From the NCBI RefSeq assembly GCF_001677475.2, contig NZ_CP015229.1: a DNA stretch of 64,000 nucleotides; one strand, 5' to 3'. The translations under genes were made by a program, and so were the position numbers. Shown here piece by piece: positions 1 through 64,000 of this stretch. The notes under the pieces are model-generated. The model was not told the origin of the DNA. It did not search any database and saw only the letters and a list, made by a program, of their open reading frames with translations. Source of the DNA: Escherichia coli (GTDB lineage Bacteria; Pseudomonadota; Gammaproteobacteria; Enterobacterales; Enterobacteriaceae). How positions within the stretch are numbered: the stretch's first letter is position 1; the number at the start of each line of letters is the position of its first letter.

Positions 1-1434
1 AACTACCGTGAAAAATCCGTGGATGTGGTCTGCTATGACGAACTTTCCTCGTTCGAACCGGATGTTGAAAAAGAGGGTTCGCCAACCCTGCTGGGGGATA
101 AACGTATTGAGGGCTCTGTATGGCCAAAATCCATTCGCGGCTCGACGCCTAAAATCAAAGGCTCCTGCCAGATCGAAAAAGCCGCTAACGAGTCGGCACA
201 TTTCATGCGTTTTTATGTGCCCTGTCCGCACTGTGGGGGGGAGCAGTATCTGAAATTTGGCGATGATGCCTCGCCTTTCGGTCTTAAGTGGGAGAAGAAT
301 AAGCCAGAAAGTGTTTTCTACCTTTGTGAGCATCATGGCTGTGTGATCCATCAGTCTGAGCTTGACCAGAGTAACGGGCGGTGGATCTGTGAAAACACGG
401 GCATGTGGACCCGTGACGGCCTGATGTTTTTCAGCGCCCGGGGTGATGAAATTCCGCCGCCGCGCTCCATCACTTTCCATATCTGGACGGCGTACAGTCC
501 GTTCACCACCTGGGTACAGATTGTCTATGACTGGCTGGATGCACTGAAAGATCCCAACGGCCTGAAAACCTTTGTGAACACCACGCTGGGCGAGACCTAC
601 GAAGAGGCCGTGGGCGAAAAACTCGATCACCAGGTACTGATGGATAAGGTTGTGCGTTACACGGCGGCGGTGCCTGCCCGGGTGGTTTATCTGACGGCCG
701 GCATTGACTCGCAGCGAAACCGTTTTGAGATGTATGTCTGGGGATGGGCTCCGGGAGAGGAAGCCTTTCTGGTGGATAAAATCATCATTATGGGGCGTCC
801 CGATGAGGAAGAGACGCTGTTACGTGTGGATGCGGCGATCAACAAAAAATACCGCCATGCAGACGGAACCGAAATGACCATTTCCCGTGTCTGCTGGGAC
901 ATCGGGGGGATCGATGGCGAAATCGTTTATCAGAGGTCAAAAAAACACGGTGTTTTCCGGGTGCTGCCGGTAAAAGGCGCATCTGTCTATGGCAAGCCGG
1001 TGATCACCATGCCAAAAACCCGCAATCAGCGGGGCGTGTATCTGTGTGAAGTGGGGACGGACACCGCAAAAGAAATTCTCTATGCCCGTATGAGAGCCGA
1101 TCCCACGCCTGCGGATGAAGCCACGTCGTATGCCATCCGTTTTCCTGATGATCCGGAGATTTTTTCGCAGACAGAGGCGCAGCAACTGGTGGCGGAAGAG
1201 CTTGTGGAGAAGTGGGAAAAAGGAAAGATGCGTCTGCTGTGGGATAACAAAAAGCGGCGTAACGAAGCGCTGGACTGCCTGGTGTATGCCTACGCGGCAT
1301 TACGTGTGTCCGTGCAACGTTGGCAGCTTGATCTGGCTGTACTGGCAAAATCCCGGGAAGAAGAGACGACCCGGCCAACCCTTAAAGAACTGGCAGCGAA
1401 GCTGTCCGGAGGAGTGAATGGTTACAGTCGCTGA
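1..1434 (+). CDS. Phage terminase large subunit (lambda gpA-like); 5' end lies outside the window
   Basis: ORF 19..1434 is in frame from position 1; translation is collinear with the lambda gpA C-terminal nuclease/ATPase region; followed by W, B, C, D, E in lambda order. Confidence 0.9.
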   Translation, partial: NYREKSVDVVCYDELSSFEPDVEKEGSPTLLGDKRIEGSVWPKSIRGSTPKIKGSCQIEKAANESAHFMRFYVPCPHCGGEQYLKFGDDASPFGLKWEKNKPESVFYLCEHHGCVIHQSELDQSNGRWICENTGMWTRDGLMFFSARGDEIPPPRSITFHIWTAYSPFTTWVQIVYDWLDALKDPNGLKTFVNTTLGETYEEAVGEKLDHQVLMDKVVRYTAAVPARVVYLTAGIDSQRNRFEMYVWGWAPGEEAFLVDKIIIMGRPDEEETLLRVDAAINKKYRHADGTEMTISRVCWDIGGIDGEIVYQRSKKHGVFRVLPVKGASVYGKPVITMPKTRNQRGVYLCEVGTDTAKEILYARMRADPTPADEATSYAIRFPDDPEIFSQTEAQQLVAEELVEKWEKGKMRLLWDNKKRRNEALDCLVYAYAALRVSVQRWQLDLAVLAKSREEETTRPTLKELAAKLSGGVNGYSR

Positions 1435-1624
1435 ACTGCAGGCGCTGCGTCAGGCGCGCCTTGATTTATTAACCGGTAAACGGGTGGTGTCTGTCCAGAA
1501 AGATGGTCGCAGAATTGAATATACGGCGGCTTCTCTGGATGAGCTTAACCGGGCGATCAATGATGCGGAGTCGGTACTGGGGACAACCCGACGTCGCCGT
1601 CGTCCGCTGGGAGTGAGGTTATGA
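1418..1624 (+). CDS. Head-tail joining protein (lambda gpW-like)
   Basis: 68 aa, same length and position as lambda W; conserved TGKRV..VQKDGRR motif; overlaps the end of the terminase gene. Confidence 0.85.
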   Translation: MVTVAELQALRQARLDLLTGKRVVSVQKDGRRIEYTAASLDELNRAINDAESVLGTTRRRRRPLGVRL

Positions 1625-3213
1625 AACGAACGCCTGTCCTGATTGATGTGAACGGTGTTCCGCTTCGTGAGAGTCTCAGCTACAACGGGGGCGGCGCAGG
1701 ATTTGGCGGGCAAATGGCGGAGTGGTTGCCACCGGCGCAGAGTGCCGATGCGGCCCTGCTGCCCGCGTTGCGTCTGGGGAATGCCCGGGCAGATGATCTG
1801 GTGCGCAATAACGGAATAGCGGCTAATGCGGTTGCCCTGCATAAGGATCACATTGTCGGGCATATGTTTCTGATCAGCTACCGTCCGAACTGGCGCTGGC
1901 TGGGGATGCGGGAGACCGCAGCAAAAAGCTTTGTCGATGAGGTGGAGGCGTCCTGGTCGGAATACGCCGAAGGGATGTTTGGCGAGATCGACGTGGAAGG
2001 AAAACGCACGTTCACGGAATTTATCCGTGAAGGTGTGGGCGTTCATGCGTTTAACGGCGAAATCTTTGTGCAGCCGGTCTGGGATACGGAAACCACGCAG
2101 TTATTCCGTACGCGTTTTAAAGCTGTGAGTCCGAAACGGGTGGACACGCCTGGACACGGTATGGGGAACCGTTTTCTGCGGGCCGGTGTGGAGGTCGATC
2201 GATATGGCCGTGCCGTCGCGTACCATATCTGTGAGGATGATTTTCCGTTCTCTGGTAGTGGACGATGGGAACGGATCCCGCGTGAACTTCCCACCGGGCG
2301 TCCGGCCATGCTGCATATTTTCGAGCCGGTGGAGGACGGGCAGACCCGTGGGGCTAATCAGTTTTACAGCGTCATGGAACGGCTGAAGATGCTCGATTCC
2401 CTGCAGGCAACACAGCTTCAGTCGGCCATAGTGAAGGCGATGTATGCAGCGACGATTGAAAGTGAACTTGATACCGAAAAGGCCTTTGAATATATCGCCG
2501 GCGCGCCACAGGAGCAGAAGGATAATCCGCTTATTAATATTCTGGAGAAGTTCTCCAGCTGGTATGACACGAATAACGTGACACTGGGCGGAGTCAAAAT
2601 TCCGCACCTTTTCCCTGGTGATGATCTGAAACTACAGACTGCGCAGGATTCAGACAATGGATTTTCTGCACTTGAACAGGCGCTGCTGCGGTATATCGCC
2701 GCCGGTCTTGGCGTTTCCTACGAACAGTTGTCCCGTGATTACTCGAAGGTCAGTTACTCAAGTGCCCGCGCCTCCGCCAATGAGTCGTGGCGCTATTTTA
2801 TGGGGCGGCGAAAATTTATTGCGGCCCGGCTGGCCACGCAGATGTTTTCCTGCTGGCTGGAAGAGGCACTTCTTCGGGGGATTATTCGTCCGCCACGGGC
2901 ACGTTTTGATTTTTATCAGGCGCGATCAGCCTGGTCACGGGCAGAGTGGATTGGTGCCGGAAGAATGGCCATTGACGGGCTCAAGGAAGTCCAGGAATCA
3001 GTGATGCGCATTGAGGCCGGACTGAGCACGTATGAGAAAGAGCTGGCGCTAATGGGCGAGGATTATCAGGACATTTTCCGCCAGCAGGTCAGGGAATCTG
3101 CAGAGCGGCAAAAAGCCGGACTCTCACGTCCGGTGTGGATATCGCAGGCGTATCAGCAGCAGATAGCGGAGAGTCGCAGGCCGGAAGAGGAGACAACACC
3201 ACGTGAGACGTAA
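1621..3213 (+). CDS. Portal protein (lambda gpB-like)
   Basis: 530 aa ORF, ATGA overlap with the preceding gene, lambda B position and size. Confidence 0.9.
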   Translation: MKRTPVLIDVNGVPLRESLSYNGGGAGFGGQMAEWLPPAQSADAALLPALRLGNARADDLVRNNGIAANAVALHKDHIVGHMFLISYRPNWRWLGMRETAAKSFVDEVEASWSEYAEGMFGEIDVEGKRTFTEFIREGVGVHAFNGEIFVQPVWDTETTQLFRTRFKAVSPKRVDTPGHGMGNRFLRAGVEVDRYGRAVAYHICEDDFPFSGSGRWERIPRELPTGRPAMLHIFEPVEDGQTRGANQFYSVMERLKMLDSLQATQLQSAIVKAMYAATIESELDTEKAFEYIAGAPQEQKDNPLINILEKFSSWYDTNNVTLGGVKIPHLFPGDDLKLQTAQDSDNGFSALEQALLRYIAAGLGVSYEQLSRDYSKVSYSSARASANESWRYFMGRRKFIAARLATQMFSCWLEEALLRGIIRPPRARFDFYQARSAWSRAEWIGAGRMAIDGLKEVQESVMRIEAGLSTYEKELALMGEDYQDIFRQQVRESAERQKAGLSRPVWISQAYQQQIAESRRPEEETTPRET

Positions 3214-4708
3214 TCTTTCACACATTATTGCCGCAGCATTCAATGAACCGCTGCTTCTGGAGCCCGCCTATGCGCGGGTTTTCTTTTGCGCGCTCGGGCG
3301 CGAGATGGGGGCAGCAAGTCTTTCGGTACCACAACAACAGGTACAGCTTGATGCTCCCGGAATGCTGGCTGAAACGGACGAGTATATGGCCGGAGGTAAA
3401 CGACCGGCCCGTGTTTACCGGGTGGTGAACGGTATTGCTGTACTGCCGGTGACCGGCACGCTGGTGCACCGGCTGGGTGGTATGCGGCCATTTTCCGGAA
3501 TGACAGGCTATGACGGCATTGTCGCCTGTCTTCAGCAGGCAATGGCGGATAGCCAGGTGCGGGGCGTACTGCTGGACATTGACAGTCCGGGCGGGCAGGC
3601 CGCCGGCGCGTTTGACTGCGCTGACATGATTTACCGCCTCCGTCAGCAGAAGCCGGTCTGGGCACTGTGCAATGACACGGCCTGTTCTGCAGCCATGCTG
3701 CTGGCGTCGGCCTGCTCCCGACGGCTGGTTACCCAGACATCCCGTATCGGCTCCATTGGCGTGATGATGAGCCATGTCAGCTATGCCGGTCATCTGGCGC
3801 AGGCCGGTGTGGATATCACGCTGATTTACTCAGGGGCGCACAAGGTGGATGGCAATCAGTTTGAAGCGTTGCCGGCAGAGGTTCGCCAGGACATGCAGCA
3901 GCGGATTGATGCGGCGCGCCGGATGTTTGCCGAAAAAGTGGCGATGTATACCGGTCTGTCTGTTGATGCCATCACGGGAACAGAGGCTGCCGTTTTTGAA
4001 GGTCAGTCCGGCATTGAGGCCGGGCTGGCGGATGAATTAATCAATGCGTCGGATGCCATCAGTGTGATGGCCACGGCGCTGAACAGTAATGTCAGAGGAG
4101 GCACTATGCCGCAATTAACTGCAACGGAAGCCGCCGCGCAGGAGAACCAGCGAGTGATGGGGAGCCTGACATGCCAGGAAGCGAAAGGACGTGAACAGCT
4201 TGCCACGATGCTGGCAGGACAACAGGGCATGAGCGTTGAACAGGCCCGGGCGATTCTGGCCGCGGCGGCACCGCAGCAGCCGGTGGCATCCACGCAGAGT
4301 GAAGCCGATCGCATTATGGCGTGTGAAGAAGCGAACGGTCGTGAACAACTGGCGGCAACGCTGGCGGCGATGCCGGAGATGACGGTGGAAAAAGCCCGCC
4401 CGATCCTGGCTGCTTCACCGCAGGCGGATGCCGGACCATCACTCCGTGATCAGATCATGGCACTGGATGAGGCAAAAGGGGCTGAGGCGCAGGCTGAACA
4501 GCTGGCTGCCTGCCCGGGAATGACAGTGGAGAGCGCCCGGGCTGTGCTGGCTGCGGGATCAGGTAAGGCAGAACCGGTCTCTGCATCCACAACCGCCATG
4601 TTTGAACATTTCATGGCGAACCATTCACCGGCAGCGGTACAGGGTGGCGTGGCACAGACGTCAGCAGACGGTGATGCGGACGTGAAAATGCTCATGGCCA
4701 TGCCATGA
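3203..4708 (+). CDS. Capsid assembly protease C with nested scaffold (Nu3-like) C-terminal region; S49/ClpP-like peptidase
   Basis: 501 aa; N-terminal half has S49 protease-like motifs (DSPGG, SAA), C-terminal half is Ala/Gln-rich scaffold-like with three tandem repeats. Confidence 0.85.
   Translation: MRRNLSHIIAAAFNEPLLLEPAYARVFFCALGREMGAASLSVPQQQVQLDAPGMLAETDEYMAGGKRPARVYRVVNGIAVLPVTGTLVHRLGGMRPFSGMTGYDGIVACLQQAMADSQVRGVLLDIDSPGGQAAGAFDCADMIYRLRQQKPVWALCNDTACSAAMLLASACSRRLVTQTSRIGSIGVMMSHVSYAGHLAQAGVDITLIYSGAHKVDGNQFEALPAEVRQDMQQRIDAARRMFAEKVAMYTGLSVDAITGTEAAVFEGQSGIEAGLADELINASDAISVMATALNSNVRGGTMPQLTATEAAAQENQRVMGSLTCQEAKGREQLATMLAGQQGMSVEQARAILAAAAPQQPVASTQSEADRIMACEEANGREQLAATLAAMPEMTVEKARPILAASPQADAGPSLRDQIMALDEAKGAEAQAEQLAACPGMTVESARAVLAAGSGKAEPVSASTTAMFEHFMANHSPAAVQGGVAQTSADGDADVKMLMAMP
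4165..4555. repeat. Three tandem ~40-45 codon in-frame repeats inside the C/Nu3 scaffold region
   Basis: Repeated peptide unit (QEAKGREQLATMLA...VEQARAILAA / EEANGREQLAATLA...VEKARPILAA / DEAKGAEAQAEQLA...VESARAVLAA) read in the ORF translation. Confidence 0.5.
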
Positions 4709-4744
4709 AGTCAGTGCTGACCATCAATAGGAGGTTTTTACAAT

Positions 4745-5092
4745 ATGGTGACGAAAACCATCACTGAACAGCGTGCGGAAGTACGTATTTTTGCCGGTAA
4801 TGATCCGGCTCATACCGCCACAGGCAGCAGCGGGATTTCTCAGGCAACACCGGCACTGACGCCCCTGATGCTGGATGAGTCTACCGGGAAACTGGTGGTC
4901 TGGGACGGACAGAAAGCCGGTAGTGCGGCTGGCATACTGGTACTGCCGCTTGAAGGCACAGAGACGGTGCTGACGTATTACAAGTCGGGAACCTTTGCGA
5001 CGGAGGCAATCCACTGGCCTGAAAGTGTGGATGAACACAAAAAGGCCAACGCCTTTGCCGGCAGTGCCCTGAGTCACGCGGCGCTGCCGTAA
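4745..5092 (+). CDS. Head decoration protein (lambda gpD-like)
   Basis: 115 aa; conserved DPAHTAT, TPLMLD, WDG and YKSGTF motifs of lambda D. Confidence 0.9.
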   Translation: MVTKTITEQRAEVRIFAGNDPAHTATGSSGISQATPALTPLMLDESTGKLVVWDGQKAGSAAGILVLPLEGTETVLTYYKSGTFATEAIHWPESVDEHKKANAFAGSALSHAALP

Positions 5093-5149
5093 CACGTTAT
5101 CAGGCCACCGCGGTGGCCTGACTGATTTCTGAATGAAAGGAACTGATTT

Positions 5150-6178
5150 ATGGGATTGTTTACGACCCGCCAGTTGCTCGGTTATACCGAACAAAAAGTG
5201 AAATATCGTGCGCTGTTTCTGGAGCTGTTTTTCCGCCGTACGGTGAATTTCCATACCGAAGAGGTGATGCTGGACAAAATTACCGGAAAAACGCCGGTGG
5301 CGGCCTATGTCTCCCCGGTTGTTGAAGGAAAAGTGCTGCGTCATCGTGGTGGTGAAACCCGCGTGTTGCGTCCGGGCTACGTCAAGCCGAAACACGAATT
5401 TAATTACCAGCAGGCGGTTGAGCGCCTTCCTGGTGAAGATCCATCTCAACTGAACGATCCGGCTTACCGCCGTCTGCGTATCATTACCGATAACCTCAAA
5501 CAGGAAGAGCACGCGATTGTCCAGGTGGAAGAAATGCAGGCGGTAAATGCTGTGTTGTATGGCAAATACACCATGGAAGGAGACCAGTTCGAGAAAATTG
5601 AGGTCGATTTTGGCAGGTCGACGAAGAATAACATCACACAGGGTAGCGGTAAGGAATGGTCAAAACAGGATCGTGACACGTTCGATCCTACACATGATAT
5701 TGATCTTTACTGCGACCAGGCCAGCGGTCTTGTGAATATTGCCATCATGGACGGTACCGTTTGGCGTCTGCTGAATGGTTTTAAGCTGTTTCGCGAAAAA
5801 CTGGATACCCGTCGCGGTTCAAATTCACAACTCGAAACGGCAGTGAAAGATCTGGGCGCAGTGGTGTCCTTCAAGGGGTATTACGGCGATCTGGCTATTG
5901 TTGTGGCGAAAACGTCTTATATAGCAGAAGACGGTATCGAAAAACGTTATCTTCCAGATGGCATGCTGGTCCTGGGGAATACTGCTGCAGATGGGATCCG
6001 TTGTTACGGAGCCATTCAGGATGCGCAGGCGTTGTCCGAAGGTGTGGTGGCTTCTTCCCGTTATCCGAAACACTGGCTGACGGTGGGGGATCCTGCCCGT
6101 GAATTTACCATGACGCAGTCCGCACCGCTGATGGTGTTGCCGGACCCGGATGAGTTTGTGGTGGTACAGGTGAAATAA
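5150..6178 (+). CDS. Major capsid protein (lambda gpE-like)
   Basis: 342 aa; long collinear identity blocks with lambda E (PGYVKPKHE, AIVQVEEMQAV, KLDTRRGSNS, TGDPAREFTM). Confidence 0.95.
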   Translation: MGLFTTRQLLGYTEQKVKYRALFLELFFRRTVNFHTEEVMLDKITGKTPVAAYVSPVVEGKVLRHRGGETRVLRPGYVKPKHEFNYQQAVERLPGEDPSQLNDPAYRRLRIITDNLKQEEHAIVQVEEMQAVNAVLYGKYTMEGDQFEKIEVDFGRSTKNNITQGSGKEWSKQDRDTFDPTHDIDLYCDQASGLVNIAIMDGTVWRLLNGFKLFREKLDTRRGSNSQLETAVKDLGAVVSFKGYYGDLAIVVAKTSYIAEDGIEKRYLPDGMLVLGNTAADGIRCYGAIQDAQALSEGVVASSRYPKHWLTVGDPAREFTMTQSAPLMVLPDPDEFVVVQVK

Positions 6179-6185
6179 TCCGTGA

Positions 6186-6216
6186 GCGGGGGCGAAATGC
6201 CCCCGTGTCTTTTTTC
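6186..6216 (+). terminator. GC hairpin plus T-run directly after the major capsid gene
   Basis: gcgggggc-gaaat-gcccccg stem-loop followed by tgtctttttt. Confidence 0.5.
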
Positions 6217-6229
6217 ACAGGGGGCTGAT

Positions 6230-6604
6230 ATGGCAACGAAAGAGCAAAATCTGAAACGGCTTGATGAACTGGCCCTGATTCTGGGGCGTGAGCCGGATAT
6301 ATCCGGGAGTGCCGCAGAGATAGCGCAGCGGGTGGCGGAATGGGAAGAGGAAATGCAGTCATCCGGCGATGATGTACAGGTTATGAATATGGATATCCGG
6401 GAGCAGGAAACCGCGGCTCATGATGTTCGTGAGGAAACATCCGGCGCGTTAACGCGCATCAGAGTTCTGACCTGCCTCCATCTCTGTGGCATTGATGGTG
6501 AAACGGGGGAATCCGTTGAGCTTGCGGATGTTGGTCGGGTGATTCTGATTATGTCCTCAGATGCAAAAACACACGTTGATGGCGGAATGGCTGTTTATGC
6601 GTGA
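6230..6604 (+). CDS. DNA packaging protein FI-like
   Basis: Position between E and FII; acidic ~124 aa product; start chosen at the ATG at 6230 inside ORF 6182..6604. Confidence 0.65.
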   Translation: MATKEQNLKRLDELALILGREPDISGSAAEIAQRVAEWEEEMQSSGDDVQVMNMDIREQETAAHDVREETSGALTRIRVLTCLHLCGIDGETGESVELADVGRVILIMSSDAKTHVDGGMAVYA

Positions 6605-6950
6605 TTTTCAGAATGCCTTTGATGCCGCCCTTGCCGGGGTGGACAGTACGATTGTTGAAGTGATGGGCATCAGTGCGCAGTTCACCTCCGGTGCACAGCG
6701 TGGCGGCGAGGTTCATGGCGTTTTTGACGATCCGGAGTCGCTGGGTTTTGCCAGTAGTGGGATCCGTATTGAAGGAAGCAACCCGTCATTATTTGTGCTT
6801 ACGGATACGGTTTGTGCTGTACGGCGTGGTGACACGCTGACCATTAACGGCGAGATATTCTGGGTGGATCGTGTTTCTCCGGATGACGGAGGGAGTTGTT
6901 ATCTCTGGCTCAACCGGGGGCAACCACCTGCCGTTAACCGTCGCCGCTGA
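6597..6950 (+). CDS. Head-tail connector FII-like
   Basis: 117 aa from the internal ATG; C-terminus FWVDRVSPDDGGSC.LWL.RG.PPAVNRRR matches lambda FII. Confidence 0.85.
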   Translation: MRDFQNAFDAALAGVDSTIVEVMGISAQFTSGAQRGGEVHGVFDDPESLGFASSGIRIEGSNPSLFVLTDTVCAVRRGDTLTINGEIFWVDRVSPDDGGSCYLWLNRGQPPAVNRRR

Positions 6951-6961
6951 AAGGGGGATGT

Positions 6962-7540
6962 ATGGCCATAAAAGGTCTTGAGCAGGCCGTTGAAAACCTC
7001 AGCCGTATCAGCAAAACGGCGGTGCCTGGTGCCGCCGCAATGGCCATTAACCGCGTTGCTTCATCCGCGATATCGCAGTCGGCGTCACAGGTTGCCCGTG
7101 AGACAAAGGTACGCCGGAAACTGGTAAAGGAAAGGGCCAGGCTGAAAAGGGCCACGGTCAAAAATCCGCAGGCCAGAATCAAGGTTAACCGGGGGGATTT
7201 GCCCGTAATCAAGCTGGGTAACGCGCGGATTGTCCTGCCCCGACGCAGGCGTCGTAAAAAGGGGCAGCGTTCAGCCCTGAAAGGTGGCGGCAGCGTGCTT
7301 GTGGTGGGAAACCGTCGTATTCCCGGCGCGTTTATTCAGCAACTGAAAAATGGCCGCTGGCATGTTATGCAGCGTGTGGCCGGGAAAAACCGTTACCCCA
7401 TTGATGTAGTGAAAATCCCGATGGCGGTGCCGCTGACCACGGCGTTTAAACAAAATATTGAGCGGATACGGCGTGAACGTCTTCCGAAAGAGCTGGGCTA
7501 TGCGCTGCAGCATCAACTGAGGATGGTAATAAAGCGATGA
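6962..7540 (+). CDS. Minor tail protein Z-like
   Basis: 192 aa, lambda Z size and position. Confidence 0.85.
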   Translation: MAIKGLEQAVENLSRISKTAVPGAAAMAINRVASSAISQSASQVARETKVRRKLVKERARLKRATVKNPQARIKVNRGDLPVIKLGNARIVLPRRRRRKKGQRSALKGGGSVLVVGNRRIPGAFIQQLKNGRWHVMQRVAGKNRYPIDVVKIPMAVPLTTAFKQNIERIRRERLPKELGYALQHQLRMVIKR

Positions 7541-7932
7541 AACATACTGAACTCCGTGCAGCCGTACTGGATGCACTGGAGAAGCATGACACCGGGGCGA
7601 CGTTTTTTGATGGTCGCCCCGCTGTTTTTGATGAGGCGGATTTTCCGGCAGTTGCCGTTTATCTCACCGGCGCTGAATACACGGGCGAAGAGCTGGACAG
7701 CGATACCTGGCAGGCGGAGCTGCATATCGAAGTTTTCCTGCCTGCTCAGGTGCCGGATTCAGAGCTGGATGCGTGGATGGAGTCCCGGATTTATCCGGTG
7801 ATGAGTGATATCCCGGCACTGTCAGATTTGATCACCAGTATGGTGGCCAGCGGCTATGACTACCGGCGCGACGATGATGTGGGCCTGTGGAGTTCAGCCG
7901 ATCTGACTTATGTCATTACCTATGAAATGTGA
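7537..7932 (+). CDS. Tail terminator protein U-like
   Basis: 131 aa, lambda U size and position, ATGA overlap with Z. Confidence 0.9.
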
Positions 7933-7939
7933 GGACGCT

Positions 7940-8680
7940 ATGCCTGTACCAAATCCTACAATGCCGGTGAAAGGTGCCGGGACCACCCTGTGGGTTTATA
8001 AGGGGAGCGGTGACCCTTATGCGAATCCGCTTTCAGACGTTGACTGGTCGCGTCTGGCAAAAGTTAAAGACCTGACGCCCGGCGAACTGACCGCTGAGTC
8101 CTATGACGACAGCTATCTCGATGATGAAGATGCAGACTGGACTGCGACCGGGCAGGGGCAGAAATCCGCCGGAGATACCAGCTTCACGCTGGCGTGGATG
8201 CCCGGAGAGCAGGGGCAGCAGGCGCTGCTGGCGTGGTTTAATGAAGGTGATACCCGTGCCTATAAAATCCGCTTCCCGAACGGCACGGTCGATGTGTTCC
8301 GTGGCTGGGTGAGCAGTATCGGTAAGGCGGTGACGGCGAAGGAAGTGATCCCCCGTACGGTGAAGGTCACCAATGTGGGCCGTCCGTCAATGGCAGAAGA
8401 TCGCAGTACGGTAACAGCGGCAACCGGTATGACTGTGACGCCTGCCAGCTCCTCGGTGGTGAAAGGGCAGAGCACCACGCTGACCGTGGCATTCCAGCCG
8501 GAGGGCGCAACTGACAAGAGCTTCCGTGCGGTGTCAGCGGATAAAACAAAAGCCACCGTGTCGGTCAGTGGTATGACCATCACCGTGAAAGGCGTTGCTG
8601 CAGGCAAGGTCAACATTCCGGTTGTATCCGGTAATGGTGAACTTGCTGCGGTTGCAGAAATCACTGTCACCGACAGTTAA
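7940..8680 (+). CDS. Major tail tube protein V-like with C-terminal Ig-like domain
   Basis: 246 aa from the internal ATG; lambda V size; C-terminal Big_2-like segment. Confidence 0.9.
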
Positions 8681-8695
8681 TCCGGAGAGTCAGCG

Positions 8696-9118
8696 ATGTT
8701 CCTGAAAACCGAATCATTTGAACATAACGGCGTGACCGTCACGCTTTCTGAACTGTCAGCCCTGCAGCGTATTGAGCATCTCGCCCTGATGAAACGGCAG
8801 GCAGAACAGGCGGAGTCAGACAGCAACCGGCAGGTTACTGTGGAAGACGTCATCAGAACCGGTGCTTGTGTGGTGGCGATGTCCCTGTGGCATAACCATC
8901 CGAAGAAGACGCAGATGCCGTCCATGAATGAAGCCGTTAAACAGATTGAGCAGGAAGTGCTTACCACCTGGCCCACAGAGGCAATTTCTCATGCTGAAAA
9001 CGTGGTGTACCGGCTGTCCGGAATGTATGAGTTTGTGGTGAATGATGCCCCTGACCAGGCAGAGGACGCCGGGCCTGCAGAGCCTGTTTCTGCGGGAAAG
9101 TGTTCGACGGTGAGCTGA
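8696..9118 (+). CDS. Tail assembly chaperone G-like
   Basis: 140 aa; ends just after the slippery heptamer; followed by the -1 frame T ORF. Confidence 0.85.
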   Translation: MFLKTESFEHNGVTVTLSELSALQRIEHLALMKRQAEQAESDSNRQVTVEDVIRTGACVVAMSLWHNHPKKTQMPSMNEAVKQIEQEVLTTWPTEAISHAENVVYRLSGMYEFVVNDAPDQAEDAGPAEPVSAGKCSTVS

Positions 9119-9534
9119 GTTTTGCCCTGAAACTGGCGCGCGAGATGGGGCGACCCGACTGGCGTGCCATGCTTGCCGGGATGTCATCCACGGAGTATGC
9201 CGACTGGCACCGCTTTTACAGTACCCATTATTTTCATGATGTTCTGCTGGATATGCACTTTTCCGGGCTGACGTACACCGTACTCAGCCTGTTTTTCAGC
9301 GATCCGGATATGCATCCGCTGGATTTCAGTCTGCTGAACCGGCGCGAGGCTGACGAAGAGCCTGAAGATGATGTGCTGATGCAGAAAGCGGCAGGGCTTG
9401 CCGGAGGTGTCCGCTTTGGCCCGGACGGGAATGAAGTTATCCCTACTTCCCCGGATGTGGCGGACATGACGGAGGATGACGTAATGCTGATGACAGTATC
9501 AGAAGGGATCGCAGGAGGAGTCCGGTATGGCTGA
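8696..9534 (+). CDS. G-T fusion tail assembly chaperone produced by programmed -1 frameshift
   Basis: ORF 9100..9534 is in the -1 frame relative to G and overlaps its 3' end; slippery G GGA AAG at 9094-9100. Confidence 0.7.
9094..9100 (+). promoter_or_regulatory. Programmed -1 ribosomal frameshift slippery heptamer GGGAAAG (G/G-T)
   Basis: Heptamer sits in the G zero frame as G|GGA|AAG, 18 nt before the G stop; same signal as lambda G/GT. Confidence 0.7.
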
Positions 9535-12088
9535 ACCGGTAGGCGATCTGGTCGTTGATTTGAGTCTGGATGCGGCCAGATTTGACGAGCAGATGGCCAG
9601 AGTCAGGCGTCATTTTTCCGGTACGGAAAGTGATGCGAAAAAAACAGCGGCAGTCGTTGAACAGTCGCTGAGCCGACAGGTGCTGGCTGCACAGAAAGCG
9701 GGGATTTCCGTCGGGCAGTATAAAGCCGCCATGCGTATGCTGCCTGCACAGTTCACCGACGTGGCCACGCAGCTTGCAGGCGGGCAAAGTCCGTGGCTGA
9801 TCCTGCTGCAACAGGGGGGGCAGGTGAAGGACTCCTTCGGCGGGATGATCCCCATGTTCAGGGGGCTTGCCGGTGCGATCACTCTGCCGATGGTCGGGGC
9901 CACCTCGCTGGCGGTGGCGACCGGTGCGCTGGCGTATGCCTGGTATCAGGGCAACTCAACCCTGTCCGATTTCAACAAAACGCTGGTCCTTTCCGGCAAT
10001 CAGGCGGGACTGACGGCAGATCGTATGCTGGTCCTGTCCAGAGCCGGGCAGGCGGCAGGGCTGACGTTTAACCAGACCAGCGAGTCACTCAGCGCACTGG
10101 TTAAGGCGGGGGTAAGCGGTGAGGCTCAGATTGCGTCCATCAGCCAGAGTGTGGCGCGTTTCTCCTCTGCATCCGGCGTGGAGGTGGACAAGGTCGCTGA
10201 AGCCTTCGGGAAGCTGACCACAGACCCGACGTCGGGGCTGACGGCGATGGCACGCCAGTTCCATAACGTGACGGCGGAGCAGATTGCGTATGTTGCTCAG
10301 TTGCAGCGTTCCGGCGATGAAGCCGGGGCATTGCAGGCGGCGAACGAGGCCGCAACGAAAGGGTTTGATGACCAGACCCGCCGCCTGAAAGAGAACATGG
10401 GCACGCTGGAGACCTGGGCAGACAGGACTGCGCGGGCATTCAAATCCATGTGGGATGCGGTGCTGGATATTGGTCGTCCTGATACCGCGCAGGAGATGCT
10501 GATTAAGGCAGAGGCTGCGTTTAAGAAAGCAGACGACATCTGGAATCTGCGCAAGGATGATTATTTTGTTAACGATGAAGCGCGGGCGCGTTACTGGGAT
10601 GATCGTGAAAAGGCCCGTCTTGCGCTTGAAGCCGCCCGAAAGAAGGCTGAGCAGCAGACTCAACAGGACAAAAATGCGCAGCAGCAGAGCGATACCGAAG
10701 CGTCACGGCTGAAATATACCGAAGAGGCGCAGAAGGCTTACGAACGGCTGCAGACGCCGCTGGAGAAATATACCGCCCGTCAGGAAGAACTGAACAAGGC
10801 ACTGAAAGACGGGAAAATCCTGCAGGCGGATTACAACACGCTGATGGCGGCGGCGAAAAAGGATTATGAAGCGACGCTGAAAAAGCCGAAACAGTCCGGC
10901 GTGAAGGTGTCTGCGGGCGATCGTCAGGAAGACAGTGCTCATGCTGCCCTGCTGACGCTTCAGGCAGAACTCCGGACGCTGGAGAAGCATGCCGGAGCGA
11001 ATGAGAAAATCAGCCAGCAGCGCCGGGATTTGTGGAAGGCAGAAAGTCAGTTCGCGGTACTGGAGGAGGCGGCACAACGTCGCCAGCTGTCCGCACAGGA
11101 GAAATCCCTGCTGGCGCATAAAGATGAGACGCTGGAGTACAAACGCCAGCTGGCTGCACTTGGCGACAAGGTTACGTATCAGGAGCGCCTGAACGCGCTG
11201 GCGCAGCAGGCGGATAAATTCGCACAGCAGCAACGGGCAAAACGGGCCGCCATTGATGCGAAAAGCCGGGGGCTGACTGACCGGCAGGCAGAACGGGAAG
11301 CCACGGAACAGCGCCTGAAGGAACAGTATGGCGATAATCCGCTGGCGCTGAATAACGTCATGTCAGAGCAGAAAAAGACCTGGGCGGCTGAAGACCAGCT
11401 TCGCGGGAGCTGGATGGCAGGCCTGAAGTCCGGCTGGAGTGAGTGGGAAGAGAGCGCCACGGACAGTATGTCGCAGGTAAAAAGTGCAGCCACGCAGACC
11501 TTTGATGGTATTGCACAGAATATGGCGGCGATGCTGACCGGCAGTGAGCAGAACTGGCGCAGCTTCACCCGTTCCGTGCTGTCCATGATGACAGAAATTC
11601 TGCTTAAGCAGGCAATGGTGGGGATTGTCGGGAGTATCGGCAGCGCCATTGGCGGGGCTGTTGGTGGCGGCGCATCCGCGTCAGGCGGTACAGCCATTCA
11701 GGCCGCTGCGGCGAAATTCCATTTTGCAACCGGAGGATTTACGGGAACCGGCGGCAAATATGAGCCAGCGGGGATTGTTCACCGTGGTGAGTTTGTCTTC
11801 ACGAAGGAGGCAACCAGCCGGATTGGCGTGGGGAATCTTTACCGGCTGATGCGCGGCTATGCCACCGGCGGTTATGTCGGTACACCGGGCAGCATGGCAG
11901 ACAGCCGGTCGCAGGCGTCCGGGACGTTTGAGCAGAATAACCATGTGGTGATTAACAACGACGGCACGAACGGGCAGATAGGTCCGGCTGCTCTGAAGAC
12001 GGTGTATGACATGGCCCGCAAGGGTGCCCGTGATGAAATTCAGACACAGATGCGTGATGGTGGCCTGTTCTCCGGAGGTGGACGATGA
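9527..12088 (+). CDS. Tail tape measure protein H-like
   Basis: 853 aa, identical in length to lambda H; coiled-coil Ala/Gln-rich middle. Confidence 0.95.
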   Translation: MAEPVGDLVVDLSLDAARFDEQMARVRRHFSGTESDAKKTAAVVEQSLSRQVLAAQKAGISVGQYKAAMRMLPAQFTDVATQLAGGQSPWLILLQQGGQVKDSFGGMIPMFRGLAGAITLPMVGATSLAVATGALAYAWYQGNSTLSDFNKTLVLSGNQAGLTADRMLVLSRAGQAAGLTFNQTSESLSALVKAGVSGEAQIASISQSVARFSSASGVEVDKVAEAFGKLTTDPTSGLTAMARQFHNVTAEQIAYVAQLQRSGDEAGALQAANEAATKGFDDQTRRLKENMGTLETWADRTARAFKSMWDAVLDIGRPDTAQEMLIKAEAAFKKADDIWNLRKDDYFVNDEARARYWDDREKARLALEAARKKAEQQTQQDKNAQQQSDTEASRLKYTEEAQKAYERLQTPLEKYTARQEELNKALKDGKILQADYNTLMAAAKKDYEATLKKPKQSGVKVSAGDRQEDSAHAALLTLQAELRTLEKHAGANEKISQQRRDLWKAESQFAVLEEAAQRRQLSAQEKSLLAHKDETLEYKRQLAALGDKVTYQERLNALAQQADKFAQQQRAKRAAIDAKSRGLTDRQAEREATEQRLKEQYGDNPLALNNVMSEQKKTWAAEDQLRGSWMAGLKSGWSEWEESATDSMSQVKSAATQTFDGIAQNMAAMLTGSEQNWRSFTRSVLSMMTEILLKQAMVGIVGSIGSAIGGAVGGGASASGGTAIQAAAAKFHFATGGFTGTGGKYEPAGIVHRGEFVFTKEATSRIGVGNLYRLMRGYATGGYVGTPGSMADSRSQASGTFEQNNHVVINNDGTNGQIGPAALKTVYDMARKGARDEIQTQMRDGGLFSGGGR

Positions 12089-12414
12089 AGACCTTCCGCT
12101 GGAAAGTGAAACCCGGTATGGATGTGGCTTCGGTCCCTTCTGTAAGAAAGGTGCGCTTTGGTGATGGCTATTCCCAGCGAGCGCCTGCCGGGCTGAATGC
12201 CAACCTGAAAACGTACAGCGTGACGCTTTCTGTCCCCCGTGAGGAGGCCACGGTACTGGAGTCGTTTCTGGAAGAGCACGGGGGCTGGAAATCCTTTCTG
12301 TGGACGCCGCCTTATGAGTGGCGGCAGATAAAGGTGACCTGCGCAAAATGGTCGTCGCGGGTCAGTATGCTGCGTGTTGAGTTCAGCGCAGAGTTTGAAC
12401 AGGTGGTGAACTGA
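12085..12414 (+). CDS. Minor tail protein M-like
   Basis: 109 aa, lambda M size and position. Confidence 0.9.
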   Translation: MKTFRWKVKPGMDVASVPSVRKVRFGDGYSQRAPAGLNANLKTYSVTLSVPREEATVLESFLEEHGGWKSFLWTPPYEWRQIKVTCAKWSSRVSMLRVEFSAEFEQVVN

Positions 12415-13112
12415 TGCAGGATATCCGGCAGGAAACACTGAATGAATGCACCCGTGCGGAGCAGTCGGCCAGCGTGGTGCTCTGGGAAATCGACCTGACA
12501 GAGGTCGGTGGAGAACGTTATTTTTTCTGTAATGAGCAGAACGAAAAAGGTGAGCCGGTCACCTGGCAGGGGCGACAGTATCAGCCGTATCCCATTCAGG
12601 GGAGCGGTTTTGAACTGAATGGCAAAGGCACCAGTACGCGCCCCACGCTGACGGTTTCTAACCTGTACGGTATGGTCACCGGGATGGCGGAAGATCTGCA
12701 GAGTCTGGTCGGCGGAACGGTGGTCCGGCGTAAGGTTTACGCCCGTTTTCTGGATGCGGTGAACTTCGTCAACGGAAACAGTGACGCCGATCCGGAGCAG
12801 GAGGTGATCAGCCGCTGGCGCATCGAGCAGTGCAGCGAACTGAGCGCGGTGAGTGCCTCCTTTGTACTGTCCACGCCGACGGAAACGGATGGCGCTGTTT
12901 TTCCGGGACGTATCATGCTGGCCAACACCTGCACCTGGACCTATCGCGGTGACGAGTGCGGTTATAGCGGTCCGGCTGTCGCGGATGAATATGACCAGCC
13001 AACGTCCGATATCACGAAGGATAAATGCAGCAAATGCCTGAGCGGTTGTAAGTTCCGCAATAACGTCGGCAACTTTGGCGGCTTCCTTTCCATTAACAAA
13101 CTTTCGCAGTAA
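12414..13112 (+). CDS. Minor tail protein L-like
   Basis: 232 aa, lambda L size; conserved Cys cluster near the C-terminus. Confidence 0.9.
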   Translation: MQDIRQETLNECTRAEQSASVVLWEIDLTEVGGERYFFCNEQNEKGEPVTWQGRQYQPYPIQGSGFELNGKGTSTRPTLTVSNLYGMVTGMAEDLQSLVGGTVVRRKVYARFLDAVNFVNGNSDADPEQEVISRWRIEQCSELSAVSASFVLSTPTETDGAVFPGRIMLANTCTWTYRGDECGYSGPAVADEYDQPTSDITKDKCSKCLSGCKFRNNVGNFGGFLSINKLSQ

Positions 13113-13117
13113 ATCCC

Positions 13118-13861
13118 ATGACACAGACAGAATCAGCGATTCTGGCGCACGCCCGGCGATGTGCGCCAGCGGAGTCGTGCGGCTTCGTGGTGAGAACGCC
13201 GGAGGGGGAAAGATATTTTCCCTGCGTGAATATTTCCGGTGAGCCGGAGGCGTATTTCCGTATGTCGCCGGAAGACTGGCTGCAGGCAGAAATGCAGGGT
13301 GAGATTGTGGCGCTGGTCCACAGCCACCCCGGTGGTCTGCCCTGGCTGAGTGAGGCCGACCGGCGGCTGCAGGTGCAGAGTGATTTGCCGTGGTGGCTGG
13401 TCTGCCGGGGGACGATTCATAAGTTCCGCTGTGTGCCGCATCTCACCGGGCGGCGCTTTGAGCACGGTGTGACGGACTGTTACACACTGTTCCGGGATGC
13501 TTATCATCTGGCGGGGATTGAGATGCCGGATTTTCATCGCGAGGATGACTGGTGGCGTAACGGCCAGAATCTCTATCTGGATAATCTGGAGGCGACGGGG
13601 CTGTATCAGGTGCCGTTGTCAGCGGCACAGCCGGGCGATGTGCTGCTGTGCTGTTTTGGTTCATCGGTGCCGAATCACGCCGCAATTTACTGCGGCGACG
13701 GCGAGCTGCTGCACCATATTCCTGAACAACTGAGCAAACGAGAGAGGTACACCGACAAATGGCAGCGACGCACACACTCCCTCTGGCGTCACCGGGCATG
13801 GCGCGCATCTGCCTTTACGGGGATTTACAACGATTTGGTCGCCGCATCGACCTTCGTGTGA
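13118..13861 (+). CDS. Tail assembly protein K-like (JAB/MPN plus NlpC/P60 domains)
   Basis: 247 aa; HSHP JAB motif and Cys/His NlpC/P60-like C-terminal half. Confidence 0.9.
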   Translation: MTQTESAILAHARRCAPAESCGFVVRTPEGERYFPCVNISGEPEAYFRMSPEDWLQAEMQGEIVALVHSHPGGLPWLSEADRRLQVQSDLPWWLVCRGTIHKFRCVPHLTGRRFEHGVTDCYTLFRDAYHLAGIEMPDFHREDDWWRNGQNLYLDNLEATGLYQVPLSAAQPGDVLLCCFGSSVPNHAAIYCGDGELLHHIPEQLSKRERYTDKWQRRTHSLWRHRAWRASAFTGIYNDLVAASTFV

Positions 13862-14430
13862 AAACGGGGGCTGAAGCCATCCGGGCACTGGCCACACAGC
13901 TCCCGGCGTTTCGTCAGAAACTGAGCGACGGCTGGTATCAGGTACGGATTGCCGGGCGGGACGTCAGCACGTCCGGGTTAACGGCGCAGTTACATGAGAC
14001 TCTGCCTGATGGCGCTGTGATTCATATTGTTCCCAGAGTCGCCGGGGCCAAGTCAGGTGGCGTATTCCAGATTGTCCTGGGGGCTGCCGCCATTGCCGGA
14101 TCATTCTTTACCGCCGGAGCCACCCTTGCAGCATGGGGGGCAGCCATTGGGGCCGGTGGTATGACCGGCATCCTGTTTTCTCTCGGTGCCAGTATGGTGC
14201 TCGGTGGTGTGGCGCAGATGCTGGCACCGAAAGCCAGAACTCCCCGTACACAGACAACGGATAACGGTAAGCAGAACACCTATTTCTCCTCACTGGATAA
14301 CATGGTTGCCCAGGGCAATGTTCTGCCTGTTCTGTACGGGGAAATGCGCGTGGGGTCACGCGTGGTTTCTCAGGAGATCAGCACGGCAGACGAAGGGGAC
14401 GGTGGTCAGGTTGTGGTGATTGGTCGCTGA
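13759..14430 (+). CDS. Tail assembly protein I-like
   Basis: 223 aa, lambda I size; Gly/Ala-rich hydrophobic middle; overlaps the K 3' end. Confidence 0.85.
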   Translation: MAATHTLPLASPGMARICLYGDLQRFGRRIDLRVKTGAEAIRALATQLPAFRQKLSDGWYQVRIAGRDVSTSGLTAQLHETLPDGAVIHIVPRVAGAKSGGVFQIVLGAAAIAGSFFTAGATLAAWGAAIGAGGMTGILFSLGASMVLGGVAQMLAPKARTPRTQTTDNGKQNTYFSSLDNMVAQGNVLPVLYGEMRVGSRVVSQEISTADEGDGGQVVVIGR

Positions 14431-14490
14431 TGCAAAATGTTTTATGTGAAACCGCCTGCGGGCGGTTTTGTCATTTATGGAGCGTGAGGA

Positions 14491-15919
14491 ATGGGTAAAG
14501 GAAGCAGTAAGGGGCATACCCCGCGCGAAGCGAAGGACAACCTGAAGTCCACGCAGTTGCTGAGTGTGATCGATGCCATCAGCGAAGGGCCGGTTGAAGG
14601 TCCGGTGGATGGATTAAAAAGCGTGCTGCTGAACAGTACGCCGGTGCTGGACACTGAGGGGAATACCAACATCTCCGGTATCACGGTGGTGTTCCGTGCC
14701 GGTGAGCAGGAGCAGACACCGCCGGAGGGGTTTGAATCCTCCGGCTCCGAGACGGTGCTGGGTACGGAAGTGAAATATGACACGCCGATCACCCGCACCA
14801 TTACGTCTGCAAACATCGACCGTCTGCGCTTTACCTTCGGTGTACAGGCACTGGTGGAAACCACCTCAAAGGGTGACAGGAATCCGTCGGAAGTCCGTCT
14901 GCTGGTTCAGATACAACGTAACGGTGGCTGGGTGACGGAAAAAGACATCACCATTAAGGGCAAAACCACCTCGCAGTATCTGGCCTCGGTGGTGGTGGAT
15001 AACCTGCCGCCGCGCCCGTTTAATATCCGGATGCGCAGGATGACGCCGGACAGCACCACAGACCAGCTGCAGAACAAAACGCTCTGGTCGTCATACACCG
15101 AAATTATCGATGTGAAACAGGGCTACCCGAACACGGCACTGGTCGGCGTGCAGGTGGACTCGGAGCAGTTCGGCAGCCAGCAGGTGAGCCGTAATTATCA
15201 TCTGCGCGGGCGTATTCTGCAGGTGCCGTCGAATTATAACCCGCAGACGCGGCAATACAGCGGTATCTGGGACGGAACGTTTAAACCGGCATACAGCAAC
15301 AACATGGCCTGGTGTCTGTGGGATATGCTGACCCATCCGCGCTACGGCATGGGGAAACGTCTTGGTGCGGCGGATGTGGACAAATGGGCGCTGTATGTCA
15401 TCGGCCAGTACTGCGACCAGTCAGTACCGGACGGCTTTGGCGGCACGGAGCCGCGCATCACCTGTAATGCATACCTGACCACACAGCGCAAGGCGTGGGA
15501 TGTGCTCAGTGATTTCTGCTCGGCGATGCGCTGTATGCCGGTATGGAACGGGCAGACGCTGACGTTCGTGCAGGACCGACCATCAGATAAGGTGTGGACC
15601 TATAACCGCAGTAATGTGGTGATGCCGGATGATGGCGCGCCGTTCCGCTACAGCTTCAGCGCCCTGAAGGACCGCCATAATGCCGTTGAGGTGAACTGGA
15701 TTGACCCGAACAACGGCTGGGAGACGGCGACAGAGCTTGTTGAAGATACGCAGGCCATTGCCCGTTACGGTCGTAATGTCACGAAGATGGATGCCTTTGG
15801 CTGTACCAGCCGGGGGCAGGCACACCGCGCCGGGCTGTGGCTGATTAAAACGGAACTGCTGGAGACGCAGACCGTGGATTTCAGCGTGGGTGCTGAAGGG
15901 CTTCGCCATGTACCGGGTA
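14491..15919 (+). pseudogene. Tip attachment / host specificity protein J, N-terminal fragment, interrupted by an IS
   Basis: ORF 14491..15933 is collinear with lambda J through ...GLRHVPG, then runs into IS sequence and stops. Confidence 0.85.
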
Positions 15920-16010
15920 TGAGACGACAATAACTCAGTCCGCCTGGCGCCGATTATTCTGGCCGGTTTTGTAACCTGAGTGTCATTTACATGATCCAAC
16001 AGGAAATGGC

Positions 16011-17510
16011 GTGACGCTCAATACTTCTCAGGTCAGTTACTATATGACTCAGCGTAAGAAAGGTATAACTCAGCATATCTCGGCCATGAAGGCTGGTATC
16101 TCAGTCCGTTCTGGTCGTCGGATCGAAAAAGGAGAGTGGGCAAAAAACAGTGTTCGGCACTGGCGCACACGCAAAGATCCTCTGGAAGCTGTGTGGGACA
16201 GCATGCTTGTTCCTCTGTTGAAAGAGAGGCCGGCTCTGACACCAACAACTCTACTGGAGATGCTACAGGATAAATATCCCGGCCAGTACCCCAACAGCCT
16301 TCGAAGAACAATGCAACGGCGGGTTCGCGAATGGAAACTACAGTATGGTACAGAGCAGGAGGTCATGTTCCGCCAGCAACATCAGCCCGGCCTGCGAGGC
16401 CTGTCGGACTTTACTGAACTGAAAGGTGTAGTTGTCACCATCGCCGGTAAGTTGTTGGCGCATAAGTTGTATCACTTCCGTCTGGAATGGAGCCACTGGA
16501 GCTGGATGCGGGTTGTTCTGGGTGGTGAGAGCTTCTCTGCTCTGGCTGAAGGCCTGCAGGAAGCCCTCGGACAACTGGGCGGAGTGCCGGTAGAACATAA
16601 AACGGACAGCCTGAGGGCAGCATGGAAACAACAGGGCGAAGATGGACGCCGCGAGCTGACTGAGCGTTATGCTACTCTCTGTCAGCACTACGGAATGCAG
16701 GGCGTACACAATAATGCCGGTCGGGGCCACGAAAATGGCTCGGTTGAAAGTGCCCACGGACATCTGAAAAGGCGTATCTGTCAGGCGCTGATACTGCGGG
16801 GCAGTAACGACTTCAGCACCATAGAAGAATATCAGGCCTTCATCACTCAGCAGGTTATGCGGCACAACCGTAACAATCAGGATCTGGTCAAGGAAGAACG
16901 TCTTCATCTGAAACCGCTGCCGCTTCGTCGCAGTGCTGACTATGATGAGCTGACTGTGAGGGTTAGTCGCAGCAGTACCATCAATGTGAAGCACGTCGTC
17001 TACAGCGTACCTTCCCGGCTTGTAGGTCAACTGTTACGGGTCAGGTTATGGGACGATCGTCTGAGCTGTTACGTTGGCAGCAGCGAGGTCATGAGCTGCC
17101 CTCGCGTCAGACCAGAAAAAGGGAAGACGCGGGCCCGTCGTATCGACTTCCGACATGTGATCGACAGTCTGGCAAAAAAGCCCGGTGCGTTCTGCCATGC
17201 AACGCTGAGAAATGACATCCTGCCGGACGATGAATGGCGGAGGCTGTGGCGTCGCTTATGTAATCATCTGGAGCCCGATATGGCAGGAAGGCTGATGGTA
17301 CATGCCCTGAAACTGGCTGCAGGATACGACGATATCTCAGTCGTGGCAAAAGGTATGGAGCAGATGCTGAATACCCCGGGAAACGTGGATCTGCACCGGC
17401 TGATGCGCTTCCTGGGTATAAAAGAAAAGGCGTTGCCGGTAGTCAATGTGATACAGCATAACCTGAGCAGTTATGAGCAACTACTGCGTGGCAAGGGAGG
17501 TTCGCAGTGA
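16011..17510 (+). CDS. istA: IS21-family transposase IstA
   Basis: 499 aa; N-terminal HTH-like region plus DDE core; overlaps istB by 4 nt. Confidence 0.85.
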   Translation: MTLNTSQVSYYMTQRKKGITQHISAMKAGISVRSGRRIEKGEWAKNSVRHWRTRKDPLEAVWDSMLVPLLKERPALTPTTLLEMLQDKYPGQYPNSLRRTMQRRVREWKLQYGTEQEVMFRQQHQPGLRGLSDFTELKGVVVTIAGKLLAHKLYHFRLEWSHWSWMRVVLGGESFSALAEGLQEALGQLGGVPVEHKTDSLRAAWKQQGEDGRRELTERYATLCQHYGMQGVHNNAGRGHENGSVESAHGHLKRRICQALILRGSNDFSTIEEYQAFITQQVMRHNRNNQDLVKEERLHLKPLPLRRSADYDELTVRVSRSSTINVKHVVYSVPSRLVGQLLRVRLWDDRLSCYVGSSEVMSCPRVRPEKGKTRARRIDFRHVIDSLAKKPGAFCHATLRNDILPDDEWRRLWRRLCNHLEPDMAGRLMVHALKLAAGYDDISVVAKGMEQMLNTPGNVDLHRLMRFLGIKEKALPVVNVIQHNLSSYEQLLRGKGGSQ

Positions 17511-18262
17511 GCAATATCCATCACCTTGAACATAGCCTGCGTAAACTACGCCTGACACGAGTTGGAGCTGAATGGCACGCTCTGGAAAAACGAGCGCTGG
17601 CAGAAGGCTGGACACCATCGCGCTATCTTCTGACGCTATGCAATGAAGAACTCCTGTGGCGCGAGAGTGAAAAACTGCGTCGTTATAAAAAGGAGGCCCG
17701 GTTGCCAGTTGCCAAAACGCTGAGCGAATACGACTTCAGTCAGGTGCCGGAACTGAATGGAGCTCAGTTCCGGCAACTCTGTGAAACGACAGACTGGGTT
17801 GATGCAGGAGAAAACGTTCTGCTGTTCGGAGCCAGCGGGTTGGGGAAAAGCCATCTGGCGGCAGCGATCGTGGATGGCGTAGTAGGTCAGGGCTACCGGG
17901 CCCGGTTCTACAGCGCAGGAGAGCTGTTGCAGGAACTACGTAAAGCCAGAGCTCAGTTGAAACTGAATGAGCTGCTACTGAAACTGGATCGCTACCGGGT
18001 GATAGTGGTGGATGATCTTGGCTATGTCAAACGCGATAGTGCCGAAACGGGTGTGCTGTTCGAGTTAATAGCGCATCGCTATGAACGTGGGAGCCTGGTG
18101 ATAACCAGTAACCATCCGTTCAGCATGTGGGGCAGCATCTTCGTGGATGAGACTATGGCGGTGGCTGCGGCAGACAGGCTGATCCATCACGGATATATGT
18201 TCGAACTGAAAGGGGAAAGCTACAGGAAAAAGACAGCGAAGGCAGTAACAAGCGCGACTTGA
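17507..18262 (+). CDS. istB: IS21-family helper ATPase IstB
   Basis: 251 aa; Walker A GASGLGKSH and Walker B VIVVDDLGY. Confidence 0.9.
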   Translation: MSNIHHLEHSLRKLRLTRVGAEWHALEKRALAEGWTPSRYLLTLCNEELLWRESEKLRRYKKEARLPVAKTLSEYDFSQVPELNGAQFRQLCETTDWVDAGENVLLFGASGLGKSHLAAAIVDGVVGQGYRARFYSAGELLQELRKARAQLKLNELLLKLDRYRVIVVDDLGYVKRDSAETGVLFELIAHRYERGSLVITSNHPFSMWGSIFVDETMAVAAADRLIHHGYMFELKGESYRKKTAKAVTSAT

Positions 18263-18325
18263 TGTCGCCCTGAAGGGTGCGGCCAGTATAGTTGGCGCGA
18301 GTCGGCAAAACTAGTTGACGTCTAA

Positions 18326-20320
18326 TAACCGGGCGATGTCATTGAAATCTGCGATGATGACTATGCCGGTATCAGCACCGGTGGTCGCGTGCTGGCGGTG
18401 AACAGCCAGACCCGGACGCTGACGCTCGACCGTGAAATCACGCTGCCATCCTCCGGTACCACGCTGATAAGCCTGGTTGACGGAAGTGGTAATCCGGTCA
18501 GCGTGGAGGTTCAGTCCGTCACCGACGGACTTAAGGTGAAAGTGAACCGGGTTCCTGACGGCGTTGCAGAATACAGCGTGTGGGGGCTGAAGCTGCCGAC
18601 GCTGCGCCAGCGCCTGTTCCGCTGCGTGAGTATCCGTGAGAACGACGACGGCACGTATGCCATCACTGCCGTGCAGCATGTACCGGAAAAAGAAGCCATC
18701 GTGGATAACGGGGCGCACTTTGACGGCGACCAGAGCGGCACGGTGAATGGTGTCACGCCGCCAGCGGTGCAGCACCTGACCGCCGAAGTCACCGCAGACA
18801 GCGGGGAATATCAGGTGCTGGCGCGCTGGGACACGCCGAAGGTGGTGAAGGGCGTGAGCTTCCTGCTCCGTCTGACCGTAACAGCGGATGACGGCAGTGA
18901 GCGGCTGGTCAGCACGGCCCGGACGACGGAAACCACATACCGCTTCACGCAACTGGCGCTGGGGAACTACAGGCTGACAGTCCGGGCGGTAAATGCGTGG
19001 GGGCAGCAGGGCGATCCGGCGTCGGTATCGTTCCGGATTGCCGCACCGGCAGCACCGTCGAGGATTGAGCTGACGCCGGGCTATTTTCAGATAACCGCCA
19101 CGCCGCATCTTGCCGTTTATGACCCGACGGTACAGTTTGAGTTCTGGTTCTCGGAAAAGCGGATTACCGATATCAGGCAGGTTGAAACCACAGCCCGCTA
19201 TCTTGGTACGGCGCTGTACTGGATAGCCGCCAGTATCAATATCAAACCGGGCCATGATTATTACTTTTATATCCGCAGTGTGAACACCGTTGGCAAATCG
19301 GCATTCGTGGAGGGCGTCGGTCGGGCGAGCGATGATGCGGAAGGTTACCTGGATTTTTTCAAAGGCAAGATAACCGAATCCCATCTCGGTAAAGAGCTGC
19401 TGGAAAAAGTTGATTTGACGGAGGATAACGCCAGCAGACTGGATGAGTTTTCGAAAGAGTGGAAGGACGCTAACGATAAATGGAATGCCATGTGGGGCGT
19501 CAAAATTGAGCAGACCAAAGACGGCAAACATTATGTCGCGGGTATTGGCCTCAGCATGGAGGACACGGAGGAAGGCAAGCTGAGCCAGTTTCTGGTTGCC
19601 GCTAACCGTATCGCGTTTATTGACCCGGCAAACGGGAATGAAACGCCGATGTTTGTGGCGCAGGGCAACCAGATATTCATGAACGACGTGTTCCTGAAGC
19701 GCCTGACAGCCCCCACCATTACCAGCGGTGGCAGTCCTCCGGTATTTTCCCTGACATCAGACGGAAAGCTGACCGCTAAAAATGCGGATATCAGTGGTAG
19801 TGTGAATGCGAACTCAGGAACGCTCAACAATGTCACGATTAACCAGAACTGTACGATTAAGGGCATGCTGGAGGCGACTCAGGTCAGAGGTGACTTCGTT
19901 AAAGCTGTATCCAAATCATTTCCGAAACAGGCTGGTACGTGGGGTAACACGGAAACACCAAACGGGACGGTTACAGTCACCATCAGCGATGATCATAACT
20001 TTGACCGTCAAATCATTATTCCGCCCATTATCTTTAACGGAATAGCGTATAGCGATCCGGGAAGTGGTAATAACCCGGGAGGTACAAGATACACGGGTTA
20101 TGGTTTTGAAGTTCGCAAAAACGGTGTATTAATCGCATCCAGAGAAACTAAAGGGGCCATTCCCGGTAGCTACAGTGCGGTTATTGATATGCCGAGTGGC
20201 AGGGGAAGCGTCACTCTGGAGTTTAAGGTTTTCCATAAAGGCAATCAGTGGGCAGGTAATATCACCGACTGTACGGTGATTGTGACCAAAAAAGCCGCTT
20301 CCGGCATCAGTATTCGTTGA
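18326..20320 (+). pseudogene. Tip attachment / host specificity protein J, C-terminal fragment
   Basis: Frame continues the lambda J sequence ([13 protein letters not shown]...) directly after the IS; ORF 18389..20320 covers most of it. Confidence 0.85.
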
Positions 20321-20341
20321 AATTGTTATAACCCATATAAG

Positions 20342-20365
20342 GGCACCAGAAATGGTGCCTTTTTT
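20342..20365 (+). terminator. Rho-independent terminator after J
   Basis: ggcacca-gaaa-tggtgcc hairpin followed by tttttt. Confidence 0.6.
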
Positions 20366-20389
20366 ATTGCAGAAAAGCGAGAGGTAATT

Positions 20390-20989
20390 ATGCGTAAACT
20401 TTATGCCGCCATTTTGTCCGCAGCCATTTGTCTGGCCGTATCCGGTGCGCTTGCATGGGCATCTGAACATCAGTCCACGCTGAGCGCGGGGTATCTTCAT
20501 GCCCGGACCAACGTTCCCGGCAGTGATGATCTGAACGGGATTAACGTGAAATACCGTTATGAGTTTACGGATACGCTGGGGCTGGTGACGTCATTCAGCT
20601 ATGCAGGAGACAAGAATCGCCAGCTGACCCGTTACAGCGATACCCGCTGGCATGAAGATTCCGTGCGTAACCGCTGGTTCAGCGTGATGGCGGGGCCGTC
20701 TGTGCGCGTGAATGAATGGTTCAGCGCGTATGCGATGGCGGGTATGGCTTACAGCCGTGTTTCGACTTTTTCCGGGGATTACCTTCGCGTAACTGACAAC
20801 AAGGGGAAAACGCACGATGTGCTGACCGGAAGTGATGACGGTCGCCACAGCAACACGTCTCTGGCGTGGGGGGCTGGCGTGCAGTTTAACCCGACCGAAT
20901 CCGTGGCCATTGATATTGCTTATGAAGGTTCTGGCAGTGGTGACTGGCGCACTGACGGTTTCATCGTGGGTGTCGGTTATAAATTCTGA
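20390..20989 (+). CDS. lom: Lom-like outer membrane protein (Ail/Lom family)
   Basis: 199 aa, signal peptide, beta-barrel pattern ending in a C-terminal aromatic residue; lambda position right after J. Confidence 0.9.
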   Translation: MRKLYAAILSAAICLAVSGALAWASEHQSTLSAGYLHARTNVPGSDDLNGINVKYRYEFTDTLGLVTSFSYAGDKNRQLTRYSDTRWHEDSVRNRWFSVMAGPSVRVNEWFSAYAMAGMAYSRVSTFSGDYLRVTDNKGKTHDVLTGSDDGRHSNTSLAWGAGVQFNPTESVAIDIAYEGSGSGDWRTDGFIVGVGYKF

Positions 20990-21053
20990 TTAGCCAGGTA
21001 ACACAGTGTTATGACAGCCCGCCGGTTCAGGTGGGCTTTTTTGTGGGGGGAAT

Positions 21054-23993
21054 ATGGCAGTAAAGATTTCAGGTGTACTGAAAGACGGCACAGGAAAACC
21101 GGTACAGAACTGCACAATCCAGCTGAAAGCAAAACGTAACAGCACCACGGTGGTGGTGAACACGCTGGCCTCAGAAAATCCGGATGAAGCCGGGCGTTAT
21201 AGCATGGACGTTGAGTACGGTCAGTACAGCGTTATTCTGTTGGTGGAAGGATGCCCGCCGTCACATGCCGGGACCATCACCGTGTATGAAGATTCCCGAC
21301 CCGGTACGCTGAATGATTTTCTCGGTGCCATGACGGAGGATGATGCCCGTCCGGAGGCTCTGCGCCGTTTTGAACTGATGGTGGAAGAGGTGGCGCGTAA
21401 CGCGTCCGCGGTGGCACAGAACACGGCAGCCGCGAAGAAGTCAGCCGGCGATGCCGGCACATCTGCCCGTGAGGCGGCAACCCATGCGACTGATGCTGCA
21501 GATTCAGCACGTGCAGCCAGCACGTCAGCCGGACAGGCCGCGACGTCAGCTCAGGAGGCTTTTTCCTGCGCAGGAACGGCATCAGCAAAAGCCTCTGAGG
21601 CATCAAAAAGTGCTGCCGCTGCAGAGTCCTCAAAAAGCGCGGCGGCCACCAGTGCCGGTGCCGCGAAAACGTCTGAAACGAATGCTGCAGCGTCACAACA
21701 ATCAGCAGCCACTTCTGCATCCACCGCGACCACGAAAGCGTCAGAAGCTGCCACCTCAGCCCGGGATGCGTCGGCTTCAAAAGAGGCGGCAAAATCATCA
21801 GAAACGAGCGCAGCCTCGAGCGCAAGTAGTTCCGCTTCCTCGGCAACAGCGGCAGCAAATTCTGCGAAGGCGGCAAAAACGTCCGAGACGAACGCCAGGT
21901 CTTCTGAAACGGCAGCGGAACAGAGCGCCTCAGCTGCGGCAGGTTCAGAAACTACCGCTGCATCATCAGCCCGTGAGGCGTCAGTCAAAGCGGAGGAGGC
22001 TGCAGCCAGTGCCACTGCCGCCGGAAAATCGGCAGAAAGCGCCGCATCATCCGCTTCAACAGCCACAACGAAGGCTGGCGAAGCCACTGAACAGGCCAGC
22101 GCAGCAGCGAGGTCAGCTTCCGCAGCGAAGACATCCGAAACGAACGCGAAAGCGTCGGAAACCAGCGCAGAATCCTCAAAAACGGCTGCCGCATCGTCCG
22201 CCAGTTCGGCGGCGTCATCGGCCTCATCGGCGTCTGCTTCAAAAGATGAGGCGACCAGACAAGCGTCAGCAGCGAAGGGCAGCGCCACGACGGCATCCAC
22301 GAAGGCAACAGAGGCTGCTGGCAGTGCGACGGCGGCAGCACAGAGCAAAAGTACGGCGGAATCCGCGGCAACGCGCGCCGAGACAGCGGCAAAACGGGCA
22401 GAGGATATTGCATCCGCCGTGGCGCTTGAGGATGCGAGCACGACGAAAAAGGGGATAGTACAGCTCAGCAGTGCGACCAACAGCACTTCCGAGTCACAGG
22501 CGGCAACGCCAAAGGCAGTAAAAGCAGCCAATGACAATGCTGAGAAACGTCTGCAGAAAGATCAGAACGGTGCGGATATCCCTGGCAAAGACACCTTTAC
22601 GAAAAATATTGGTGCCTGCCGTGCCTTCGGTGGGTCAGTAAGCACAACAACAGGAAACTGGACGACTGCACAGTTTATCGAGTGGCTGGATTCTCAGGGA
22701 GCATTTAACCATCCATACTGGATGTGCAAGGGTTCCTGGTCTTATGGCAATAATAAAATCATTACTGATACTGGCTGCGGTAATATTCATCTCGCCGGAG
22801 CTGTCATTGAAGTAATGGGGATAAAGTCAGCGATGACGATCCGCATTACCACTCCGACTACATCCAGCGGTGGCGGAACAACCAACGCCCAGTTTACCTA
22901 TATTAATCACGGAACAGATTATTCACCTGGCTGGCGAAGGGACTATAACTCCAGAAATAAGCCAACGGCATCAGAGATCGGGGCGCTACCGTCAGGTGGA
23001 ACAGCAGTATCATCAGTTAATCTGGCTTCAAAAGGTCGGGTAGCCGCGCTGACAGACAATACGCAGGGGGCAGCAGGTCTTGAGTTATACGAGGTGTATA
23101 ACAACGGATATCCAACAGCGTATGGAAATATCATTCACCTGAAAGGGATGACAGCCGTTGGCGAAGGTGAGTTACTCATCGGCTGGAGTGGTACAAGCGG
23201 TGCTCATGCTCCGGCATTTATTCGTTCACGACGGGATACGACCGACGCAAACTGGTCGCCGTGGGCGCAGCTTTACACCTCGGCTCATCCTCCTGCAGAG
23301 TTTTATCCAGTCGGTGCACCAATCCCGTGGCCATCAGATACCGTTCCGTCTGGCTATGCCCTGATGCAGGGGCAGACTTTTGACAAATCTGCATACCCGA
23401 AACTTGCAGCGGCTTATCCGTCAGGCGTTATTCCTGATATGCGTGGCTGGACGATTAAGGGCAAGCCCGCCAGTGGTCGTGCCGTATTGTCTCAGGAACA
23501 GGACGGCATTAAATCGCACACCCACAGCGCCAGCGCATCCAGTACGGATTTGGGGACGAAAACCACATCGTCGTTTGATTACGGCACTAAATCCACGAAT
23601 AACACCGGTGCGCATACCCATAGTTTAAGTGGCAGCACGAATGCGGCTGGTAATCACAGCCATAGAGATGGCCGTCGATTTAACCCCAGTGTTTTTAAAG
23701 ATACTTATCAATATGGTTATACAAGCTCAGGTCAAAATACCTGGGGGGTACAAGGCTCAGTAGGTATGTCTACGGGGTGGTTAGCTAATACCAGTACAGA
23801 TGGTAATCATAGCCACTCACTGTCCGGTACAGCAGTATCTGCAGGTGCACACGCGCATACTGTCGGTATTGGTGCTCATACGCACTCCGTTGCGATAGGG
23901 TCACATGGACACACCATCACCGTTAACGCTGCTGGTAACGCGGAAAACACCGTCAAAAACATCGCATTTAACTATATTGTGAGGCTTGCATGA
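21054..23993 (+). CDS. stf: Side tail fibre protein Stf-like
   Basis: 979 aa; N-terminus matches the lambda Stf N-terminal domain; long Ala/Ser/Thr-rich repeat shaft; C-terminal His-x-His repeats. Confidence 0.9.
21380..22450. repeat. Low-complexity Ala/Ser/Thr/Glu-rich repeat region inside stf
   Basis: Roughly 350 codons of degenerate SAA/TSE/AAK repeats; GC-rich and free of stops in several frames. Confidence 0.6.
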
Positions 23994-24892
23994 TTACGCT
24001 CATTCTTTCTGCACCAGTAACAGAAATGGCTGAAGCATTTAAGCGGGTATTCGCAAATGCAGATAATGTGAATATTGTCGGAAAGCCATTTGAAACAATC
24101 AGGGAATTTGACTGCATGGTAAGTGCGGCAAACAGTTTCGGCCTGATGGATGGCGGTGTTGATGCCGCCATTACCGCATTCTTCGGTACTCAGTTACAGT
24201 CCCGCGTTCAGAATCATATTCTTCGTGAATATCTCGGCGAGCAGCCTGTAGGTTCTGCATTTGTTATTGAAACGGGGCATAATCATCATCCCTGGCTGGT
24301 ACATGCGCCAACAATGCGTGTTCCGCTGACAATTGACGGAACAGACGCTGTATATAACGCAACCTGGGCCGCTCTGCTTGCCATCTTTCAGCACAATAAA
24401 CACGCAACGACAGACAGGAAAATAAAAACGGTGGTATTCCCTGCAATGGGAGCCGGATGTGGTCAGGTGCCGTTTGAAAGTGTTGCCCGGCAGATGAAGC
24501 AGGCATGGGATAACTTTAATAAAAAAACAGAATCAATTAACTGGGAATACGCACAATCCCGCCAGTCGGCAGTATTTGGCACATATGCATACTGTCCGGG
24601 TAATTCTGTTTGCCGTTATGCGGATACTAAATATATTGGATGCGGCGATTATCGGACGTATTGCTCACGTTCCGGGCAGGTCTGTATTAACCCTGAACAT
24701 CAGGCTGATGATGTACTGATACAACATCAGGCTAATAACCGGTTTCGCCCTGGTTCGCATATACACCGGATTAATCCAGAAAATCCCGTAGGTAATGTCA
24801 TCTCTGGCGCACATAGCCACGGAAGTAGCATCGTTATTGGTGCTCACACCCATACGCTCAATAAACAATATTCTGTCTCTGATATTAAGTAG
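23990..24892 (+). CDS. Protein with macrodomain-like N-terminus (putative ADP-ribose binding/hydrolase) and Cys/His-rich fibre-tip-like C-terminus
   Basis: 300 aa; start overlaps the stf stop (ATGA); motifs [18 protein letters not shown] and [12 protein letters not shown] resemble the two macrodomain signature blocks; C-terminal GSHIH, GAHSHG, GAHTHT repeats. Confidence 0.6.
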
Positions 24893-24900
24893 AGGTGAAC

Positions 24901-25476
24901 ATGGATTTCAGAATGAGTGAACAACCACGGACCATAACAATTTATAATCTGCTGGCCGGAACTAATGAATTTATTGGTGAAGGTGATGCATATATTCCGC
25001 CTCATACAGGTCTGCCAGCAAACAGTACCGATATTGCACCGCCAGATATTCCGGCTGGCTTTGTGGCTGTTTTCAACAGTGATGAGGCATCGTGGCATCT
25101 CGTTGAAGACCATCGGGGTAAAACCGTCTATGACGTGGCTTCCGGCGACGCGTTATTTATTTCTGAACTTGGCCCATTACCGGAAAATGTCACTTGGTTA
25201 TCCCCGGAAGGGGAGTTTCAGAAGTGGAACGGCACAGCCTGGGTGAAGGATACGGAAGCAGAAAAACTGTTCCGGATCCGGGAGGCGGAAGAAACAAAAA
25301 ACAACCTGATGCAGGTAGCCAGTGAGCATATTGCGCCGCTTCAGGATGCTGCAGATCTGGAAATTGCAACGGAGGAAGAAATCTCGTTGCTGGAAGCATG
25401 GAAAAAGTATCGGGTATTGCTGAACCGTGTTGATACGTCAACTGCACAGGATATTGAATGGCCAGCACTGCCGTAG
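24901..25476 (+). CDS. tfa: Tail fibre assembly protein Tfa-like
   Basis: Collinear with lambda Tfa ([75 protein letters not shown]...). Confidence 0.9.
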
Positions 25477-25573
25477 GGTAAAACATATAAATTCTATAAT
25501 TAGATGTATCTTTCCATTTACGGCAAGGAAGGGGGCTTGGAAGACGTAAAGCATCTCACACCGAGATTATTTT

Positions 25574-26164
25574 TTATATGTCAGGTGTCTGAAGTTTTGC
25601 TTTGGCTCTTAAAATGGTTTGCCGCGAGGTTTTGAATTCCCGGGCAATGGCACTTATACTTACACCTGACTTAATTCGTTCGAATACCACCTGTTTCTGT
25701 TCTTCATTTAACACAGGTGGTCGACCAAAACGTTTCCCTGCGCCCCGGGCTCTTACTATCCCGGAATGAGTGCGTTCAAGTAAAAGGTCTCGTTCAAATT
25801 CAGCGACTGCTGAAATTACTTGCATCATCATTTTTCCTGTTGGACTGGTCAGGTCAATGCCCCCCAATGCTAAGCAATGCACTCTGATACCTGTTTCGGT
25901 CAGTTGTTCCACTGTTTTCCTGATATCCATTGCATTACAACCAAGGCGATCCAGTTTTGTCACAATCAATTGATCACCACATTTCAGGCGAGCAAGCAAC
26001 CGGTTAAAACCAGGACGCTCACTGGTTGCTGCTGAGCCGCTAATGTGTTCTTCGATTATTTGCTGAGGTTTGATTTTAAAACCTGCACTTTCGATTTCCC
26101 GGCGTTGATTTTCGGGGGTCTGATCCAGCGTTGATATCCGACAGTAAGCAAAAATTCGAGACAT
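25574..26164 (-). CDS. Small serine recombinase (resolvase/invertase family)
   Basis: 196 aa; N-terminal catalytic block YCRISTLDQ (Ser nucleophile), [11 protein letters not shown]-terminal HTH. Confidence 0.85.
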
Positions 26165-26543
26165 AGTGAGACTCTATACGAAATTGGTGTACATATCATA
26201 ATGCATATCCAAAAATTATTTCGCTTATTATTGTACATATTTGTATGTATACGTTCGAAAATAAACGAATTCGGATGCAGTCCCGTAATTTTGGTGTAAC
26301 CAAAAATCGATTTTTTGAAAAATGGCTTTAACTCGGTTTGTTTTTCGAACTCCGGGCGGACTCGAGGAAGACGAATAATAGTGTTGTATGTTATTTTAAC
26401 CAGATTTTAAGTTGTTTGGTCGTGGAAAAGTGGAGCAAAATGTTGTTAAAGTGGAAAAATGGTAAAAAAAGTAGGTTGTTGCGGAATAACGTAGTTGTTG
26501 ATATTTTTTTAATGCATTGAAAAATTATTTTTCAGGGGGGGTA

Positions 26544-26810
26544 TTACACTTTACCATTTAAATTTTGGTTGTCTTTAAGAACTGATATCGCTGTTTGTAA
26601 TAATTCTTTGTTATCCAGCCATGACTTTTTCTTTATGTTTCCTTCAATGTAATCAAGCAATGTTCTGGTATTGATAGGTCTTCCCTGTTTTGCTACTTCC
26701 ACGACAGCATCTCCCAGGATAATTCTGACTTCAGGAAGCTGCGCAGGGAACCACTTTAGGGTGTCTTTTGATTTCATGAAGATATTCCTTAAAATATTAT
26801 TGGTTTTCAT
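26544..26810 (-). CDS. Hypothetical protein in AT-rich prophage accessory region
   Basis: 88 aa ORF, the only ORF of 60 aa or more in a ~1.2 kb AT-rich stretch; no family recognised. Confidence 0.4.
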   Translation of the reverse strand: MKTNNILRNIFMKSKDTLKWFPAQLPEVRIILGDAVVEVAKQGRPINTRTLLDYIEGNIKKKSWLDNKELLQTAISVLKDNQNLNGKV

Positions 26811-27385
26811 TGCAATATTGTATGTCTGATTCAGGATATGTTGACTTATACATCGGTTTTGTCCGGGTTATTGGATATGCCAATCCCTAATTTTATTAGA
26901 GCATGACCAAAAATGCTGAATATGATAAGTAGTGAAGTGATTATCAGTATGCTGTTCATATAGCCTCGAATTAGTATGGTGTTATATATAATATAGTTGA
27001 CAATTTTTATCCTGGGTGTTCTTAAAGTTCGTAGATGAACCCTGTAGTTTCAGGTATACAGGAATGCTTACAGATAGCGGCAAAAGTCAGGAGGTTAATG
27101 GCGCAAACTGAAGGGGTAGCTGCGAACTAACTTAGGTAGAGACTCTACACGGATTCGGTTTAAAAGTATACATAGATAACAATTTTTATCTGAAGAAGAA
27201 AAATATTAAGGTGATATGGTCATATATACTTTAATGCGGAAGAATGAATGTGATGAGAGTGCTGTATCTGAATGGTTGAAAAACCGCAGACACGTCGTAT
27301 GCAAGAACGTGCTGCGGTTGGCTGGTGAACTTCCGATAGTGCGAGTATTGAATGATTTCCAGCCGTTACCGATTTTACGTGTTAA

Positions 27386-27634
27386 TTAGTGAACAAACCA
27401 CTCGTCAGCAGACTCCCAGGTATCTTTCAGAGTTTCCTGAACAAAAGTTTTAGCTGAATCTTTATCGGCGGTGCGCGTAACAGAAAGGCCATCGTTGCTG
27501 GTGGCTTTTACGATCACCTCTACATCGTCATAACGCTTACTGATGCGTCGAGTTAATTCTTCCTTTAACGCATCCACAGCACCGTTTGGCATTTTAGTCA
27601 TTTTCTCTTTGGCTATGCAGATCTCAATACGCAT
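27386..27634 (-). CDS. DinI-family protein (prophage-encoded DinI-like)
   Basis: 82 aa; MRIE..IAK...GA.DAL..EL.RRI and C-terminal [10 protein letters not shown] match the DinI family. Confidence 0.85.
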
Positions 27635-27647
27635 AAAAATCCCTCTA

Positions 27648-27695
27648 CACTGTGTTTGTATACAGTGTTATTTTTAACTGTATGAATAAACAGTG
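27648..27695 (-). promoter_or_regulatory. Two tandem LexA (SOS) boxes upstream of the dinI-like gene
   Basis: cACTGTgtttgtatACAGTg (27648-27667) and aaCTGTatgaataaACAGtg (27676-27695); both fit CTGT-N8-ACAG. Confidence 0.6.
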
Positions 27696-27853
27696 TCAAT
27701 AGAACAAAGATTGCTGCATGTACAAATGTTCTTTGGCTACAAATACACCTACTGATCATGTTCTGCTATGCTCTGATACCTCCAAAATGTACAATCAGCG
27801 GCATGAATTTTTCTTTGTACATATGATTGTACATAATCAAAGAGACAACAATT

Positions 27854-29440
27854 ATGACAAGCCTTTTGGCCGCAGAGGTAGCGAAAAGAAGAACCTTTGC
27901 AATTATTTCTCACCCGGACGCCGGTAAAACAACCATCACCGAGAAGGTGCTGCTGTTCGGACAGGCCATTCAGACCGCCGGTACAGTAAAAGGCCGTGGC
28001 TCTAACCAGCACGCTAAGTCGGACTGGATGGAGATGGAAAAGCAGCGTGGGATCTCCATTACCACGTCTGTGATGCAGTTTCCGTATCACGACTGCCTGG
28101 TTAACCTGCTCGACACCCCGGGGCACGAAGACTTCTCGGAAGATACCTATCGTACTCTGACGGCGGTGGACTGCTGCCTGATGGTTATCGACGCTGCAAA
28201 AGGTGTTGAAGATCGTACCCGCAAGCTGATGGAAGTTACCCGTCTGCGCGACACGCCGATCCTCACCTTTATGAACAAACTTGACCGTGATATCCGCGAC
28301 CCGATGGAGCTGCTCGATGAAGTTGAGAACGAGCTGAAAATCGGCTGTGCACCGATCACCTGGCCGATTGGCTGCGGCAAGCTGTTTAAAGGCGTTTACC
28401 ACCTTTATAAAGATGAAACCTATCTTTATCAGAGCGGTAAAGGCCACACCATTCAGGAAGTCCGCATTGTTAAAGGGCTGAATAACCCGGATCTCGATGC
28501 TGCGGTTGGTGAAGATCTGGCGCAGCAGCTGCGTGACGAACTGGAACTGGTGAAAGGCGCGTCTAACGAGTTCGACAAAGAGCTGTTCCTTGCGGGCGAA
28601 ATCACTCCGGTATTCTTCGGTACTGCGCTGGGTAACTTCGGCGTTGATCATATGCTGGATGGCCTGGTGGAGTGGGCCCCTGCGCCGATGCCGCGTCAGA
28701 CTGATACCCGTACCGTAGAGGCGAGCGAAGACAAATTTACCGGCTTCGTATTTAAAATTCAGGCCAACATGGACCCGAAACACCGCGACCGCGTGGCGTT
28801 TATGCGTGTGGTGTCCGGTAAATATGAAAAAGGCATGAAGCTGCGCCAGGTGCGTACTGCGAAAGATGTGGTGATCTCCGACGCGCTGACCTTTATGGCG
28901 GGTGACCGTTCGCACGTTGAAGAAGCGTATCCTGGCGATATCCTCGGCCTGCACAACCACGGCACCATTCAGATCGGCGACACCTTTACCCAGGGTGAGA
29001 TGATGAAGTTCACCGGTATTCCGAACTTCGCGCCAGAACTGTTCCGTCGTATCCGCCTGAAAGATCCGCTGAAGCAAAAACAGCTGCTTAAAGGGCTGGT
29101 ACAGCTTTCCGAAGAGGGCGCGGTGCAGGTGTTCCGTCCGATCTCCAACAACGATCTGATCGTTGGTGCGGTTGGTGTGCTGCAGTTTGATGTGGTGGTA
29201 GCGCGTCTGAAGAGCGAATACAACGTTGAAGCAGTGTATGAGTCAGTCAACGTTGCCACTGCCCGCTGGGTAGAATGTGCGGACGCGAAGAAATTCGAAG
29301 AGTTCAAGCGTAAGAACGAAAGCCAACTGGCGCTTGATGGCGGCGATAACCTCGCTTACATCGCTACCAGCATGGTCAATCTGCGCCTGGCGCAGGAACG
29401 TTATCCGGACGTTCAGTTCCACCAGACCCGCGAGCATTAA
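27854..29440 (+). CDS. prfC: Peptide chain release factor 3
   Basis: GTPase motifs [24 protein letters not shown]; full-length collinear RF3; start at the ATG at 27854 inside ORF 27827..29440. Confidence 0.95.
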
Positions 29441-29832
29441 TTCTTGCCTCCAGGGCGCGGTAGCCGCTGCGCCCTGTCAATTTCCCTTCCTTATTAGCCG
29501 CTTACGGAATGTTCTTAAAACATTCACTTTTGCTTATGTTTTCGCTGATATCCCGAGCGGTTTCAAAATTGTGATCTATATTTAACAAAGTAATGACATT
29601 TCTGACGGCGTTAAATACCGTTCAATGCGTAGATATCAGTATCTAAAGCCGTCGATTGTCATTCTACCGATATTAATAACTGATTCAGAGGCTGTAATGG
29701 TCGTTATTCATCACCCATCGCTTTTGTGATGGCGACCATTGACTTCTGTAGAGGGTGAAGTCTCTCCCTATTCAGCAATGCAACCTCGTGTTGCCAGGCT
29801 CAAATTACGAGCAAACATACAGGAATAAATCG

Positions 29833-30438
29833 ATGACTATGACAAGACTGAAGATTTCGAAAACTCTGCTGGCTGTAATGTTGACCTCTGCCGTCGCGAC
29901 CGGCTCTGCCTACGCGGAAAACAACGCACAGACTACCAATGAAAGCGCAGGGCAAAAAGTCGATAGCTCTATGAATAAAGTCGGTAATTTCATGGATGAC
30001 AGCGCCATCACCGCGAAAGTGAAGGCGGCGCTGGTGGATCATGACAACATCAAGAGCACCGATATCTCTGTCAAAACCGATCAAAAAGTCGTGACCCTGA
30101 GCGGTTTCGTTGAAAGCCAGGCTCAGGCCGAAGAGGCAGTGAAAGTGGCGAAAGGCGTTGAAGGGGTGACCTCTGTCAGCGACAAACTGCACGTTCGCGA
30201 CGCTAAAGAAGGCTCTGTGAAGGGCTACGCGGGTGACACCGCCACCACCAGTGAAATCAAAGCCAAACTGCTGGCGGACGATATCGTCCCTTCCCGTCAT
30301 GTGAAAGTTGAAACCACCGACGGCGTGGTTCAGCTCTCCGGTACCGTCGATTCCCAGGCACAGAGCGACCGTGCTGAAAGTATCGCCAAAGCGGTAGATG
30401 GTGTGAAAAGCGTTAAAAATGATCTGAAAACTAAGTAA
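29833..30438 (+). CDS. osmY: Osmotically inducible periplasmic protein OsmY (two BON domains)
   Basis: 201 aa from the internal ATG; signal peptide [28 protein letters not shown]. Confidence 0.95.
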
Positions 30439-30564
30439 TTCGTCGTAATTCGTCCTCCCGAACTTTGTCGGGAGGCGCGATGTGCACCACACTAAAAATA
30501 TCGCATTGAGTGATTTTCACGCTCATATCAAGCGGTGACATTAACTATGGTAAAGGAGACGCTT

Positions 30565-30726
30565 ATGTTTCGTTGGGGCATCATATTTCTGGTTATCGCG
30601 TTAATCGCCGCCGCACTTGGGTTTGGTGGTCTGGCCGGTACCGCTGCAGGCGCAGCTAAAATTGTCTTTGTCGTCGGGATTATTCTGTTCCTGGTGAGTT
30701 TGTTCATGGGCCGAAAACGACCCTAG
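30565..30726 (+). CDS. ytjA: Small membrane protein YtjA (DUF1328)
   Basis: 53 aa hydrophobic product [22 protein letters not shown]...; SD aaggag 7 nt upstream. Confidence 0.8.
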
Positions 30727-30757
30727 ATTTCAGACCATTAAGAAAATTTTATCCAAA

Positions 30758-30781
30758 GCCAGTCCAGCGGACTGGCTTTTG
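30758..30781 (+). terminator. Rho-independent terminator after ytjA
   Basis: gccagtcc-agcg-gactggc hairpin followed by tttt. Confidence 0.6.
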
Positions 30782-30847
30782 CGGTTTTAGCGAATAATAA
30801 ATTGCGTTACTTTGTCATTCTTTCACAACAAAAACAGGAAGGCAGAG

Positions 30848-31917
30848 GTGGGGCAGCGAATACCTGTAACGCTTGGTAATATTGCGCCGTTGTCGCTAAG
30901 GCCGTTCCAGCCTGGACGAATAGCTCTGGTGTGCGAAGGCGGCGGACAGCGTGGAATTTTCACGGCTGGCGTGCTGGATGAGTTTATGCGCGCGCAGTTT
31001 AATCCTTTCGATCTTTATCTCGGCACATCTGCCGGGGCGCAGAACCTCTCGGCGTATATCTGCAATCAGCCCGGTTACGCGCGCAAAGTCATCATGCGCT
31101 ATACCACAAAACGCGAATTTTTCGATCCATTGCGCTTTGTCCGTGGAGGAAATCTTATCGATCTCGACTGGCTGGTGGAGGCCACCGCAAGCCAGATGCC
31201 GTTGCAAATGGATACCGCAGCGCGGTTATTTGACAGCGGCAAATCGTTTTATATGTGCGCCTGTCGTCAGGATGACTATGCGCCGAATTACTTTTTGCCA
31301 ACTAAACAAAACTGGCTGGATGTGATTCGCTCCTCCAGTGCGATACCTGGCTTTTATCGTAGCGGAGTGTCGCTGGAAGGTATTAACTACCTGGATGGTG
31401 GGATCAGTGATGCGATCCCGGTTAAAGAGGCGGCAAGGCAGGGCGCTAAAACGTTAGTCGTCATCCGCACTGTGCCGTCACAAATGTACTACACGCCGCA
31501 GTGGTTCAAACGCATGGAACGCTGGCTGGGTGACAGTAGCCTGCAGCCGCTGGTCAATCTGGTGCAGCATCATGAAACCAGCTATCGTGACATTCAGCAA
31601 TTTATTGAGAAACCACCGGGCAAGCTGCGGATATTCGAAATTTATCCGCCGAAGCCATTACATAGTATCGCGCTTGGCAGTCGGATTCCGGCGCTGCGTG
31701 AAGACTATAAACTTGGGCGTTTATGCGGTCGTTATTTCCTCGCCACGGTCGGTAAATTATTGACTGAAAAAGCGCCGCTTACCCGCCATCTGGTGCCAGT
31801 GGTGACGCCGGAATCGATCGTTATTCCGCCTGCGCCAGTCGCCAACGATACGCTGGTTGCCGAAGTGAGCGATGCTCCGCAGGCGAACGACCCGACATTT
31901 AACAATGAGGATCTGGC

Positions 31918-31921
<4 letters not shown>
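30848..31921 (+). CDS. yjjU: Patatin-like phospholipase YjjU
   Basis: 357 aa from GTG at 30848 (SD aggaagg upstream); patatin motifs GGGQRG and GTSAG. Confidence 0.9.
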
Positions 31922-32899
<978 letters not shown>

Positions 32900-33763
32900 T
32901 TACAAATACAGCGCCGGGAATATTAAGCGGCTCACCCCGCGCACCTTTAATGCATCAGCCAACGGCTCAACGTCTTCCGGCGTGGCGCTCGCCCAGCTTT
33001 GCGCTTCGCCATACACGCCGTGGGCATGAAACGCGTTCAGGCGTACCGGAACATCGCCGACTCCCTTGATAAACGCCGCCAGTTCTTCGATGTGTTGCAA
33101 ATAATCCACCTGGCCAGGGATTACCAGCAAACGCAGTTCCGCCAGCTTACCGCGCTCTGCCAGCAAACAGATGCTGCGCTTAATCTGCTGATTATCGCGT
33201 CCGGTTAATTGCTGATGACATTCGCTCCCCCACGCTTTGAGATCGAGCATTGCGCCGTCGCACACCGGAAGCAATTTTTCCCAGCCGGTTTCGCTCAACA
33301 TGCCATTACTGTCCACCAGACAGGTGAGGTGGCGCAGTTGCGGATCATTTTTGATAGCAGTAAACAGCGCCACCACAAACGGTAGCTGGGTCGTGGCTTC
33401 GCCGCCGCTTACCGTTATCCCTTCGATAAACAGCACTGCTTTGCGGATATGGCTAAGCACCTCATCCACGCTCATGGACTGCGCCATTGGCGTGGCATGT
33501 TGCGGACACATCTTCAGGCAGGTATCACATTGCTCGCAGACCACAGCGTTCCACACCACTTTGCCGTCAACAATCTGCAACGCCTGATGCGGACACTGTG
33601 GCACGCACTCCCCACAGTCATTGCAGCGTCCCATCGTCCACGGATTGTGACAGTTTTTACAGCGCAGATTGCAGCCCTGCAAAAACAGAGCCAGACGACT
33701 GCCTGGCCCGTCAACGCAGGAGAAGGGGATAATCTTACTGACTAAAGCGCATCTGCTGTTCAT
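32900..33763 (-). CDS. yjjW: Glycyl-radical enzyme activating protein YjjW (radical SAM)
   Basis: 287 aa; CxxxCxxC radical-SAM cluster (GCNLRCKNC) plus extra Cys ferredoxin-like motifs. Confidence 0.9.
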
Positions 33764-35285
33764 GGCTTATCACGCGCGGCTGGCGTTCCAGAATACGAGT
33801 GTTGCGTGCTGCTTCTTCGCCTAGCCAGGTGGTGTTGGTGCGTGAACCTTCGGCGCGATATTTTTCTAAATCCGACAAACGCACCATATAACCGGTAACG
33901 CGAACCAGATCGTTACCGCTGACATTGGCGGTAAATTCACGCATTCCGGCTTTAAAGGCTCCGAGGCAAAGCTGTACCAGCGCCTGCGGATTACGTTTGA
34001 TGGTTTCGTCGAGCGTCAGAATATCGCTGATACCGGAATAATAATAAGCATGATGCGGGGCGACAGTTTGCAGATGGGTGATCGGATCTGGCTCATCGCC
34101 ATACGGCAAACGCGCGCCCGGCGTGGTGCCGATATCGGAACTGATCCCCGACTGTGCGTGTAACATGGCGCGTTTTTGCCAGCCATATTTCACGGGGGTA
34201 TTGGCGACAAACTCCGCCAGTTGCGCGCTGATGCGATAACCCACTTCATTTGCAGCAGCTTCTTTACCGTAACGTGCGACAATTCCTTCTTTCTCACACA
34301 GTAAGTTAACTGCTTCCGCCAGTCCGTACATGCCAAACATTGGCACAAAACGTTCAGGGTTAATCAGCCCTTCTTTCACCAGGAAGCTATTCTCAAAGAA
34401 GTGTGATTGTTGATAGAGGAATTCACACCGCGCATCGATGATGGCGATCTGCTGCTGGCAGTAGTGCGGTAGAGTGCGCGTAAAGAAGTCTTCCAGCGAT
34501 TCACTGCGCTCGGCAATGGCTTTCAGGTTAAGGCGTACCAGCGTGCTGCCACCACCCGCCAGCGGCAGTGAGTTGTAACAGCTCACAATCCCGTAGCCCC
34601 CTTTTGTGAAAATTTTATCATGCACCGGACCGTTGGCGATGTGCGGTTTGCTACATTCACAGATGTTTTTCGCCACTTCCAGCAGCAGGTCATCAGGGGT
34701 GATTTCAGGATCGTAGATAAAGGTCAGGTTCGGTGAAACCTGCTTCAACTCTGCGTCTGCACGTAAAATCGCACGGGTAATGGGCGAATCAGATGGGCCG
34801 ATATTGGCATGCATAAAGGCGTCTGGCAGGGTTCTGTCGAGGTAACGCCAGAAACGTTTTATTCGAATATCGATCTCGTCTTGTGTTAGAATTCTAACAT
34901 ACGGTTGCAACAACGCATCCAGTTGCCCCAGGTAGACCGGCATCGATGTGACCGACGGTACGTGGTGGTAAAGAATGGTCAGCAGAGAGAGTGCGTCATC
35001 AAGATCTTTCGCGCCTTCCAGCTCCAGCCATTCGGAACCGTTCGCCAGAAAACGGGCGTAATCGGGTAAGACATAGCGCGGTTTGTACGGCGCATGACCT
35101 TCAAACATATCGCAGATTACACCCTCATCCAGCGCGCGGCGGGCTTCGGCAGGAAGCTGCGGATAAGGCAGATTGTTTTCTGCTTCCAGTGCCAGAAAAT
35201 GGCGCTTCTGCTCCGGGCTAAGCACTGGGCTGGTGACAATTTGCTGGCAACGTTGTTGCAGTGCATTTTCATGAGAAGTGGGCAT
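33735..35285 (-). CDS. yjjI: YjjI, glycyl-radical-enzyme-like protein of unknown function
   Basis: 516 aa; conserved backbone position next to its activase yjjW. Confidence 0.9.
34605..34620. promoter_or_regulatory. Candidate DeoR operator OE (weak palindrome)
   Basis: TGTGAAAATTTTATCA centred 279 bp upstream of O1, the spacing I recall for deo OE-O1. Confidence 0.4.
34884..34899. promoter_or_regulatory. DeoR operator O1 (deoP1), lying inside the yjjI coding region
   Basis: Perfect 16-bp palindrome TGTTAGAATTCTAACA; centre is 599 bp upstream of the O2 palindrome. Confidence 0.6.
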
Positions 35286-35482
35286 CTTCTTTTCCTTTTA
35301 TGCCGAAGGTGATGCGCCATTGTAAGAAGTTTCGTGATGTTCACTTTGATCCTGATGCGTTTGCCACCACTGACGCATTCATTTGAAAGTGAATTATTTG
35401 AACCAGATCGCATTACAGTGATGCAAACTTGTAAGTAGATTTCCTTAATTGTGATGTATATCGAAGTGTGTTGCGGAGTAGA

Positions 35483-35498
35483 TGTTAGAATACTAACA
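35483..35498. promoter_or_regulatory. DeoR operator O2 (deoP2) upstream of deoC
   Basis: TGTTAGAATACTAACA palindrome 45 bp upstream of the deoC start; TGTGA-containing CRP/CytR-like sequence just upstream. Confidence 0.6.
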
Positions 35499-35542
35499 AA
35501 CTCGCAAGGTGAATTTTATTGGCGACAAGCCAGGAGAATGAA

Positions 35543-36322
35543 ATGACTGATCTGAAAGCAAGCAGCCTGCGTGCACTGAAATTGATGGACCTGACCACCC
35601 TGAATGACGACGACACCGACGAGAAAGTAATCGCTCTGTGTCATCAGGCCAAAACTCCGGTTGGCAATACCGCCGCTATCTGTATCTATCCTCGCTTTAT
35701 CCCAATTGCTCGCAAAACGCTGAAAGAGCAGGGTACCCCGGAAATCCGTATCGCTACGGTAACCAACTTCCCACACGGTAACGACGACATCGAAATCGCG
35801 CTGGCAGAAACCCGTGCGGCAATCGCCTACGGTGCTGATGAAGTTGACGTTGTGTTCCCGTACCGCGCGCTGATGGCGGGTAACGAGCAGGTTGGTTTTG
35901 ACCTGGTGAAAGCCTGTAAAGAGGCTTGCGCGGCAGCGAATGTACTGCTGAAAGTGATCATCGAAACCGGCGAACTAAAAGACGAAGCGCTGATCCGTAA
36001 AGCGTCTGAAATCTCCATCAAAGCGGGTGCTGACTTCATCAAAACCTCTACCGGTAAAGTGGCAGTGAACGCGACGCCGGAAAGCGCACGCATCATGATG
36101 GAAGTGATCCGTGATATGGGCGTAGAAAAAACCGTTGGTTTCAAACCGGCGGGCGGCGTGCGTACTGCGGAAGATGCGCAGAAATATCTCGCCATCGCAG
36201 ATGAACTGTTCGGTGCTGACTGGGCCGATGCGCGTCACTACCGCTTTGGCGCTTCCAGCCTGCTGGCAAGCCTGCTGAAGGCTCTGGGCCACGGCGACGG
36301 TAAGAGCGCCAGCAGCTACTAA
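35543..36322 (+). CDS. deoC: Deoxyribose-phosphate aldolase
   Basis: 259 aa from the internal ATG; first gene of deoCABD. Confidence 0.95.
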
Positions 36323-36399
36323 GGCTTGATTTGCCGGATGACGCAGCGATGCTCATCCGGTTCCCCGATTACCTCGTCTCTTTTCCACGGGAGGTTACC

Positions 36400-37722
36400 T
36401 TGTTTCTCGCACAAGAAATTATTCGTAAAAAACGTGATGGTCATGCGCTGAGCGATGAAGAAATTCGTTTCTTTATCAACGGTATTCGCGACAACACTAT
36501 CTCCGAAGGGCAGATTGCCGCCCTCGCGATGACCATTTTCTTCCACGATATGACAATGCCTGAGCGTGTCTCGCTGACCATGGCGATGCGAGATTCAGGA
36601 ACCGTTCTCGACTGGAAAAGCCTGCATCTGAATGGCCCGATTGTTGATAAACACTCGACCGGCGGCGTCGGCGATGTGACTTCGCTGATGTTGGGGCCGA
36701 TGGTCGCAGCCTGCGGCGGCTATATTCCGATGATCTCCGGTCGCGGCCTCGGTCATACTGGCGGTACGCTCGACAAACTGGAATCCATCCCTGGCTTCGA
36801 CATTTTCCCGGATGACAACCGTTTCCGCGAAATTATTAAAGACGTCGGCGTGGCGATTATCGGCCAGACCAGCTCACTGGCTCCGGCGGATAAACGTTTC
36901 TACGCGACCCGTGATATTACCGCAACCGTGGACTCCATCCCGCTGATCACTGCCTCGATCCTGGCGAAGAAACTGGCGGAAGGTCTGGATGCGTTGGTGA
37001 TGGACGTGAAAGTAGGTAGTGGTGCATTTATGCCGACCTACGAACTCTCTGAAGCCCTTGCCGAAGCGATTGTTGGCGTAGCTAACGGCGCGGGCGTGCG
37101 CACCACCGCGCTGCTCACCGATATGAATCAGGTACTGGCCTCCAGTGCAGGTAACGCGGTTGAGGTTCGTGAAGCAGTGCAGTTCCTGACGGGAGAATAT
37201 CGTAACCCGCGTCTGTTTGATGTCACGATGGCGCTGTGCGTTGAGATGCTTATCTCCGGCAAACTGGCGAAAGATGACGCCGAAGCGCGCGCGAAATTGC
37301 AGGCGGTGCTGGACAACGGTAAAGCGGCAGAAGTCTTTGGTCGTATGGTAGCGGCACAAAAAGGCCCGACTGACTTCGTTGAGAACTACGCGAAGTATCT
37401 ACCGACAGCGATGCTGACGAAAGCAGTCTATGCTGATACCGAAGGTTTTGTCAGTGAAATGGATACCCGTGCGCTGGGGATGGCAGTGGTTGCAATGGGC
37501 GGCGGACGCCGTCAGGCATCTGACACCATCGATTACAGCGTCGGCTTTACTGATATGGCGCGTCTGGGCGACCAGGTAGACGGTCAGCGTCCGCTGGCGG
37601 TTATCCACGCGAAAGACGAAAACAGCTGGCAGGAAGCGGCGAAAGCGGTGAAAGCGGCAATTAAACTTGCCGATAAAGCACCGGAAAGCACACCAACTGT
37701 CTATCGTCGTATCAGTGAATAA
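36400..37722 (+). CDS. deoA: Thymidine phosphorylase
   Basis: 440 aa from a TTG start at 36400 (product begins [14 protein letters not shown]); TGGVGD motif. Confidence 0.95.
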
Positions 37723-37752
37723 CGGTATACTGATCTGATCATTTAAATTTGA

Positions 37753-38997
<1,245 letters not shown>

Positions 38998-39076
38998 TAA
39001 TGGGTGCGGCTTGATGCCCTCACCCCGGCCCTCTCCCACAGGGAGAGGGTGAAAACATGTTGATAAGGATAAAACA

Positions 39077-39796
39077 ATGGCTACCCCACACATTAATGCA
39101 GAAATGGGCGATTTCGCTGACGTAGTTTTGATGCCAGGCGACCCGCTGCGTGCGAAGTATATTGCTGAAACTTTCCTTGAAGATGCCCGTGAAGTGAACA
39201 ACGTTCGCGGTATGCTGGGCTTCACCGGTACTTACAAAGGCCGCAAAATTTCCGTAATGGGTCACGGTATGGGTATCCCGTCCTGCTCCATCTACACCAA
39301 AGAACTGATCACCGATTTCGGCGTGAAGAAAATTATCCGCGTAGGCTCCTGTGGCGCTGTTCTGCCACACGTAAAACTGCGCGACGTCGTTATCGGTATG
39401 GGTGCCTGCACCGATTCCAAAGTTAACCGTATCCGTTTTAAAGACCATGACTTTGCCGCTATCGCTGACTTTGACATGGTGCGTAACGCGGTAGACGCGG
39501 CTAAAGCACTGGGCGTTGATGCTCGCGTTGGTAACCTGTTCTCCGCTGACCTGTTCTACTCTCCGGACGGCGAAATGTTCGACGTGATGGAAAAATACGG
39601 CATCCTCGGCGTGGAAATGGAAGCCGCTGGCATCTACGGCGTCGCTGCAGAATTTGGCGCGAAAGCCCTGACCATCTGCACCGTGTCTGACCACATCCGC
39701 ACTCACGAGCAGACCACTGCCGCTGAGCGTCAGACCACCTTCAACGACATGATCAAAATCGCACTGGAATCCGTTCTGCTGGGCGATAAAGAGTAA
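39077..39796 (+). CDS. deoD: Purine nucleoside phosphorylase
   Basis: 239 aa, full-length. Confidence 0.95.
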
Positions 39797-39825
39797 TTGT
39801 GTTTTGCTGAAAGGCGATTGCCTTG

Positions 39826-39858
39826 TGAAGCCGGAGCGGGAGACTGCTCCGGCTTTTT
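39826..39858 (+). terminator. Rho-independent terminator of the deo operon
   Basis: aagccggagc-gggagact-gctccggctt hairpin followed by ttttt. Confidence 0.7.
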
Positions 39859-39956
39859 AGTATCTATTCATCAATAGCAACTGATTTATAGATTTACTAT
39901 TATTTTTCATATGGATAGAAAATAAAATCCATTCAAGTATCTATTCACGAATCTAT

Positions 39957-40220
39957 TCATTTATGTTCAGCCGTCATCCAGGAAGGGCATATCAGCAACT
40001 CTGGTGGACAACCATAAATTTCTGCCATTTTGCTTTTGATGTTTGAGCTAAGTCGTTCCGTCTTTTCGATCTGTTTTAGAGAATTAATCGAGATACCTAA
40101 CATTTTACTTACTTCAGCAAGCGATAATTTATGCCTGATACGCACGGCGGCTAGCCAGGAAATACGCTGGCTGAACATTAAATTGATAATCTCCCGTTCC
40201 TGGTTTTCCAGATCGATCAT
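39957..40220 (-). CDS. Small XRE-family helix-turn-helix regulator (Cro/CI-like)
   Basis: 87 aa; HTH segment LSLAEVSKMLGISINSLKQIEKTE; SD aggaagg before the ATG; 31 bp downstream of the lplA stop on the same strand. Confidence 0.6.
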   Translation of the reverse strand: MIDLENQEREIINLMFSQRISWLAAVRIRHKLSLAEVSKMLGISINSLKQIEKTERLSSNIKSKMAEIYGCPPELLICPSWMTAEHK

Positions 40221-40251
40221 ATTTCCTTCCTTGGATATTTTAATCAGCGAG

Positions 40252-41268
40252 TTACCTTACCGCCCCCGCTATCCACGTCGACAACTCCCGTAGCTCTTTT
40301 TCCTGGTCCGGGAAGTCAACCAACAGCGCTTCGCACTCCTGTTGCAGCATATCCGCGCGGTACAGGCAGCCTTGCAGTCGCCCGGCGAGGGCTTCCAGCG
40401 GCGCGGGGTTGAGGCTGTCGGTAAACACCTGGGCGCGGGTGATATGGCCTTTTTCAACGTCGAAATGCAGTTCCACGCCGCCCCAGGTGAAGCGTTCATC
40501 CAGCAGATGCGAGAATGCCGGAGCCTGACCGAAGTTCCACTCCCAGCTACTCTGACGGGCAAAGGTTTCGGCGAAGTTTGGCAAGTCTGGCGTTTTGTCC
40601 GGGGAGATGATTTCCGCTTCCACGCGCTCGCCATAATGGGCGAAAAAGGCCTCGGTTATGGCCTCGCAAACCTGCTCATGGGTGATCCCCGGCAGCAGCT
40701 CGGTGAGGTTGGTCACGCGGGAACGCACTGAGGTAATGCCTTTCGCCGCCAGTTTCTTTTTATCCGGATTGAGATAGTTTGCCAGGCGGCTAAGGTCGGC
40801 ATTAAGCAGCAAGGTGCCGTGGTGGAAGCCACGATCTTTGGTTTCGCGATAGGCCGAGCCTGAGACTTTGCGGTCGCCTTCGGCGGTTTTCACCACCAGA
40901 TCGTTACGTCCAGACGCTTCGGCGCTGACGCCGAGCGCGTTCAGCGCATTGAGCACAATCGACGTGGAGATGGTTTTATCGTACTCCGGCTTTCCAGCCA
41001 TAAAGGTAAAACAGGTATTACCGAGATCGTGGAACACCGCGCCGCCACCGCTACTGCGCCGCGCCAGGCGGACGTTATCTTCTTCCATCCGCCGGGTATT
41101 ACACTCTTTCCACGGGTTTTGCGCGCGACCAATCACTACCGTGTCGGCATTGCGCCAGAGAAACAGAACGCGCTGCGTGGCGGGCATCTGGCGAAAAATA
41201 CACTCCTCCACCGCCAGGTTAAACCACGGGTCGTAAGAGTCAGAGATGAGCAGGCGTAATGTGGACAT
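40252..41268 (-). CDS. lplA: Lipoate-protein ligase A
   Basis: 338 aa, full-length. Confidence 0.95.
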
Positions 41269-41295
41269 AACGATTTCCTTTCTTGTAGTAATGGG

Positions 41296-41940
41296 TCACT
41301 CTTTTTTCTCGCTTTCTTCCTCTTCCGGCACCGGTTTGCTGGCGGTTAACAGGAAGGGCGATTGCTGCCAGCGGGTGCGTTTACCCTGTAGCAGCGTGCG
41401 GGTCAGCACTACGCCGATTGCCAGTGAGAGCAGCAACATCAGGCGTAAAATGTTAGTGGTGTTATCCACCTGTTGGGCTTCGGTGGCGAGCGTATGGGTG
41501 TCGAGCGTAAGGCGCAGATAGCCGAGCGGTCCGTTTTTCCCAGCAATTGGTTCGACAATCTGCTGGTTAAAATAGCCGCCCGCTTTTTTGCCGTCGAGCG
41601 CCAACCGGTCGCGCACTTCGACGCTTTCGCCAGAACGGGCGATAAGATCGCCTTGTTCGTCATACACGCCCGCGTCGAGGATACGGCTTTCATCCGTTAA
41701 CTGATCTAGGATCGCCTGAATGCGTTTTTCATCCGGTGAGTCGGTACGCATCAGCGGTGCAACGTTCAGCGTCACCTGACGCGCCAGGGTGCGGGCCAGT
41801 TCTTCCAGCTGTGGATTACGCTGTCGCTGGTGGTTTTGACTAAACCATGACGCTCCCTGCATCAGCGCCACTAACAAGGCAAGACAGAACAGGACAATCA
41901 CTGCCCGATGCAGCCGGAATTTCAGTTTTGTGCGAGTCAT
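41296..41940 (-). CDS. ytjB: Inner membrane protein YtjB (Smp)
   Basis: 214 aa; N-terminal transmembrane segment; conserved between lplA and serB. Confidence 0.9.
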   Translation of the reverse strand: MTRTKLKFRLHRAVIVLFCLALLVALMQGASWFSQNHQRQRNPQLEELARTLARQVTLNVAPLMRTDSPDEKRIQAILDQLTDESRILDAGVYDEQGDLIARSGESVEVRDRLALDGKKAGGYFNQQIVEPIAGKNGPLGYLRLTLDTHTLATEAQQVDNTTNILRLMLLLSLAIGVVLTRTLLQGKRTRWQQSPFLLTASKPVPEEEESEKKE

Positions 41941-42045
41941 CTTCCACCCTTTGAAAATTTGAGACTTAATGTTGCCAGAAGCAATGGATACAAGGTAGCC
42001 TCATGCGTTATTTTCCCTGCTTCGAACGATTTTACAGGAGCCTTA

Positions 42046-43014
42046 ATGCCTAACATTACCTGGTGCGACCTGCCTGAAGATGTCTCTTTATGGCCGGGTC
42101 TGCCTCTTTCATTAAGTGGTGATGAAGTGATGCCACTGGATTACCACGCAGGTCGTAGCGGCTGGCTGCTGTATGGTCGTGGGCTGGATAAACAACGTCT
42201 GACCCAATACCAGAGCAAACTGGGCGCGGCGATGGTGATTGTTGCCGCCTGGTGCGTGGAAGATTATCAGGTGATTCGTCTGGCAGGTTCACTCACCGCG
42301 CGGGCTACGCGCCTGGCCCATGAAGCGCAACTGGATGTCGCCCCGCTGGGGAAAATCCCGCACCTGCGCACGCCGGGTTTGCTGGTGATGGACATGGACT
42401 CCACCGCCATCCAGATTGAATGTATTGATGAAATTGCCAAACTGGCCGGAACGGGCGAGATGGTGGCGGAGGTAACCGAACGGGCGATGCGTGGGGAACT
42501 CGATTTTACCGCCAGCCTGCGCAGCCGTGTGGCGACGCTGAAAGGCGCTGACGCGAACATTTTGCAACAGGTGCGTGAAAATCTGCCGCTGATGCCAGGC
42601 TTAACGCAACTGGTGCTCAAGCTGGAAACGCTGGGCTGGAAAGTGGCGATTGCCTCCGGCGGCTTTACTTTCTTTGCTGAATATCTGCGCGACAAGCTGC
42701 GCCTGACCGCCGTGGTAGCTAATGAACTGGAGATCATGGACGGTAAATTTACCGGCAATGTGATCGGCGACATCGTAGACGCGCAGTACAAAGCTAATAC
42801 CCTGACCCGACTGGCACAGGAGTATGAAATCCCGCTGGCGCAGACCGTGGCGATTGGCGATGGTGCCAACGACCTGCCGATGATCAAAGCGGCAGGGCTG
42901 GGGATTGCCTACCATGCCAAGCCAAAAGTGAATGAAAAGGCGGAAGTCACCATCCGTCACGCTGACCTGATGGGGGTGTTCTGCATCCTCTCCGGCAGCC
43001 TGAATCAGAAGTAA
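42046..43014 (+). CDS. serB: Phosphoserine phosphatase
   Basis: 322 aa from the internal ATG; HAD motifs DMDST and GDGAND. Confidence 0.95.
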   Translation: MPNITWCDLPEDVSLWPGLPLSLSGDEVMPLDYHAGRSGWLLYGRGLDKQRLTQYQSKLGAAMVIVAAWCVEDYQVIRLAGSLTARATRLAHEAQLDVAPLGKIPHLRTPGLLVMDMDSTAIQIECIDEIAKLAGTGEMVAEVTERAMRGELDFTASLRSRVATLKGADANILQQVRENLPLMPGLTQLVLKLETLGWKVAIASGGFTFFAEYLRDKLRLTAVVANELEIMDGKFTGNVIGDIVDAQYKANTLTRLAQEYEIPLAQTVAIGDGANDLPMIKAAGLGIAYHAKPKVNEKAEVTIRHADLMGVFCILSGSLNQK

Positions 43015-43062
43015 TTGCACGCCCGTCATCCTGCGGGCGGCACAGCATTAACGAGGTACACC

Positions 43063-44445
43063 GTGGCAAAAGCTCCAAAACGCGCCTTTGTTTGTAATGA
43101 ATGCGGGGCAGATTATCCGCGCTGGCAAGGGCAGTGCAGCGCCTGTCATGCCTGGAACACCATCACCGAGGTGCGTCTTGCTGTGTCGCCAACGGTGGCG
43201 CGTAACGAGCGTCTCAGTGGCTATGCCGGTAGCGCCGGAGTGGCGAAAGTCCAGAAACTGTCGGATATCAGCCTTGAGGAATTGCCGCGTTTTTCTACCG
43301 GATTTAAAGAGTTCGACCGCGTACTAGGCGGTGGGGTAGTGCCGGGAAGCGCCATTCTGATTGGCGGTAACCCAGGTGCGGGGAAATCCACGCTGCTACT
43401 GCAAACGCTGTGCAAACTGGCCCAGCAGATGAAAACGCTGTATGTCACTGGCGAAGAGTCGCTGCAACAGGTGGCAATGCGCGCTCATCGCCTTGGCCTG
43501 CCGACTGACAATCTCAATATGTTGTCGGAAACCAGCATCGAGCAGATCTGCCTGATTGCCGAAGAAGAGCAACCGAAGCTGATGGTAATTGACTCCATCC
43601 AGGTGATGCATATGGCGGATGTTCAGTCATCGCCTGGCAGCGTGGCGCAGGTGCGTGAAACGGCGGCTTATCTGACGCGCTTCGCCAAAACACGCGGCGT
43701 GGCGATTGTCATGGTTGGGCACGTAACCAAAGATGGCTCGCTGGCTGGCCCTAAAGTGCTGGAACACTGTATCGACTGTTCGGTGCTTCTGGATGGCGAT
43801 GCCGACTCCCGTTTTCGCACCTTACGCAGCCATAAAAACCGCTTCGGCGCGGTGAATGAGCTGGGCGTCTTCGCGATGACTGAACAGGGGCTGCGTGAAG
43901 TCAGCAACCCTTCCGCCATCTTTTTAAGCCGCGGTGATGAAGTGACCTCCGGTAGCTCAGTGATGGTGGTATGGGAAGGAACGCGTCCACTGCTGGTGGA
44001 GATCCAGGCGCTGGTCGATCACTCGATGATGGCGAATCCACGCCGCGTCGCAGTAGGGCTGGAGCAAAACCGTCTGGCAATCCTGCTGGCGGTGCTGCAC
44101 CGTCACGGTGGGTTGCAAATGGCCGATCAGGATGTATTTGTTAACGTGGTCGGCGGCGTGAAGGTGACGGAAACCAGCGCCGATTTAGCGTTACTGCTGG
44201 CGATGGTTTCCAGCCTGCGTGACAGACCGCTGCCACAGGATCTGGTGGTGTTTGGTGAAGTCGGGCTGGCAGGGGAGATCCGCCCCGTGCCCAGCGGTCA
44301 GGAACGAATTTCAGAAGCGGCGAAACACGGTTTTCGCCGGGCGATTGTTCCGGCGGCTAACGTACCGAAAAAAGCGCCGGAAGGGATGCAGATTTTTGGC
44401 GTTAAAAAACTCTCCGACGCGCTTAGCGTGTTCGACGACTTATAA
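43063..44445 (+). CDS. radA: DNA repair protein RadA (Sms)
   Basis: 460 aa from GTG at 43063; N-terminal C4 zinc finger, Walker A GNPGAGKST, C-terminal Lon-like domain. Confidence 0.95.
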   Translation: MAKAPKRAFVCNECGADYPRWQGQCSACHAWNTITEVRLAVSPTVARNERLSGYAGSAGVAKVQKLSDISLEELPRFSTGFKEFDRVLGGGVVPGSAILIGGNPGAGKSTLLLQTLCKLAQQMKTLYVTGEESLQQVAMRAHRLGLPTDNLNMLSETSIEQICLIAEEEQPKLMVIDSIQVMHMADVQSSPGSVAQVRETAAYLTRFAKTRGVAIVMVGHVTKDGSLAGPKVLEHCIDCSVLLDGDADSRFRTLRSHKNRFGAVNELGVFAMTEQGLREVSNPSAIFLSRGDEVTSGSSVMVVWEGTRPLLVEIQALVDHSMMANPRRVAVGLEQNRLAILLAVLHRHGGLQMADQDVFVNVVGGVKVTETSADLALLLAMVSSLRDRPLPQDLVVFGEVGLAGEIRPVPSGQERISEAAKHGFRRAIVPAANVPKKAPEGMQIFGVKKLSDALSVFDDL

Positions 44446-44465
44446 TGAGGAATACGGAGGGAGAT

Positions 44466-45698
44466 ATGTCGTCATTTGATTACCTGAAAACTGCCATCAA
44501 GCAACAGGGCTGCACGCTACAGCAGGTAGCTGATGCCAGCGGTATGACCAAAGGGTATTTAAGCCAGTTACTGAATGCCAAAATTAAAAGCCCCAGCGCG
44601 CAAAAGCTGGAGGCGCTGCACCGTTTTTTGGGGCTTGAATTTCCCCGGCAGAAGAAAACCATTGGTGTCGTATTCGGTAAGTTCTACCCGCTGCATACCG
44701 GACATATCTACCTTATCCAGCGCGCCTGTAGCCAGGTTGACGAGCTGCATATCATTATGGGTTTTGACGATACCCGCGACCGCGCGTTGTTTGAAGACAG
44801 CGCCATGTCGCAGCAGCCCACCGTGCCGGATCGTCTGCGCTGGTTATTGCAAACCTTTAAATATCAGAAAAATATCCGTATTCATGCTTTCAACGAAGAG
44901 GGCATGGAGCCGTATCCGCACGGCTGGGATGTGTGGAGCAACGGCATCAAAAAGTTTATGGCTGAAAAGGGGATCCAGCCGGACCTGATCTACACCTCGG
45001 AAGAAGCCGATGCGCCACAGTATATGGAACATCTGGGGATCGAAACGGTGCTGGTCGATCCGAAGCGTACCTTTATGAGTATCAGCGGTGCGCAGATCCG
45101 CGAAAACCCGTTCCGCTACTGGGAATATATTCCCACCGAAGTGAAGCCGTTCTTTGTGCGTACCGTGGCGATCCTTGGCGGTGAGTCGAGCGGTAAATCC
45201 ACCCTGGTAAACAAACTTGCTAATATCTTCAACACTACCAGTGCATGGGAATATGGTCGCGATTATGTCTTTTCACACCTTGGCGGTGATGAGATCGCAT
45301 TGCAGTATTCCGACTACGATAAAATCGCGCTGGGACACGCTCAATACATTGATTTTGCAGTGAAATATGCCAATAAAGTGGCGTTTATTGACACTGATTT
45401 TGTCACTACCCAGGCGTTTTGTAAAAAGTACGAAGGGCGTGAGCATCCGTTCGTGCAGGCGCTGATCGATGAATACCGTTTTGATCTGGTTATCTTGCTG
45501 GAGAACAACACCCCTTGGGTGGCGGATGGTTTACGCAGCCTCGGCAGTTCGGTGGATCGCAAAGAGTTCCAGAACTTGCTGGTGGAGATGCTGGAAGAGA
45601 ACAATATCGAATTTGTGCGGGTTGAAGAGGACGATTACGACAGCCGTTTCCTGCGCTGTGTGGAGCTGGTGCGGGAGATGATGGGGGAGCAGAGATAA
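44466..45698 (+). CDS. nadR: NadR: NAD biosynthesis regulator / NMN adenylyltransferase / ribosylnicotinamide kinase
   Basis: 410 aa from the internal ATG; N-terminal HTH, GKFYPLHTGH adenylyltransferase motif, Walker A GGESSGKST. Confidence 0.95.
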   Translation: MSSFDYLKTAIKQQGCTLQQVADASGMTKGYLSQLLNAKIKSPSAQKLEALHRFLGLEFPRQKKTIGVVFGKFYPLHTGHIYLIQRACSQVDELHIIMGFDDTRDRALFEDSAMSQQPTVPDRLRWLLQTFKYQKNIRIHAFNEEGMEPYPHGWDVWSNGIKKFMAEKGIQPDLIYTSEEADAPQYMEHLGIETVLVDPKRTFMSISGAQIRENPFRYWEYIPTEVKPFFVRTVAILGGESSGKSTLVNKLANIFNTTSAWEYGRDYVFSHLGGDEIALQYSDYDKIALGHAQYIDFAVKYANKVAFIDTDFVTTQAFCKKYEGREHPFVQALIDEYRFDLVILLENNTPWVADGLRSLGSSVDRKEFQNLLVEMLEENNIEFVRVEEDDYDSRFLRCVELVREMMGEQR

Positions 45699-45736
45699 TC
45701 ATCTTTATAAGATGTTGAGTGGGATTACTAATTCAA

Positions 45737-45771
45737 AAGTGTACTTAGTACTCCATTTCGGTGTACAATGT
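45737..45771 (+). promoter_or_regulatory. Two operator-like 13-mers (GTGTAC-N3-GTAC) in the promoter of the toxin-antitoxin pair
   Basis: gtgtacttagtac (45737-45749) and gtgtacaatgtac (45759-45771), centres 22 bp apart, just upstream of the SD ggagggg and the ATG at 45790. Confidence 0.4.
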
Positions 45772-45789
45772 ACCTGCCAGGGAGGGGTG

Positions 45790-46122
45790 ATGGGCAAGGC
45801 GATAATATTTATAGAGACGCCAATGTTTACGCGTCAGATCAAGCAGATTGCAACCGATGATGAATTAAAGGAATTACAAAAAGAACTCATCGGAACTCCC
45901 GATAAAGGTGATCTCATTCAGCAGACTGGTGGATTGCGTAAAGTCCGAATGGCTGCGGGTTCACAGGGAAAAAGTGGCAGTGTCAGAATAATTTACTTTC
46001 TGGCGACGGAAGAGATTATTTATTTGATTATGGCCTATCCGAAAAATGCCAAAGATAGTCTGACAGATACGGAAAAAGCTCAACTAAAGAAGTTGACGAA
46101 ACTGCTCAAAGGCGAGGTATAA
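45790..46122 (+). CDS. RelE/ParE-superfamily toxin, HigB-2 / Gp49-like
   Basis: 110 aa; GTGGLRK-V/I-R ... GKSGS-RIIYF ... AYPKN...LT core matches HigB-2-type toxins as I recall them; toxin-first gene order. Confidence 0.65.
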   Translation: MGKAIIFIETPMFTRQIKQIATDDELKELQKELIGTPDKGDLIQQTGGLRKVRMAAGSQGKSGSVRIIYFLATEEIIYLIMAYPKNAKDSLTDTEKAQLKKLTKLLKGEV

Positions 46123-46123
46123 A

Positions 46124-46408
46124 ATGAGTTTTTTTGATGAGTTGAAAACCTCTCTGGAAGAGGCTGTCGAGATTAAACAAGGTTTAAAAGAACCTGCACG
46201 GGTGACCCGCTACGAAATTGCGGATGTTAAAGCTATTCGTGAGCAACTCAACGTTTCTCAAAGTGAGATGGCAAAAGCTCTGGGAACCAGTGTGGATACC
46301 ATTAAAAGCTGGGAATCGAAGCGAAGAAATCCTACGGGATTGGCTGCAAAAGTACTTGCCACAATTAAAGAAAATCCTGCCTTTTTCCGGGAACTTGCCT
46401 CCCATTAA
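46124..46408 (+). CDS. XRE-family HTH antitoxin, HigA-2-like
   Basis: 94 aa; starts 1 nt after the toxin stop; C-terminal HTH LNVSQSEMAKALGTSVDTIKSWESKRRNPTG. Confidence 0.65.
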   Translation: MSFFDELKTSLEEAVEIKQGLKEPARVTRYEIADVKAIREQLNVSQSEMAKALGTSVDTIKSWESKRRNPTGLAAKVLATIKENPAFFRELASH

Positions 46409-47224
46409 TCATTTAACTAATACCGGATGCGATGCTGGCGCGCCGCACCCGGCATTTTACGCATTACTTCGCAATACGCTTGTACTTGATACGCTTCGGC
46501 TCCAGCGCGTTTGCGCCCAGCGTGCGTTTTTTGTACTCTTCGTACTCGGTAAAGTTACCTTCGAAGAACTCAACTTTACCTTCATCCTGGTAGTCCAGGA
46601 CGTGGGTGGCGATATGGTCGAGGAACCAACGGTCGTGCGAGATAACCATCGCGCAGCCCGGGAACTCCAGCAGGGCGTTTTCCAGCGCGCGCAGGGTTTC
46701 GATATTCAGGTCGTTAGTTGGTTCGTCGAGCAGCAGCATGTTGCCGCCAACCTGCAGCAGCTTCGCCAGATGCAGACGACCGCGCTCACCACCGGAAAGT
46801 TCACCAACGCGTTTACCTTAAAGTTAAAGCGGCCAACGTAGGCGCGGCTTGGCATCTCGGTGTTGCCGATCTTCATGATATCCAGCCCGCCGGAAACTTC
46901 TTCCCAAACGGTTTTGCGGTTATCCATTGAGTCACGGAACTGATCAACCGATGCCAGTTTCACCGTTTCACCCAGAGTGATAGTGCCGCTGTCCGGCTGT
47001 TCCTGACCAGAGATCATACGGAACAACGTCGATTTGCCCGTACCGTTCGGACCGATGATCCCGACGATCGCTCCTTTCGGGATCGAGAAGCTCAGGGAGT
47101 CAATCAGCAGACGATCGCCATAGGATTTACGCAGGTTGCTGACTTCCAGCACTTTGTCGCCCAGACACGGTCCAGGTGGAATAAACAGTTCGTTGGTTTC
47201 GTTGCGTTTCTGATATTCGGTGCT
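46371..47224. repeat. Direct repeat copy 1 (~855 bp): antitoxin 3' end plus a decayed ettA 3' third
   Basis: About 95 percent identical to 51271-52126, with small deletions (for example ~14 bp near 46815) and scattered substitutions. Confidence 0.85.
46464..47224 (-). pseudogene. ettA 3'-terminal fragment (second ABC-F ATPase domain), frameshifted
   Basis: ORFs 46464..46739 and 46706..47152 together are collinear with the C-terminal ~250 aa of EttA but in two frames, with several substitutions relative to the intact copy. Confidence 0.85.
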
Positions 47225-47302
47225 TCATACTCCAACCGACCAGTTGCGTAGCCAGAATGCAATCAAATCTGACAGTCCGCTTCTGCGCGCGCTTTGGTCT
47301 AT

Positions 47303-47488
47303 TTACCGGAGTAAATCAGCGGGCCGTGGAAAATTATGCGCAGCGCTTCTGCTGATTTGCGTACCTTCGCTGATGATAAGTCCTGCACTAGCGCGCTGCG
47401 CGTAATAGTTCGCCATCATGTCAGTCGCAACGTCACCCGCACGGGAACGTGTCATCGGTGGCATTACAATACGGTTTTTTAATGGCAA
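47303..47488 (-). pseudogene. Old-yellow-enzyme family NADH:flavin oxidoreductase, N-terminal remnant
   Basis: 61 aa fragment PLKNRIVMPPMTRSRAGD...YYAQRASAGLIISEGTQIS is the conserved OYE N-terminal block; in-frame stop 9 codons upstream and no continuation. Confidence 0.5.
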
Positions 47489-47536
47489 CGCATTCAGCGC
47501 ATATTTAGCAAATTACGTAATGGGTCCCTTGCGCGG

Positions 47537-47749
47537 TTATTTGTACAGTTCGGCACTCATGGTGACGGTATTGCCCATGCGAGCGCTGGTGATTTTGTAT
47601 TCAGAGGCGTTTATCTCTTTCGCTTTCTGCGCAATAACCGCTTCAGCGGAATCCAGTGTTGTACCGGTTGCTGTCACGCTTTGCGCCGATGCGTTAAACG
47701 CCGCGACAGAGAAAAGAGAAGCTGTAAAAATTGCGATGATCGTTTTCAT
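47537..47749 (-). CDS. DUF1471 (YdgH/BhsA/McbA-like) small secreted protein
   Basis: 70 aa from the internal ATG; signal peptide MKTIIAIFTASLFSVAAFNASA; C-terminal ITSA...YK pattern of the family. Confidence 0.7.
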   Translation of the reverse strand: MKTIIAIFTASLFSVAAFNASAQSVTATGTTLDSAEAVIAQKAKEINASEYKITSARMGNTVTMSAELYK

Positions 47750-47906
47750 GTTTATATTCCAGAGTGTCTTAATTGTTTGGCGTTTATTAACGCGATGGGA
47801 AGAGAATACGCCTGCTGCCTGATAACATAAATGATACAAATGACAATAGACTATTCTGTTTTTGTTAATAATCAGACGCCGGACGTTCCGACGCCTGTCG
47901 ATCGCA

Positions 47907-48323
47907 TCAGGCAACAAAGTTGTCCTTCAGCGCCTTGAGACCATCCCGATAAATGCCGGTAAACAGCGCCTCGGCCTCTTCGTTCGTCACATTCACCGGG
48001 GTGAATTCACCGAACCATTCCACACGGGAAACCTGGCTGTCGGCGGTTTCATGAACGGTAATGGTGGAGAGGTAATCCACCACCGGGAACGGTGCCTGAA
48101 TAATGGAATAGGTATAACTGCGTTGACGGTTATCAAACGCTTCCAGACGTTCAACCACAGTGCCGCCGTCAGAGGTTGTCAGCGAACGAACGCGACCGCC
48201 TTCTGTCACCACGCTTTTCGGGATGAATGGCAGCCAGTCTGGCAGCGCATCAAAGCCGCCCATCAATTGCCATACTGCGTCGGCAGAAGCCGGAATTTCG
48301 ATCGATACAGTTGTTTTAGCCAT
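47907..48323 (-). CDS. SRPBCC-family (Bet v1-like / polyketide cyclase-like) protein
   Basis: 138 aa; size and secondary-structure pattern of SRPBCC ligand-binding proteins; co-directional with the reductase genes. Confidence 0.6.
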   Translation of the reverse strand: MAKTTVSIEIPASADAVWQLMGGFDALPDWLPFIPKSVVTEGGRVRSLTTSDGGTVVERLEAFDNRQRSYTYSIIQAPFPVVDYLSTITVHETADSQVSRVEWFGEFTPVNVTNEEAEALFTGIYRDGLKALKDNFVA

Positions 48324-48348
48324 GATAATTTTCTCTTAATTTGTAGGG

Positions 48349-49146
48349 TTACATTGTCAGGGTGTCGACGACGCCGCCATCGACGCGCAGGGCTGCCCCT
48401 GTGGTTGCCGAGGAAAGCGGTGACGCGAGATAAACCGCCAGATTCGCCACTTCTTCCACATCCGCCGCACGCTGGATGATGGAGCTCGGACGCGAGGTTT
48501 TAACAAACTCATCGGCCTGTTCACGCGCACTGCGCCCCGATTGTGCAGCGGCATCCGCCAGCATCTCTTTCAGGCCATCGGTAAAGGTTGGCCCTGGCAG
48601 AATGGCGTTGACGGTCACACCGGTCCCTGCCAGTCGTTTCGCCAGACCATGAGAAACCGCCAGATTCGCGGCTTTGGTGACGCCGTAGTTGATCATGTCG
48701 CCAGGGATTGCCACGCCGGATTCAGACGAGACAAAGATAATCCGCCCCCAGCCCTGTTTCGTCATGCCTGGCGCATAGTGACGCGCCAGACGAACGCCGG
48801 AGAGGACGTTGACGTTATAGAAGTGCATCCACTCATCATCCGGAACGCTAAAGAAATCTTTATCGTTAAAAATGCCCAGATTATTGACCAGCACATCAGC
48901 CGTTGGGACTGCAGCGATCAGCGCAGCCACGCCGTCTTCGGTGCTGAGATCGGCCACCACGCCGCGCAGTGACGCCGTGGGAGTTTGTGCCGCAATCGCA
49001 GCCATGGCATCATCAACGCCGCGCTGTTTACGGCCGACGACAACCACCGTTGCGCCTGCTTTTGCCAGTCCGGCGGCGATACCCTGCCCAATGCCGGAGG
49101 TTGAGCCGCTGACCACCGCGACTTTACCTGTCAGATCCAGTTTCAT
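48349..49146 (-). CDS. Short-chain dehydrogenase/reductase (SDR) family oxidoreductase
   Basis: 265 aa from the internal ATG MKLDLTGKVAVVSGSTSGIGQG (TGxxxGxG cofactor motif); NNLG motif. Confidence 0.85.
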   Translation of the reverse strand: MKLDLTGKVAVVSGSTSGIGQGIAAGLAKAGATVVVVGRKQRGVDDAMAAIAAQTPTASLRGVVADLSTEDGVAALIAAVPTADVLVNNLGIFNDKDFFSVPDDEWMHFYNVNVLSGVRLARHYAPGMTKQGWGRIIFVSSESGVAIPGDMINYGVTKAANLAVSHGLAKRLAGTGVTVNAILPGPTFTDGLKEMLADAAAQSGRSAREQADEFVKTSRPSSIIQRAADVEEVANLAVYLASPLSSATTGAALRVDGGVVDTLTM

Positions 49147-49165
49147 CGTTTTCTCACCAGGTTGA

Positions 49166-50176
49166 TTAACGGGTCGGCAGCGGAGCGTTTTCCGCAACCA
49201 GATTTTGACGGCGCATTTCTGCCCAGAATTCAGCCGGAACAGGCGCATTCAGTGCAGCCAGATCTTCTGCCATACGGCCAGGACGGCTGGAGCCAGGAAT
49301 AACCGCTGCAACGGCCGGGTTTGCCAGCGCGAACTGCAGCGCAGCTGCTTTAACGTTCACATTGAAACGTGTGGCAATGGCGTTAATTTGCGCCACTTTC
49401 TGCTGGATGGCCGCAGAGGCTTTCTGATATTCAAAGTGCTCGCCGCCTGCCAGTACGCCAGAGCTGTATGGACCGCCCACAACGATATCCACGTTCTGTT
49501 CCAGTGCTTCTGGCATCAGGCGTTGCAGCGCACGTTCGTGATCCAGCAGGGAATAACGCCCCGCCAGCAGGAAAGCATCTGGCTTCGGTTCGTCCAGCGC
49601 CAGCGTCAGTTCGCAAGGTTCGACGCGGTTCACACCTAGTCCCCAGGCTTTAATCACACCTTCGTCACGCAAACGTGTCAGTGCACGAAACGCACCGGTA
49701 CGGGCAATGTTGAACTGCTCCAGCCAGCTGTCACCGTAGAAGTCCTGCGCCGGGTCGTGGATCCAGACAATGTCCAGACGGTCTGTTTTCAGGCGTTTCA
49801 GGCTGTCTTCAATCGAGCGCAGCGTGGCGTCAGCAGAGTAGTCATTCAGAATTTTGTTTTTCAGGCCGTGTTCGAACAGGCCACCTTTTTCACCGAAATC
49901 CCGTTTTGCCGGATCTTCCATTTCGTCCAGCATGATGCGACCGACTTTGCTACTCAGAACGTATTCATCGCGTGGATACTGAGACAGCGCTTCACCCATG
50001 CGGATTTCAGAAAGGCCAGAGCCGTACAGCGGCGCGGTATCAAAGTAACGCACACCCAGGTTCCAGGCTTCGCTCACGGTGGCGTGGGCCTCTTCTTCCG
50101 GAATGGCACGGAACATGTTGCCGAGTGGTGCGCCGCCTAAGCCAATTTTGCCGGGGAGTAAATTTTTAATGCTCAT
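49166..50176 (-). CDS. Aldo-keto reductase family oxidoreductase
   Basis: 336 aa; AKR motifs (G.G...G, FDTAPLYG, IPGSSRP). Confidence 0.85.
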   Translation of the reverse strand: MSIKNLLPGKIGLGGAPLGNMFRAIPEEEAHATVSEAWNLGVRYFDTAPLYGSGLSEIRMGEALSQYPRDEYVLSSKVGRIMLDEMEDPAKRDFGEKGGLFEHGLKNKILNDYSADATLRSIEDSLKRLKTDRLDIVWIHDPAQDFYGDSWLEQFNIARTGAFRALTRLRDEGVIKAWGLGVNRVEPCELTLALDEPKPDAFLLAGRYSLLDHERALQRLMPEALEQNVDIVVGGPYSSGVLAGGEHFEYQKASAAIQQKVAQINAIATRFNVNVKAAALQFALANPAVAAVIPGSSRPGRMAEDLAALNAPVPAEFWAEMRRQNLVAENAPLPTR

Positions 50177-50309
50177 AAGATGTCCTCAATTATTCGGTTT
50201 GGGTTTGGGCGTTTTTTTGCTATCGCCCTGTGACGTGGATCACAATACCTTGCGAGGTTGTGACTTGATAGGACATAATTCGTCTGACTTAAGTCCTTTG
50301 AGGTCTAAC

Positions 50310-51197
50310 ATGATTGATTTACGCCAACTGAAGTACTTCGTGGTGGTCGCAGAAGAAGAGCACGTAGGACGCGCAGCCGAGCGATTACATATCTCGCAAT
50401 CGCCGCTGAGCCGCCAGATTGCACAACTGGAAGAACGGCTGGGGCTGACGCTGTTTGAGCGTAATCAGCAGCGCATTCGCCTGACCGCTGATGGACAGAC
50501 ATTCCTTGCCGAAACACGTTCGTTGCTGACACACGCCAACCGCCTGGAGTCGTTAGGCAAACGCCTGGGACGGGGGGAAGATGGTGGCTTGTGTATTGGC
50601 TATATCGAAAACGCCATGCATTCCGGTGTGCTTTCTACGGCGCTACGTACGTTACGTGTATCGCGTCCGAATGTGCATATCGCACTTTACAGCCAACCAC
50701 CGGCTACCCAGATTGAAGGCCTGCGCCAACGCAGTCTCGATTTTTCTCTGGTCGATACGCCGCCCACCGACAGCGAGCAGGATCTGGAATATATTCAGGT
50801 TCTGGATGATCGAATGTTGTTGGCCTTACCGCAAAATCATCCTCTGGCGCAGGAGGAAAATCTTGTTGCGTCACAACTTGGCGATGAGCAGTGGATTGCG
50901 GTGATTCATAACGACGATGCGCATTCTCGCGATCATTTTGTCGCCGCCTGTGTTAACGCCGGGTTTAATCCTGATATTCGCCTGGAAGCGGGTGAACCCC
51001 TCACGGCATTAGGTCTGGTCGCTGCGGGATTAGGTCTGGCCTTAATTCAAAATAGTCTGCGTCATAATGCGCCGGAAGGGGTGGTATTACGTGAATTGCC
51101 GTGGATGAATTATTCAACGCAATTATGGGCAGCCTGGCATAAAGCCAACCAACGTCCGCTGGTTTCCCATTTCCGCCAGATCCTGCGCGGTGAATAA
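50310..51197 (+). CDS. LysR-family transcriptional regulator, divergent from the AKR/SDR genes
   Basis: 295 aa from the internal ATG; N-terminal HTH LRQLKYFVVVAEEEHVGRAAERLHISQSPLSRQIAQLE; 133 bp divergent intergenic region. Confidence 0.85.
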   Translation: MIDLRQLKYFVVVAEEEHVGRAAERLHISQSPLSRQIAQLEERLGLTLFERNQQRIRLTADGQTFLAETRSLLTHANRLESLGKRLGRGEDGGLCIGYIENAMHSGVLSTALRTLRVSRPNVHIALYSQPPATQIEGLRQRSLDFSLVDTPPTDSEQDLEYIQVLDDRMLLALPQNHPLAQEENLVASQLGDEQWIAVIHNDDAHSRDHFVAACVNAGFNPDIRLEAGEPLTALGLVAAGLGLALIQNSLRHNAPEGVVLRELPWMNYSTQLWAAWHKANQRPLVSHFRQILRGE

Positions 51198-51270
51198 AAC
51201 GTTAAGCGGGAACCATGAGTTCCCGCTTGATTTGAGATGTCAGTCCGCATCTGAGCTAATACGCTTAAAG

Positions 51271-52126
51271 AAAATTTTGCTTTTTTCCGGGGACTAATCA
51301 TTTAACTAATACCGGATGCGATGCTGGCGCGCCGCATCCGGCATTTTACGCATTACTTCGCAATACGCTTGTACTTGATACGCTTCGGCTCCAGCGCGTC
51401 TGCGCCCAGCGTGCGTTTCTTGTACTCTTCGTACTCGGTAAAGTTACCTTCGAAGAACTCAACTTTACCTTCATCCTGGTAATCCAGAATGTGCGTGGCG
51501 ATACGGTCGAGGAACCAACGGTCGTGCGAGATAACCATCGCGCAGCCCGGGAACTCCAGCAGGGCGTTTTCCAGCGCGCGCAGGGTTTCGATATCCAGGT
51601 CGTTGGTTGGTTCGTCGAGCAGCAGCATGTTGCCGCCAACTTGCAGCAGCTTCGCCAGATGCAGACGACCGCGCTCACCGCCGGAGAGTTCACCAACGCG
51701 TTTACCCTGATCAACCCCTTTAAAGTTAAAGCGGCCAACGTAGGCGCGGCTTGGCATCTCGGTGTTGCCGATTTTCATGATATCCAGCCCGCCGGAAACT
51801 TCTTCCCAAACGGTTTTGCTGTTATCCATTGAGTCACGGAACTGATCAACCGATGCCAGTTTCACCGTTTCACCCAAAGTGATGGTGCCGCTGTCCGGCT
51901 GTTCCTGACCAGAGATCATACGGAACAGCGTCGATTTACCCGCACCGTTCGGACCGATGATCCCGACGATCGCCCCTTTCGGGATCGAGAAACTCAGGGA
52001 GTCAATCAGCAGACGATCGCCATAGGATTTACGCAGATTGCTGACTTCCAGCACTTTGTCGCCCAGACGCGGTCCAGGTGGAATAAACAGTTCGTTGGTT
52101 TCGTTACGTTTCTGATATTCGGTGCT
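51271..52126. repeat. Direct repeat copy 2 (~855 bp): degenerate antitoxin 3' remnant plus the intact ettA 3' third
   Basis: Partner of 46371-47224; here the ettA portion is intact and the ~40-bp antitoxin-end remnant carries a deletion. Confidence 0.85.
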
Positions 52127-53020
52127 GTTCAGTTCTTCAAAGCGCGCCAGACGTGCTTTACCTTTCGACTGACGGCCTTTAGTACCTTGACGTACCCACT
52201 CCAGCTCTTTCTCAATCGACTTACGACGCGCAGCTTCTTGTGAAGCTTCCTGCGCCAGACGCTGATCTTTCTGCTCCAGCCAGGAGGAGTAGTTACCTTC
52301 CCACGGAATACCTTCACCGCGGTCCAGTTCGAGGATCCAGCCCGCAACGTTATCGAGGAAGTAACGGTCGTGGGTAATCGCCACAACGGTGCCTTCGAAG
52401 TCGTGCAGGAAGCGTTCCAGCCAGGCCACGGATTCGGCATCCAGGTGGTTGGTCGGTTCGTCGAGCAGCAGCATGTCTGGTTTTTCCAGCAGCAGGCGGC
52501 ACAACGCCACGCGACGACGCTCACCACCGGAGAGGTTAGCGATTTTCGCGTCCCAGTCCGGCAGACGCAGCGCATCCGCCGCACGCTCCAGCTGAACGTT
52601 CAGGTTGTGACCGTCGTGAGCCTGAATGATCTCTTCCAGACGGCCTTGTTCAGCGGCCAGCTTGTCAAAATCGGCATCCGGATCGGCGTACAGTGCATAC
52701 ACTTCATCCAGGCGTTTCAGGGCGTTAACCACTTCAGAAACCGCTTCTTCAATGGACTCACGCACGGTGTGTTCCGGGTTCAGCTGCGGTTCCTGCGGCA
52801 GATAACCAATCTTGATATCCGGTTGCGGACGCGCTTCGCCTTCGATGTCTTTATCAATGCCCGCCATAATGCGCAGCAGGGTGGACTTACCCGCGCCGTT
52901 CAGACCCAGGACACCAATTTTTGCCCCAGGGAAGAAACTCAGAGAGATGTTTTTCAAAATATGACGTTTCGGCGGAACAACTTTGCCGACACGATGCATG
53001 GTATAAACGAATTGAGCCAC
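51353..53020 (-). CDS. ettA: Energy-dependent translational throttle protein EttA (ABC-F ATPase)
   Basis: 555 aa; two ABC domains with Walker A GLNGAGKST and GPNGAGKST and LSGGE signatures. Confidence 0.95.
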   Translation of the reverse strand: MAQFVYTMHRVGKVVPPKRHILKNISLSFFPGAKIGVLGLNGAGKSTLLRIMAGIDKDIEGEARPQPDIKIGYLPQEPQLNPEHTVRESIEEAVSEVVNALKRLDEVYALYADPDADFDKLAAEQGRLEEIIQAHDGHNLNVQLERAADALRLPDWDAKIANLSGGERRRVALCRLLLEKPDMLLLDEPTNHLDAESVAWLERFLHDFEGTVVAITHDRYFLDNVAGWILELDRGEGIPWEGNYSSWLEQKDQRLAQEASQEAARRKSIEKELEWVRQGTKGRQSKGKARLARFEELNSTEYQKRNETNELFIPPGPRLGDKVLEVSNLRKSYGDRLLIDSLSFSIPKGAIVGIIGPNGAGKSTLFRMISGQEQPDSGTITLGETVKLASVDQFRDSMDNSKTVWEEVSGGLDIMKIGNTEMPSRAYVGRFNFKGVDQGKRVGELSGGERGRLHLAKLLQVGGNMLLLDEPTNDLDIETLRALENALLEFPGCAMVISHDRWFLDRIATHILDYQDEGKVEFFEGNFTEYEEYKKRTLGADALEPKRIKYKRIAK

Positions 53021-53230
53021 GTTGGACTTCGCCTCTATGTTTATCGTGATGATGAGTTTTCAAAGGCGAAGTGTAGCCTGTTTCCTTATCTAATCCCAGC
53101 TGGTCAATCACCCTCGCAGTAAAAGTAAAAAAGTGTCCGTAACGTGGCGTAAACGGCAATGACTGGTTAGCATAAATCTATTACGCGGCATGACGCTGCA
53201 TTGATGTATTTACACTTAGAGGATGCGCTT

Positions 53231-55168
53231 GTGGAAAAAGCCAAACACGTTACCTGGCGGCTGTTGGCTGCCGGTGTCTGTCTGCTGACGGTCAGCAGCG
53301 TGGCGCGAGCCGACTCACTGGATGAGCAGCGTAGCCGCTACGCCCAAATCAAGCAGGCCTGGGATAATCGACAAATGGATGTGGTCGAACAAATGATGCC
53401 TGGACTGAAGGATTATCCGCTTTATCCCTACCTGGAATACCGTCAGATCACCGATGACCTGATGAATCAACCGGCGGTGACGGTCACTAACTTTGTTCGC
53501 GCTAACCCCACGCTTCCTCCCGCTCGCACGCTGCAATCTCGTTTCGTCAATGAACTGGCGCGGCGTGAAGACTGGCGTGGCTTGTTAGCCTTTAGCCCGG
53601 AAAAGCCCGGAACTACCGAAGCGCAATGTAATTACTACTATGCGAAATGGAACACCGGGCAGAGTGAAGAAGCCTGGCAAGGGGCGAAAGAGCTGTGGCT
53701 AACCGGCAAGAGCCAGCCTAACGCCTGTGACAAGTTATTTAGCGTCTGGCGTGCGTCAGGTAAACAAGATCCGCTGGCGTATTTAGAGCGTATCCGTCTG
53801 GCGATGAAAGCGGGTAACACTGGACTCGTAACAGTGCTGGCAGGGCAGATGCCTGCCGATTACCAGACTATCGCTTCGGCAATCATTTCACTGGCAAACA
53901 ATCCTAATACGGTACTGACCTTCGCGCGTACAACCGGCGCGACCGATTTTACCCGTCAAATGGCGGCGGTGGCGTTTGCCAGTGTGGCGCGGCAGGATGC
54001 TGAAAATGCACGGCTGATGATCCCATCGCTTGCCCAGGCGCAGCAGCTTAATGAAGATCAGATTCAGGAGCTGCGCGATATCGTCGCCTGGCGTTTGATG
54101 GGCAACGATGTCACCGACGAGCAGGCGAAATGGCGTGATGACGCCATTATGCGTTCGCAATCTACTTCGCTTATTGAACGCCGTGTGCGAATGGCGCTTG
54201 GCACCGGCGATCGTCGCGGCCTGAATACCTGGCTGGCGCGTTTGCCGATGGAGGCGAAAGAGAAAGATGAATGGCGTTACTGGCAGGCGGATTTACTGCT
54301 GGAACGCGGACGTGAAGCTGAAGCAAAAGAGATTTTGCATCAACTCATGCAACAGCGTGGTTTCTACCCGATGGTTGCAGCACAACGCATCGGCGAAGAG
54401 TATGAGCTGAAGATTGATAAAGCGCCGCAGAATGTTGACAGCGCCCTGACTCAGGGGCCGGAGATGGCGCGCGTGCGCGAGTTGATGTACTGGAATCTCG
54501 ATAACACCGCGCGTAGCGAGTGGGCCAATCTGGTGAAGAGCAAGTCTAAAACAGAGCAGGCTCAACTGGCGCGGTATGCTTTCAACAACCAATGGTGGGA
54601 TCTTAGCGTTCAGGCAACGATCGCCGGGAAGCTGTGGGATCATCTGGAAGAGCGATTCCCGCTGGCTTACAACGATCTTTTCAAACGTTACACCAGTGGG
54701 AAGGAGATCCCGCAAAGCTATGCGATGGCGATTGCCCGTCAGGAGAGCGCCTGGAATCCGAAAGTGAAATCGCCGGTAGGGGCCAGCGGCCTGATGCAGA
54801 TTATGCCGGGCACGGCGACCCATACGGTGAAGATGTTCTCTATTCCTGGTTATAGCAGCCCTGGGCAATTGCTGGATCCGGAAACGAATATCAACATTGG
54901 CACCAGTTACCTGCAATATGTTTATCAGCAATTTGGTAATAACCGTATTTTCTCCTCAGCAGCTTATAACGCCGGACCTGGACGGGTGCGAACCTGGCTT
55001 GGCAACAGCGCCGGGCGTATCGACGCTGTGGCATTTGTCGAGAGTATTCCGTTCTCCGAGACGCGCGGTTATGTGAAGAACGTGCTGGCTTATGACGCTT
55101 ACTACCGCTATTTCATGGGGGATAAACCGACGTTGATGAGCGCCACGGAATGGGGACGTCGTTACTGA
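53231..55168 (+). CDS. slt: Soluble lytic murein transglycosylase
   Basis: 645 aa from GTG at 53231 (start uncertain by a few codons; ORF opens at 53201); signal peptide; C-terminal lysozyme-like ES...GLMQIMP motif. Confidence 0.95.
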   Translation: MEKAKHVTWRLLAAGVCLLTVSSVARADSLDEQRSRYAQIKQAWDNRQMDVVEQMMPGLKDYPLYPYLEYRQITDDLMNQPAVTVTNFVRANPTLPPARTLQSRFVNELARREDWRGLLAFSPEKPGTTEAQCNYYYAKWNTGQSEEAWQGAKELWLTGKSQPNACDKLFSVWRASGKQDPLAYLERIRLAMKAGNTGLVTVLAGQMPADYQTIASAIISLANNPNTVLTFARTTGATDFTRQMAAVAFASVARQDAENARLMIPSLAQAQQLNEDQIQELRDIVAWRLMGNDVTDEQAKWRDDAIMRSQSTSLIERRVRMALGTGDRRGLNTWLARLPMEAKEKDEWRYWQADLLLERGREAEAKEILHQLMQQRGFYPMVAAQRIGEEYELKIDKAPQNVDSALTQGPEMARVRELMYWNLDNTARSEWANLVKSKSKTEQAQLARYAFNNQWWDLSVQATIAGKLWDHLEERFPLAYNDLFKRYTSGKEIPQSYAMAIARQESAWNPKVKSPVGASGLMQIMPGTATHTVKMFSIPGYSSPGQLLDPETNINIGTSYLQYVYQQFGNNRIFSSAAYNAGPGRVRTWLGNSAGRIDAVAFVESIPFSETRGYVKNVLAYDAYYRYFMGDKPTLMSATEWGRRY

Positions 55169-55192
55169 TCCGCACGTTTATGATATGCTATC

Positions 55193-55210
55193 GTACTCTT
55201 TAGCGAGTAC
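55193..55210 (+). promoter_or_regulatory. TrpR operator in the trpR promoter (autoregulation)
   Basis: GTACTCTTTAGCGAGTAC palindrome ~50 bp upstream of the trpR start; matches the trp operator GTACT...AGTAC pattern. Confidence 0.55.
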
Positions 55211-55242
55211 AACCGGGGGAGGCATTTTGCTTCCCCCGCTAA

Positions 55243-56105
<863 letters not shown>

Positions 56106-56144
56106 TCAGAAAATTAACGTTACAGCAGTATACGGAAAAAAAGC

Positions 56145-56792
56145 ATGTTACAGGTATACCTAGTCCGCCACGGTGAAACGCAGTGGAACGCCGAGCGACG
56201 TATTCAGGGCCAGTCTGACAGCCCGCTGACCGCCAAAGGTGAGCAACAGGCGATGCAGGTGGCAACCCGTGCCAAAGAGCTTGGCATTACGCATATCATC
56301 AGTAGCGATTTAGGACGCACCCGGCTTACGGCGGAAATCATCGCCCAGGCCTGCGGCTGTGACATCATCTTTGATTCTCGCCTGCGTGAATTAAACATGG
56401 GTGTGCTGGAAAAAAGACATATCGATTCTCTGACCGAAGAAGAAGAGAACTGGCGTCGGCAGCTGGTCAATGGCACCGTTGACGGGCGTATTCCTGAAGG
56501 CGAGTCAATGCAGGAGCTCAGCGATCGCGTCAATGCGGCACTGGAATCTTGCCGGGACTTACCGCAGGGAAGCCGACCGCTGCTGGTGAGCCACGGTATT
56601 GCACTGGGATGCCTGGTGAGTACGATTCTCGGATTACCAGCATGGGCAGAGCGTCGCTTACGTCTGCGTAACTGTTCTATTTCGCGCGTGGATTATCAGG
56701 AAAGCCTGTGGCTGGCGTCTGGCTGGGTCGTTGAAACCGCAGGGGACATCTCGCATCTGGACGCCCCTGCATTAGATGAGCTGCAGCGTTAA
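56145..56792 (+). CDS. gpmB: Probable phosphoglycerate mutase GpmB (YtjC), histidine phosphatase family
   Basis: 215 aa; RHGETQWN catalytic motif. Confidence 0.9.
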   Translation: MLQVYLVRHGETQWNAERRIQGQSDSPLTAKGEQQAMQVATRAKELGITHIISSDLGRTRLTAEIIAQACGCDIIFDSRLRELNMGVLEKRHIDSLTEEEENWRRQLVNGTVDGRIPEGESMQELSDRVNAALESCRDLPQGSRPLLVSHGIALGCLVSTILGLPAWAERRLRLRNCSISRVDYQESLWLASGWVVETAGDISHLDAPALDELQR

Positions 56793-57658
56793 CGACGGAT
56801 CGGAATCAGCAGTTCACAGCGCAGATTAATTGGGCGATCTCCTGCTTTGGCATCTTCTGCCGGGTAGTATCGCTCAATATCCTGACCTTTACGGCGCGTC
56901 AGATTGAGCATTGGCATGCACGTTCCGTATACCGTCAGGATAAACTCCTGCACGCCGGTTCCCAGACCTTCATAGGTAAACATCACATATTCGCCGCCCT
57001 GCAGCATCACCGGATGCCCCGTCAGTACATAGCCATCTGCCTGATCCTGGGCTAACGCGGTGGTATAGAATACCTCTTGTTCGTCGTCTTTATCCTGACT
57101 CGGACGCGTTTCATTCAGGCCGTAGAGCACCGGCGGAATGGTCGGAGCGTTGCCGAGAAAATCGTGCCAGAACTGATAACGCATTTCATGGCGGAAATCA
57201 GAGATTTGCTCCAGCGAACAGGAGTAGCTCTGGGTAACACCAATCAGCGGCGTATCTTCAAGGGTGACAAATTTGTGCTCTGGCATAGTGAATTCACCCA
57301 GACGCAGCGGCGGGCGAATACCAAAGGCGCTCCATTCAGGAGAACGGCGGTAAAGTGCAGGAGTCTGGGCAAACTGCTTCTTGAATGCGCGGGTAAATGT
57401 CTGTTGAGAGTCGAAGCGGTATTGCAGCGCGATGTCCAGAATCGGACGCGCAGTCAGGCGTAGTGCGACCGCCGATTTCGACAAACGACGAGCACGAATA
57501 TACGCGCCAATAGCATGGCCAGTGACATCTTTAAACATTCTCTGTAAGTGCCACTTGGAATAACCTGCTTTCGCCGCTACATTGTCGAGCGACAGGGGCT
57601 GATCCAGATGACCTTCCAGCCAGATTAAAAGGTCGCGAATAATGCCGGCCTGATCCAT
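56789..57658 (-). CDS. rob: Right origin-binding protein Rob (AraC/XylS family)
   Basis: 289 aa; N-terminal dual HTH AraC domain plus GyrI-like C-terminal domain. Confidence 0.95.
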   Translation of the reverse strand: MDQAGIIRDLLIWLEGHLDQPLSLDNVAAKAGYSKWHLQRMFKDVTGHAIGAYIRARRLSKSAVALRLTARPILDIALQYRFDSQQTFTRAFKKQFAQTPALYRRSPEWSAFGIRPPLRLGEFTMPEHKFVTLEDTPLIGVTQSYSCSLEQISDFRHEMRYQFWHDFLGNAPTIPPVLYGLNETRPSQDKDDEQEVFYTTALAQDQADGYVLTGHPVMLQGGEYVMFTYEGLGTGVQEFILTVYGTCMPMLNLTRRKGQDIERYYPAEDAKAGDRPINLRCELLIPIRR

Positions 57659-57868
57659 AAAATATCCTCATCCTTTCAACAACGAGCACCTGACATCAGG
57701 TAATTGGATAATAGCATTTTTTGCTGTTTTAGCATTCAGTGTTTTTTTCTTAGTAGAGTATGTTTTAGGGCTTGACGGAAATAAAAGTATTGAGATTTTG
57801 TTCTTAATCAATATGTTATTTACCGTGACGAACTAATTGCTCGTGTAATAGATAAAAATGGTAACAAT

Positions 57869-58342
57869 ATGAAATACAAGCATTTGATCCTATCTTTAAG
57901 CCTGATAATGCTAGGGCCATTGGCTCATGCAGAAGAAATTGGTTCGGTCGACACCGTATTTAAAATGATCGGCCCGGATCACAAAATTGTTGTGGAAGCC
58001 TTTGACGATCCCGATGTGAAAAATGTCACCTGTTATGTGAGCCGGGCGAAAACCGGTGGTATTAAAGGGGGATTGGGTCTGGCGGAAGATACCTCCGATG
58101 CGGCCATTTCTTGTCAGCAAGTCGGGCCGATTGAACTTTCGGATCGTATTAAAAACGGCAAAGCTCAGGGCGAGGTAGTATTCAAAAAACGCACGTCCCT
58201 GGTCTTTAAGTCGTTACAGGTCGTGCGCTTTTATGACGCCAAACGCAACGCGCTCGCTTATCTGGCTTACTCCGACAAAGTTGTAGAAGGTTCGCCGAAA
58301 AACGCGATTAGCGCGGTTCCTGTCATGCCGTGGCGGCAATAA
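57869..58342 (+). CDS. creA: CreA periplasmic protein
   Basis: 157 aa with signal peptide, immediately upstream of creBC. Confidence 0.9.
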
Positions 58343-58354
58343 CAGAGGCGATTT

Positions 58355-59044
58355 ATGCAACGGGAAACGGTCTGGTTAGTGGAAGATGAGCAAGGGATAG
58401 CCGACACGCTGGTCTACATGTTGCAGCAGGAAGGTTTTGCCGTCGAGGTCTTTGAGCGAGGCTTGCCGGTGCTGGATAAAGCTCGCCAGCAGGTTCCCGA
58501 TGTCATGATTCTCGACGTTGGTTTGCCTGATATCAGTGGCTTTGAATTGTGCCGCCAGTTACTGGCGCTCCATCCGGCGTTACCTGTACTGTTCCTGACG
58601 GCCCGAAGTGAAGAGGTCGATCGCCTGCTTGGGCTGGAAATTGGCGCTGACGACTATGTGGCTAAACCGTTTTCACCCCGCGAAGTGTGCGCCAGGGTGC
58701 GCACCTTACTGCGTCGGGTGAAGAAGTTCTCGACGCCGTCTCCCGTCATCCGTATTGGTCATTTTGAATTGAATGAACCCGCGGCGCAGATCAGCTGGTT
58801 TGACACGCCATTAACGCTGACGCGGTATGAGTTTTTATTGCTGAAGACGTTACTCAAGTCGCCAGGCCGCGTCTGGTCCCGCCAGCAACTGATGGATAGC
58901 GTGTGGGAAGATGCGCAGGACACCTACGATCGCACCGTCGATACCCACATTAAAACGCTGCGTGCCAAGCTGCGCGCCATCAACCCCGATCTTTCACCGA
59001 TTAATACTCATCGCGGCATGGGATATAGCCTGAGGGGCCTGTAA
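58355..59044 (+). CDS. creB: Two-component response regulator CreB
   Basis: 229 aa; receiver domain plus OmpR-type winged helix. Confidence 0.95.
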   Translation: MQRETVWLVEDEQGIADTLVYMLQQEGFAVEVFERGLPVLDKARQQVPDVMILDVGLPDISGFELCRQLLALHPALPVLFLTARSEEVDRLLGLEIGADDYVAKPFSPREVCARVRTLLRRVKKFSTPSPVIRIGHFELNEPAAQISWFDTPLTLTRYEFLLLKTLLKSPGRVWSRQQLMDSVWEDAQDTYDRTVDTHIKTLRAKLRAINPDLSPINTHRGMGYSLRGL

Positions 59045-60468
59045 TGCGTATCGGCATGCGGTTGTTGCTGGGCTATTTTTTACTGGTGGCGGTGGCGGCC
59101 TGGTTCGTACTGGCTATTTTTGTCAAAGAAGTTAAACCGGGCGTGCGAAGAGCAACGGAGGGGACGTTGATCGACACCGCAACGTTGCTGGCGGAGCTGG
59201 CGCGTCCCGATTTGCTCTCTGGGGACCCAACGCATGGGCAACTGGCGCAGGCGTTTAATCAGCTACAACATCGCCCGTTTCGCGCCAATATCGGTGGCAT
59301 TAACAAAGTGCGCAATGAATATCATGTCTATATGACCGATGCGCAGGGCAAGGTATTGTTCGATTCGGCAAATAAAGCCGTTGGACAGGATTATTCGCGC
59401 TGGAATGACGTCTGGCTAACGTTGCGTGGTCAGTATGGTGCGCGCAGCACGTTGCAAAATCCTGCCGATCCCGAAAGTTCGGTGATGTATGTTGCCGCGC
59501 CGATTATGGACGGCTCGCGGCTTATTGGCGTTTTGAGCGTAGGCAAACCGAACGCGGCGATGGCTCCGGTCATTAAACGCAGCGAGCGGCGAATTTTATG
59601 GGCCAGCGCCATTTTGTTGGGGATTGCACTGGTGATTGGCGCAGGCATGGTTTGGTGGATCAACCGCTCCATTGCCCGGCTCACTCGCTATGCTGATTCC
59701 GTCACTGACAATAAGCCCGTTCCTCTTCCCGATCTCGGTAGTAGCGAGCTGCGTAAACTCGCGCAGGCGCTGGAAAGTATGCGCATGAAGCTGGAAGGGA
59801 AAAACTATATTGAGCAGTATGTTTATGCGTTAACCCATGAGCTAAAAAGCCCACTGGCGGCGATTCGTGGCGCGGCGGAAATTTTACGCGAAGGTCCGCC
59901 GCCTGAAGTAGTGGCTCGTTTTACTGACAACATTCTGACGCAAAATGCGCGTATGCAGGCATTGGTAGAAACGTTACTACGCCAGGCAAGACTGGAGAAT
60001 CGTCAGGAAGTCGTTCTGACTGCTGTTGATGTGGCGGCATTATTTCGCCGCGTCAGCGAAGCGCGCACCGTGCAGTTGGCAGAAAAAAACATCACTTTGC
60101 ATGTTATGCCTACTGAGGTTAACGTTGCTGCTGAACCGGCGTTACTGGAGCAGGCGCTGGGGAATTTACTGGATAACGCCATCGATTTTACCCCCGAGAG
60201 CGGTCGCATAACGCTAAGCGCCGAAGTGGATCAGGAACACGTCACACTTAAGGTGCTGGATACCGGTAGTGGTATTCCTGACTACGCGCTGTCACGTATT
60301 TTTGAACGCTTTTACTCTTTGCCGCGTGCAAATGGGCAAAAAAGCAGCGGTCTGGGGTTGGCGTTCGTCAGTGAGGTCGCCCGTTTGTTTAACGGCGAAG
60401 TCACGCTGCGCAACGTGCAGGAAGGTGGCGTGCTGGCCTCGCTTCGACTTCACCGTCACTTCACATAG
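59044..60468 (+). CDS. creC: Sensor histidine kinase CreC
   Basis: 474 aa; transmembrane N-terminus, H-box HELKSPLAAIRG, ATPase G-boxes. Confidence 0.95.
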   Translation: MRIGMRLLLGYFLLVAVAAWFVLAIFVKEVKPGVRRATEGTLIDTATLLAELARPDLLSGDPTHGQLAQAFNQLQHRPFRANIGGINKVRNEYHVYMTDAQGKVLFDSANKAVGQDYSRWNDVWLTLRGQYGARSTLQNPADPESSVMYVAAPIMDGSRLIGVLSVGKPNAAMAPVIKRSERRILWASAILLGIALVIGAGMVWWINRSIARLTRYADSVTDNKPVPLPDLGSSELRKLAQALESMRMKLEGKNYIEQYVYALTHELKSPLAAIRGAAEILREGPPPEVVARFTDNILTQNARMQALVETLLRQARLENRQEVVLTAVDVAALFRRVSEARTVQLAEKNITLHVMPTEVNVAAEPALLEQALGNLLDNAIDFTPESGRITLSAEVDQEHVTLKVLDTGSGIPDYALSRIFERFYSLPRANGQKSSGLGLAFVSEVARLFNGEVTLRNVQEGGVLASLRLHRHFT

Positions 60469-60525
60469 CTTCAAATTCTTCCCACATAGCCTTCGTATCC
60501 TGCTGCCATTGCAAAGGAGAAGACT

Positions 60526-61878
60526 ATGTTGAAATCCCCCCTGTTCTGGAAAATGACCACCTTGTTTGGTGCAGTATTGCTGTTGTTGATTCCGATAATG
60601 CTGATTCGGCAGGTGATTGTCGAACGTGCCGATTACCGTAGCGATGTGGAAGATGCGATTCGCCAAAGTACCAGCGGGCCGCAAAAACTCGTTGGGCCGC
60701 TCATCGCTATTCCTGTGACCGAGCTTTATACGGTGCAGGAAGACGATAAAACCGTGGAGCGGAAACGAAGTTTTATCCATTTTTGGTTACCTGAGTCATT
60801 GATGGTTGATGGCAATCAGAACGTGGAAGAACGCAAGATAGGGATTTATACCGGTCAGGTCTGGCACAGTGATTTAACGCTAAAAGCCGATTTCGATGTT
60901 TCGCGTCTTAGCGAACTCGACGCGCCAAATATCACCTTAGGCAAGCCATTTATTGTGATTATCGTCGGGGATGCGCGTGGTATTGGTGTGGTGAAAGCGC
61001 CTGAAGTTAACGGAACAGCGCTGTCCATCGAACCCGGTACCGGGTTAGAGCAAGGCGGGCAGGGCGTGCATATCCCTTTACCTGAAGGGGACTGGCGGAA
61101 GCAGAACCTGAAGCTGAATATGGCCCTGAATTTAAGCGGTACCGGCGATCTTTCTGTGGTGCCTGCCGGGCGTAATAGCGAAATGACCTTAACCAGCAAC
61201 TGGCCGCATCCCAGTTTTTTAGGTGATTTTCTACCAGCCAAACGGGAAGTTAGCGAGTCAGGTTTTCAGGCGCAATGGCAAAGCAGCTGGTTTGCTAATA
61301 ATCTCGGTGAGCGTTTTGCTTCAGGCAATGATACCGGCTGGGAAAACTTCCCGGCGTTTAGCGTCGCAGTAACGACGCCAGCCGATCAATACCAATTAAC
61401 TGACCGGGCGACTAAGTACGCCATTCTGCTGATTGCGCTGACTTTTATGGCGTTCTTTGTTTTTGAAACGCTCACCGCGCAACGTTTACACCCAATGCAA
61501 TATTTACTGGTGGGGCTTTCATTAGTGATGTTTTATTTGCTCCTACTGGCGTTTTCTGAACATACCGGTTTTACCGTGGCATGGATAATCGCCAGTCTGA
61601 TTGGGGCGTTAATGAATGGTATTTATTTGCAGGCGGTATTGAAAGGCTGGCGCAACAGCATGTTGTTTACCCTCGCGCTGTTGCTGCTGGATGGTGTGAT
61701 GTGGGGACTGCTCAACTCTGCCGATAGCGCGCTGTTGTTGGGAACCAGTGTGCTGGTGGTGGCGCTGGCCGGCATGATGTTTGTGACTCGTAATATCGAC
61801 TGGTATGCGTTTTCACTGCCGAAAATGAAAGCCAGTAAAGAAGTTACAACGGACGATGAATTACGTATCTGGAAATAA
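60526..61878 (+). CDS. creD: Inner membrane protein CreD
   Basis: 450 aa; multiple C-terminal transmembrane helices; follows creC. Confidence 0.9.
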   Translation: MLKSPLFWKMTTLFGAVLLLLIPIMLIRQVIVERADYRSDVEDAIRQSTSGPQKLVGPLIAIPVTELYTVQEDDKTVERKRSFIHFWLPESLMVDGNQNVEERKIGIYTGQVWHSDLTLKADFDVSRLSELDAPNITLGKPFIVIIVGDARGIGVVKAPEVNGTALSIEPGTGLEQGGQGVHIPLPEGDWRKQNLKLNMALNLSGTGDLSVVPAGRNSEMTLTSNWPHPSFLGDFLPAKREVSESGFQAQWQSSWFANNLGERFASGNDTGWENFPAFSVAVTTPADQYQLTDRATKYAILLIALTFMAFFVFETLTAQRLHPMQYLLVGLSLVMFYLLLLAFSEHTGFTVAWIIASLIGALMNGIYLQAVLKGWRNSMLFTLALLLLDGVMWGLLNSADSALLLGTSVLVVALAGMMFVTRNIDWYAFSLPKMKASKEVTTDDELRIWK

Positions 61879-61890
61879 GGCTGAAAAATA

Positions 61891-61920
61891 AAAACGGCGC
61901 TAAAAAGCGCCGTTTTTTTT
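61891..61920. terminator. Bidirectional rho-independent terminator between creD and arcA
   Basis: aaaacggcgc-taaaaa-gcgccgtttttttt, with A-run and T-run on either side of the stem. Confidence 0.75.
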
Positions 61921-61937
61921 GACGGTGGTAAAGCCGA

Positions 61938-62654
61938 TTAATCTTCCAGATCACCGCAGAAGCGATAACCTTCACCGTGAATGGTGGCGATGATTTCCGG
62001 CGTATCCGGCGTAGATTCGAAATGTTTACGAATACGGCGGATCGTCACGTCTACAGTACGGTCGTGCGGTTTCAGCTCACGGCCGGTCATTTTCTTCAGC
62101 AGTTCAGCACGAGACTGAATTTTGCCTGGGTTTTCACAGAAGTGAAGCATGGCGCGGAACTCGCTGCGCGGCAGCTTGTACTGCTCGCCATCAGGGCCGA
62201 TCAACGAACGGCTGTTGATGTCCAGTTCCCAACCATTGAACTTGTAGCTTTCAACGCTACGACGTTCTTCGCTGACAGTACCCAGATTCATGGTACGGGA
62301 CAGCAGGTTGCGTGCACGAATAGTCAGTTCACGCGGGTTGAACGGTTTGGTGATGTAGTCATCTGCACCGATTTCGAGGCCGAGAATTTTATCGACTTCG
62401 TTGTCACGGCCAGTCAGGAACATCAACGCAACATTCGCCTGCTCGCGCAGTTCACGCGCTAACAGAAGACCGTTCTTACCCGGCAGATTGATATCCATGA
62501 TCACCAGGTTGATGTCATATTCAGAGAGGATCTGATGCATTTCCGCGCCATCTGTCGCTTCGAAAACATCATAGCCTTCCGCTTCGAAAATACTTTTCAA
62601 CGTGTTGCGTGTTACCAACTCGTCTTCAACGATAAGAATGTGCGGGGTCTGCAT
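61938..62654 (-). CDS. arcA: Aerobic respiration control response regulator ArcA
   Basis: 238 aa; receiver domain plus OmpR-type DNA-binding domain. Confidence 0.95.
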
Positions 62655-62749
62655 GTTTGCTACCTAAATTGCCAACTAAATCGAAACAGGAAGTACAAAA
62701 GTCCCTGACCTGCCTGATGCATGCTGCAAATTAACATGATCGGCGTAAC

Positions 62750-62890
62750 ATGACTAAAGTACGTAATTGCGTTCTTGATGCACTTTCCATCAACGTCAAC
62801 AACATCATTAGCTTGGTCGTGGGTACTTTCCCTCAGGACCCGACAGTGTCAAAAACGGCTGTCATCCTAACCATTTTAACAGCAACATAA
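62750..62890 (+). CDS. yjjY: Small protein YjjY
   Basis: 46-codon ORF MTKVRNCVLDALSINVNNIISLVVGTFPQDPTVSKTAVILTILTAT read directly from the sequence; matches my recollection of K-12 YjjY; below the ORF-track length cutoff. Confidence 0.55.
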   Translation: MTKVRNCVLDALSINVNNIISLVVGTFPQDPTVSKTAVILTILTAT

Positions 62891-63289
62891 CAGGCTAAGA
62901 GGGGCCGGACACCCAATAAAACTACGCTTCGTTGACATATATCAAGTTCAATTGTAGCACGTTAACAGTTTGATGAAATCATCGTATCTAAATGCTAGCT
63001 TTCGTCACATTATTTTAATAATCCAACTAGTTGCATCATACAACTAATAAACGTGGTGAATCCAATTGTCGAGATTTATTTTTTATAAAATTATCCTAAG
63101 TAAACAGAAGGATATGTAGCATTTTTTAACAATTAAACCGTTAGTACAGTCAGGAAATAGTTTAGCCTTTTTTAAGCTAAGTAAAGGGCTTTTTCTGCGA
63201 CTTACGTTAAGAATTTGTAAATTCGCACCGCGTAATAAGTTGACAGTGATCACCCTGTTCGCGGTTATTTGGTCAAGAAGAGTGGCAAT

Positions 63290-63976
63290 ATGCGTATAAC
63301 GATTATTCTGGTCGCGCCCGCCAGAGCAGAAAATATTGGGGCAGCGGCGCGGGCAATGAAAACGATGGGGTTTAGCGAACTGCGGATTGTCGATAGTCAG
63401 GCACATCTGGAGCCAGCCACCCGCTGGGTCGCACATGGATCTGGTGATATTATTGATAATATTAAATTTTTCCCGACACTGGCTGAATCATTACACGATG
63501 TCGATTTCACTGTCGCCACCACTGCGCGCAGTCGGGCGAAATATCATTACTACGCTACGCCAGTAGAACTGGTGCCGCTGTTAGAGGAAAAATCTTCATG
63601 GATGAGCCATGCCGCGCTGGTGTTTGGCCGCGAAGATTCCGGGCTGACTAACGAAGAGTTAGCGTTGGCTGACGTTCTTACTGGTGTGCCGATGGTGGCG
63701 GATTATCCTTCGCTCAATCTGGGGCAGGCGGTGATGGTCTATTGCTATCAATTAGCAACATTAATACAACAACCGGCGAAAAGTGACGCAACGGCAGACC
63801 AACATCAACTGCAAGCTTTACGCGAACGAGCCATGGCATTGCTGACAACTCTGGCAGTGGCAGATGACATAAAACTGGTCGACTGGTTACAACAACGCCT
63901 GGGGCTTTTAGAGCAACGAGACACGGCAATGTTGCACCGTTTGCTGCATGATATTGAAAAAAATATCACCAAATAA
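63290..63976 (+). CDS. yjtD: SpoU-type tRNA/rRNA methyltransferase YjtD (LasT)
   Basis: 228 aa from the internal ATG; SPOUT fold motifs. Confidence 0.9.
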   Translation: MRITIILVAPARAENIGAAARAMKTMGFSELRIVDSQAHLEPATRWVAHGSGDIIDNIKFFPTLAESLHDVDFTVATTARSRAKYHYYATPVELVPLLEEKSSWMSHAALVFGREDSGLTNEELALADVLTGVPMVADYPSLNLGQAVMVYCYQLATLIQQPAKSDATADQHQLQALRERAMALLTTLAVADDIKLVDWLQQRLGLLEQRDTAMLHRLLHDIEKNITK

Positions 63977-64000
63977 AAAACGCCTAAGTAAGTATTTTTC

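What the first reader, a model, noticed from the sequence alone, without database searches (positions are those of the whole stretch)
1..25476. Late region is lambda-type gene for gene, including the G/G-T frameshift
Gene order, gene lengths (for example H 853 aa, U 131 aa, M 109 aa, W 68 aa) and the GGGAAAG slippery heptamer match lambda closely. The prophage belongs to the classical lambda head-tail lineage, so deviations from lambda (the macrodomain-like insert, the IS in J, the long stf shaft, the right-end moron) are the informative places to look.
Basis: partly seen in the sequence, partly recalled or inferred. Interest (0 to 1): 0.3.

Follow-up and report, generated by a model that had tools for sequence, protein, structure and literature searches.

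The report
Phage-21-type lambdoid late gene block
This is the ordinary head-and-tail gene block of a lambda-family prophage of E. coli: its tail genes are almost identical to lambda, its head genes are the phage 21 version, and its tail-tip gene J is broken by a mobile element.

Summary
Window 1-25476 carries A(truncated by the window edge)-W-B-C/Nu3-D-E-FI-FII-Z-U-V-G/T-H-M-L-K-I-J-lom-stf-tfa in lambda order. The quoted lengths are correct (W 68, U 131, M 109, H 853 aa). GGGAAAG lies at 9094-9100 in the G GGA AAG frame, where a -1 slip reads into T.

"Matches lambda closely" is true only from Z onward: 98.2% nt over about 9 kb and 93.6-100% aa. The head genes A-FII are 40-67% aa identical to lambda but 95.7-99.6% identical to phage 21. 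The switch falls at the FII/Z boundary (~6930). The block is a phage-21-type head module joined to a lambda-allele tail module, a known natural mosaic.

E. coli M114 carries the same prophage at 99.7% beside prfC.

Deviations:
- A 2410-bp ISEc10 (IS21 family) sits in J, with a 6-bp duplication. It is recent and strain-specific.
- The J receptor-binding end is swapped.
- lom is divergent.
- Stf is 979 aa.
- A 906-bp macro-domain gene is inserted exactly between stf and tfa.

All of these are already annotated in databases. Only the macro gene is uncharacterised. It recurs as a fibre-macro-tfa triplet in unrelated phage types.

The parts
1..1434 (+). A, terminase large subunit. The 5' end is cut by the window edge; codons ~166-642 are present.
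   Evidence: 99.2% aa to phage 21 A and 64.7% to lambda A.
1418..1624 (+). W, head-tail adaptor, 68 aa
   Evidence: 98.5% aa to phage 21 W; 55% to lambda W, which has the same length.
1621..3213 (+). B, portal, 530 aa
   Evidence: 99.6% to phage 21 B (530 aa); 60.7% to lambda B (533 aa).
3203..4708 (+). C, S49 prohead protease/scaffold, 501 aa, with nested Nu3 scaffold starting at ATG 4106
   Evidence: Pfam Peptidase_S49, E 5e-35. 99.2% to phage 21 C (501 aa) and 53% to lambda C (439 aa). An in-frame ATG at 4106 corresponds to the annotated Nu3 start of phage 21.
4745..5092 (+). D homologue (phage 21 shp), head decoration protein, 115 aa
   Evidence: Pfam HDPD, E 7e-25. 95.7% to phage 21 and 57.9% to lambda D.
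5150..6178 (+). E, major capsid protein, 342 aa
   Evidence: 99.4% to phage 21; 61.3% to lambda E.
6230..6604 (+). FI, DNA-packaging protein, 124 aa
   Evidence: Pfam Packaging_FI. 98.4% to phage 21 FI. Coordinates follow the M114 and phage 21 annotations.
6597..6950 (+). FII, head-closure protein, 117 aa. The phage-21-type module ends at its 3' end (~6930).
   Evidence: 97.4% to phage 21 and 67% to lambda. A three-way DNA alignment shows the window follows phage 21 up to about 6925-6935.
6962..7540 (+). Z, tail completion protein, 192 aa
   Evidence: 98.4% aa to lambda Z.
7537..7932 (+). U, tail terminator, 131 aa
   Evidence: 99.2% to lambda U.
7940..8680 (+). V, major tail tube protein, 246 aa
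   Evidence: 97.6% to lambda V. Start as annotated in M114.
8696..9118 (+). G, tape-measure chaperone, 140 aa
   Evidence: 93.6% to lambda G.
9094..9100 (+). Slippery heptamer G GGA AAG for the -1 G-T frameshift
   Evidence: In frame with G. A -1 shift enters the T ORF at 9100. The 26-nt context is identical to lambda.
9100..9534 (+). T reading frame, expressed only as the G-T fusion (8696-9534; 280 aa predicted)
   Evidence: T is 99.3% identical to lambda T. The fusion is 270/280 identical to the lambda G-T fusion.
9527..12088 (+). H, tape measure protein, 853 aa
   Evidence: 99.3% to lambda H, with the same length.
12085..12414 (+). M, tail tip protein, 109 aa
   Evidence: 100% to lambda M; 90.8% to phage 21 M.
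12414..13112 (+). L, tail tip protein, 232 aa
   Evidence: 99.1% to lambda L.
13118..13861 (+). K, C40 peptidase-like tail tip assembly protein. The ORF is 247 aa; the lambda annotation uses the last 199 aa.
   Evidence: 100% over the 199 aa of lambda K. Annotated as 247 aa in phage 21 and M114.
13759..14430 (+). I, tail tip assembly protein, 223 aa. It overlaps K by 103 nt, as in lambda.
   Evidence: 99.6% to lambda I.
14491..15917 (+). J, 5' part (codons 1-476). The ORF runs 4 codons into the IS and stops at 15933.
   Evidence: 98.7% to lambda J residues 1-476. The junction was read directly.
15918..18327 (+). ISEc10 (IS21 family), 2410 bp. istA is 16011-17510 (499 aa) and istB is 17507-18262 (251 aa). 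A 6-bp target duplication ACCGGG lies at 15912-15917 and 18328-18333.
   Evidence: Pfam IstB_IS21, E 9e-62. Imperfect terminal inverted repeats are present. It is 99.9% identical to copies annotated as ISEc10. The uninterrupted site is seen in lambda and M114.
18334..20320 (+). J, 3' part (codons 477-1137), including a non-lambda receptor-binding end
   Evidence: Removing the IS and one duplicate restores a 1137-aa ORF that is 1136/1137 identical to M114 J. Against lambda J, each 100-column block is 95-100% identical up to column 900 and 86% for 901-1000. The last ~140 columns are about 34% identical. The end is 98.5-100% identical to J of Stx1a/Stx2c phages. Pfam finds Ig_J, Phage_Tail_Tip and Ig_GpJ_C.
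20339..20362 (+). Terminator-like hairpin after J
   Evidence: Consensus scan only. Phage 21 has an annotated terminator in the same place.
20390..20989 (+). lom-position gene, Ail/Lom outer-membrane beta-barrel protein, 199 aa (a moron)
   Evidence: Pfam Ail_Lom, E 1.5e-118. 45.7% aa to lambda Lom. A terminator-like hairpin follows at 21016-21037.
21054..23993 (+). stf, side tail fibre, 979 aa
   Evidence: Pfam phage_tail_N (1-134) and Collar (754-801). It matches lambda orf401 and orf314, with an extended Ala/Ser-rich shaft. It is 95-97% nt identical to mEp460 stf, which is 1023 aa.
23990..24892 (+). Macro-domain gene, 300 aa: macro domain 1-195, four-Cys module ~200-240, HxH repeats ~255-290. 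It overlaps the stf stop (ATGA).
   Evidence: Pfam Macro, 68.2 bits against a cut-off of 22. It matches phrog_2613, of unknown function. It is an exact 906-bp insertion relative to mEp460. The AF2 model has pLDDT above 90 for residues 1-195. The best PDB fold match is the Poa1p/Ymx7 ADP-ribose-1''-phosphatase.
24901..25476 (+). tfa, tail fibre assembly protein, 191 aa
   Evidence: 94.2% aa to lambda Tfa. Pfam Caudo_TAP. Start as in M114 and mEp460.
25574..26164 (-). Pin-like serine DNA invertase, 196 aa. It lies outside the finding, in the right-end accessory region.
   Evidence: phrog_125 DNA invertase, E 5e-68. No crossover-site pattern and no flanking inverted repeats were found.
26544..27634 (-). 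Right-end small genes: ydfK-like (26544-26777), ynaM/ynfT-like (26846-26959) and dinI-like (27386-27634)
   Evidence: Annotation of the 99.3%-identical M114 prophage. GC falls to 34-42% here.
27874..27874 (.). Approximate prophage/host junction (attR side), about 20 nt inside the prfC coding sequence (prfC ATG at 27854)
   Evidence: In genomes without a prophage here, the match begins at query position 575 of window 27300-28300.

Best explanation
Window 1 to about 27873 is the right arm of a lambdoid siphovirus prophage integrated into the 5' end of prfC. It holds the late structural operon plus a short accessory region.

The operon is a natural mosaic. The DNA-packaging and head module (A to FII) is the phage 21 type. 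From the FII/Z boundary it is joined to a tail module (Z to about J codon 990) that is essentially the lambda allele.

By inference from lambda, the genes work as follows. Terminase A packages DNA into a prohead built from B, C/Nu3 and E, decorated by the D homologue. W and FII close the head. V polymerises on the H tape measure; H is 853 aa, so the tail should have lambda's length. H is chaperoned by G and by the G-T fusion, which is made by a -1 ribosomal slip at G GGA AAG. M, L, K, I and J build the tip.

Downstream lie exchangeable host-range and accessory cassettes:
- a J receptor-binding end of the type found in Stx1a/Stx2c phages
- an Ail/Lom moron
- a long side tail fibre
- an inserted macro-domain gene
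- tfa

J is split at codon 476/477 by a recently transposed ISEc10. As it stands, the prophage cannot make a functional tail tip and should not yield infectious particles. Every other late gene in the window is intact.
For: - Gene order and lengths.
- Lambda identity: 98.2% nt over 6769-15917 and 95% over 18328-19876. Z-I proteins are 93.6-100% identical.
- Phage 21 identity: 97.55% nt, continuous over 1-15917. Head proteins are 95.7-99.6% identical. A per-500-nt profile agrees. The switch lies at the FII end.
- Frameshift site, frame and fusion.
- IS: boundaries, duplication and inverted repeats; identity to ISEc10; J is intact after in-silico excision; the junction is absent from 5,426 complete genomes.
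- The same prophage without the IS is in E. coli M114, at 99.7% for 1-15917 and 99.3% for 18328-32692, next to prfC.
- Host junction.
- Phage 21 essential genes are syntenic with lambda while the morons differ (PMC9119081).
Against: The functions are inferred from homology to lambda and phage 21; nothing was tested here. The left part of the prophage (immunity, replication, lysis, cos, Nu1, 5' end of A) lies outside the window, so its overall integrity is unknown. Whether the G-T slip occurs, and at what rate, cannot be shown from sequence. Precise excision of the IS could restore J in a subpopulation.
Confidence: 0.93

Rival explanations
1. The late region is lambda proper (Lambdavirus lambda lineage) throughout, and differs only at a few insertions.
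For: Gene order is perfectly collinear. H, U, M and W have identical lengths. The tail block is 98.2% identical.
Against: The head block 1-~6930 is only 41-70% identical to lambda per 500 nt and 97.2-99.8% identical to phage 21. Head proteins are 40-67% identical to lambda and 95.7-99.6% identical to phage 21. C is 501 aa as in phage 21, not 439 aa as in lambda.
Confidence: 0.03
2. The block is a decaying cryptic-prophage remnant, like Rac, Qin or e14, and not a recently active phage.
For: J is interrupted. An orphan invertase without a crossover site and Qin-like small genes (ydfK, ynaM) sit at the right end. The M114 relative carries Qin-type lysis and cold-shock genes upstream.
Against: Every late ORF other than J has exactly the length of its counterpart in plaque-forming phage 21 or lambda. 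J is a full 1137-aa ORF once the IS is removed, with 1136/1137 identity to M114. The target duplication is intact and the IS is 99.9% identical to other copies. These point to a single recent inactivating event.
Confidence: 0.15
3. The macro-domain gene between stf and tfa is a working part of the side tail fibre apparatus, either virion-associated or needed for fibre assembly, and not a passenger gene.
For: - The fibre(Collar)-Macro-Tfa triplet, with overlapping stop/start codons, recurs in lambdoid, P2-like and P1-like prophages and in other myovirus-type prophages of E. coli, Salmonella and Erwinia.
- It has no promoter or terminator of its own.
- Its C-terminal HxH repeats resemble the Stf C-terminal HxH repeats (E 8e-4).
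- All three parts are under purifying selection between the window and phage Chuche (dN/dS 0.16, 0.13, 0.30).
- Many sources name the family 'phage tail protein'.
Against: Phage mEp460 and others carry a 95-97% identical stf 3' end and tfa without the gene, so it is dispensable for that fibre. The conserved stf 3' and tfa 5' flanks would let it spread by homologous recombination as a hitch-hiker. Macro domains act on ADP-ribose derivatives inside cells. A phage macrodomain with an anti-defence role is documented: T4 AdfM against DarTG2 (bioRxiv 10.1101/2025.11.20.689424). The C-terminal ~100 residues are modelled with low confidence.
Confidence: 0.2

Closest known systems
Escherichia phage 21 (OL657228; Feiss et al. 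2022, PMC9119081)
   Same: The whole A-to-J-codon-476 stretch aligns continuously at 97.55% nt. Head proteins are 95.7-99.6% identical and share the same lengths: B 530, C 501, shp 115, E 342. The G-T frameshift is annotated at the same site.
   Different: In several tail patches the window follows lambda, not phage 21. For example, 11501-12000 is 99.8% identical to lambda and 89.8% to phage 21, and M is 100% against 90.8%. The J C-terminal part is 70.6% identical overall. Phage 21 has no gene in the lom position. Its stf is 686 aa, against 979 aa here. Phage 21 has no macro gene and carries sitABCD as its moron.
Escherichia phage lambda (NC_001416)
   Same: The gene order is identical. Z-I proteins are 93.6-100% identical. 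H is 853 aa. The slippery heptamer and its 26-nt context are identical. K and I overlap by 103 nt. tfa is 94% identical.
   Different: Head genes are only 40-67% aa identical. Over the last ~140 alignment columns of J, identity is about 34%. Lom is 46% identical. Stf is intact and about 205 aa longer than the 774 aa implied by joining lambda orf401 and orf314. There is an extra macro-domain gene and an IS in J.
Prophage next to prfC in E. coli M114 (NZ_CM151394.1)
   Same: 99.7% (1-15917) and 99.3% (18328-32692) nt identity, in the same integration site. It has the same J allele, lom, 979-aa stf, macro gene (WP_000631342.1), tfa, invertase, and ydfK, ynaM and dinI-like genes.
   Different: J is uninterrupted (1137 aa). 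The ISEc10 insertion is specific to the window's strain.
ISEc10 (IS21 family)
   Same: istA and istB lie in tandem. The element has imperfect terminal inverted repeats and a 6-bp target duplication. It is 99.9% identical to annotated ISEc10 copies.
   Different: Nothing distinctive except the target: this J insertion is not seen in any of 5,426 complete E. coli genomes.
Poa1p/Ymx7-type macro domains, and phage macrodomains such as T4 AdfM (Tk.4)
   Same: It has the macro fold, with a conserved Asn48, the G55-G56-V57-D58 loop and the G154-G158 loop. The best PDB match is 1njr, at E 2e-11; the DarG macrodomain is also matched.
   Different: It has a conserved four-Cys module and a variable number of HxH repeats at the C-terminus. 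Its position between a tail-fibre gene and tfa is fixed. No activity or anti-defence role has been shown, and the PADLOC DarG hit is insignificant (E 0.005).

Membership tests
Lambda-type (lambdoid siphovirus) late operon | Collinear order A-W-B-C/Nu3-D-E-FI-FII-Z-U-V-G-T-H-M-L-K-I-J, followed by lom/stf/tfa | tested here: met
   All ORFs are present in order, and each has its lambda counterpart as best BLASTP match.
Lambda-type (lambdoid siphovirus) late operon | A -1 programmed frameshift site (G GGA AAG) near the end of G, giving a G-T fusion | tested here: met
   The heptamer at 9094-9100 is in the correct frame. A -1 shift opens a 280-aa fusion that is 270/280 identical to lambda's. The sequence criteria are met; actual slippage cannot be tested here.
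Lambda-type (lambdoid siphovirus) late operon | Scaffold (Nu3) nested in frame within the 3' part of protease gene C | tested here: met
   An in-frame ATG at 4106 lies at the position of the annotated phage 21 Nu3 start.
Lambda-type (lambdoid siphovirus) late operon | cos site and Nu1 small terminase upstream of A | not testable with these tools
Phage lambda itself (Lambdavirus lambda), at about 95% nt species level | High nucleotide identity across the whole late region | tested here: not met
   Identity is 41-70% per 500 nt over 1-6500 and 66-68% in BLAST patches. It is met only for ~6930-19876.
Phage 21-type head/packaging module | A, W, B, C, shp, E, FI and FII near-identical to phage 21 and of the same lengths | tested here: met
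   95.7-99.6% aa identity with identical lengths. Per 500 nt, identity to phage 21 is 97.2-99.8%.
IS21 family insertion sequence (ISEc10) | Tandem istA transposase and istB helper ATPase genes | tested here: met
   The ORFs are 499 aa and 251 aa. IstB_IS21 scores E 9e-62. Copies 99.9% identical are annotated as ISEc10 istA/istB.
IS21 family insertion sequence (ISEc10) | Terminal inverted repeats and a short direct target duplication | tested here: met
   The imperfect inverted-repeat ends are TATGAGACGAC and GTCGTCTAATA (read as TATTAGACGTC on the complement). The 6-bp duplication ACCGGG flanks 15918-18327, and the empty site is present in lambda and M114.
Macro domain (Pfam PF01661) | Profile score above the curated cut-off, and the macro fold | tested here: met
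   68.2 bits against a cut-off of 22. The AF2 model has pLDDT above 90 over residues 1-195. Foldseek matches to macro domains have probability 1.00.
Macro domain (Pfam PF01661) | ADP-ribose (derivative) binding or hydrolysis | not testable with these tools
   Only conservation of pocket residues was seen: N48, G56, D58 and G158 are invariant in 53 sequences.
Din/Pin-type invertible tail-fibre switch | Serine invertase gene next to the fibre genes | tested here: met
   The 196-aa ORF at 25574-26164 (-) matches phrog_125 DNA invertase, E 5e-68.
Din/Pin-type invertible tail-fibre switch | Inverted crossover sites flanking an invertible segment with alternative fibre ends | tested here: not met
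   There is no AAACCNNGGTTT-type site in the window, even with one mismatch allowed. No convincing inverted repeat brackets the stf end or tfa. There is no second, inverted tfa.
Ail/Lom outer-membrane protein family | Full-length match to the family profile | tested here: met
   PF06316 matches 1-199 of 199, E 1.5e-118.

The most novel reading that the evidence does not exclude
The 300-aa macro-domain protein encoded between stf and tfa may be a previously unrecognised partner of phage tail fibres. It would be an ADP-ribose-processing enzyme carrying a four-Cys module and fibre-like HxH (metal-binding) repeats. It would be made with, and perhaps attached to or delivered with, the side tail fibre. 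This would explain why the fibre-macro-tfa triplet is conserved across lambdoid, P2-like, P1-like and other myovirus-type prophages of several enterobacterial genera. The alternative reading, a late-expressed anti-defence ADP-ribosylhydrolase that only hitch-hikes in the fibre cassette, would be a new member of a known kind.
Probability: 0.15. Interest if true: 0.55.

Novelty: already known. Interest (0 to 1): 0.12.

Why it matters
It matters little as a discovery. The region is a textbook lambdoid late operon, and every gene in it is already annotated in near-identical database records. The useful outcomes are corrections and bookkeeping:

- The head module is phage-21 type, not lambda type. 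Comparisons of terminase, cos specificity or capsid should therefore use phage 21.
- The prophage is probably non-infectious because ISEc10 splits J.
- The host-range determinants (J end, stf) are non-lambda alleles.

The one open question is the function of the macro-domain gene that recurs between tail-fibre and tfa genes in unrelated phage types.

Tried and rejected
- A global MAFFT profile gave a misleading 60.8% identity to lambda for 6501-7000. BLAST had extended the high-identity block back to 6769. A local three-way alignment showed the real switch at about 6930, the FII end.
- The first AF2 model of the macro protein, built from 15 close homologues, was unusable (mean pLDDT 50.7). One job failed. 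The 53-sequence alignment gave a good macro domain but left residues 196-300 unresolved.
- Context look-ups for distant macro homologues landed on contigs under 2 kb and were uninformative.
- PADLOC gave no significant defence-system match for the macro protein, the invertase or Lom.
- Pfam found nothing in the macro protein's C-terminal 114 residues, even at E of 10 or less.
- Four literature searches for a macro domain linked to tail fibres found no relevant paper.
- A search for an invertible fibre segment (crossover-site pattern, inverted repeats) was negative.
- Tandem Repeats Finder sees no clean tandem array in the stf shaft. The extra length comes from degenerate Ala/Ser-rich repeats.
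- One call failed on a wrong reading frame.

Full report
**Observation.** The mechanical ORF list for window 1-27000 contains a single + strand series of ORFs. BLASTP pairs each with a lambda late protein, in lambda order. The series runs A (cut by the window edge), W 68 aa, B 530, C 501, D-like 115, E 342, FI, FII, Z 192, U 131, V 246, G 140, T 144, H 853, M 109, L 232, K, I 223, J (in two pieces), a Lom-family gene of 199 aa, Stf 979, an extra 300-aa ORF, and Tfa.

GGGAAAG occurs four times in the window against 7.9 expected, so the heptamer by itself means nothing. The copy at 9094-9100 is different. It sits 18 nt before the G stop codon in the phase G GGA AAG. A -1 slip continues into the T ORF that starts at 9100, and the surrounding 26 nt are identical to lambda.

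**How lambda-like is it?** BLASTN against lambda NC_001416 (L001) splits the region sharply:
- 1-6168 aligns only in three patches at 66-68%.
- 6769-15917 aligns at 98.2%.
- 18328-19876 aligns at 95%.
- Similarity is fragmentary after that, until tfa at 95%.

At protein level Z, U, V, G, T, H, M, L, K and I are 93.6-100% identical to lambda. A, W, B, C, D, E, FI and FII are only 40-67% identical.

A megablast against phage genomes put phage 21 and its relatives at the top, at about 97% over 1-21403. Direct comparison with phage 21 (OL657228, L003) gives one continuous alignment of 1-15917 at 97.55%. Head proteins are 95.7-99.6% identical and have the same lengths, for example C 501 aa against 439 aa in lambda. 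A 500-nt profile shows 97.2-99.8% identity to phage 21 and 41-70% to lambda across the head genes. In the tail the window is usually closer to lambda; for example, 11501-12000 is 99.8% against 89.8%, and M is 100% against 90.8%.

A local three-way alignment places the switch at the very end of FII, at about window 6930, just before Z. The block is therefore a phage-21-type packaging and head module joined at the classical head/tail boundary to a lambda-allele tail module. This kind of mosaic is long known among lambdoid phages. The phage 21 genome paper states that its essential genes are syntenic with lambda while the morons differ (PMC9119081).

**The IS in J.** Lambda J and the J gene of the M114 prophage read ...ATGTACCGGGCGATG... 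without interruption. In the window this site is split by 2410 bp (15918-18327) flanked by a 6-bp direct duplication, ACCGGG. The insert has imperfect terminal inverted repeats. It carries a 499-aa and a 251-aa ORF, and the second is IstB_IS21 at E 9e-62. The insert is 99.9% identical to copies annotated as ISEc10, an IS21-family element.

Removing the insert and one duplicate restores a 1137-aa J ORF that differs from M114 J at one residue. No complete E. coli genome among 5,426 contains this junction. The insertion is therefore recent and strain-specific. As it stands, J ends after codon 476 plus four IS-encoded residues. J is the essential tail-tip and host-specificity protein of lambda (established knowledge). 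The prophage should therefore be unable to form infectious virions; this step is inferred, not shown.

**Host-range end of the operon.** Against lambda J, each 100-column alignment block is 95-100% identical up to column 900 and 86% for columns 901-1000. The last ~140 columns, which cover the receptor-binding domain, are only about 34% identical. That end is 98.5-100% identical to J of long-tailed Stx1a/Stx2c-converting phages and of phage IdasGreatGrand. It is a known alternative allele.

The gene in the lom position belongs to the Ail/Lom family (E 1.5e-118) but is only 46% identical to lambda Lom. Terminator-like hairpins lie after J and after lom, as expected for a moron.

Stf (979 aa) has the lambda N-terminal domain and a Collar domain. 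It is about 205 aa longer than the 774 aa implied by joining lambda orf401 and orf314. The extra length lies in a degenerate Ala/Ser-rich shaft and a divergent central part. This length is not unusual: phage mEp460 has a 1023-aa Stf that is 95-97% nt identical.

**The macro-domain gene.** Relative to mEp460 and several other phages, the window has an exact 906-bp insertion (23995-24900) between the stf stop and the tfa ATG. It encodes a 300-aa protein whose start overlaps the stf stop (ATGA), and it has no promoter or terminator match of its own.

- *Domain structure.* Residues 1-195 are a macro domain: Pfam 68.2 bits against a cut-off of 22, and an AF2 model with pLDDT above 90 from a 53-sequence alignment. 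The best PDB fold match is the yeast ADP-ribose-1''-phosphatase Ymx7/Poa1p at E 2e-11, and DarG macrodomains are also matched. Similar macro domains occur in jumbo phages and giant viruses. The C-terminal 100 residues hold a conserved four-Cys module. After it comes a variable number of GAHxH repeats that resemble the HxH repeats at the Stf C-terminus (E 8e-4).
- *Family and distribution.* The protein belongs to phrog_2613, of unknown function. The family has more than 1,700 enterobacterial proteins, often named "phage tail protein". The gene is present in 127 of 5,426 complete E. coli genomes.
- *Conserved context.* The order fibre-macro-tfa, with overlapping gene boundaries, recurs in several phage types. 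These are P2-like phage Chuche and an O22:H8 prophage, a P1-like plasmid (as a pseudogene), myovirus-type Salmonella prophages, and Erwinia.
- *Selection.* dN/dS between the window and Chuche is 0.16 for the macro domain, 0.13 for the Cys module and 0.30 for the HxH tail. The extension is therefore not a dead scar.
- *Limits on interpretation.* Phages with a 95-97% identical stf 3' end and tfa lack the gene, so it is not needed to build that fibre. One phage macrodomain, T4 AdfM, is reported to counter DarTG2 (bioRxiv 10.1101/2025.11.20.689424). I found no paper on this particular family.

My best guess is an accessory ADP-ribose-processing enzyme that travels with the fibre/tfa cassette. A direct fibre association remains possible but is unsupported.

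**Right end and context.** After tfa come, in order:
- a Pin-like serine invertase, with no crossover sites and no invertible segment
- ydfK-like, ynaM-like and dinI-like genes in low-GC DNA
- prfC

Genomes without a prophage here begin to match at window ~27874, about 20 nt inside prfC. The phage therefore supplies a replacement 5' end for prfC, and 653 of 5,426 genomes have this DinI-like phage end at that site. E. coli M114 carries the same prophage in the same place, at 99.7% (1-15917) and 99.3% (18328-32692), without the IS. The rest of the window (27.9-64 kb) is core chromosome.

**Verdict.** The finding is real and correctly located, but ordinary. It is an already-annotated, common type of lambdoid late operon: some part of it matches in 5,243 of 5,426 genomes. 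One correction applies, that the head module is phage 21 type. Only one component is uncharacterised, the macro-domain gene.

Noticed in passing
window 23990-24892; also L004 6135-7004, L007 4001-4903, L010 5001-5825, L013 5001-5864: A macro-domain protein (phrog_2613, function unknown) is encoded exactly between a Collar-type tail-fibre gene and tfa. This holds in lambdoid, P2-like, P1-like and other myovirus-type prophages of E. coli, Salmonella and Erwinia. It has a conserved four-Cys module and a variable number of fibre-like HxH repeats at its C-terminus, and all parts are under purifying selection.
   Followed up: partly
window 27854-27874: The prophage is integrated about 20 nt inside the prfC coding sequence and supplies a substitute 5' end (N-terminus [13 protein letters not shown]...). 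653 of 5,426 complete E. coli genomes carry the same DinI-like phage end at this site.
   Followed up: partly
window 25244-25442 (+): The only Rfam gathering-score hit in 1-29000 is IS009 (RF02111, 220.9 bits). It lies entirely inside the 3' half of the tfa coding sequence. The 'RNA family' probably reflects conserved tfa sequence rather than a separate RNA gene.
   Followed up: no
window 25574-26164 (-): A Pin-like serine DNA invertase lies next to tfa. There is no recognisable crossover site, no flanking inverted repeats and no alternative inverted fibre end, so it appears to be an orphan invertase. mEp460 and related phages have the same arrangement.
   Followed up: partly
window 19877-20320: The J receptor-binding end is not the lambda type (about 34% identity over the last ~140 alignment columns). 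It is 98.5-100% identical to that of long-tailed Stx1a/Stx2c-converting phages, which implies a different receptor specificity.
   Followed up: partly
window 26401-27000: GC content drops to 33.7% in the ydfK/ynaM-like region at the prophage right end, against 52-62% in the structural genes. This is typical of acquired accessory DNA.
   Followed up: no
window 45698-47283: In the host chromosome the window is not collinear with E. coli M114 between nadR and the ettA side. There are short rearranged or missing segments and about 400 bp with no match.
   Followed up: no

Follow-up and report, generated by a model that had tools for sequence, protein, structure and literature searches.

Does the scaffolding part of a phage head protease/scaffold gene, carried by an Escherichia coli prophage, contain a true threefold repeat and, if so, what might the repeated unit do? 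We addressed this question in a 64,000-nucleotide stretch of E. coli contig NZ_CP015229.1 (assembly GCF_001677475.2), hereafter called the window. A sequence-only reading of this DNA had noted three consecutive units of about 40-45 aa at 4165-4555, in a gene thought to be of the lambda C/Nu3 type, and had suggested that they may alter the stoichiometry or the length of the scaffold.

Identification of the protease/scaffold gene

The window starts with the head and tail (late) genes of a lambdoid prophage of the phage 21 type. The open reading frame (ORF) located at 3203-4708 on the + strand begins with a GTG codon, encodes a protein of 501 aa and is 99.6% identical, at the nucleotide level, to gene 5 of phage 21; its product shares 53% aa identity with lambda C (BLASTP) and matches PHROG 53, head maturation protease (E = 1e-227). 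The N-terminal two-thirds of the protein corresponded to a Peptidase S49 (SppA/ClpP-like) domain, matched at aa 146-293 (3638-4081, + strand) by Pfam PF01343 with an E-value of 5e-35 and 121 bits, for a cut-off of 24.9. In a PDB sequence search, the SppA structures 3rst and 4kwb matched this domain (E about 1e-16), with the nucleophilic Ser of SppA aligned to Ser162, a residue that pairs with Ser166 of lambda C in the BLASTP alignment. This PDB search returned SppA/ClpP for the protease domain only, and nothing for the scaffold part.

A lambda-family portal gene was found upstream (1621-3213; Pfam Phage_portal_2, E = 1e-99). Downstream, a D-like decoration gene (4745-5092; HDPD, E = 7e-25) is followed by an E-like major capsid gene (5150-6178; Phage_cap_E, E = 7e-64). 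This order, from portal to protease/scaffold, D-like and E-like genes, is the lambda-type position. With its S49 domain and these neighbours, the ORF is a nested protease/scaffold gene of the lambda C/Nu3 type, as had been proposed. Near identity to phage 21 and homology with lambda suggest that it serves as a scaffold, with a putative role in prohead assembly and portal incorporation followed by degradation, as is known for lambda Nu3 (PMC3224144). The tail-tip gene J of the prophage is split by an IS21-family element.

The scaffold appeared to be encoded by a second, in-frame gene nested at 4106-4708 (+ strand, ATG start, 200 aa), which is homologous to phage 21 gene 6 and lambda Nu3 and is annotated as a CDS in both GenBank M81255 and OL657228. 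Its predicted start is preceded by a putative internal Shine-Dalgarno sequence, GAGGAGG (4095-4101, + strand), which falls in conserved Gly-Gly codons and is given as a ribosome-binding site (RBS) in both entries. In lambda, an AGGAGGG sequence is located 5 nt 5' of the Met that is homologous to the gene-6 start of phage 21; the nu3 gene of lambda, as found in RefSeq, begins at a Met upstream of this position. An alignment showed that the GG-x-M motif at the nested start is kept in Salmonella homologs. Three stretches of the nested scaffold matched PHROG 8399, head scaffolding protein, and its computed net charge is -11. Since the repeat lies downstream of the internal RBS and of the ATG at 4106, both the protease and the nested scaffold contain it.

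Both products were longer than their lambda counterparts, in line with the suggested effect on length: the protease is 501 aa long versus 439 aa in lambda, and the nested scaffold 200 aa versus 131 aa, if the homologous RBS-preceded Met of lambda is used. The 131-aa lambda protein starting at this Met is composed entirely of a low-complexity spacer, one unit and a tail. In the window, the last unit is followed by an acidic C-terminal tail of about 46 aa (4568-4705, + strand), with a predicted helix, AMFEHFMANH, and a terminal motif, D-x-x-MLMAMP. Residues F166 and M170 of this tail are conserved in the alignment, and the helix predicted by AlphaFold spans residues 160-173 of the nested protein (gp6). 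Nearly all homologs likewise end in a tail of about 50 aa after their last unit (median of 50 aa; n = 58 full-length S49 fusions).

Three units in the scaffold part

Three consecutive units were borne out in the scaffold part, all on the + strand: unit 1 (aa 314-358; 4142-4276), unit 2 (aa 367-407; 4301-4423) and unit 3 (aa 414-455; 4442-4567), with HMM scores of 82, 84 and 82.5 bits, respectively. The span first noted lies inside this range of 4142-4567. Each unit is characterized by an acidic/polar start, an R-I-M helix, EA-x-G-R-E, LA-x-x-LA and P-G-M-T-V-E-x-A-R-x-I-L-A-A; the motif pattern described from the sequence was correct, with the exception of unit 3, which has GAE where the other units have GRE and has thus lost the conserved Arg. 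Sixteen columns were invariant in a three-way alignment of the units. Pairwise local scores between units ranged from 79 to 98, compared with 23-25 ± 4-5 for composition-preserving shuffles (z = 10.7-17), so that the similarity is not accounted for by the Ala-rich composition of the region.

At the DNA level, the unit cores were only 57-67% identical, and 19-20 of the 32 third codon positions differed between unit pairs, versus 6-12 at first and second positions. Tandem Repeats Finder (TRF) reported no tandem repeat in the region, and an exact-seed DNA repeat search returned short, weak matches only, the repeat being seen at the protein level alone. The repeat is thus old and protein-level, and is not a recent DNA tandem repeat. 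Nor is it a hypervariable (VNTR-like) repeat, as shown by the low nucleotide identity, the empty TRF output and a length that is stable in E. coli.

The near-invariant residues of the unit (I, E-A, G-R, A, L-A, A and L) are mostly structural in appearance. In unit 1 of the window, Ser takes the place of the near-invariant core Ile (codon 4163-4165; I20S relative to phage 21). This change is rare: the exact 61-mer carrying the Ser allele was present in 5 out of 1857 records. With unit 3 lacking the conserved Arg and unit 1 the core Ile, full function of every copy may not be necessary.

In GenBank entry M81255 (1990s), which covers the head operon of phage 21, gene 6 contains three repeat_regions, 'Tri1 box', 'Tri box' and 'Tri3 box', that bear the remark 'function unknown; putative'. 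These boxes map one-to-one onto the window with an offset of +202, at 4173-4276 within unit 1, 4313-4423 within unit 2 and 4454-4567 within unit 3. Their ends coincide exactly with those of the HMM-defined units, whose boundaries had been set independently. No text on the Tri boxes was found in the literature searched. The triple repeat is therefore already known, having been annotated in phage 21 since the early 1990s, and the observation itself is not new. What is added here is a census, according to which the unit is normally single, was anciently triplicated in this lineage, and occurs in two or four copies elsewhere.

Distribution of the unit and variation in copy number

To this end, the unit profile was searched exhaustively against 1.84 billion representative proteins (E ≤ 1e-3), which yielded matches in 1006 protein clusters. 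A word-indexed homolog search revealed two- and four-unit variants and returned mostly gene fragments, so the census was based on the exhaustive profile search instead. Among the best 150 of the 1006 matches, 144 were newly retrieved; 130 of these 144 contained a single copy and 14 contained two or three (several of them fragments). About half of these proteins were S49 fusions of 400-550 aa, and the others were short scaffold-only ORFs or fragments. Independent duplications were detected in distant lineages, e.g., in P0195, P0118 and P0229.

Across lineages, the unit was far better conserved than the tail, and no other element in the scaffolding part of lambda-type head protease/scaffold proteins is as conserved. 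No model covering the unit was found in Pfam or NCBIfam, in which weak HHH and DUF7178 matches stayed under threshold. PHROGs held no unit-specific model, the unit being found only inside the whole-protein families 53 and 8399. The sequence-only reading had named a single, universally present conserved domain as a finding that would speak against it: this holds insofar as the unit is widely conserved and normally single, and fails insofar as it is truly triplicated here.

As to whether the number of repeats varies among relatives, 1, 2, 3 and 4 copies were observed. Among complete E. coli genomes, the three-copy region was matched over at least 80% of its length in 1864 out of the 1869 with a match, and in a sample of 60 E. 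coli rows, 58 covered the query in full or fell short of its end by 2-3 bases only. Rare variants of the 21 type, such as P0018 and P0022, exhibited two units, with hybrid junctions that are signatures of unequal recombination; in P0022, unit 1 joins the end of unit 2 directly. Another rare variant (AB6N08_RS00910, from E. coli O102:H6) showed a 19-aa deletion within unit 2. In a phage genome collection, the three-unit form was present in 20 records, and about 90 records had one short matching stretch, which in most of them was roughly the length of a unit. The latter included lambda, 434, HK630, phi80, HK225, N15, mEp237 and an Aeromonas phage.

Age of the triplication and selection on the units

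Compared with the units at the same positions in Salmonella, units 1, 2 and 3 were 82%, 76% and 66% identical, respectively, versus 51-61% identity among the units within the protein of the window. The units are closer to their Salmonella counterparts than to their neighbours, so the triplication is older than the divergence of these lineages.

Between E. coli alleles that were about 9% divergent, dN/dS ranged from 0.10 to 0.43 in every unit and from 0.17 to 0.30 in the tail. All three copies are maintained by purifying selection. The second half of unit 3 displayed a dS of 0.87 between E. coli alleles, versus about 0.1 in the other parts, and this points to an allele made mosaic by recombination.

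Predicted fold of the units

When unit 2 was modelled alone with AlphaFold, from an alignment of 75 sequences, three helices were predicted (pLDDT 85, pTM 0.64). The same helices were found in each unit in a model of the whole gp6, for which the pTM was 0.25; no fixed packing between the units is therefore predicted. Each unit is thus predicted to form an independent three-helix mini-domain. The gpNu3 protein of lambda is reportedly intrinsically disordered, according to a published study. Given this described disorder, the predicted mini-domain may be only marginally stable or may fold on binding.

Possible role of the units

On balance, we consider it probable, if not strongly so, that the repeat is an ancient triplication of a three-helix module of about 42 residues, whose likeliest role would be that of a protein-interaction module of a transient scaffold. 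The module would comprise a short helix (R-I-M-A), a turn (E-A-x-G-R-E), a second helix (L-A-x-x-L-A), a loop (P-G-M-T) and a third helix (V-E-x-A-R-x-I-L-A-A). The three modules would fold separately, as beads on a string, with short Pro/Gln/Ala-rich linkers between them and the acidic tail of about 46 residues after the last one; they would be carried by the full-length S49 protease (gp5 type) as well as by the abundant nested scaffold (gp6/Nu3 type). Each of them might act as a weak protein-protein contact site, involved in self-association of the scaffold and co-assembly of protease and scaffold, and/or in binding to the capsid protein, on its basic inner face, or to the portal. With three copies, each chain would be trivalent and about 60 residues longer than that of lambda, the stretch from the protease domain to the tail gaining about 58 residues, with most of the disordered spacer replaced, and the scaffold would be degraded by the protease once the prohead is assembled.

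Yeast two-hybrid data and the literature on lambda describe Nu3-Nu3, Nu3-C and Nu3-E interactions, as well as a requirement for Nu3 in portal incorporation; the initiator complex is termed 'ill-defined' (PMC3224144). We infer a contact role because the small lambda protein, made of a spacer, one unit and a tail, self-associates, binds C and E, and is required for portal incorporation, and also because the scaffold is acidic (-11), whereas the capsid protein is basic over its first 90 residues (computed net charge of +7). The better conservation of the unit than of the tail fits a conserved partner, which could be the unit itself, the protease or the portal, with the variable tail tracking the capsid protein. 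Protein binding is accordingly proposed here as a putative role, for a fold that is predicted by AlphaFold.

A bolder version of the interaction-module reading is possible rather than probable: the Tri unit might be an uncurated, widespread scaffold domain, with more than 1000 clusters formed at 50% identity, behaving as a weak self-associating 'sticker', whose recurrent amplification, independent in several lineages, tunes the valency with which a largely disordered scaffold co-assembles with its tethered protease inside the procapsid. If this were true, the forms with 1, 2, 3 and 4 copies would constitute a natural valency series for testing lambda-type scaffolds. These forms also provide a series for asking what the scaffold parts of the Nu3 type contact.

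It is doubtful that the extra units have no partner and serve as a structured spacer or tether, setting the distance from the protease domain (or the N-terminal end of the scaffold) to the capsid-binding tail and thereby taking over the job of the long acidic disordered spacer of single-copy relatives. Such a tether would agree with the spacer between the protease domain and the first unit, which is 22 aa long in three-copy proteins and reaches a median of 61 aa (range 34-107) when the homolog has a single copy, with the long acidic low-complexity spacers of distant single-copy homologs, and with a whole-protein model in which no inter-unit packing is predicted. However, the distance from the end of the protease domain to the end of the last unit is 158 aa in three-copy proteins versus 100 aa in single-copy ones, so that compensation in length is partial. 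Moreover, neither the E-A-x-G-R-E and helix pattern, kept across the 1006 clusters, nor the dN/dS of 0.1-0.4 in each copy would be expected for a pure spacer.

Control of capsid size by the number of units is unlikely, because the length of the major capsid protein is 341-342 aa whether the type has 1, 3 or 4 copies.

We consider it improbable that the units are repeated protease-recognition or degradation signals, with one cleavage site per unit ensuring efficient clearance of the scaffold by the S49 protease. The linkers between the units are rich in Ala, Pro and Gln and may in this respect resemble typical SppA-type substrates; the conserved residues, however, are located inside the predicted helices and not in the linkers. 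The lambda scaffold is also degraded by the C protease (interaction in PMC3224144), but this scaffold, with its single copy, is cleared equally well.

A role in non-specific DNA contact, with helices 2 and 3 and the P-G-M-T loop forming a structure similar to a helix-hairpin-helix, is very improbable. The loop has a single Gly and the G-h-G hairpin is absent, the protein is acidic, and the match to Pfam PF00633 (HHH), seen in unit 3 only, stayed at 13-15 bits, below the cut-off of 24.

Finally, a chance resemblance between Ala/Glu/Gln-rich stretches, or a DNA-level element such as binding sites or recent slippage, would accord with the Ala-rich region, the lack of a TRF tandem repeat and two 'CII binding sites' listed in OL657228 on the opposite strand inside the gene, but these sites are plain TTGYN6TTGY pattern matches, and this explanation is refuted by the shuffles (z = 10.7-17), by the recovery of the single lambda copy and of 1006 clusters with the unit profile, by the concentration of differences between units at third codon positions, and by the stable length in 1864 out of 1869 genomes.

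Comparison with known systems

The closest known system is found in genes 5 and 6 of phage 21 (M81255; genome OL657228), in which the nested gene, its RBS and the three Tri boxes are all alike. Two aa changes distinguish the scaffold part of the window from that of phage 21, namely I20S in unit 1 and V72A in unit 2. In OL657228, the nested pair is labelled 'capsid protease/scaffolding protein' and 'scaffolding protein', as in the layout of M81255.

The C/Nu3 pair of lambda exhibits a matching order, with the S49 domain, an internal RBS and Met, a conserved unit and a tail of about 40-50 aa. Lambda C (439 aa in total) contains one unit only, at aa 357-400 (57 bits with the unit HMM), preceded by a Ser/Thr/Asp-rich spacer of about 61 aa; the sequence-only reading was thus right that lambda lacks the repeat. 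The BLASTP alignment between lambda C and the protein of the window stops just past unit 1, and the C-terminal tails of the two proteins were not aligned by BLASTP.

In Salmonella, STM2605 of phage Gifsy-1, a homolog of lambda gpC (498 aa), carries three units in the same order after a 22-aa spacer. It differs from the protein of the window in its scaffold part, which is about 54% identical, in its unit 3, which retains G-R-E, and in its tail, which runs past the L-L-M-S-I-P motif. WP_096934546.1 (538 aa), from an E. coli prophage (e.g., in STEC309), displays the same module, gene order and internal RBS and ATG, with four units. These four units show a regular period of 46 aa and copies that are 75-80% identical at the nucleotide level, which points to a younger or homogenised amplification. 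About 104 complete E. coli genomes carried this four-unit lineage, whereas the three-unit type occurred in about 1864.

Outside the lambda type, the C-terminal helix-turn-helix coat-binding domain of P22 gp8 and the ends of the 80alpha and phi29 scaffolds, as described in published accounts, provide a functional analogy only, and no sequence or fold match was found between an element of the P22 gp8 type and the units described here. The P22 gp8 element is reported to be likewise a small helical part of a transient internal scaffold, through which weak, multivalent contacts are made as the procapsid assembles. The P22 element is basic, present in a single copy and located at the extreme C-terminus, whereas the units of the window are acidic to neutral, internal and repeated.

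Variation within the repeat units

In unit 1, the nested scaffold gene has a serine codon at position 20 (window 4163-4165; I20S). Isoleucine was present at this position, a near-invariant core residue of the unit, in phage 21 and in all aligned homologs, and an exact 61-mer around I20S was found in only 5 of the 1857 matching E. coli records. This rare substitution would fit a decaying prophage under relaxed selection.

The second half of unit 3 (window 4500-4570) exists in a divergent version in some E. coli and phage alleles, among them CP55_Sichuan and PhiR5_1 (AAFPGMTVEAARDILSSSPDK versus AACPGMTVESARAVLAAGSGK). When alleles were compared, dS was 0.87 in this segment versus about 0.1 in the remainder of the gene, a disparity that marks a recombination mosaic within the repeat.

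Two putative "CII binding sites" are annotated on the minus strand in the phage 21 record OL657228, corresponding to window 4111-4124 and 4345-4358, and were called solely by the pattern TTGYN6TTGY. Both fall within the scaffold gene, one of them in unit 2.

Integrity and cargo of the prophage

The tail-tip gene J was found in two pieces (14491-20320): an N-terminal part (14491-15933; FNIII-A_GpJ and Phage-tail_3) and a C-terminal part (18389-20320; Ig_J, Phage_Tail_Tip and Ig_GpJ_C). The gene is split because of the insertion of an IS21-family element, comprising a transposase-like ORF of 499 aa (16011-17510) and IstB (17507-18262; PF01695, E = 9e-62), and the prophage is therefore probably defective.

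Further downstream, the side tail-fibre gene (21054-23993) is followed by a gene for a 300-aa macro-domain protein (23990-24892; PF01661, E = 8e-19) and then by the tail-fibre assembly gene (24895-25476). A cargo gene in this place is unusual. A Pin-like resolvase/invertase gene is located at 25574-26164, on the minus strand.

Comparison with other lambdoid head modules

In phage lambda, the RefSeq start of nu3 is a Met within the protease domain (position 2333 of the lambda stretch L003; 5132 in record NC_001416), giving a product of 201 aa. A Met located 210 nt downstream (L003 2543; record 5342) and preceded by AGGAGGG is the one homologous to the start of phage 21 gene 6; the ribosome binding site ahead of the homologous Met is encoded by Gly-Gly codons that are conserved in all homologs. 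The resulting predicted lambda product of 131 aa, shorter than RefSeq nu3, looks like the true homolog.

In E. coli STEC309 (NZ_CP041435.1; stretch L011, 598-2214), the S49 protease/scaffold gene encodes 538 aa and contains four regular 46-aa units, which are mutually 75-80% identical at the nucleotide level. This four-unit module, present in about 104 complete genomes, is a third type of E. coli lambdoid head module.

Follow-up and report, generated by a model that had tools for sequence, protein, structure and literature searches.

A lambda/434-type prophage tail-tip gene J of Escherichia coli broken by one intact copy of the IS21-family element ISEc10

The prototype of the IS21 family is IS21 of plasmid R68.45. 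Many members of the family have ends that read TG...CA, as against TAT...ATA in ISEc10. In phage lambda, amber mutants of the tail-tip gene J lose full-length gpJ and are blocked at the first step of tail assembly; the heads in their lysates are filled, and can still be joined to tails provided from elsewhere. The related phage 434 uses OmpC as its receptor. The structure of lambda gpJ has been determined by cryo-EM, in which strand β24 of domain HDIV comprises residues 477–482, and is followed by a β-sandwich, a linker, FNIII-1/2, a helix bundle, the central fibre and the receptor-binding domain (PMC10721106).

We have analysed a 64-kb stretch of E. coli DNA, termed the window here. Positions 14491–20320 comprise a single lambda/434-type J gene that is broken by one intact copy of ISEc10, an element of the IS21 family. 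The J 5′ fragment (14491–15917, plus strand) carries codons 1–476. These 476 codons are read within 14491–15918, and the open reading frame then adds four IS-encoded codons (MRRQ) before a stop at 15931–15933. It matches the Pfam families FNIII-A_GpJ and Phage-tail_3, and 470 of its 476 residues are identical to lambda gpJ. The 3′ fragment (18334–20320, plus strand) comprises codons 477–1137 and the stop codon, with matches to Ig_J, Ig_J_second, Phage_Tail_Tip and Ig_GpJ_C. A first-pass annotation had stated that the J frame resumes right after the element, in pieces of about 476 and about 665 codons. The frame is indeed open from 18329, directly after the IS. The smaller figure is exact, while the larger is close to the 663 codons found, 661 of them unique to J and two (Pro-Gly) re-encoded by the target duplication. 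Because the 2416 inserted bases are not a multiple of three, the 3′ part lies in a different frame from the 5′ part. Its first in-frame start is a GTG at 18389, with no obvious ribosome-binding site. A search for promoters and terminators in or around the IS, bearing on expression of the 3′ fragment and on polarity, gave nothing above shuffled expectation.

Both fragments match the NCBIfam model lambda_TipJ with E = 0, at model positions 1–476 (5′) and 475–1163 (3′), and score 1109.7 and 1163.2 bits respectively, each under the cut-off of 1950. When the IS and one copy of the duplication are removed, the repaired J is 3414 nt long, encodes 1137 amino acids with no internal stop, and scores 2284.9 bits over model positions 1–1163. 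Six Pfam domains occur in the order of gpJ across the two fragments, i.e. FNIII-A, the Phage-tail_3 hub, Ig_J, Ig_J_second, the tail-tip fibre and the C-terminal receptor-binding domain, and the hub match is broken at profile position 143 of 164 in the 5′ fragment. Intact J genes align collinearly with the repaired J, which bears out the earlier claim of one gene in two pieces. It differs by two residues from the intact J of the prophage in strain M114, and is 98.5–99.4% identical over its full length to J of the isolated phages 434, 2B8, IdasGreatGrand and PhiR26_1. No decay mutations were found in the two halves. The sole unusual residue, G211 (C in M114), is a standing allele, as the 121-nt stretch that includes it recurs at 100% identity in many annotated intact J genes.

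The element occupies 15918–18327 in the orientation of J (plus strand). It is complete at 2410 bp, with 99.9% identity to annotated ISEc10 copies over positions 1–2410, and many full-length copies align with it end to end over exactly these positions. Its left (15918–15965, plus strand) and right (18280–18327, minus strand) terminal inverted repeats are imperfect and multipartite. The ends, TATGAGACGACAA... and ...TTGACGTCTAATA, were found by a repeat search and match at 34 of 48 positions, with the conserved blocks TAT-AGACG-CAA and GCGCC...CTGGCCG. Two genes lie between them on the J strand, istA (16011–17510, GTG start), encoding a transposase of 499 amino acids, and istB (17507–18262), encoding a helper AAA+ ATPase of 251 amino acids, whose start overlaps the istA stop by 4 nt. 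IstA scores 226.4 bits against the IS21-family transposase model NF033546 (cut-off 160), over model positions 2–293 of 294; in Pfam its sole match is to Mu-transpos_C_2. IstB scores 266.7 bits against NF038214 (cut-off 200) and matches PF01695 with E = 9e-62, with a Walker A motif GASGLGKS at residue 108 and a Walker B motif VIVVDD at residue 165. The IstA and IstB of strain RM9088 are identical at 496/499 and 250/251 residues respectively. The description of a 2.4-kb istA-istB element with visible imperfect inverted repeats was thus accurate, and the IS21-family assignment can be refined to ISEc10. That name rests on PGAP labels. The DNA is 98–99.9% identical to more than 500 copies labelled 'IS21-like element ISEc10 family', and annotated copies were found in 525 of 5,426 E. 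coli genomes. Among the best matches, one copy has entered a gpZ-like tail gene of isolate AHB1 and another overlaps a major capsid gene. A preference of ISEc10 for prophage structural genes is not supported, as an even sample of 60 ranked records lay mostly in non-phage contexts.

The limits of the IS and the length of the target duplication were fixed from the empty site in M114 together with other ISEc10 copies. The M114 site reads GTACCGGGCGAT, in which ACCGGG is present as a single copy, and it overlaps both flanks here by six bases. The insertion is therefore bounded by a 6-bp direct duplication, ACCGGG, at 15912–15917 and 18328–18333; direct duplications in the IS21 family are 4–8 bp long. 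Other ISEc10 copies have the same termini, TATGAGACG...CGTCTAATA, flanked by duplications of 6–7 bp, with GCCTGG and GGTCACC at two of them. It appears that a single ISEc10 copy with its two-gene istA/istB transposition module transposed into J of a prophage. This prophage is lambda-like, with 434 host range, and is integrated between yjjG and prfC in an E. coli chromosome.

J is split between codons 476 and 477 (G476/D477). The alignment of the repaired J with lambda gpJ has no indel through residue 1011, and we infer that the break falls inside the hub domain HDIV, just before strand β24. A break at this point within HDIV would sever some of the hub, along with the FNIII domains that close the tail cone, the central fibre and the domain that binds the receptor. 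The 5′ fragment now encodes gpJ residues 1–476 plus the four residues contributed by the IS, and the 3′ fragment (residues 477–1137) is deprived of its promoter-proximal translation start. On the understanding that gpJ forms a trimeric hub plus central fibre, and that the lambda tail is initiated on it, tail-building by this prophage is very probably blocked by the insertion. Alone, the prophage would be expected to make DNA-filled heads and no functional tails, hence no plaque-forming particles. That no infectious particles should arise from the prophage alone is a sound expectation from lambda genetics and the gpJ structure (PMC10721106). Only three routes back to infectivity would exist: the IS could be lost by a rare precise excision between the 6-bp repeats, the gene could recombine with another J, or another lambdoid prophage could supply J in trans.

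The last two routes raise the possibility that the lesion is real and the prophage nevertheless functional, another lambdoid prophage providing gpJ or whole tails in trans, or repairing J by homologous recombination, such that infectious or transducing particles are released. J-homologous DNA is present in 4,522 of 5,426 E. coli genomes, and those that have it carry it at a median of 3 places. Defective prophages of strain Sakai are inducible, packaged and transferable, recombination between prophages yields new phages, and interactions between prophages can mobilise defective lambdoid ones (PMC2669165); co-resident lambdoid prophages may in this way mask the J defect (PMC2669165). A second genome is also relevant. 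Both junctions of the insertion are present in an independent draft assembly, GCA_002516285.1, which was found solely through exact-protein look-ups of the two truncated products, and whose contigs break ~60 nt into each IS end. Its left-junction contig is only 4 kb in length and starts at position 11936 of the window. It has 23 base differences from the window, clustered in M and L as a 0.9-kb patch of alternative alleles. The pattern may point to a second related prophage, with which sequence was exchanged or onto which the assembly collapsed, and such a patch is as expected if that genome contains a second similar tail module. Against this, no second J that might serve as an alternative intact copy, and no second ISEc10, was found in the 64-kb window, and a complementing gpJ would have to fit the I, L, M and H proteins of this phage. 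We regard a functional prophage as possible, if unlikely.

A further explanation is that lesions outside the window, in early, replication, lysis or packaging genes, had made the prophage cryptic by the time the IS arrived, with the J insertion one more lesion and not the cause. The window begins inside terL, and in the closest relative, the prophage of M114, there are many accessory genes of cold-shock and Qin-like type and one lysis-region pseudogene. Yet what is visible is in good order. The upstream late operon (1–14430, plus strand) comprises the 3′ part of terL, W, portal, C, D, E, FI, FII, Z, U, V, G/T, H, M, L, K and I, with the G-T slippery site GGGAAAG at 9094. Downstream of J (20390–25476, plus strand) are lom, stf, a macro-domain gene and tfa, with protein sequences equal to those of M114, so that the tail module has the lambda-type order H-M-L-K-I-J-lom-stf-tfa. 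No inverted repeats of at least 18 nt, as for an invertible tail-fibre segment beside the Pin-like invertase, were found in 23000–27400. Compared gene by gene with the M114 prophage, which is 99.5–99.7% identical, occupies the same prfC site and has an intact J, the 22 genes from terL (its 3′ 478 codons) to tfa have equal lengths and no frameshift or stop. The earlier statement that every other late gene is intact is upheld within the window, Nu1, the 5′ end of terL, the lysis genes and the early region lying outside it. Moreover, the M114 prophage possesses an integrase, an XRE-type repressor, a Q-like antiterminator, a holin, a lysozyme and both terminase subunits, and long-dead prophages normally bear several structural-gene lesions. 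A prophage that was already cryptic is rather unlikely.

Could the two J pieces be separate working proteins, so that the tail still functions? Both are long open frames, and in phage T5 the hub (pb3), central fibre (pb4) and receptor-binding protein (pb5) are on distinct chains (PMC10721106). However, the break lies within HDIV, between residue 476 and β24, and not at a domain boundary. No start in the 3′ fragment precedes the GTG at 18389; no Shine-Dalgarno sequence can be recognised for it, and its use would entail the loss of 20 residues. Every close relative, phage or genome, has a single J of 1137 amino acids, and what separates the two pieces is a mobile element whose target duplication is fresh. 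A T5-like division of labour is thus very improbable. There is also scant reason to believe that the truncated product is kept as a dominant-negative saboteur, entering tail initiator complexes and poisoning the tails of related phages. The product gpJ(1–476) keeps those hub domains, at the N-terminus, through which gpI, gpL and gpM are contacted, and could be made once the late operon is activated, whether through induction or through Q protein from a superinfecting or co-resident lambdoid phage. The idea is conceivable only in that the 5′ fragment still has its own translation signals and the operon upstream of it is intact. We consider it a very long shot. Misassembly is a classic problem at IS elements, and the strain probably has several copies of ISEc10, as draft contigs break in it, yet the perfect 6-bp direct duplication is a transposition signature and GCA_002516285.1 independently has both junctions, 60 nt into the IS, so that the chance of an assembly error is practically negligible.

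The insertion had also been described as recent. In agreement with this, the duplication is perfect, the IS reading frames are intact and the J halves show no decay. The left junction, which was the sole junction searched by DNA, is absent from 5,426 complete E. coli genomes, and likewise from 100,044 GTDB species representatives and the JGI metagenomes. The description needs the qualifier that the event is not unique to this record, as it occurs in GCA_002516285.1 also. Since the 22 other late genes in view carry no lesion and none of the searched sets contains the left junction, we infer that the insertion is evolutionarily young and confined to one lineage. Taking all the observations together, transposition of ISEc10 into J, leaving a tail-defective prophage by a young event in one lineage, is the best joint explanation, and one that we hold with considerable confidence.

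The lesion in J is an ordinary kind of prophage damage, of a type already known. Conceptually it is not new, the inactivation of genes in lambdoid prophages by IS elements being well documented. It is a clean and datable example of the first step in prophage decay, with one IS and the rest intact. Annotators should treat the IS and both fragments now called 'phage tail protein' as one J pseudogene disrupted by ISEc10, and the prophage classed as probably tail-defective, though its structural module otherwise looks complete. The disruption bears on the predicted inducibility of the prophage and on phage-mediated gene transfer from the strain.

Compared with known systems, the element shares with the IS21 prototype the overlapping istA (DDE transposase) and istB (AAA+ helper) genes, long multipartite imperfect repeats and short duplications. 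IS21 is nevertheless a different element; the match is through family-level models only, and ISEc10 is longer. With the PGAP-annotated ISEc10 copies of E. coli chromosomes and plasmids the correspondence extends to the length of 2410 bp, the sizes of IstA and IstB, the termini and the duplications. The copy here differs only in its insertion site, the best match (on an OkiPb01695 plasmid) being a few bases off. The repaired J, of 1137 amino acids, is 98.5% identical to that of phage 434, but the gene here breaks off after codon 476. Collinearity with lambda J extends through residue 1011, whereas the last 157 residues are just 39% identical to lambda, and the host range is therefore of the 434 type and not LamB-specific. 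IS629 is the element typical of O157, and the one found here is ISEc10. The IS-inactivated prophages of O157 Sakai are likewise lambdoid, are defective by lesions in morphogenetic or other genes, and reside among several related prophages (Asadulghani et al. 2009, PMC2669165). Many of them are multiply defective (PMC2669165), whereas here a single lesion can be seen in an otherwise pristine late operon. Comparable in effect are the lambda J ambers. Those are point nonsense mutations that can be suppressed, whereas the 2.4-kb insertion in the present J is non-suppressible and would revert solely by rare precise excision.

The tail module read in the window is of lambda type. The ORF listing of 12-23 kb contains, all on the + strand, the tape measure gene H (9527-12088) followed by M, L, K and I, an ORF of 480 aa (14491-15933) with the Pfam FNIII-A_GpJ domain and the hub domain Phage-tail_3, an ORF of 643 aa (18389-20320), lom (20390-20989), and beyond lom a side tail fibre gene of 979 aa. 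The 480- and 643-aa ORFs are the 5′ and 3′ pieces respectively of the tail-tip gene J. The Pfam domains Ig_J, Ig_J_second, Phage_Tail_Tip and Ig_GpJ_C all belong to the reading frame open from 18329, and the two pieces align with positions 1-476 and 475-1163 of the NCBIfam model lambda_TipJ, whose cut-off is reached by neither alone. The first-pass annotation placed their lengths at about 476 and 665 codons; the former stands, but the latter is corrected to 661. Further downstream, a long repetitive segment of stf rich in Ala, Ser and Thr (21300-22540) accounts for a number of long but spurious ORFs, read in the other frames or from the opposite strand (e.g. 21451-22458 + and 21551-22537 −).

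Between the two pieces of J there is an ORF of 499 aa (16011-17510, + strand) matching the IS21-family transposase IstA (NF033546, 226 bits, cut-off 160), overlapped by one of 251 aa (17507-18262, + strand) matching the helper ATPase IstB (NF038214, 267 bits, cut-off 200; PF01695) with its Walker A and B motifs intact. The longest inverted repeat of the region pairs 15913-15965 with 18280-18332. On megablast analysis of 5,426 complete E. coli genomes, full-length matches to the element were found in 525, with the annotation 'IS21-like element ISEc10 family'. The element is 2410 bp (15918-18327), a span matched exactly by many of the genome copies, and the same termini TATGAGACG...CGTCTAATA occur in two independent ISEc10 copies, with direct duplications GCCTGG and GGTCACC. 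In the window the IS is flanked on both sides by ACCGGG (15912-15917 and 18328-18333), present singly in the closest intact relative in the context GTACCGGGCGAT. This fixes the target duplication at 6 bp, and the earlier proposal that an IS21-family element divides J is borne out and refined to ISEc10 as annotated in those genomes. ISEc10 has transposed into J and split it. IstA and IstB are identical to annotated intact copies at 496/499 and 250/251 residues, so that this copy of the element looks functional.

Other ISEc10 copies are also found in phage genes. That in E. coli AHB1 (NZ_OZ547150.1; locus positions 6006-8411) lies inside a gpZ-like tail gene with a GCCTGG duplication and a frameshifted istA, and interrupts a lambdoid structural gene; in NZ_AP045169.1 the annotation has another copy overlapping a major capsid gene. 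Across 60 records sampled at spaced points, ISEc10 showed no general preference for phage genes.

Removal of the element and one copy of the duplication in silico, joining 14491-15917 to 18334-20320, generates a gene of 3414 nt, with 1137 codons and no internal stops. This repaired J scores 2284.9 against the lambda_TipJ cut-off of 1950. The prophage lies between yjjG and prfC, and E. coli M114 has one at this site as well; the M114 prophage is 99.7% identical to the window over 1-15917 and 99.5% over 18328-32333, and has an uninterrupted gpJ of 1137 aa from which the repaired protein differs at two residues. One of these, G211, lies within a 121-nt stretch that is identical in many annotated intact J genes, and therefore represents an ordinary allele, not decay. 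Comparison with phage genomes gives a full-length identity of 98.5-99.4% between the repaired J and that of the isolated phages IdasGreatGrand, 2B8, PhiR26_1 and 434. These comparisons indicate that the two pieces were originally one gene. Seven of the nine nucleotide differences between J of the window and that of M114 fall within 70 bp (18577-18646), and this clustering suggests a small recombination patch rather than drift by point mutation.

The repaired J aligns with lambda gpJ with no indel through residue 1011, so lambda residue numbering applies directly. The insertion point is exactly between G476 and D477, within HDIV. In lambda gpJ this domain includes strand β24 (477-482), an inserted β-sandwich (483-569) and β25 (570-578); it is followed by a linker and then FNIII-1 and FNIII-2, closing the cone, beyond which are a bundle of three helices, the central fibre and the domain that binds the receptor (PMC10721106). 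The product of the 5′ piece terminates ...HVPG-MRRQ. The first start in the 3′ frame is a GTG at 18389, at which no ribosome-binding site is evident. Up to the break, 470/476 residues are identical to lambda gpJ, as against 61/157 in the C-terminal receptor-binding region; from the latter, a phage with J repaired would be expected to have a host range of 434 type, not LamB type. The receptor-binding end (19870-20320, codons about 981-1137) is thus 39% identical to lambda, and J as a whole about 98% identical to that of phage 434.

Lambda gpJ nucleates tail assembly. Without the full-length protein no tail initiator would form, and induction would therefore be predicted, from established lambda biology and the gpJ structure, to end in lysis with filled heads released and infectious virions lacking; the first-pass reading of a likely defective tail stands. 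ISEc10 has the orientation of the late operon, so Q-antiterminated transcription should continue across it to lom, stf and tfa; the + strand has no convincing terminator. We speculate that expression of the genes downstream may persist, and that istAB may be over-transcribed upon induction. Rescue might occur by precise excision, by recombination with another J or by complementation in trans. The latter two are realistic in E. coli, given that J-like DNA is present at a median of three places per genome and that defective prophages of O157 Sakai are mobilised via prophage–prophage interactions (PMC2669165).

The left IS/J junction is absent from the 5,426 complete E. coli genomes, where no record covers at least 80% of a probe spanning it, and was not found in GTDB species representatives or JGI metagenome contigs. 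Exact protein look-up found both truncated J proteins in one NCBI draft assembly, GCA_002516285.1. There a 4,042-bp contig (NJSK01000066.1) has the 5′ fragment at its end and reaches 60 nt into the IS, and one of 276 kb has the 3′ fragment at its end and begins 61 nt inside the other end of the IS. Over 18267-30320 of the window the right contig matches at 100% identity. The left is identical to 13123-15977, and its 23 mismatches are confined to 12202-13122, in genes M and L; this patch would reflect either gene conversion or the collapse of short reads onto a second, similar lambdoid prophage. Since its contigs match the window and carry the IS junctions, the assembly represents this strain or one very closely related to it, and the contig breaks within the IS imply multiple ISEc10 copies there. 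The insertion had been judged recent; the perfect duplication, the undamaged flanks and the distribution of the junction, absent from the complete genomes yet common to GCA_002516285.1, uphold this and point to a young insertion confined to one lineage. The chromosomal flank from prfC to nadR (27000-47000) has best full-length matches of 96.9-97.8% among the 5,426 genomes, so the host lineage is poorly represented there. Over the first 5 kb the match to M114, a mountain pygmy possum strain, is 99.5%.

Each window segment matching an annotated M114 late gene was translated. Upstream of J these are terL (478 visible codons), W, portal, C, D, E, FI, FII, Z, U, V, G, T, H, M, L, K and I, and downstream lom, stf, a macro-domain gene and tfa. 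None is shortened or contains a stop, each differs by zero to five amino acids, and the G-T slippery heptamer is present. The first-pass view that the other late genes are intact thus holds for the visible ones; the window begins part-way into terL, and outside it lie Nu1, the genes for lysis and the early region. The M114 counterpart of that region encodes an integrase, an XRE-type repressor, a Q-like antiterminator, holin, lysozyme and both terminase subunits. The macro-domain gene (23990-24892, + strand; 300 aa; PF01661, E = 8e-19) lies between stf and tfa, overlapping the stf stop. For a tail-fibre locus such a gene is unusual; it is shared with the M114 prophage and could have an ADP-ribose-processing accessory or counter-defence role. 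Just downstream of tfa is a gene for a Pin/Hin-like serine invertase (25574-26164, − strand; Resolvase and HTH_7). No inverted repeats of at least 18 nt were found in 23000-27400 and no invertible tail-fibre segment is evident, so the invertase may be a remnant.

By sequence, the element corresponds to ISEc10, an already known member of the IS21 family, with the family-defining features found in every case where they could be tested, and the interrupted gene corresponds to the known 434-type J. The knocking out of a prophage morphogenetic gene by an IS is itself a well-known phenomenon.

Follow-up and report, generated by a model that had tools for sequence, protein, structure and literature searches.

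Organization of the locus

The window analyzed here is a stretch of 64,000 nucleotides from Escherichia coli (contig NZ_CP015229.1), in which the side tail fiber gene stf is followed by a gene for a 300-aa protein (here called the macro gene) and then by the tail fiber assembly gene tfa (Table 1). A previous sequence-only reading had placed this open reading frame (ORF) between stf and tfa, where it is indeed present, beginning with ATG and ending with TAG at 24890-24892. Its start overlaps the stf stop codon in GCATGATT (ATGA); the insertion is precise, and its translation is coupled to that of stf, as had been proposed. The ATG is served by a GAGG in the final stf codons, which at the empty site described below acts for tfa instead. 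The ATG of tfa lies 8 nt past the stop of the macro gene, rather than 9 nt as had been stated, with an in-frame GTG at 24895. By tblastn, the stf tip showed 100% identity to the Stf of phage PhiR26_1, 70% to that of lambda, and 64% to T4 gp37.

Table 1. Features of the stf-tfa locus (positions in the window)
Feature	Coordinates	Strand	Evidence or remark
Side tail fiber gene stf (979 aa)	21054..23993	+	PHROG 295 tail fiber, E=2.5e-231
stf tip, last ~200 aa, T4 gp37/lambda Stf type, seven HxH motifs	23391-23990	+	tblastn
Inserted cassette: macro gene plus new Shine-Dalgarno AGGTG for tfa	23990..24900	+	Comparison with PhiR26_1 empty site
Macro-Cys4-HxH protein gene (300 aa)	23990..24892	+	phrog_2613, E=1e-148; 1712 database clusters
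Predicted macrodomain, aa 1-199, Macro2 (Ymx7-like), with N-terminal beta-alpha-beta extension	23990..24586	+	
Predicted ligand loop 1, N48-x6-G55 G56 V57 D58, aa 44-61	24119..24172	+	Alignment; Ymx7 match
Predicted ligand loop 2, G154-x-G156-x-G158	24431..24472	+	Alignment; TTHA0132 and Ymx7 match
Family-specific Cys block, aa 200-241	24587..24712	+	Conserved in 107/109 representatives
Hypervariable tail, aa 242-300	24713..24889	+	GxHxH motifs at 24752-24766, 24806-24820, 24839-24853
Tail fiber assembly gene tfa (191 aa from ATG)	24901..25476	+	phrog_105, E=8e-99
Pin-like serine DNA invertase (context only)	25574..26164	-	phrog_125, E=1.8e-67

Several simpler origins of the ORF were considered and rejected. 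It had been suggested that it might prove to be a fiber module split off from stf by a frameshift, which is ruled out, since Stf is complete, with a canonical C-terminal end, and over the last 200 aa it matches the uninterrupted Stf of PhiR26_1 with 100% identity. A programmed frameshift producing a Stf-macro fusion was discarded as well, because no slippery heptamer precedes GCATGA and the overlap is of the ordinary ATGA termination-reinitiation type. With a Pin-like invertase located directly 3' of tfa, the macro gene could have belonged to an invertible segment, but there are no alternative fiber or tfa copies, and no convincing inverted repeats or invertible fiber segment were found. Finally, a moron with its own signals does not fit, as the GC content of the macro gene matches that of its neighbors and neither a promoter nor a terminator was found flanking it; the region from 23300 to 26300 contained four promoter-like and three terminator-like sites, not above the shuffled background (6.1 and 2.8, respectively). 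The lack of signals of its own, together with the coupling to stf, suggests that the protein is made late, with the fiber and its chaperone.

A predicted macrodomain of the Macro2 clade

The N-terminal half had been read as a macrodomain from two sequence blocks (aa 44-61 and 148-159). Both are present and fall inside a significant match to Pfam Macro (PF01661; E=1.5e-18, aa 44-169, aligned over model positions 1-118 of 118), and profile searches, structure prediction, and Foldseek all agree with this assignment. NCBIfam ADP-ribose-binding models matched with E values down to 8e-14, yet under their equivalog cutoffs. A first AlphaFold2 (AF2) run on 15 close relatives gave a pLDDT of only 53, whereas a second one on 123 sequences resolved the macrodomain (pLDDT of 94 to 98 over aa 1-199) but not the tail. 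The resulting three-layer alpha/beta/alpha fold matched many solved macrodomains with a Foldseek probability of 1.00, the first in rank being 1njr (Ymx7; E=1.1e-11, 198 aligned columns). Loop 1 aligns with Ymx7 VSPGNSYGYLGGGFDKAL, and loop 2 aligns with TTHA0132 FPLLGTGVGGLP and Ymx7 IPGLCTGYAGVP. The residues of both loops (G154 A G156 C G158 in the second) are invariant in the family alignment, and among 109 cluster representatives, loop 1 is kept in 106 and loop 2 in all. Purifying selection acts on this part of the gene (dN/dS of 0.10 to 0.19 for the macrodomain). We are thus confident in predicting that aa 1-199 form a macrodomain with intact ADP-ribose-binding loops.

When the family profile was compared to PDB, the best match was again 1njr (5.9e-19), followed by TTHA0132 (4e-12), the MacroD proteins YmdB and OiMacroD (~1e-6), and DarG (7e-4). 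The match to Pfam Macro_2 (PF14519) was restricted to aa 42-128 (E=4.3e-4) and was weak or faint in many family members. By the profile and fold comparisons with solved structures, the macrodomain is assigned to the little-studied Macro2 clade, closer to Ymx7 than to the MacroD, macroH2A, PARG, or viral clades, and not to the DarG-like (ALC1) clade. Macro2 proteins are described as ADP-ribose-1''-phosphate phosphatases that act on free ADP-ribose-1''-phosphate and are devoid of de-MARylase activity, as shown for yeast Ymx7 only (PMC6397177). Membership in a clade of this type makes the reversal of ADP-ribosylation on macromolecules less likely than the processing of a small ADP-ribose derivative, although the transfer of activity from its single characterized member to the phage protein is weak. 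In addition, the aromatic residue found in catalytic MacroD enzymes is missing from loop 2, which looks more like the loop of noncatalytic macroH2A, so the protein may bind its ligand without hydrolyzing it.

The family already has database names. It appears in RefSeq as "macro domain-containing protein" or "phage tail protein" and in PHROGs as phrog_2613, and the Gifsy-1 record notes a Macro domain. The suggestion that this was an undescribed system holds for its function, of which we found no description in the literature searched (full text), but not for the family as such.

Cys block and HxH tail

The C-terminal part had been described as Cys rich and ending in fiber-like His-x-His repeats. 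Five Cys (202, 208, 218, 225, and 232) and three GxHxH motifs (aa 255-259, 273-277, and 284-288) are indeed present, and the likeness of the tail to the distal HxH segment of the neighboring Stf is above chance, but it is weak (hhalign E=4e-5, probability of 70%). A 19/22-nt DNA repeat is also common to the macro tail and the fiber HxH region. The Pfam Phage_fiber match to the macro protein was not significant (E=7.5), no Collar or fiber-shaft match was obtained, and no similarity to Tfa/gp38 (Caudo_TAP) was found in PHROGs, Pfam, or NCBIfam.

The Cys block (consensus YCP..C..A..YIG.G.YRT.C..SG..CI...HQ.DD., with conserved Cys 202, 208, 225, and 232) is under purifying selection and was modeled by AF2 as two hairpins (pLDDT of ~74 to 79), making it a probable small beta-hairpin domain that binds metal or is held by disulfides. 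Searches for the Cys4/HxH part alone (tblastn against phages, PHROGs, PDB, and a search of 5.8 billion proteins) retrieved only family members or their fragments. A match in SEN34 corresponds to a gene remnant beside an acyltransferase.

The tail evolves several-fold faster than the remainder of the protein, with dN/dS of <1 wherever estimable, and has several alternative endings across the family. One to three HxH motifs are found in 105 of the 109 representatives, and the first GxHxH is kept in 103; the third is lost in the commonest E. coli allele, and repeats decay in some alleles. In the AF2 monomer, the tail is disordered (pLDDT of <50). HxH motifs bind iron in T4 gp37 (PMC11705849).

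An optional cassette at the fiber-chaperone junction

Phage PhiR26_1 has an identical fiber tip and a 94%-identical Tfa without the macro gene and provides the empty site (L005 4590-4620: ...gaggcttgcataATGgcattcagaatgagtgaaca). Among 5426 E. coli genomes, the cassette was detected in 127 (2.3%), while an uninterrupted stf/tfa junction was found in at least 3338. The order of fiber gene, ATGA overlap, macro gene, and tfa was the same in the 14 full-length loci read (14/14), and the overlap was conserved wherever the junction was read (13/13 loci). The survey of other prophages that the sequence-only reading had proposed recovered the same insert at the same junction in four kinds of enterobacterial phages (lambdoid, P2-like, Mu-like, and P1-like). 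The macro gene is a clean, optional, and horizontally mobile cassette located exactly at the stf/tfa junction.

Relatives outside this junction have other neighborhoods. The closest tail-less one (64% identity) is found in another phage between ParB/methyltransferase genes and the terminase gene, and the homologues of RSL1, P106B, and FBKp24 sit among nonstructural genes, including those for glutathionylspermidine synthase, a primase, and thymidylate synthase, respectively, the FBKp24 one being also close to an RNA 2'-phosphotransferase gene. These neighborhoods point to accessory genes, in line with the function proposed below.

Possible function

We tentatively propose, with somewhat less than even confidence, that the late-made macro protein handles a small ADP-ribose derivative to the benefit of the phage and that its Cys4/HxH tail serves for oligomerization or docking. 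The gene would be expressed late, in step with the fiber and the chaperone, and the macrodomain would bind or hydrolyze in the infected cell a small C1''-substituted ADP-ribose derivative, candidates being ADP-ribose-1''-phosphate or a related by-product or signal derived from NAD. The phage would benefit during the buildup of structural proteins, most plausibly because a host response based on NAD or ADP-ribose is dampened. As a weaker suggestion, the tail might mediate metal-dependent oligomerization, probably as a trimer, or docking to the fiber/Tfa assembly complex, its GxHxH motifs resembling those with which T4 gp37-type needles coordinate iron along their threefold axis. The cassette would not be needed for building the fiber. 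There is a precedent for phage macrodomains acting in counter-defense, namely AdfM (PMC13309987; bioRxiv 2025.11.20.689424). Delivery of the protein by the virion, another route that had been put forward, is mechanistically unlikely through the tip of a side fiber. Late expression is unusual among counter-defense genes. Also counting against the proposal, the unvarying position and the fiber-like tail fit a physical link with the fiber and are more than simple hitchhiking would require.

A more specific version, to which we give only a slim chance, is a linkage of trigger and antidote. Folded side tail fiber/chaperone complexes of Pseudomonas N4-like phages can trigger Thoeris II (TIR) immunity, which uses a histidine-ADP-ribose signal (bioRxiv 2026.06.04.730250), and the macro protein might be the antidote to such a signal. 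Made in the same translational burst as fiber and chaperone, it would hydrolyze or sequester His-ADPR or gcADPR through a Macro2 pocket acting at C1'', while the HxH/Cys tail would keep it bound to the fiber-Tfa complex being assembled, where the signal is generated. If true, it would be the first macrodomain inhibitor of nucleotide immune signaling and the first anti-defense gene physically embedded in the locus of its own trigger.

The main rival to a late enzyme or binder, which we nevertheless regard as unlikely, is that the protein is attached to the fiber: the GxHxH tail would trimerize or dock on the Stf tip or Tfa, and three macrodomains displayed at the distal end of the side fiber would act on a surface ligand, by binding or modification, with an effect on adsorption or host range. 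Along these lines, the place between fiber tip and Tfa is unvarying in four phage lineages with the ATGA conserved, the tail resembles the HxH needle of fibers and is hypervariable, as in receptor-binding regions, and its disorder in the monomer model is what would be expected if it folds only in an oligomer. However, no covariation of the macro tail with the fiber tip was found. One macro allele (100% identity) occurs with tips sharing only 74% identity and with Tfa proteins whose C-terminal halves are unrelated (L015 versus L016), and between the window and L011, the tail is 95% identical and the tip 67%. Macro identity does track that of the Tfa N-terminal half (rho of 0.65), a pattern explicable by physical linkage alone. 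Moreover, the protein has neither a virion-attachment domain nor a signal peptide, the third HxH is lost in the commonest E. coli allele, and the name "phage tail protein" is only an annotation label that has spread to proteins of free-living bacteria. No extracellular macrodomain ligand is known on enterobacteria.

It is quite improbable that the protein is a de-ADP-ribosylase of macromolecules like AdfM or DarG, stripping the ADP-ribose added by host toxins or defenses from phage DNA, RNA, or proteins, possibly including the fiber. AdfM of PhiKZ and PhiPA3 and Tk.4 of T4 have exactly such a role, and the N-x6-GGVD of loop 1 fits the catalytic signature of MacroD-type hydrolases. Nonetheless, the protein is only weakly related to DarG (PADLOC E=0.0048 over 38 residues, besides the profile E=7e-4), T4 Tk.4-type proteins are distant structural matches (rank 37, 18% identity), and PhiPA3 encodes its homologue as gp271, whereas AdfM of that phage is gp108. 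Macro2 proteins reportedly have no de-MARylase activity (PMC6397177), and late expression would come too late to guard replicating DNA.

We consider it very unlikely that the macro gene is a hitchhiker that arrived a single time in the most frequently exchanged phage module and spreads with it, its HxH tail being a barely functional or functionless scar of recombination from a fiber gene. Phages are known to exchange the fiber-tip/tfa module horizontally as a unit, the macro gene is flanked by recombination breakpoints, the tail is fast evolving with decaying repeats, and the cassette is rare in E. coli, but a gene of this kind would hardly show such strong purifying selection on the macrodomain and the Cys block, near-invariant ligand loops across 109 representatives, a first GxHxH this widely kept, and a tail dN/dS below 1.

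Least credible of all, a second assembly factor that works with Tfa to fold or metallate the fiber tip would suit the gene position, the coupling with stf and tfa, and a putative metal-binding HxH/Cys tail that could pass on metal ions, but it leaves the conserved nucleotide-binding pocket unexplained, the identical tip and 94%-identical Tfa of PhiR26_1 do without it, as do most E. coli prophages, and in the T4, lambda, and PhiR26_1 records read, no macro gene overlaps or adjoins the matching tips (64 to 100% identical). For its assembly, T4 gp37 needs only gp38 and gp57A. Because plaques can form without lambda-type Stf, however, the absence of the macro gene elsewhere is no proof that those fibers assemble.

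Significance and comparison with known systems

Macrodomains are central to ADP-ribose conflicts in eukaryotic viruses and, since 2025-26, also in phages (AdfM). The family described here belongs to a different, barely studied clade (Macro2), combines its domains in a new way, and always occupies the same place in the host-range cassette, the phage module exchanged most often. It has ~1,700 database clusters, which include clinically important E. coli (ST131 and O157:H7) and Salmonella (Gifsy-1). Its substrate could reveal a late-acting counter-defense against NAD/ADP-ribose-based immunity or, alternatively, a new enzymatic or ligand-binding decoration of tail fibers or a physiological role of Macro2 proteins outside tRNA splicing. 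In engineered host-range swaps that copy fiber-tfa modules, the macro gene may be carried along or lost unnoticed.

The phrog_2613/RefSeq entries (such as Gifsy-1 STM2588.1n and SEN4_19) belong to the same family, with 64 to 98% identity and the same locus, but they are database labels only, which assign no function, and no experimental basis was found for "tail protein." Like T2/S16-type gp38 adhesins and Tfa/gp38 chaperones, the macro gene directly follows the distal fiber gene and is predicted to be coexpressed with it, although its product has no sequence or fold similarity to them and a separate, ordinary Tfa comes after it. The GxHxH repeats of the T4 gp37 and lambda Stf tips recur with similar spacing in the macro tail; however, there are only one to three of them, with no collar, head domain, or virion-attachment part, and the N-terminal 199 aa are a predicted globular macrodomain, unlike the gp37-type fiber architecture. 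AdfM (PhiKZ gp104, PhiPA3 gp108, and T4 Tk.4) is also a free-standing, phage-encoded macrodomain in a phage-host ADP-ribose conflict (anti-DarT2), but it is a DNA de-ADP-ribosylase of the DarG-like (ALC1-type) clade, imported into the phage nucleus in PhiKZ, whereas the protein described here is assigned to the Macro2 type, is encoded in a late tail fiber operon, and has an extra putative metal-binding tail. Ymx7/YMR087W (PDB 1njr, 1txz, and 1ty8) is the best solved relative by both profile and fold, the match taking in the N-terminal beta-alpha-beta extension and both ligand loops, although identity is only ~21% and Ymx7 is a cellular enzyme without the Cys4/HxH tail.

A macrodomain gene wedged between stf and tfa

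The sequence-only reading had placed a 300-aa, macrodomain-like ORF between the side tail fiber gene stf and the assembly chaperone gene tfa, with its ATG overlapping the stf stop codon. We found this ORF (here, the macro gene) exactly there; the TGA of stf and its ATG overlap within GCATGATT, and every peptide block quoted in that reading is present in its product. As also claimed, tfa follows directly, with the trivial difference that the gap is 8 nt rather than 9 nt. The C-terminal part of the macro protein contains five Cys residues (202, 208, 218, 225, and 232) and three GxHxH motifs (aa 255-259, 273-277, and 284-288). No promoter- or terminator-like sites above shuffled expectation flank the gene and its GC content is that of the neighboring genes, so we consider it part of the late tail operon and not a classical moron.

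Positions of the macro gene and other prophage features in the window
Feature	Position	Strand	Remarks
Tail-tip gene J (whole region)	14491-20320		split by IS21-family element
J, N-terminal part	14491-15933		lambda TipJ model positions 1-476
istA	16011-17510		IS21-family element
istB	17507-18262		IS21-family element
J, C-terminal part	18389-20320		
stf	21054-23993	+	side tail fiber gene, 979 aa
stf central repeat region	21450-22540		long, Ala/Ser/Thr/Glu rich
Macro gene	23990-24892	+	300-aa ORF; stop TAG at 24890-24892
tfa	ATG at 24901	+	AGGTG precedes start
pin-like serine DNA invertase	25574-26164	-	directly after tfa
Low-GC stretch	26150-27830		33-36% GC, after invertase
ORF of 88 aa	26544-26810	-	no family match
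DinI-like gene	27386-27634	-	
prfC	starts 27827		host gene

The last 200 aa of Stf form a tip of the T4 gp37/lambda Stf type, sharing 70% identity with the lambda tip and 64% with that of T4. In phage PhiR26_1, where tfa comes directly after stf, the tip is 100% and Tfa 94% identical to those encoded here, and comparison of the two junctions showed that the insert begins at the stf stop and ends immediately ahead of the tfa start. At the empty site of PhiR26_1, a GAGG serves tfa; in the window, the macro gene uses this GAGG, and tfa receives a new AGGTG that comes with the insert. The insert is an optional, precisely bounded cassette that occupies the stf/tfa junction, is translationally coupled, and lacks its own signals. 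The macro gene was present in 127 of 5426 complete E. coli genomes, at 108 places on chromosomes and 22 on plasmids. Given that an identical tip and a near-identical Tfa occur without the cassette, as in PhiR26_1, and that at least 3338 of these genomes have the uninterrupted junction, the macro protein looks dispensable for this fiber type, with the caveat that lambda-type side fibers are themselves not needed for plaque formation.

As for the rest of the prophage, the split in J probably prevents the production of functional tails, although all three genes from stf to tfa have remained intact. The repeat region of stf contains many short direct DNA repeats and gives rise to spurious long ORFs (335, 328, and 199 aa) in alternative reading frames and on the complementary strand. 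The invertase looks like an orphan, since neither an alternative fiber/tfa segment between it and tfa nor convincing inverted repeats were found; pinR and pinQ of the defective K-12 prophages are likewise orphan invertases. The low-GC stretch is probably the prophage/host border, as prfC starts there.

Macrodomain assignment and distant relatives

A Pfam search matched PF01661 (Macro) over the whole model at aa 44-169 (E=1.5e-18) and Macro_2 weakly, and NCBIfam ADP-ribose-binding and deacetylase models gave matches down to 8e-14, under their equivalog cut-offs. AlphaFold2 (AF2) produced a poor model from 15 close relatives and, from 123 sequences, one with pLDDT 94-98 over aa 1-199. The first-ranked PDB structure by Foldseek was yeast Ymx7 (YMR087W; 1njr), an ADP-ribose-1''-monophosphatase (E=1.1e-11, 198 aligned columns, rmsd 3.0); both ligand loops and the N-terminal beta-alpha-beta extension lie inside the Ymx7 alignment. 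When the 123-sequence profile was compared to all PDB sequences, Ymx7 scored 5.9e-19, TTHA0132 4e-12, YmdB/OiMacroD ~1e-6, and DarG 7e-4. The N-terminal domain is a macrodomain of the Macro2 type; its ligand loops are intact, and it is under purifying selection.

Tail-less homologues of ~200 aa with 35 to 50% identity are widespread, occurring in cyanobacteria, Paenibacillus, planctomycetes, myxobacteria, protists, giant viruses, and jumbo phages. The closest tail-less homologue (64% identity) is encoded in another phage, flanked by ParB/methyltransferase genes on one side and the terminase gene on the other. In RSL1, P106B, and FBKp24 the homologues are among non-structural genes. In the Klebsiella jumbo phage FBKp24 (region 1454-4513 of the comparison locus), the homologue, labeled "tail protein," is located four genes after an RNA 2'-phosphotransferase, which makes the compound from which ADP-ribose-1''-phosphate is formed. 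This neighborhood hints at ADP-ribose-1''-phosphate processing for this macrodomain clade in phages. In AFDB and RefSeq, many free-standing macrodomains of ~200 aa from cyanobacteria, Paenibacillus, planctomycetes, and actinomycetes also have the label "Phage tail protein" or "Phage tail assembly-like protein," which seems to have spread to them, without evidence, from the gene at the enterobacterial fiber locus.

The C-terminal extension

The C-terminal third was analyzed in a 15-member alignment and a survey of 109 cluster representatives. A Cys block (aa 200-241, pattern YCP..C..A..YIG.G.YRT.C..SG..CI...HQ.DD), modeled by AF2 as two beta-hairpins with moderate confidence, keeps Cys 202, 208, 225, and 232 in 107 of the representatives. 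The tail that follows (aa 242-300), predicted to be disordered as a monomer (AF2), varies widely in sequence, length, and ending; 105/109 have one to three HxH motifs in it, and the first GxHxH is retained in 103/109. No homologue of the Cys block or the tail outside the macro family was detected in phages (tblastn), PHROGs, the PDB, or a search of 5.8 billion proteins, and the Cys4 plus GxHxH extension, seen only in enterobacterial fiber-locus proteins, is family specific. In Salmonella phage SEN34, an isolated Cys-block fragment (4001-4183 of the comparison locus, 61% identical to aa 184-244) adjoins an acyltransferase moron, far from any macrodomain, and is the remnant of a decayed macro gene.

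The tail and the HxH segment of the neighboring Stf tip gave short BLASTP matches (E ~0.001), share a 22-nt repeat (86% identical), and matched in profile-profile comparison with E=4e-5 and a probability of 70% over 38 columns. Because of this resemblance, and because HxH motifs are the ligands of the iron ions along the trimer axis in T4 gp37-type tips (PMC11705849), it is reasonable to expect that the tail would assemble in a metal-dependent, probably trimeric, manner.

Conserved gene order

The order fiber gene, ATGA overlap, macro gene, and Tfa gene was found in lambdoid prophages (the window, Gifsy-1, and loci L018 to L020), P2-like phages (SEN4/SEN5 and L016), Mu-like prophages (L015 and L017), P1-like phage-plasmids (L011 and, degraded, L012), phage Chuche, and Erwinia and Citrobacter prophages (L013 and L014). 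The macro gene is strictly cotransferred with the host-range module. Among the flanking sequences, only the neighboring N-terminal half of Tfa correlates in identity with the macro protein (rho 0.65), which physical linkage can explain. L012 (E. coli plasmid p1919D3-2, 2758-5880) is an example of decay of the module, with the fiber gene in pseudogene pieces and the macro gene frameshifted.

Possible function

Our leading proposal, which we hold tentatively, is that the macro protein would be made late and be active in the cytoplasm, where its ligand or substrate would be a small derivative of ADP-ribose. The most plausible benefit would be a dampened host response of the NAD/ADP-ribose-based kind, and the tail would serve for metal-dependent oligomerization or for docking to the fiber/Tfa complex. 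A more adventurous and improbable reading, in which the gene would be an antidote carried within the very locus that acts as the trigger, builds on Pseudomonas N4-like phages, in which the side tail fiber and its chaperone determine the activation of type II Thoeris (His-ADPR) (bioRxiv 2026.06.04.730250).

A ligand-binding or enzymatic decoration displayed on the fiber, in line with the Stf-like tail, appears unlikely. Comparison of loci revealed no covariation of the tail with the fiber tip, since L015 and L016 have an identical 269-aa macro protein with tips 74% identical and unrelated Tfa C-terminal halves, and the window and P1-like plasmid alleles have tails 95% identical and tips 67% identical. 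Somewhat less probable still is a de-ADP-ribosylase that, like AdfM, the phage anti-DarT2 macrodomain, acts on macromolecules; the Macro2-type clade, of which Ymx7 is the sole studied member, is reported to convert ADP-ribose-1''-phosphate to ADP-ribose and to have no de-MARylating activity (PMC6397177). We doubt even more that the gene is a largely selfish hitchhiker whose tail would be a recombination scar. It is a working gene: dN/dS was 0.10 to 0.19 for the macrodomain in six comparisons and 0.08 to 0.45 for the Cys block (0.80 in one pair with only eight substitutions), and the tail, evolving several-fold faster, stayed below 1 wherever estimable. A second assembly factor is the least credible option, very improbable in our judgment; the same tip occurs at the empty site.

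The family is already catalogued, with a RefSeq name, a PHROGs entry (phrog_2613, "unknown function"), and a Macro note in the Gifsy-1 record, and full-text searches of the literature turned up no paper on its function. What sets it apart among phage macrodomains is its membership of a different clade, its new fusion of domains, and its conserved position in the genome, which is unique, and we regard the gene as of moderate to high interest for phage biologists. The known phage counter-defense macrodomain, AdfM (PhiKZ gp104, PhiPA3 gp108, and T4 Tk.4), is DarG-like. In contrast, the macro protein matches DarG only marginally, its PhiPA3 homologue is gp271 and not gp108, and Tk.4-type proteins are distant structural matches; therefore, its N-terminal two thirds are a macrodomain of another clade than that already known in phages.

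Follow-up and report, generated by a model that had tools for sequence, protein, structure and literature searches.

We analysed a window of 64,000 nucleotides from the Escherichia coli contig NZ_CP015229.1, and positions below are those of the window. The gene of interest, stf, lies in a lambdoid prophage of E. coli M114, and the annotation of the identical M114 locus gives the order J, lom, stf, a macro-domain ORF, tfa and a pin-like recombinase gene. This is the J - lom - stf - tfa order of the lambdoid tail module, with the macro-domain ORF as an additional element between stf and tfa. The tfa product matched Pfam Caudo_TAP (E=3.7e-43). Features of stf and of the reading frames that overlap it are listed in Table 1.

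The N-terminal match of Stf to PF08400 (E=3.3e-71) places it among the lambdoid side tail fibres. Residues 1-94 matched PDB 9e7m, the "Tail fiber protein" entry that holds the lambda Stf N-domain (E=1.4e-50), and are the counterpart of what has been resolved of lambda Stf at the tail tip; the collar of lambda-type Stf is described in PMC12617516. The junction motif at the end of the shaft is common to Mu S tail fibres, with PDB 8ju3 and 5yvq (Mu S) matching aa 441-524. Distal to it are a Mu S-like domain (aa 495-679; PDB 8ju3, E=1.3e-85) and a His-rich, T4 gp37-like receptor-binding tip (aa 750-979; PDB 2xgf, the T4 gp37 tip, E=4.7e-84), and Pfam places a Collar domain, PF07484, at aa 754-801.

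Table 1. Features of stf and of its overlapping reading frames (window coordinates)
Feature	Position	Strand	Basis
stf side tail fibre gene, 979 aa	21054-23993	+	ORF listing, Pfam
N-terminal collar domain (PfN / phage_tail_N), aa 1-134	21054-21455	+	Pfam PF08400
Third nearly open frame (antisense -2), ORFs of 199 aa and 142 aa	21277-21876, 21985-22413	-	ORF listing; judged not to be genes
Heptad coiled-coil shaft (PCoil / proximal coiled coil), aa 115-462	21396-22439	+	Register, composition, self-identity
Phantom ORF, 335 aa, frame +1 of stf	21451-22458	+	ORF listing; judged not to be a gene
Phantom ORF, 328 aa, antisense, third codon positions coincident with those of stf	21551-22537	-	ORF listing; judged not to be a gene
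Four imperfect 28-nt direct repeats, AAK(T/S)SETNA-type motifs	21658, 21784, 21868, 22120 (span 21658-22147)	+	Repeat family D1
9-nt mini-array, 2.4 copies, SSA units	22210-22231	+	TRF
Conserved junction motif with GIVQLS at the shaft end, aa 457-481	22422-22496	+	Relatives, PDB matches
Distal half of Stf	22536-23990	+	PDB and Pfam matches, length comparison

Heptad architecture of the shaft

An earlier, sequence-only reading of this DNA had described a degenerate, GC-rich repeat in stf that encodes mostly Ala, Ser, Thr and Glu. The description was borne out, as Stf aa 109-495 consist of A 36%, S 21%, T 12%, E 8% and K 7%, and GC content is 0.59-0.63 in the shaft region compared to 0.47-0.52 in the flanks, with AT skew reaching +0.46. 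The repeat has a strict unit. The shaft is made of 50 unbroken heptads in a single register, with Ala at position a in 35 of 50, Ala at position d in 46 of 49 and Ser at position g in 35 of 50. Pro and Tyr are absent, and bulky hydrophobic residues number only 6. When the shaft protein sequence was compared with itself, the top 25 offsets were all multiples of 7, with a mean identity of 0.38 at these offsets and 0.19 at others, a periodicity far above chance. Higher-order repeats or recent internal duplications were considered and rejected, since self-identity was flat (0.37-0.43) across multiples of 7 and no long period dominated. An Rfam search gave no match in the repeat interval.

Small Ala at a and d, Ser at g and a near absence of Leu, Ile and Val are the marks of the PCoil domain. 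As reported by Ghosh et al. (2012, PMC3368898), PCoil of EPclA-D follows directly after PfN, has Ala-x-x-Ala/Ser-x-x-Ser heptads and nearly lacks Leu, Ile and Val. The "degenerate repeat" is this domain, already known from lambdoid side tail fibres as PCoil or the proximal coiled coil.

Length of the shaft and its repeat DNA

The distance from the N-domain to GIVQLS was 363 aa in all 17 fetched relatives (86-100% identity), each of which had GIVQLS at residue 467, and total Stf length among them ranged from 941 to 1176 aa. Comparison of stf length among relatives had been proposed as a check of the sequence-only reading; total length does vary, but the shaft was constant in 17 of 17, and every length difference lay C-terminal of residue 467, where relatives carry exchangeable distal modules that differ in length. 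The 363-aa distance was also found in 98 of 120 close database homologues, and 39 of 40 near-full-length matches in a spread sample of E. coli genomes were ungapped.

Departures from this length were few. A one-heptad deletion (-7 aa, the P0090 group) was present in 10 of the 120 homologues, a 360-aa spacing (-3 aa) in 5 and a duplication of 3 aa in 1; the -3 and +3 aa indels (6/120) shift the heptad register locally. E. coli strain 201609 has a shaft shorter by 42 aa through a 126-nt (six-heptad) deletion. Compared to lambda Stf, the shaft here is longer by 105 residues (15 heptads, about 15.5 nm), and a single 315-nt indel accounts for the difference. In a wider survey of the family, which used representatives of 50%-identity clusters (29 proteins), anchor distances of 363, 314, 258, 251, 160, 146 and 139 were all 6 mod 7 (23 of 29 representatives), and distances of 313, 215 and 110 were 5 mod 7 (6 of 29), so not all classes are exact heptad multiples of the 363 class. 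One register relative to the N-domain was kept in 82% of 21-aa windows across the family. PCoil members differ in length by multiples of seven according to PMC3368898, and the same steps were found here apart from the 5-mod-7 classes and the 3-aa cases. Shaft length is mostly fixed, and its rare changes are usually whole 7-residue steps.

The sequence-only reading had further suggested that slippage or recombination in the repeat could drive variation in shaft length, which in its strongest form makes the stretch a hypervariable tract that is the main source of shaft-length variants. Several observations agree with this. Four imperfect direct repeats (family D1; a fifth, overlapping copy reported at 22141-22168 was excluded from the four) are spaced by 126, 84 and 252 nt, each spacing being a multiple of 21. 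The 126-nt deletion of strain 201609 (21675-21800 in the window) lies between copies 1 and 2 and has a 7-nt GAAACGA microhomology at its junction. Copy 3 contains a mosaic junction, at stf nt 842, with breaks in similarity at nt 839-842 in several genomes; past the one junction examined (L021), the heptads continue. The 9-nt mini-array coincides with a 3-aa "SSA" gap in two of the -3 aa variants (P0018 and P0077). The one-heptad deletions, the +3 aa duplication and family length classes that are mostly whole heptads apart point the same way.

However, the DNA is poorly suited to such a role, and changes in shaft length are rare among the relatives compared. TRF found only three mini-arrays of 22-26 nt and no tandem repeats of high identity. 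The longest exact direct repeat in the shaft is 12 nt, compared to a mean of 12.1 nt in codon shuffles, and at offsets that are multiples of 21 nt the self-identity of the DNA is no higher than 0.43; the heptads have diverged too far in DNA sequence for ready slippage or recombination. Frequent repeat-number polymorphism was not found among the 17 relatives, the 120 homologues or the 40 genome matches, and the same shaft length persists in relatives down to 86% identity, with Stf length differences mapping to the distal half. On these comparisons the tract as the main mode of length change is largely refuted, and we regard it as improbable. What stands of the suggestion is that short imperfect repeats are, rarely, the site of an indel (the 9-nt unit, one heptad, 126 nt).

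A different possibility is that the shaft is a selected molecular ruler. Its length classes (~139-363 residues from collar to GIVQLS, mostly whole heptads apart) would be tuned to how far the fibre must reach with respect to the central fibre J, or to how deep the surface layers of the host are, and the 363 class would be held in E. coli prophages by selection and not merely by few mutational chances. We consider this rather unlikely.

Reading frames that overlap the shaft

Two long ORFs had been noted across the repeat, an Arg/Pro/Gln-rich one of 335 aa on the plus strand and an Ala/Asp/Phe-rich one of 328 aa on the minus strand, with the opinion that neither is a gene. Both are where they had been placed (Table 1), and their compositions hold (R 27%, Q 16% and P 16% for the +1 product; A 35%, V 12%, S 10%, D 10%, L 9% and F 8% for the minus product). 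Stops occur at 0.3-0.5 per 100 codons in the two phantom frames, compared to about 2-7 in the rest of stf. The codon content of the shaft accounts for this. The +1 frame is open because its stops need codons with T in second position, of which the region has only 6 in 348. The wobble-aligned antisense frame is open because its stops need Tyr, or Gln or His after a T-ending codon, and the shaft has no Tyr codons and 10 Gln/His codons. Stops numbered 2 in the +1 frame and 1 in the wobble-aligned antisense frame, compared to 3.0-3.2 and 1.4-1.9, respectively, in codon-order and synonymous shuffles (P = 0.24-0.56), which is within the expectation from codon content.

A third frame, antisense -2, is nearly open as well; this frame and the strict heptad unit had both been overlooked in the sequence-only reading. 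It is open because CTA, TTA or TCA must span a codon junction to give a stop, and this genome generally avoids CTA at such junctions. Selection holding the frame open was considered, as it has 2 stops compared to 9.6 in synonymous shuffles (P about 0.001), and was rejected as evidence for a gene. The deficit was traced to scarce junctions of NCT followed by A (CTA), at 1 of 32 compared to 8.4 expected. General avoidance of TpA was rejected as the cause, since junctions of NNT followed by A were not depleted in most neighbouring genes. CTA-forming junctions were depleted in those genes (17 compared to 35.6 expected, ratio 0.48), and with this allowed for, the residual P for antisense -2 is about 0.08. 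With Ala in the core in place of Leu, Ile and Val, and Ser, Thr, Glu and Lys on the surface, three of the five alternative frames run on for hundreds of codons with hardly a stop, as a passive side effect.

We also asked how these frames compare with real overlapping genes. Rare codons made up 24% of the +1 ORF, compared to 2-5% in real genes here, as would be expected of a non-gene. Codon differences among relatives were synonymous in only 6-11% in frames +1, +2, -0 and -2 (10% for +1 and 7% for antisense -2). The +1 ORF is interrupted in 4 of 17 relatives (L006, L008, L009 and L010), antisense -2 has 1-4 stops that vary among relatives, and neither the +1 nor the antisense ORF has the conservation of start and reading frame among the 17 relatives that an overlapping gene would have. 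Pfam gave no match to the +1 product, and literature searches found no ribosome-profiling study of these frames.

The likeliest candidate for a real overlapping gene is the antisense 328-aa ORF. It is long, it is homologous to lambda orf206b (lambdap90), which is annotated in lambda records, its rare-codon fraction is low (1.8%), and synonymous changes make up 65% of its codon differences between relatives (against a comparison figure of 69%). A crude test also found fewer transversions at two-fold degenerate antisense codons (P = 0.035). However, the synonymous excess and the codon quality are imposed by frame geometry, because this ORF shares its wobble positions with stf. The deficit of transversions was rejected as a next-base context effect, since it was gone after stratification by the following base (AA 3/18 compared to AC plus AG 3/20). 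Of the 17 relatives, 9 lack the TTG start and 10 have additional stops, and the openness of the frame is what composition predicts in the shuffles. No promoter-like site was found for this ORF on either strand and no SD-like sequence upstream of it, and the only Pfam match of its product was below threshold (E=0.0029, 18 bits compared to a cutoff of 27). Knockdown of orf206b in lambda gave no plaque phenotype, a weak argument given that stf itself is dispensable in that assay. Substitution statistics would not strictly refute antisense translation, since most changes that are synonymous in stf are synonymous there too. Taken together, composition, lost starts, extra stops and the lack of antisense-specific constraint after control for context sustain the earlier opinion, and the sequence comparisons indicate that the alternative ORFs are by-products of an odd amino-acid make-up and not genes; that any of them is a real overlapping gene is very improbable.

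Structural reading and related fibres

An AlphaFold2 (AF2) monomer model of a 431-residue segment was helical at residues 6-98, 106-162, 175-285 and 300-389 of the segment. Single-chain confidence was moderate (mean pLDDT 67), and the helix was broken at four or five places, which in the model probably reflects a chain without partners folding back on itself; the folded-back model was used for secondary structure only. At 0.148 nm per residue, the shaft would be ~51 nm long. Ur-lambda Stf is a trimer in which a proximal coiled coil (residues 102-393) is followed by a hinge and then the distal part, and cryo-ET showed the proximal rod to be extended (PMC12617516). By analogy with the cryo-EM of lambda Stf and the biophysics of EPclA, from which oligomeric state and geometry are carried over, the shaft here would be a trimeric parallel rod. 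A flexible, intrinsically disordered linker, to which the low-complexity Ala/Ser/Thr composition and the low-pLDDT breaks might point, is hardly credible given 348 residues of strict single-register heptads that place Ala at a and d, a lack of proline, predicted helix for nearly all residues, the extended Ur-lambda rod and a homologous PfN-PCoil fragment that CD and EM showed to be a cooperative alpha-helical coiled coil (PMC3368898). The reported Tm of PfN-PCoil is about 49 °C.

We put a probability of roughly 0.9 on the reading that the stretch is the proximal alanine-core coiled-coil shaft of a lambda-type Stf (about 350 residues, 50 heptads), with the extra frames as by-products and a module-like length that rarely changes. 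Three Stf chains would dock on the tail tip through their N-terminal collar domains, as in lambda, and zip into a thin, stiff rod that holds out the hinge and the exchangeable, receptor-binding distal half. The shaft behaves as a module of constant length, and Stf varies mainly because distal modules are swapped, either at the conserved GIVQLS junction or beyond it. Exchange inside the coiled coil occurs occasionally, with register kept at the L021 junction. Rare deletions or duplications between short imperfect repeats would alter the shaft mostly by whole heptads, and such events, accumulated over the family, could give rise to discrete length classes, most of them whole heptads apart.

The closest known system is Stf of (Ur-)lambda (PMC12617516; PDB 9e7m/9mgh for the N-domain). 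It has the same collar domain, the same heptad register relative to the collar and the same order of linker, coiled coil, GIVxLS junction or hinge, and distal part with a T4 gp37-like tip, and the aligned shaft DNA is 83% identical. It differs from the fibre here in shaft length, as given above, and in the additional Mu S-like domain of the distal half here. Lambda orf206b, antisense in stf/orf-401, is the counterpart of the 328-aa ORF (83% identity over 119 aa) in the same wobble-aligned frame, both apparently by-products of the same coiled-coil coding sequence, and the ORF here is the longer of the two because the shaft is longer. Orf206b is annotated as a hypothetical protein in lambda, whereas the M114 annotation does not include the 328-aa ORF.

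EPclA-D, the collagen-like fibres of EHEC prophages, are described in PMC3368898 as PF08400 followed by Ala/Ser heptads with length steps of seven, and both the pattern and the quantisation are found here. Their coiled coil leads into collagen triple-helix domains, whereas in this Stf the GIVQLS junction comes next, followed by modules like those of Mu S and T4 gp37. At about 350 residues, the present shaft appears much longer than EPcl PCoil, judging from passages in the text of that report. The fibre gene of a P1-like E. coli plasmid has a shaft segment (aa ~178 to 443) in common with stf, at about 91% DNA identity. Fibre genes of the P1/Mu S type resemble stf in combining a constant shaft with exchangeable tips, and the GIVQLS junction matches the Mu S structures. 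Unlike those systems, no invertible segment was detected here despite the adjacent Pin-like recombinase, as no inverted repeats were found near tfa and the recombinase gene (22400-26400), and the N-terminal attachment domain is lambdoid (PF08400) and not that of a myophage.

A small-residue core is also found in E. coli Lpp-56, an alanine-zipper trimeric parallel coiled coil. Lpp has about 56 residues and a mixed Ala/Leu/Val/Ile core, and its likeness to the shaft is one of principle only, with no sequence relationship.

The observation as a whole is ordinary and already known. Ghosh et al. had described the coiled coil, its Ala/Ser heptad and the rule that its length changes by multiples of seven in 2012 (PMC3368898), and the trimeric proximal coiled coil was structurally confirmed for Ur-lambda in 2025 (PMC12617516). 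For annotation, Ala/Ser/Thr-rich stf shafts reliably yield ORFs of 140-340 codons in three other frames, and one such ORF, orf206b/lambdap90, has been part of the lambda annotation from the original record (J02459) onwards. Substitutions in the wobble-aligned antisense frame look like those left by purifying selection, and naive counts of synonymous and non-synonymous changes are unusable for calling a gene in this frame. For phage biology, the shaft is a constant-length, heptad-quantised module, with host-range variation lying beyond the GIVQLS junction. In fibre engineering, shaft length could be changed in 7-residue steps of about 1 nm.

Heptad organization of the Stf shaft

The window was 100% identical to a lambdoid prophage carried by E. 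coli strain M114. The Ala/Ser/Thr repeat of stf, and both long ORFs overlapping it, were confirmed where a sequence-only reading had placed them. Residues 109-495 of Stf were composed of 36% A, 21% S, 12% T, 8% E, and 7% K, and the repeat DNA reached a GC content of 0.59-0.63 and an AT skew of +0.46. Arranged in rows of seven, the shaft read x-S-A-x-x-A-x, unbroken throughout, and a register scan placed residues 115-462 in a single register of 50 heptads. Ala occupied position a in 35/50 heptads and position d in 46/49, and Ser occupied position g in 35/50; the shaft contained no Pro, no Tyr, and only 6 bulky hydrophobic residues. The top 25 offsets of protein self-identity were all multiples of 7 (mean identity 0.38, compared to 0.19 elsewhere), and no longer dominant period was found in shaft self-identity. 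A single-chain AF2 model was helical nearly throughout with moderate confidence, and the breaks in this model are probably due to a partnerless chain folding back. Two structures matched the distal half of Stf: 8ju3, from Mu S (E=1.3e-85), and 2xgf, the tip of T4 gp37 (E=4.7e-84).

The Stf shaft is an ordinary domain that has been characterized previously. Ghosh et al. 2012 (PMC3368898) gave the name "PCoil" to the low-complexity stretch that follows PfN (PF08400) in fibers of EHEC prophages, and noted that it differs in length by multiples of seven. In Ur-lambda, a 2025 study resolved residues 1-94 of Stf, its collar, and presented each fiber as a trimer in which a coiled coil (residues 102-393) forms the proximal part and is followed by a hinge and a distal gp37-like part (PMC12617516). 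The lambda collar structure, PDB 9e7m, matches aa 1-94 of the present Stf (E=1.4e-50).

Features of the stf region and other elements of the window
Feature	Coordinates	Strand	Size	Remark
J	ends at 20320			first in local gene order
ORF antisense to J	18311-19531	-	406 aa	GC 0.60-0.66
lom	20390-20989			between J and stf
Terminator-like GC-rich hairpin, then T-run	21016-21037	+		in 64-nt lom-stf gap
stf	21054-23993		979 aa
Shaft	21396-22439			Stf aa 115-462
335-aa ORF	21451-22458	+	335 aa	frame +1 of stf
328-aa ORF	21551-22537	-	328 aa	wobble-aligned antisense
199-aa ORF	21277-21876	-	199 aa	third, nearly open frame
142-aa ORF	21985-22413	-	142 aa	third, nearly open frame
Macro-domain ORF	23990-24892	+	300 aa	between stf and tfa; Pfam Macro E=7.7e-19
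tfa	24895-25476			after macro-domain ORF
IS009 (RF02111) match	25244-25442	+		in tfa 3' half
Pin-like (Pin/Gin-type) serine recombinase	25574-26164	-		adjoins tfa
naRNA4 (RF02564), copy 1	32697-32775	+
naRNA4 (RF02564), copy 2	32798-32876	+

Alternative reading frames

Stops in frame +1 are possible only at stf codons with T at position 2, of which the shaft has 6 among 348. In the wobble-aligned antisense frame, they are possible only at Tyr codons (0) or at Gln/His codons (10) that follow a T-ending codon. When codon order, or synonymous codons with the protein kept, were shuffled, frame +1 had 3.0-3.2 stops compared to 2 observed (P 0.24-0.30), and the wobble-aligned antisense frame had 1.4-1.9 compared to 1 (P 0.42-0.56). 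The third antisense frame, absent from the sequence-only reading, had 2 stops compared to 9.6 in shuffles because NCT|A (CTA) codon junctions are avoided: a CT-ending codon was followed by an A-starting codon at only 1/32 positions in the shaft. Ten neighboring gene segments had 17 such junctions where 35.6 were expected, so that antisense TAG stops are fewer genome-locally. The residual after this local avoidance was not significant (P ~0.08).

Seventeen relatives (86-100% identity) were used for coding tests. Third positions of stf held 215 of the 320 variable sites, and 69% of codon differences were synonymous in the stf frame, compared to 6-11% in the +1, +2, -0, and -2 frames. The 65% synonymous in the wobble-aligned antisense frame is forced by frame geometry. 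Transversions at four-fold sites of stf, compared by antisense degeneracy, gave a signal for antisense constraint (P = 0.035) that was gone once stratified by next base. The TTG start of the minus-strand ORF was missing in 9/17 relatives and extra stops were present in 10/17; neither a promoter-like site nor an SD-like sequence was found upstream. The +1 ORF was interrupted in four of the 17, and its 24% rare codons argue against a gene. Together with stop counts at shuffle level, these data uphold the earlier judgment that the alternative ORFs are not genes. The minus-strand ORF has a counterpart in lambda, orf206b/lambdap90 (83% identity over 119 aa), which is kept in the lambda annotation and whose knockdown had no phenotype in an assay for which stf itself is dispensable. 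Antisense to J, a 406-aa ORF that is lacking from the M114 record looks like a further compositional phantom.

Shaft length and recombination

The RRFEL motif at the collar end and the GIVQLS junction lay 363 aa apart in all 17 relatives, but total Stf length ranged from 941 to 1176 aa; the variation is therefore located in the distal half. Among E. coli genomes from a spread sample, the first 1447 nt were ungapped in 39/40 near-full-length matches. Among 120 close database homologues, 98 had a distance of 363, ten of 356 (one heptad less), five of 360 (one SSA unit lost at a 9-nt mini-array, 22210-22231), and one of 366. Strain 201609 had lost 126 nt (six heptads); two imperfect 28-nt repeats of the AAKTSETNA type exactly bound this deletion, with 7 nt of microhomology at the junction. 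Lambda stf differed from the present shaft by a single 315-nt gap, or 15 heptads. Among representatives of 50%-identity clusters, anchor distances of 363, 314, 258, 251, 160, 146, and 139 were all 6 mod 7, three further length classes were 5 mod 7, and, family-wide, 82% of the 21-aa windows kept one register relative to the collar. The conserved length and heptad-step classes indicate that the shaft is a constant, heptad-quantized module that rarely changes.

The shaft DNA is a poor substrate for length change: TRF detected only three tandem arrays of 22-26 nt each, the longest exact direct repeat (12 nt) equaled codon-shuffle expectation, and self-identity at multiples of 21 nt was 0.43. Slippage or recombination, proposed earlier as a source of fiber length variation, thus has weak support in kind, from the rare -3, +3 aa, heptad, and 126-nt events, but does not account for the stf length differences among relatives, which lie distally. 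Breaks in similarity to other fibers also fall inside the shaft, one at nt 350 and others near nt 840 and 1330, and the heptads stay in phase at the sole junction examined (about nt 840). Recombination acts mainly at and beyond the distal junction of the shaft.

Tail-fiber genes on large plasmids, E. coli pTLYA-2 (NZ_CP137164.1, 2942-6775) and also H119, share Stf aa ~178-443 at about 91% DNA identity, and both their N-terminus and distal part differ from Stf. These ~110-kb plasmids are probably P1-like phage-plasmids, and the shared segment indicates exchange of the coiled coil between siphophage and P1-type fibers.

Neighboring genes

The ATG of the macro-domain ORF overlaps the stf stop. 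Close relatives such as mEp460 and K-12 Rac lack this ORF, and in them tfa comes directly after stf. It was carried by 127/5426 complete E. coli genomes, 22 plasmid places included, and overlapped an annotated tail-fiber gene in 22/25 of the matches listed. The ORF falls in phrog_2613, a group of unknown function, and its one DarG-like match is faint; GAHSH/GAHTH motifs in its C-terminus resemble the His-rich gp37-type fiber tip (E=0.003). It could be moron or anti-defense cargo, or a fiber-associated protein.

No inverted repeats of at least 18 nt flanked the fiber tip or tfa region (22400-26400 searched), and no invertible host-range segment was evident near the recombinase. The candidate sRNA IS009 matched at full length (220.9 bits), and the nucleoid-associated RNA naRNA4 was present as 2 tandem copies outside the prophage tail region.

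The top Stf homologues were mostly 'partial' proteins from contigs ending inside stf (database matches P0005, P0025, P0035), and some were misnamed as 'short-chain fatty acid transporter' or 'PPE-repeat protein'; such records show how assembly and annotation suffer from the low-complexity shaft and from multi-copy prophages.
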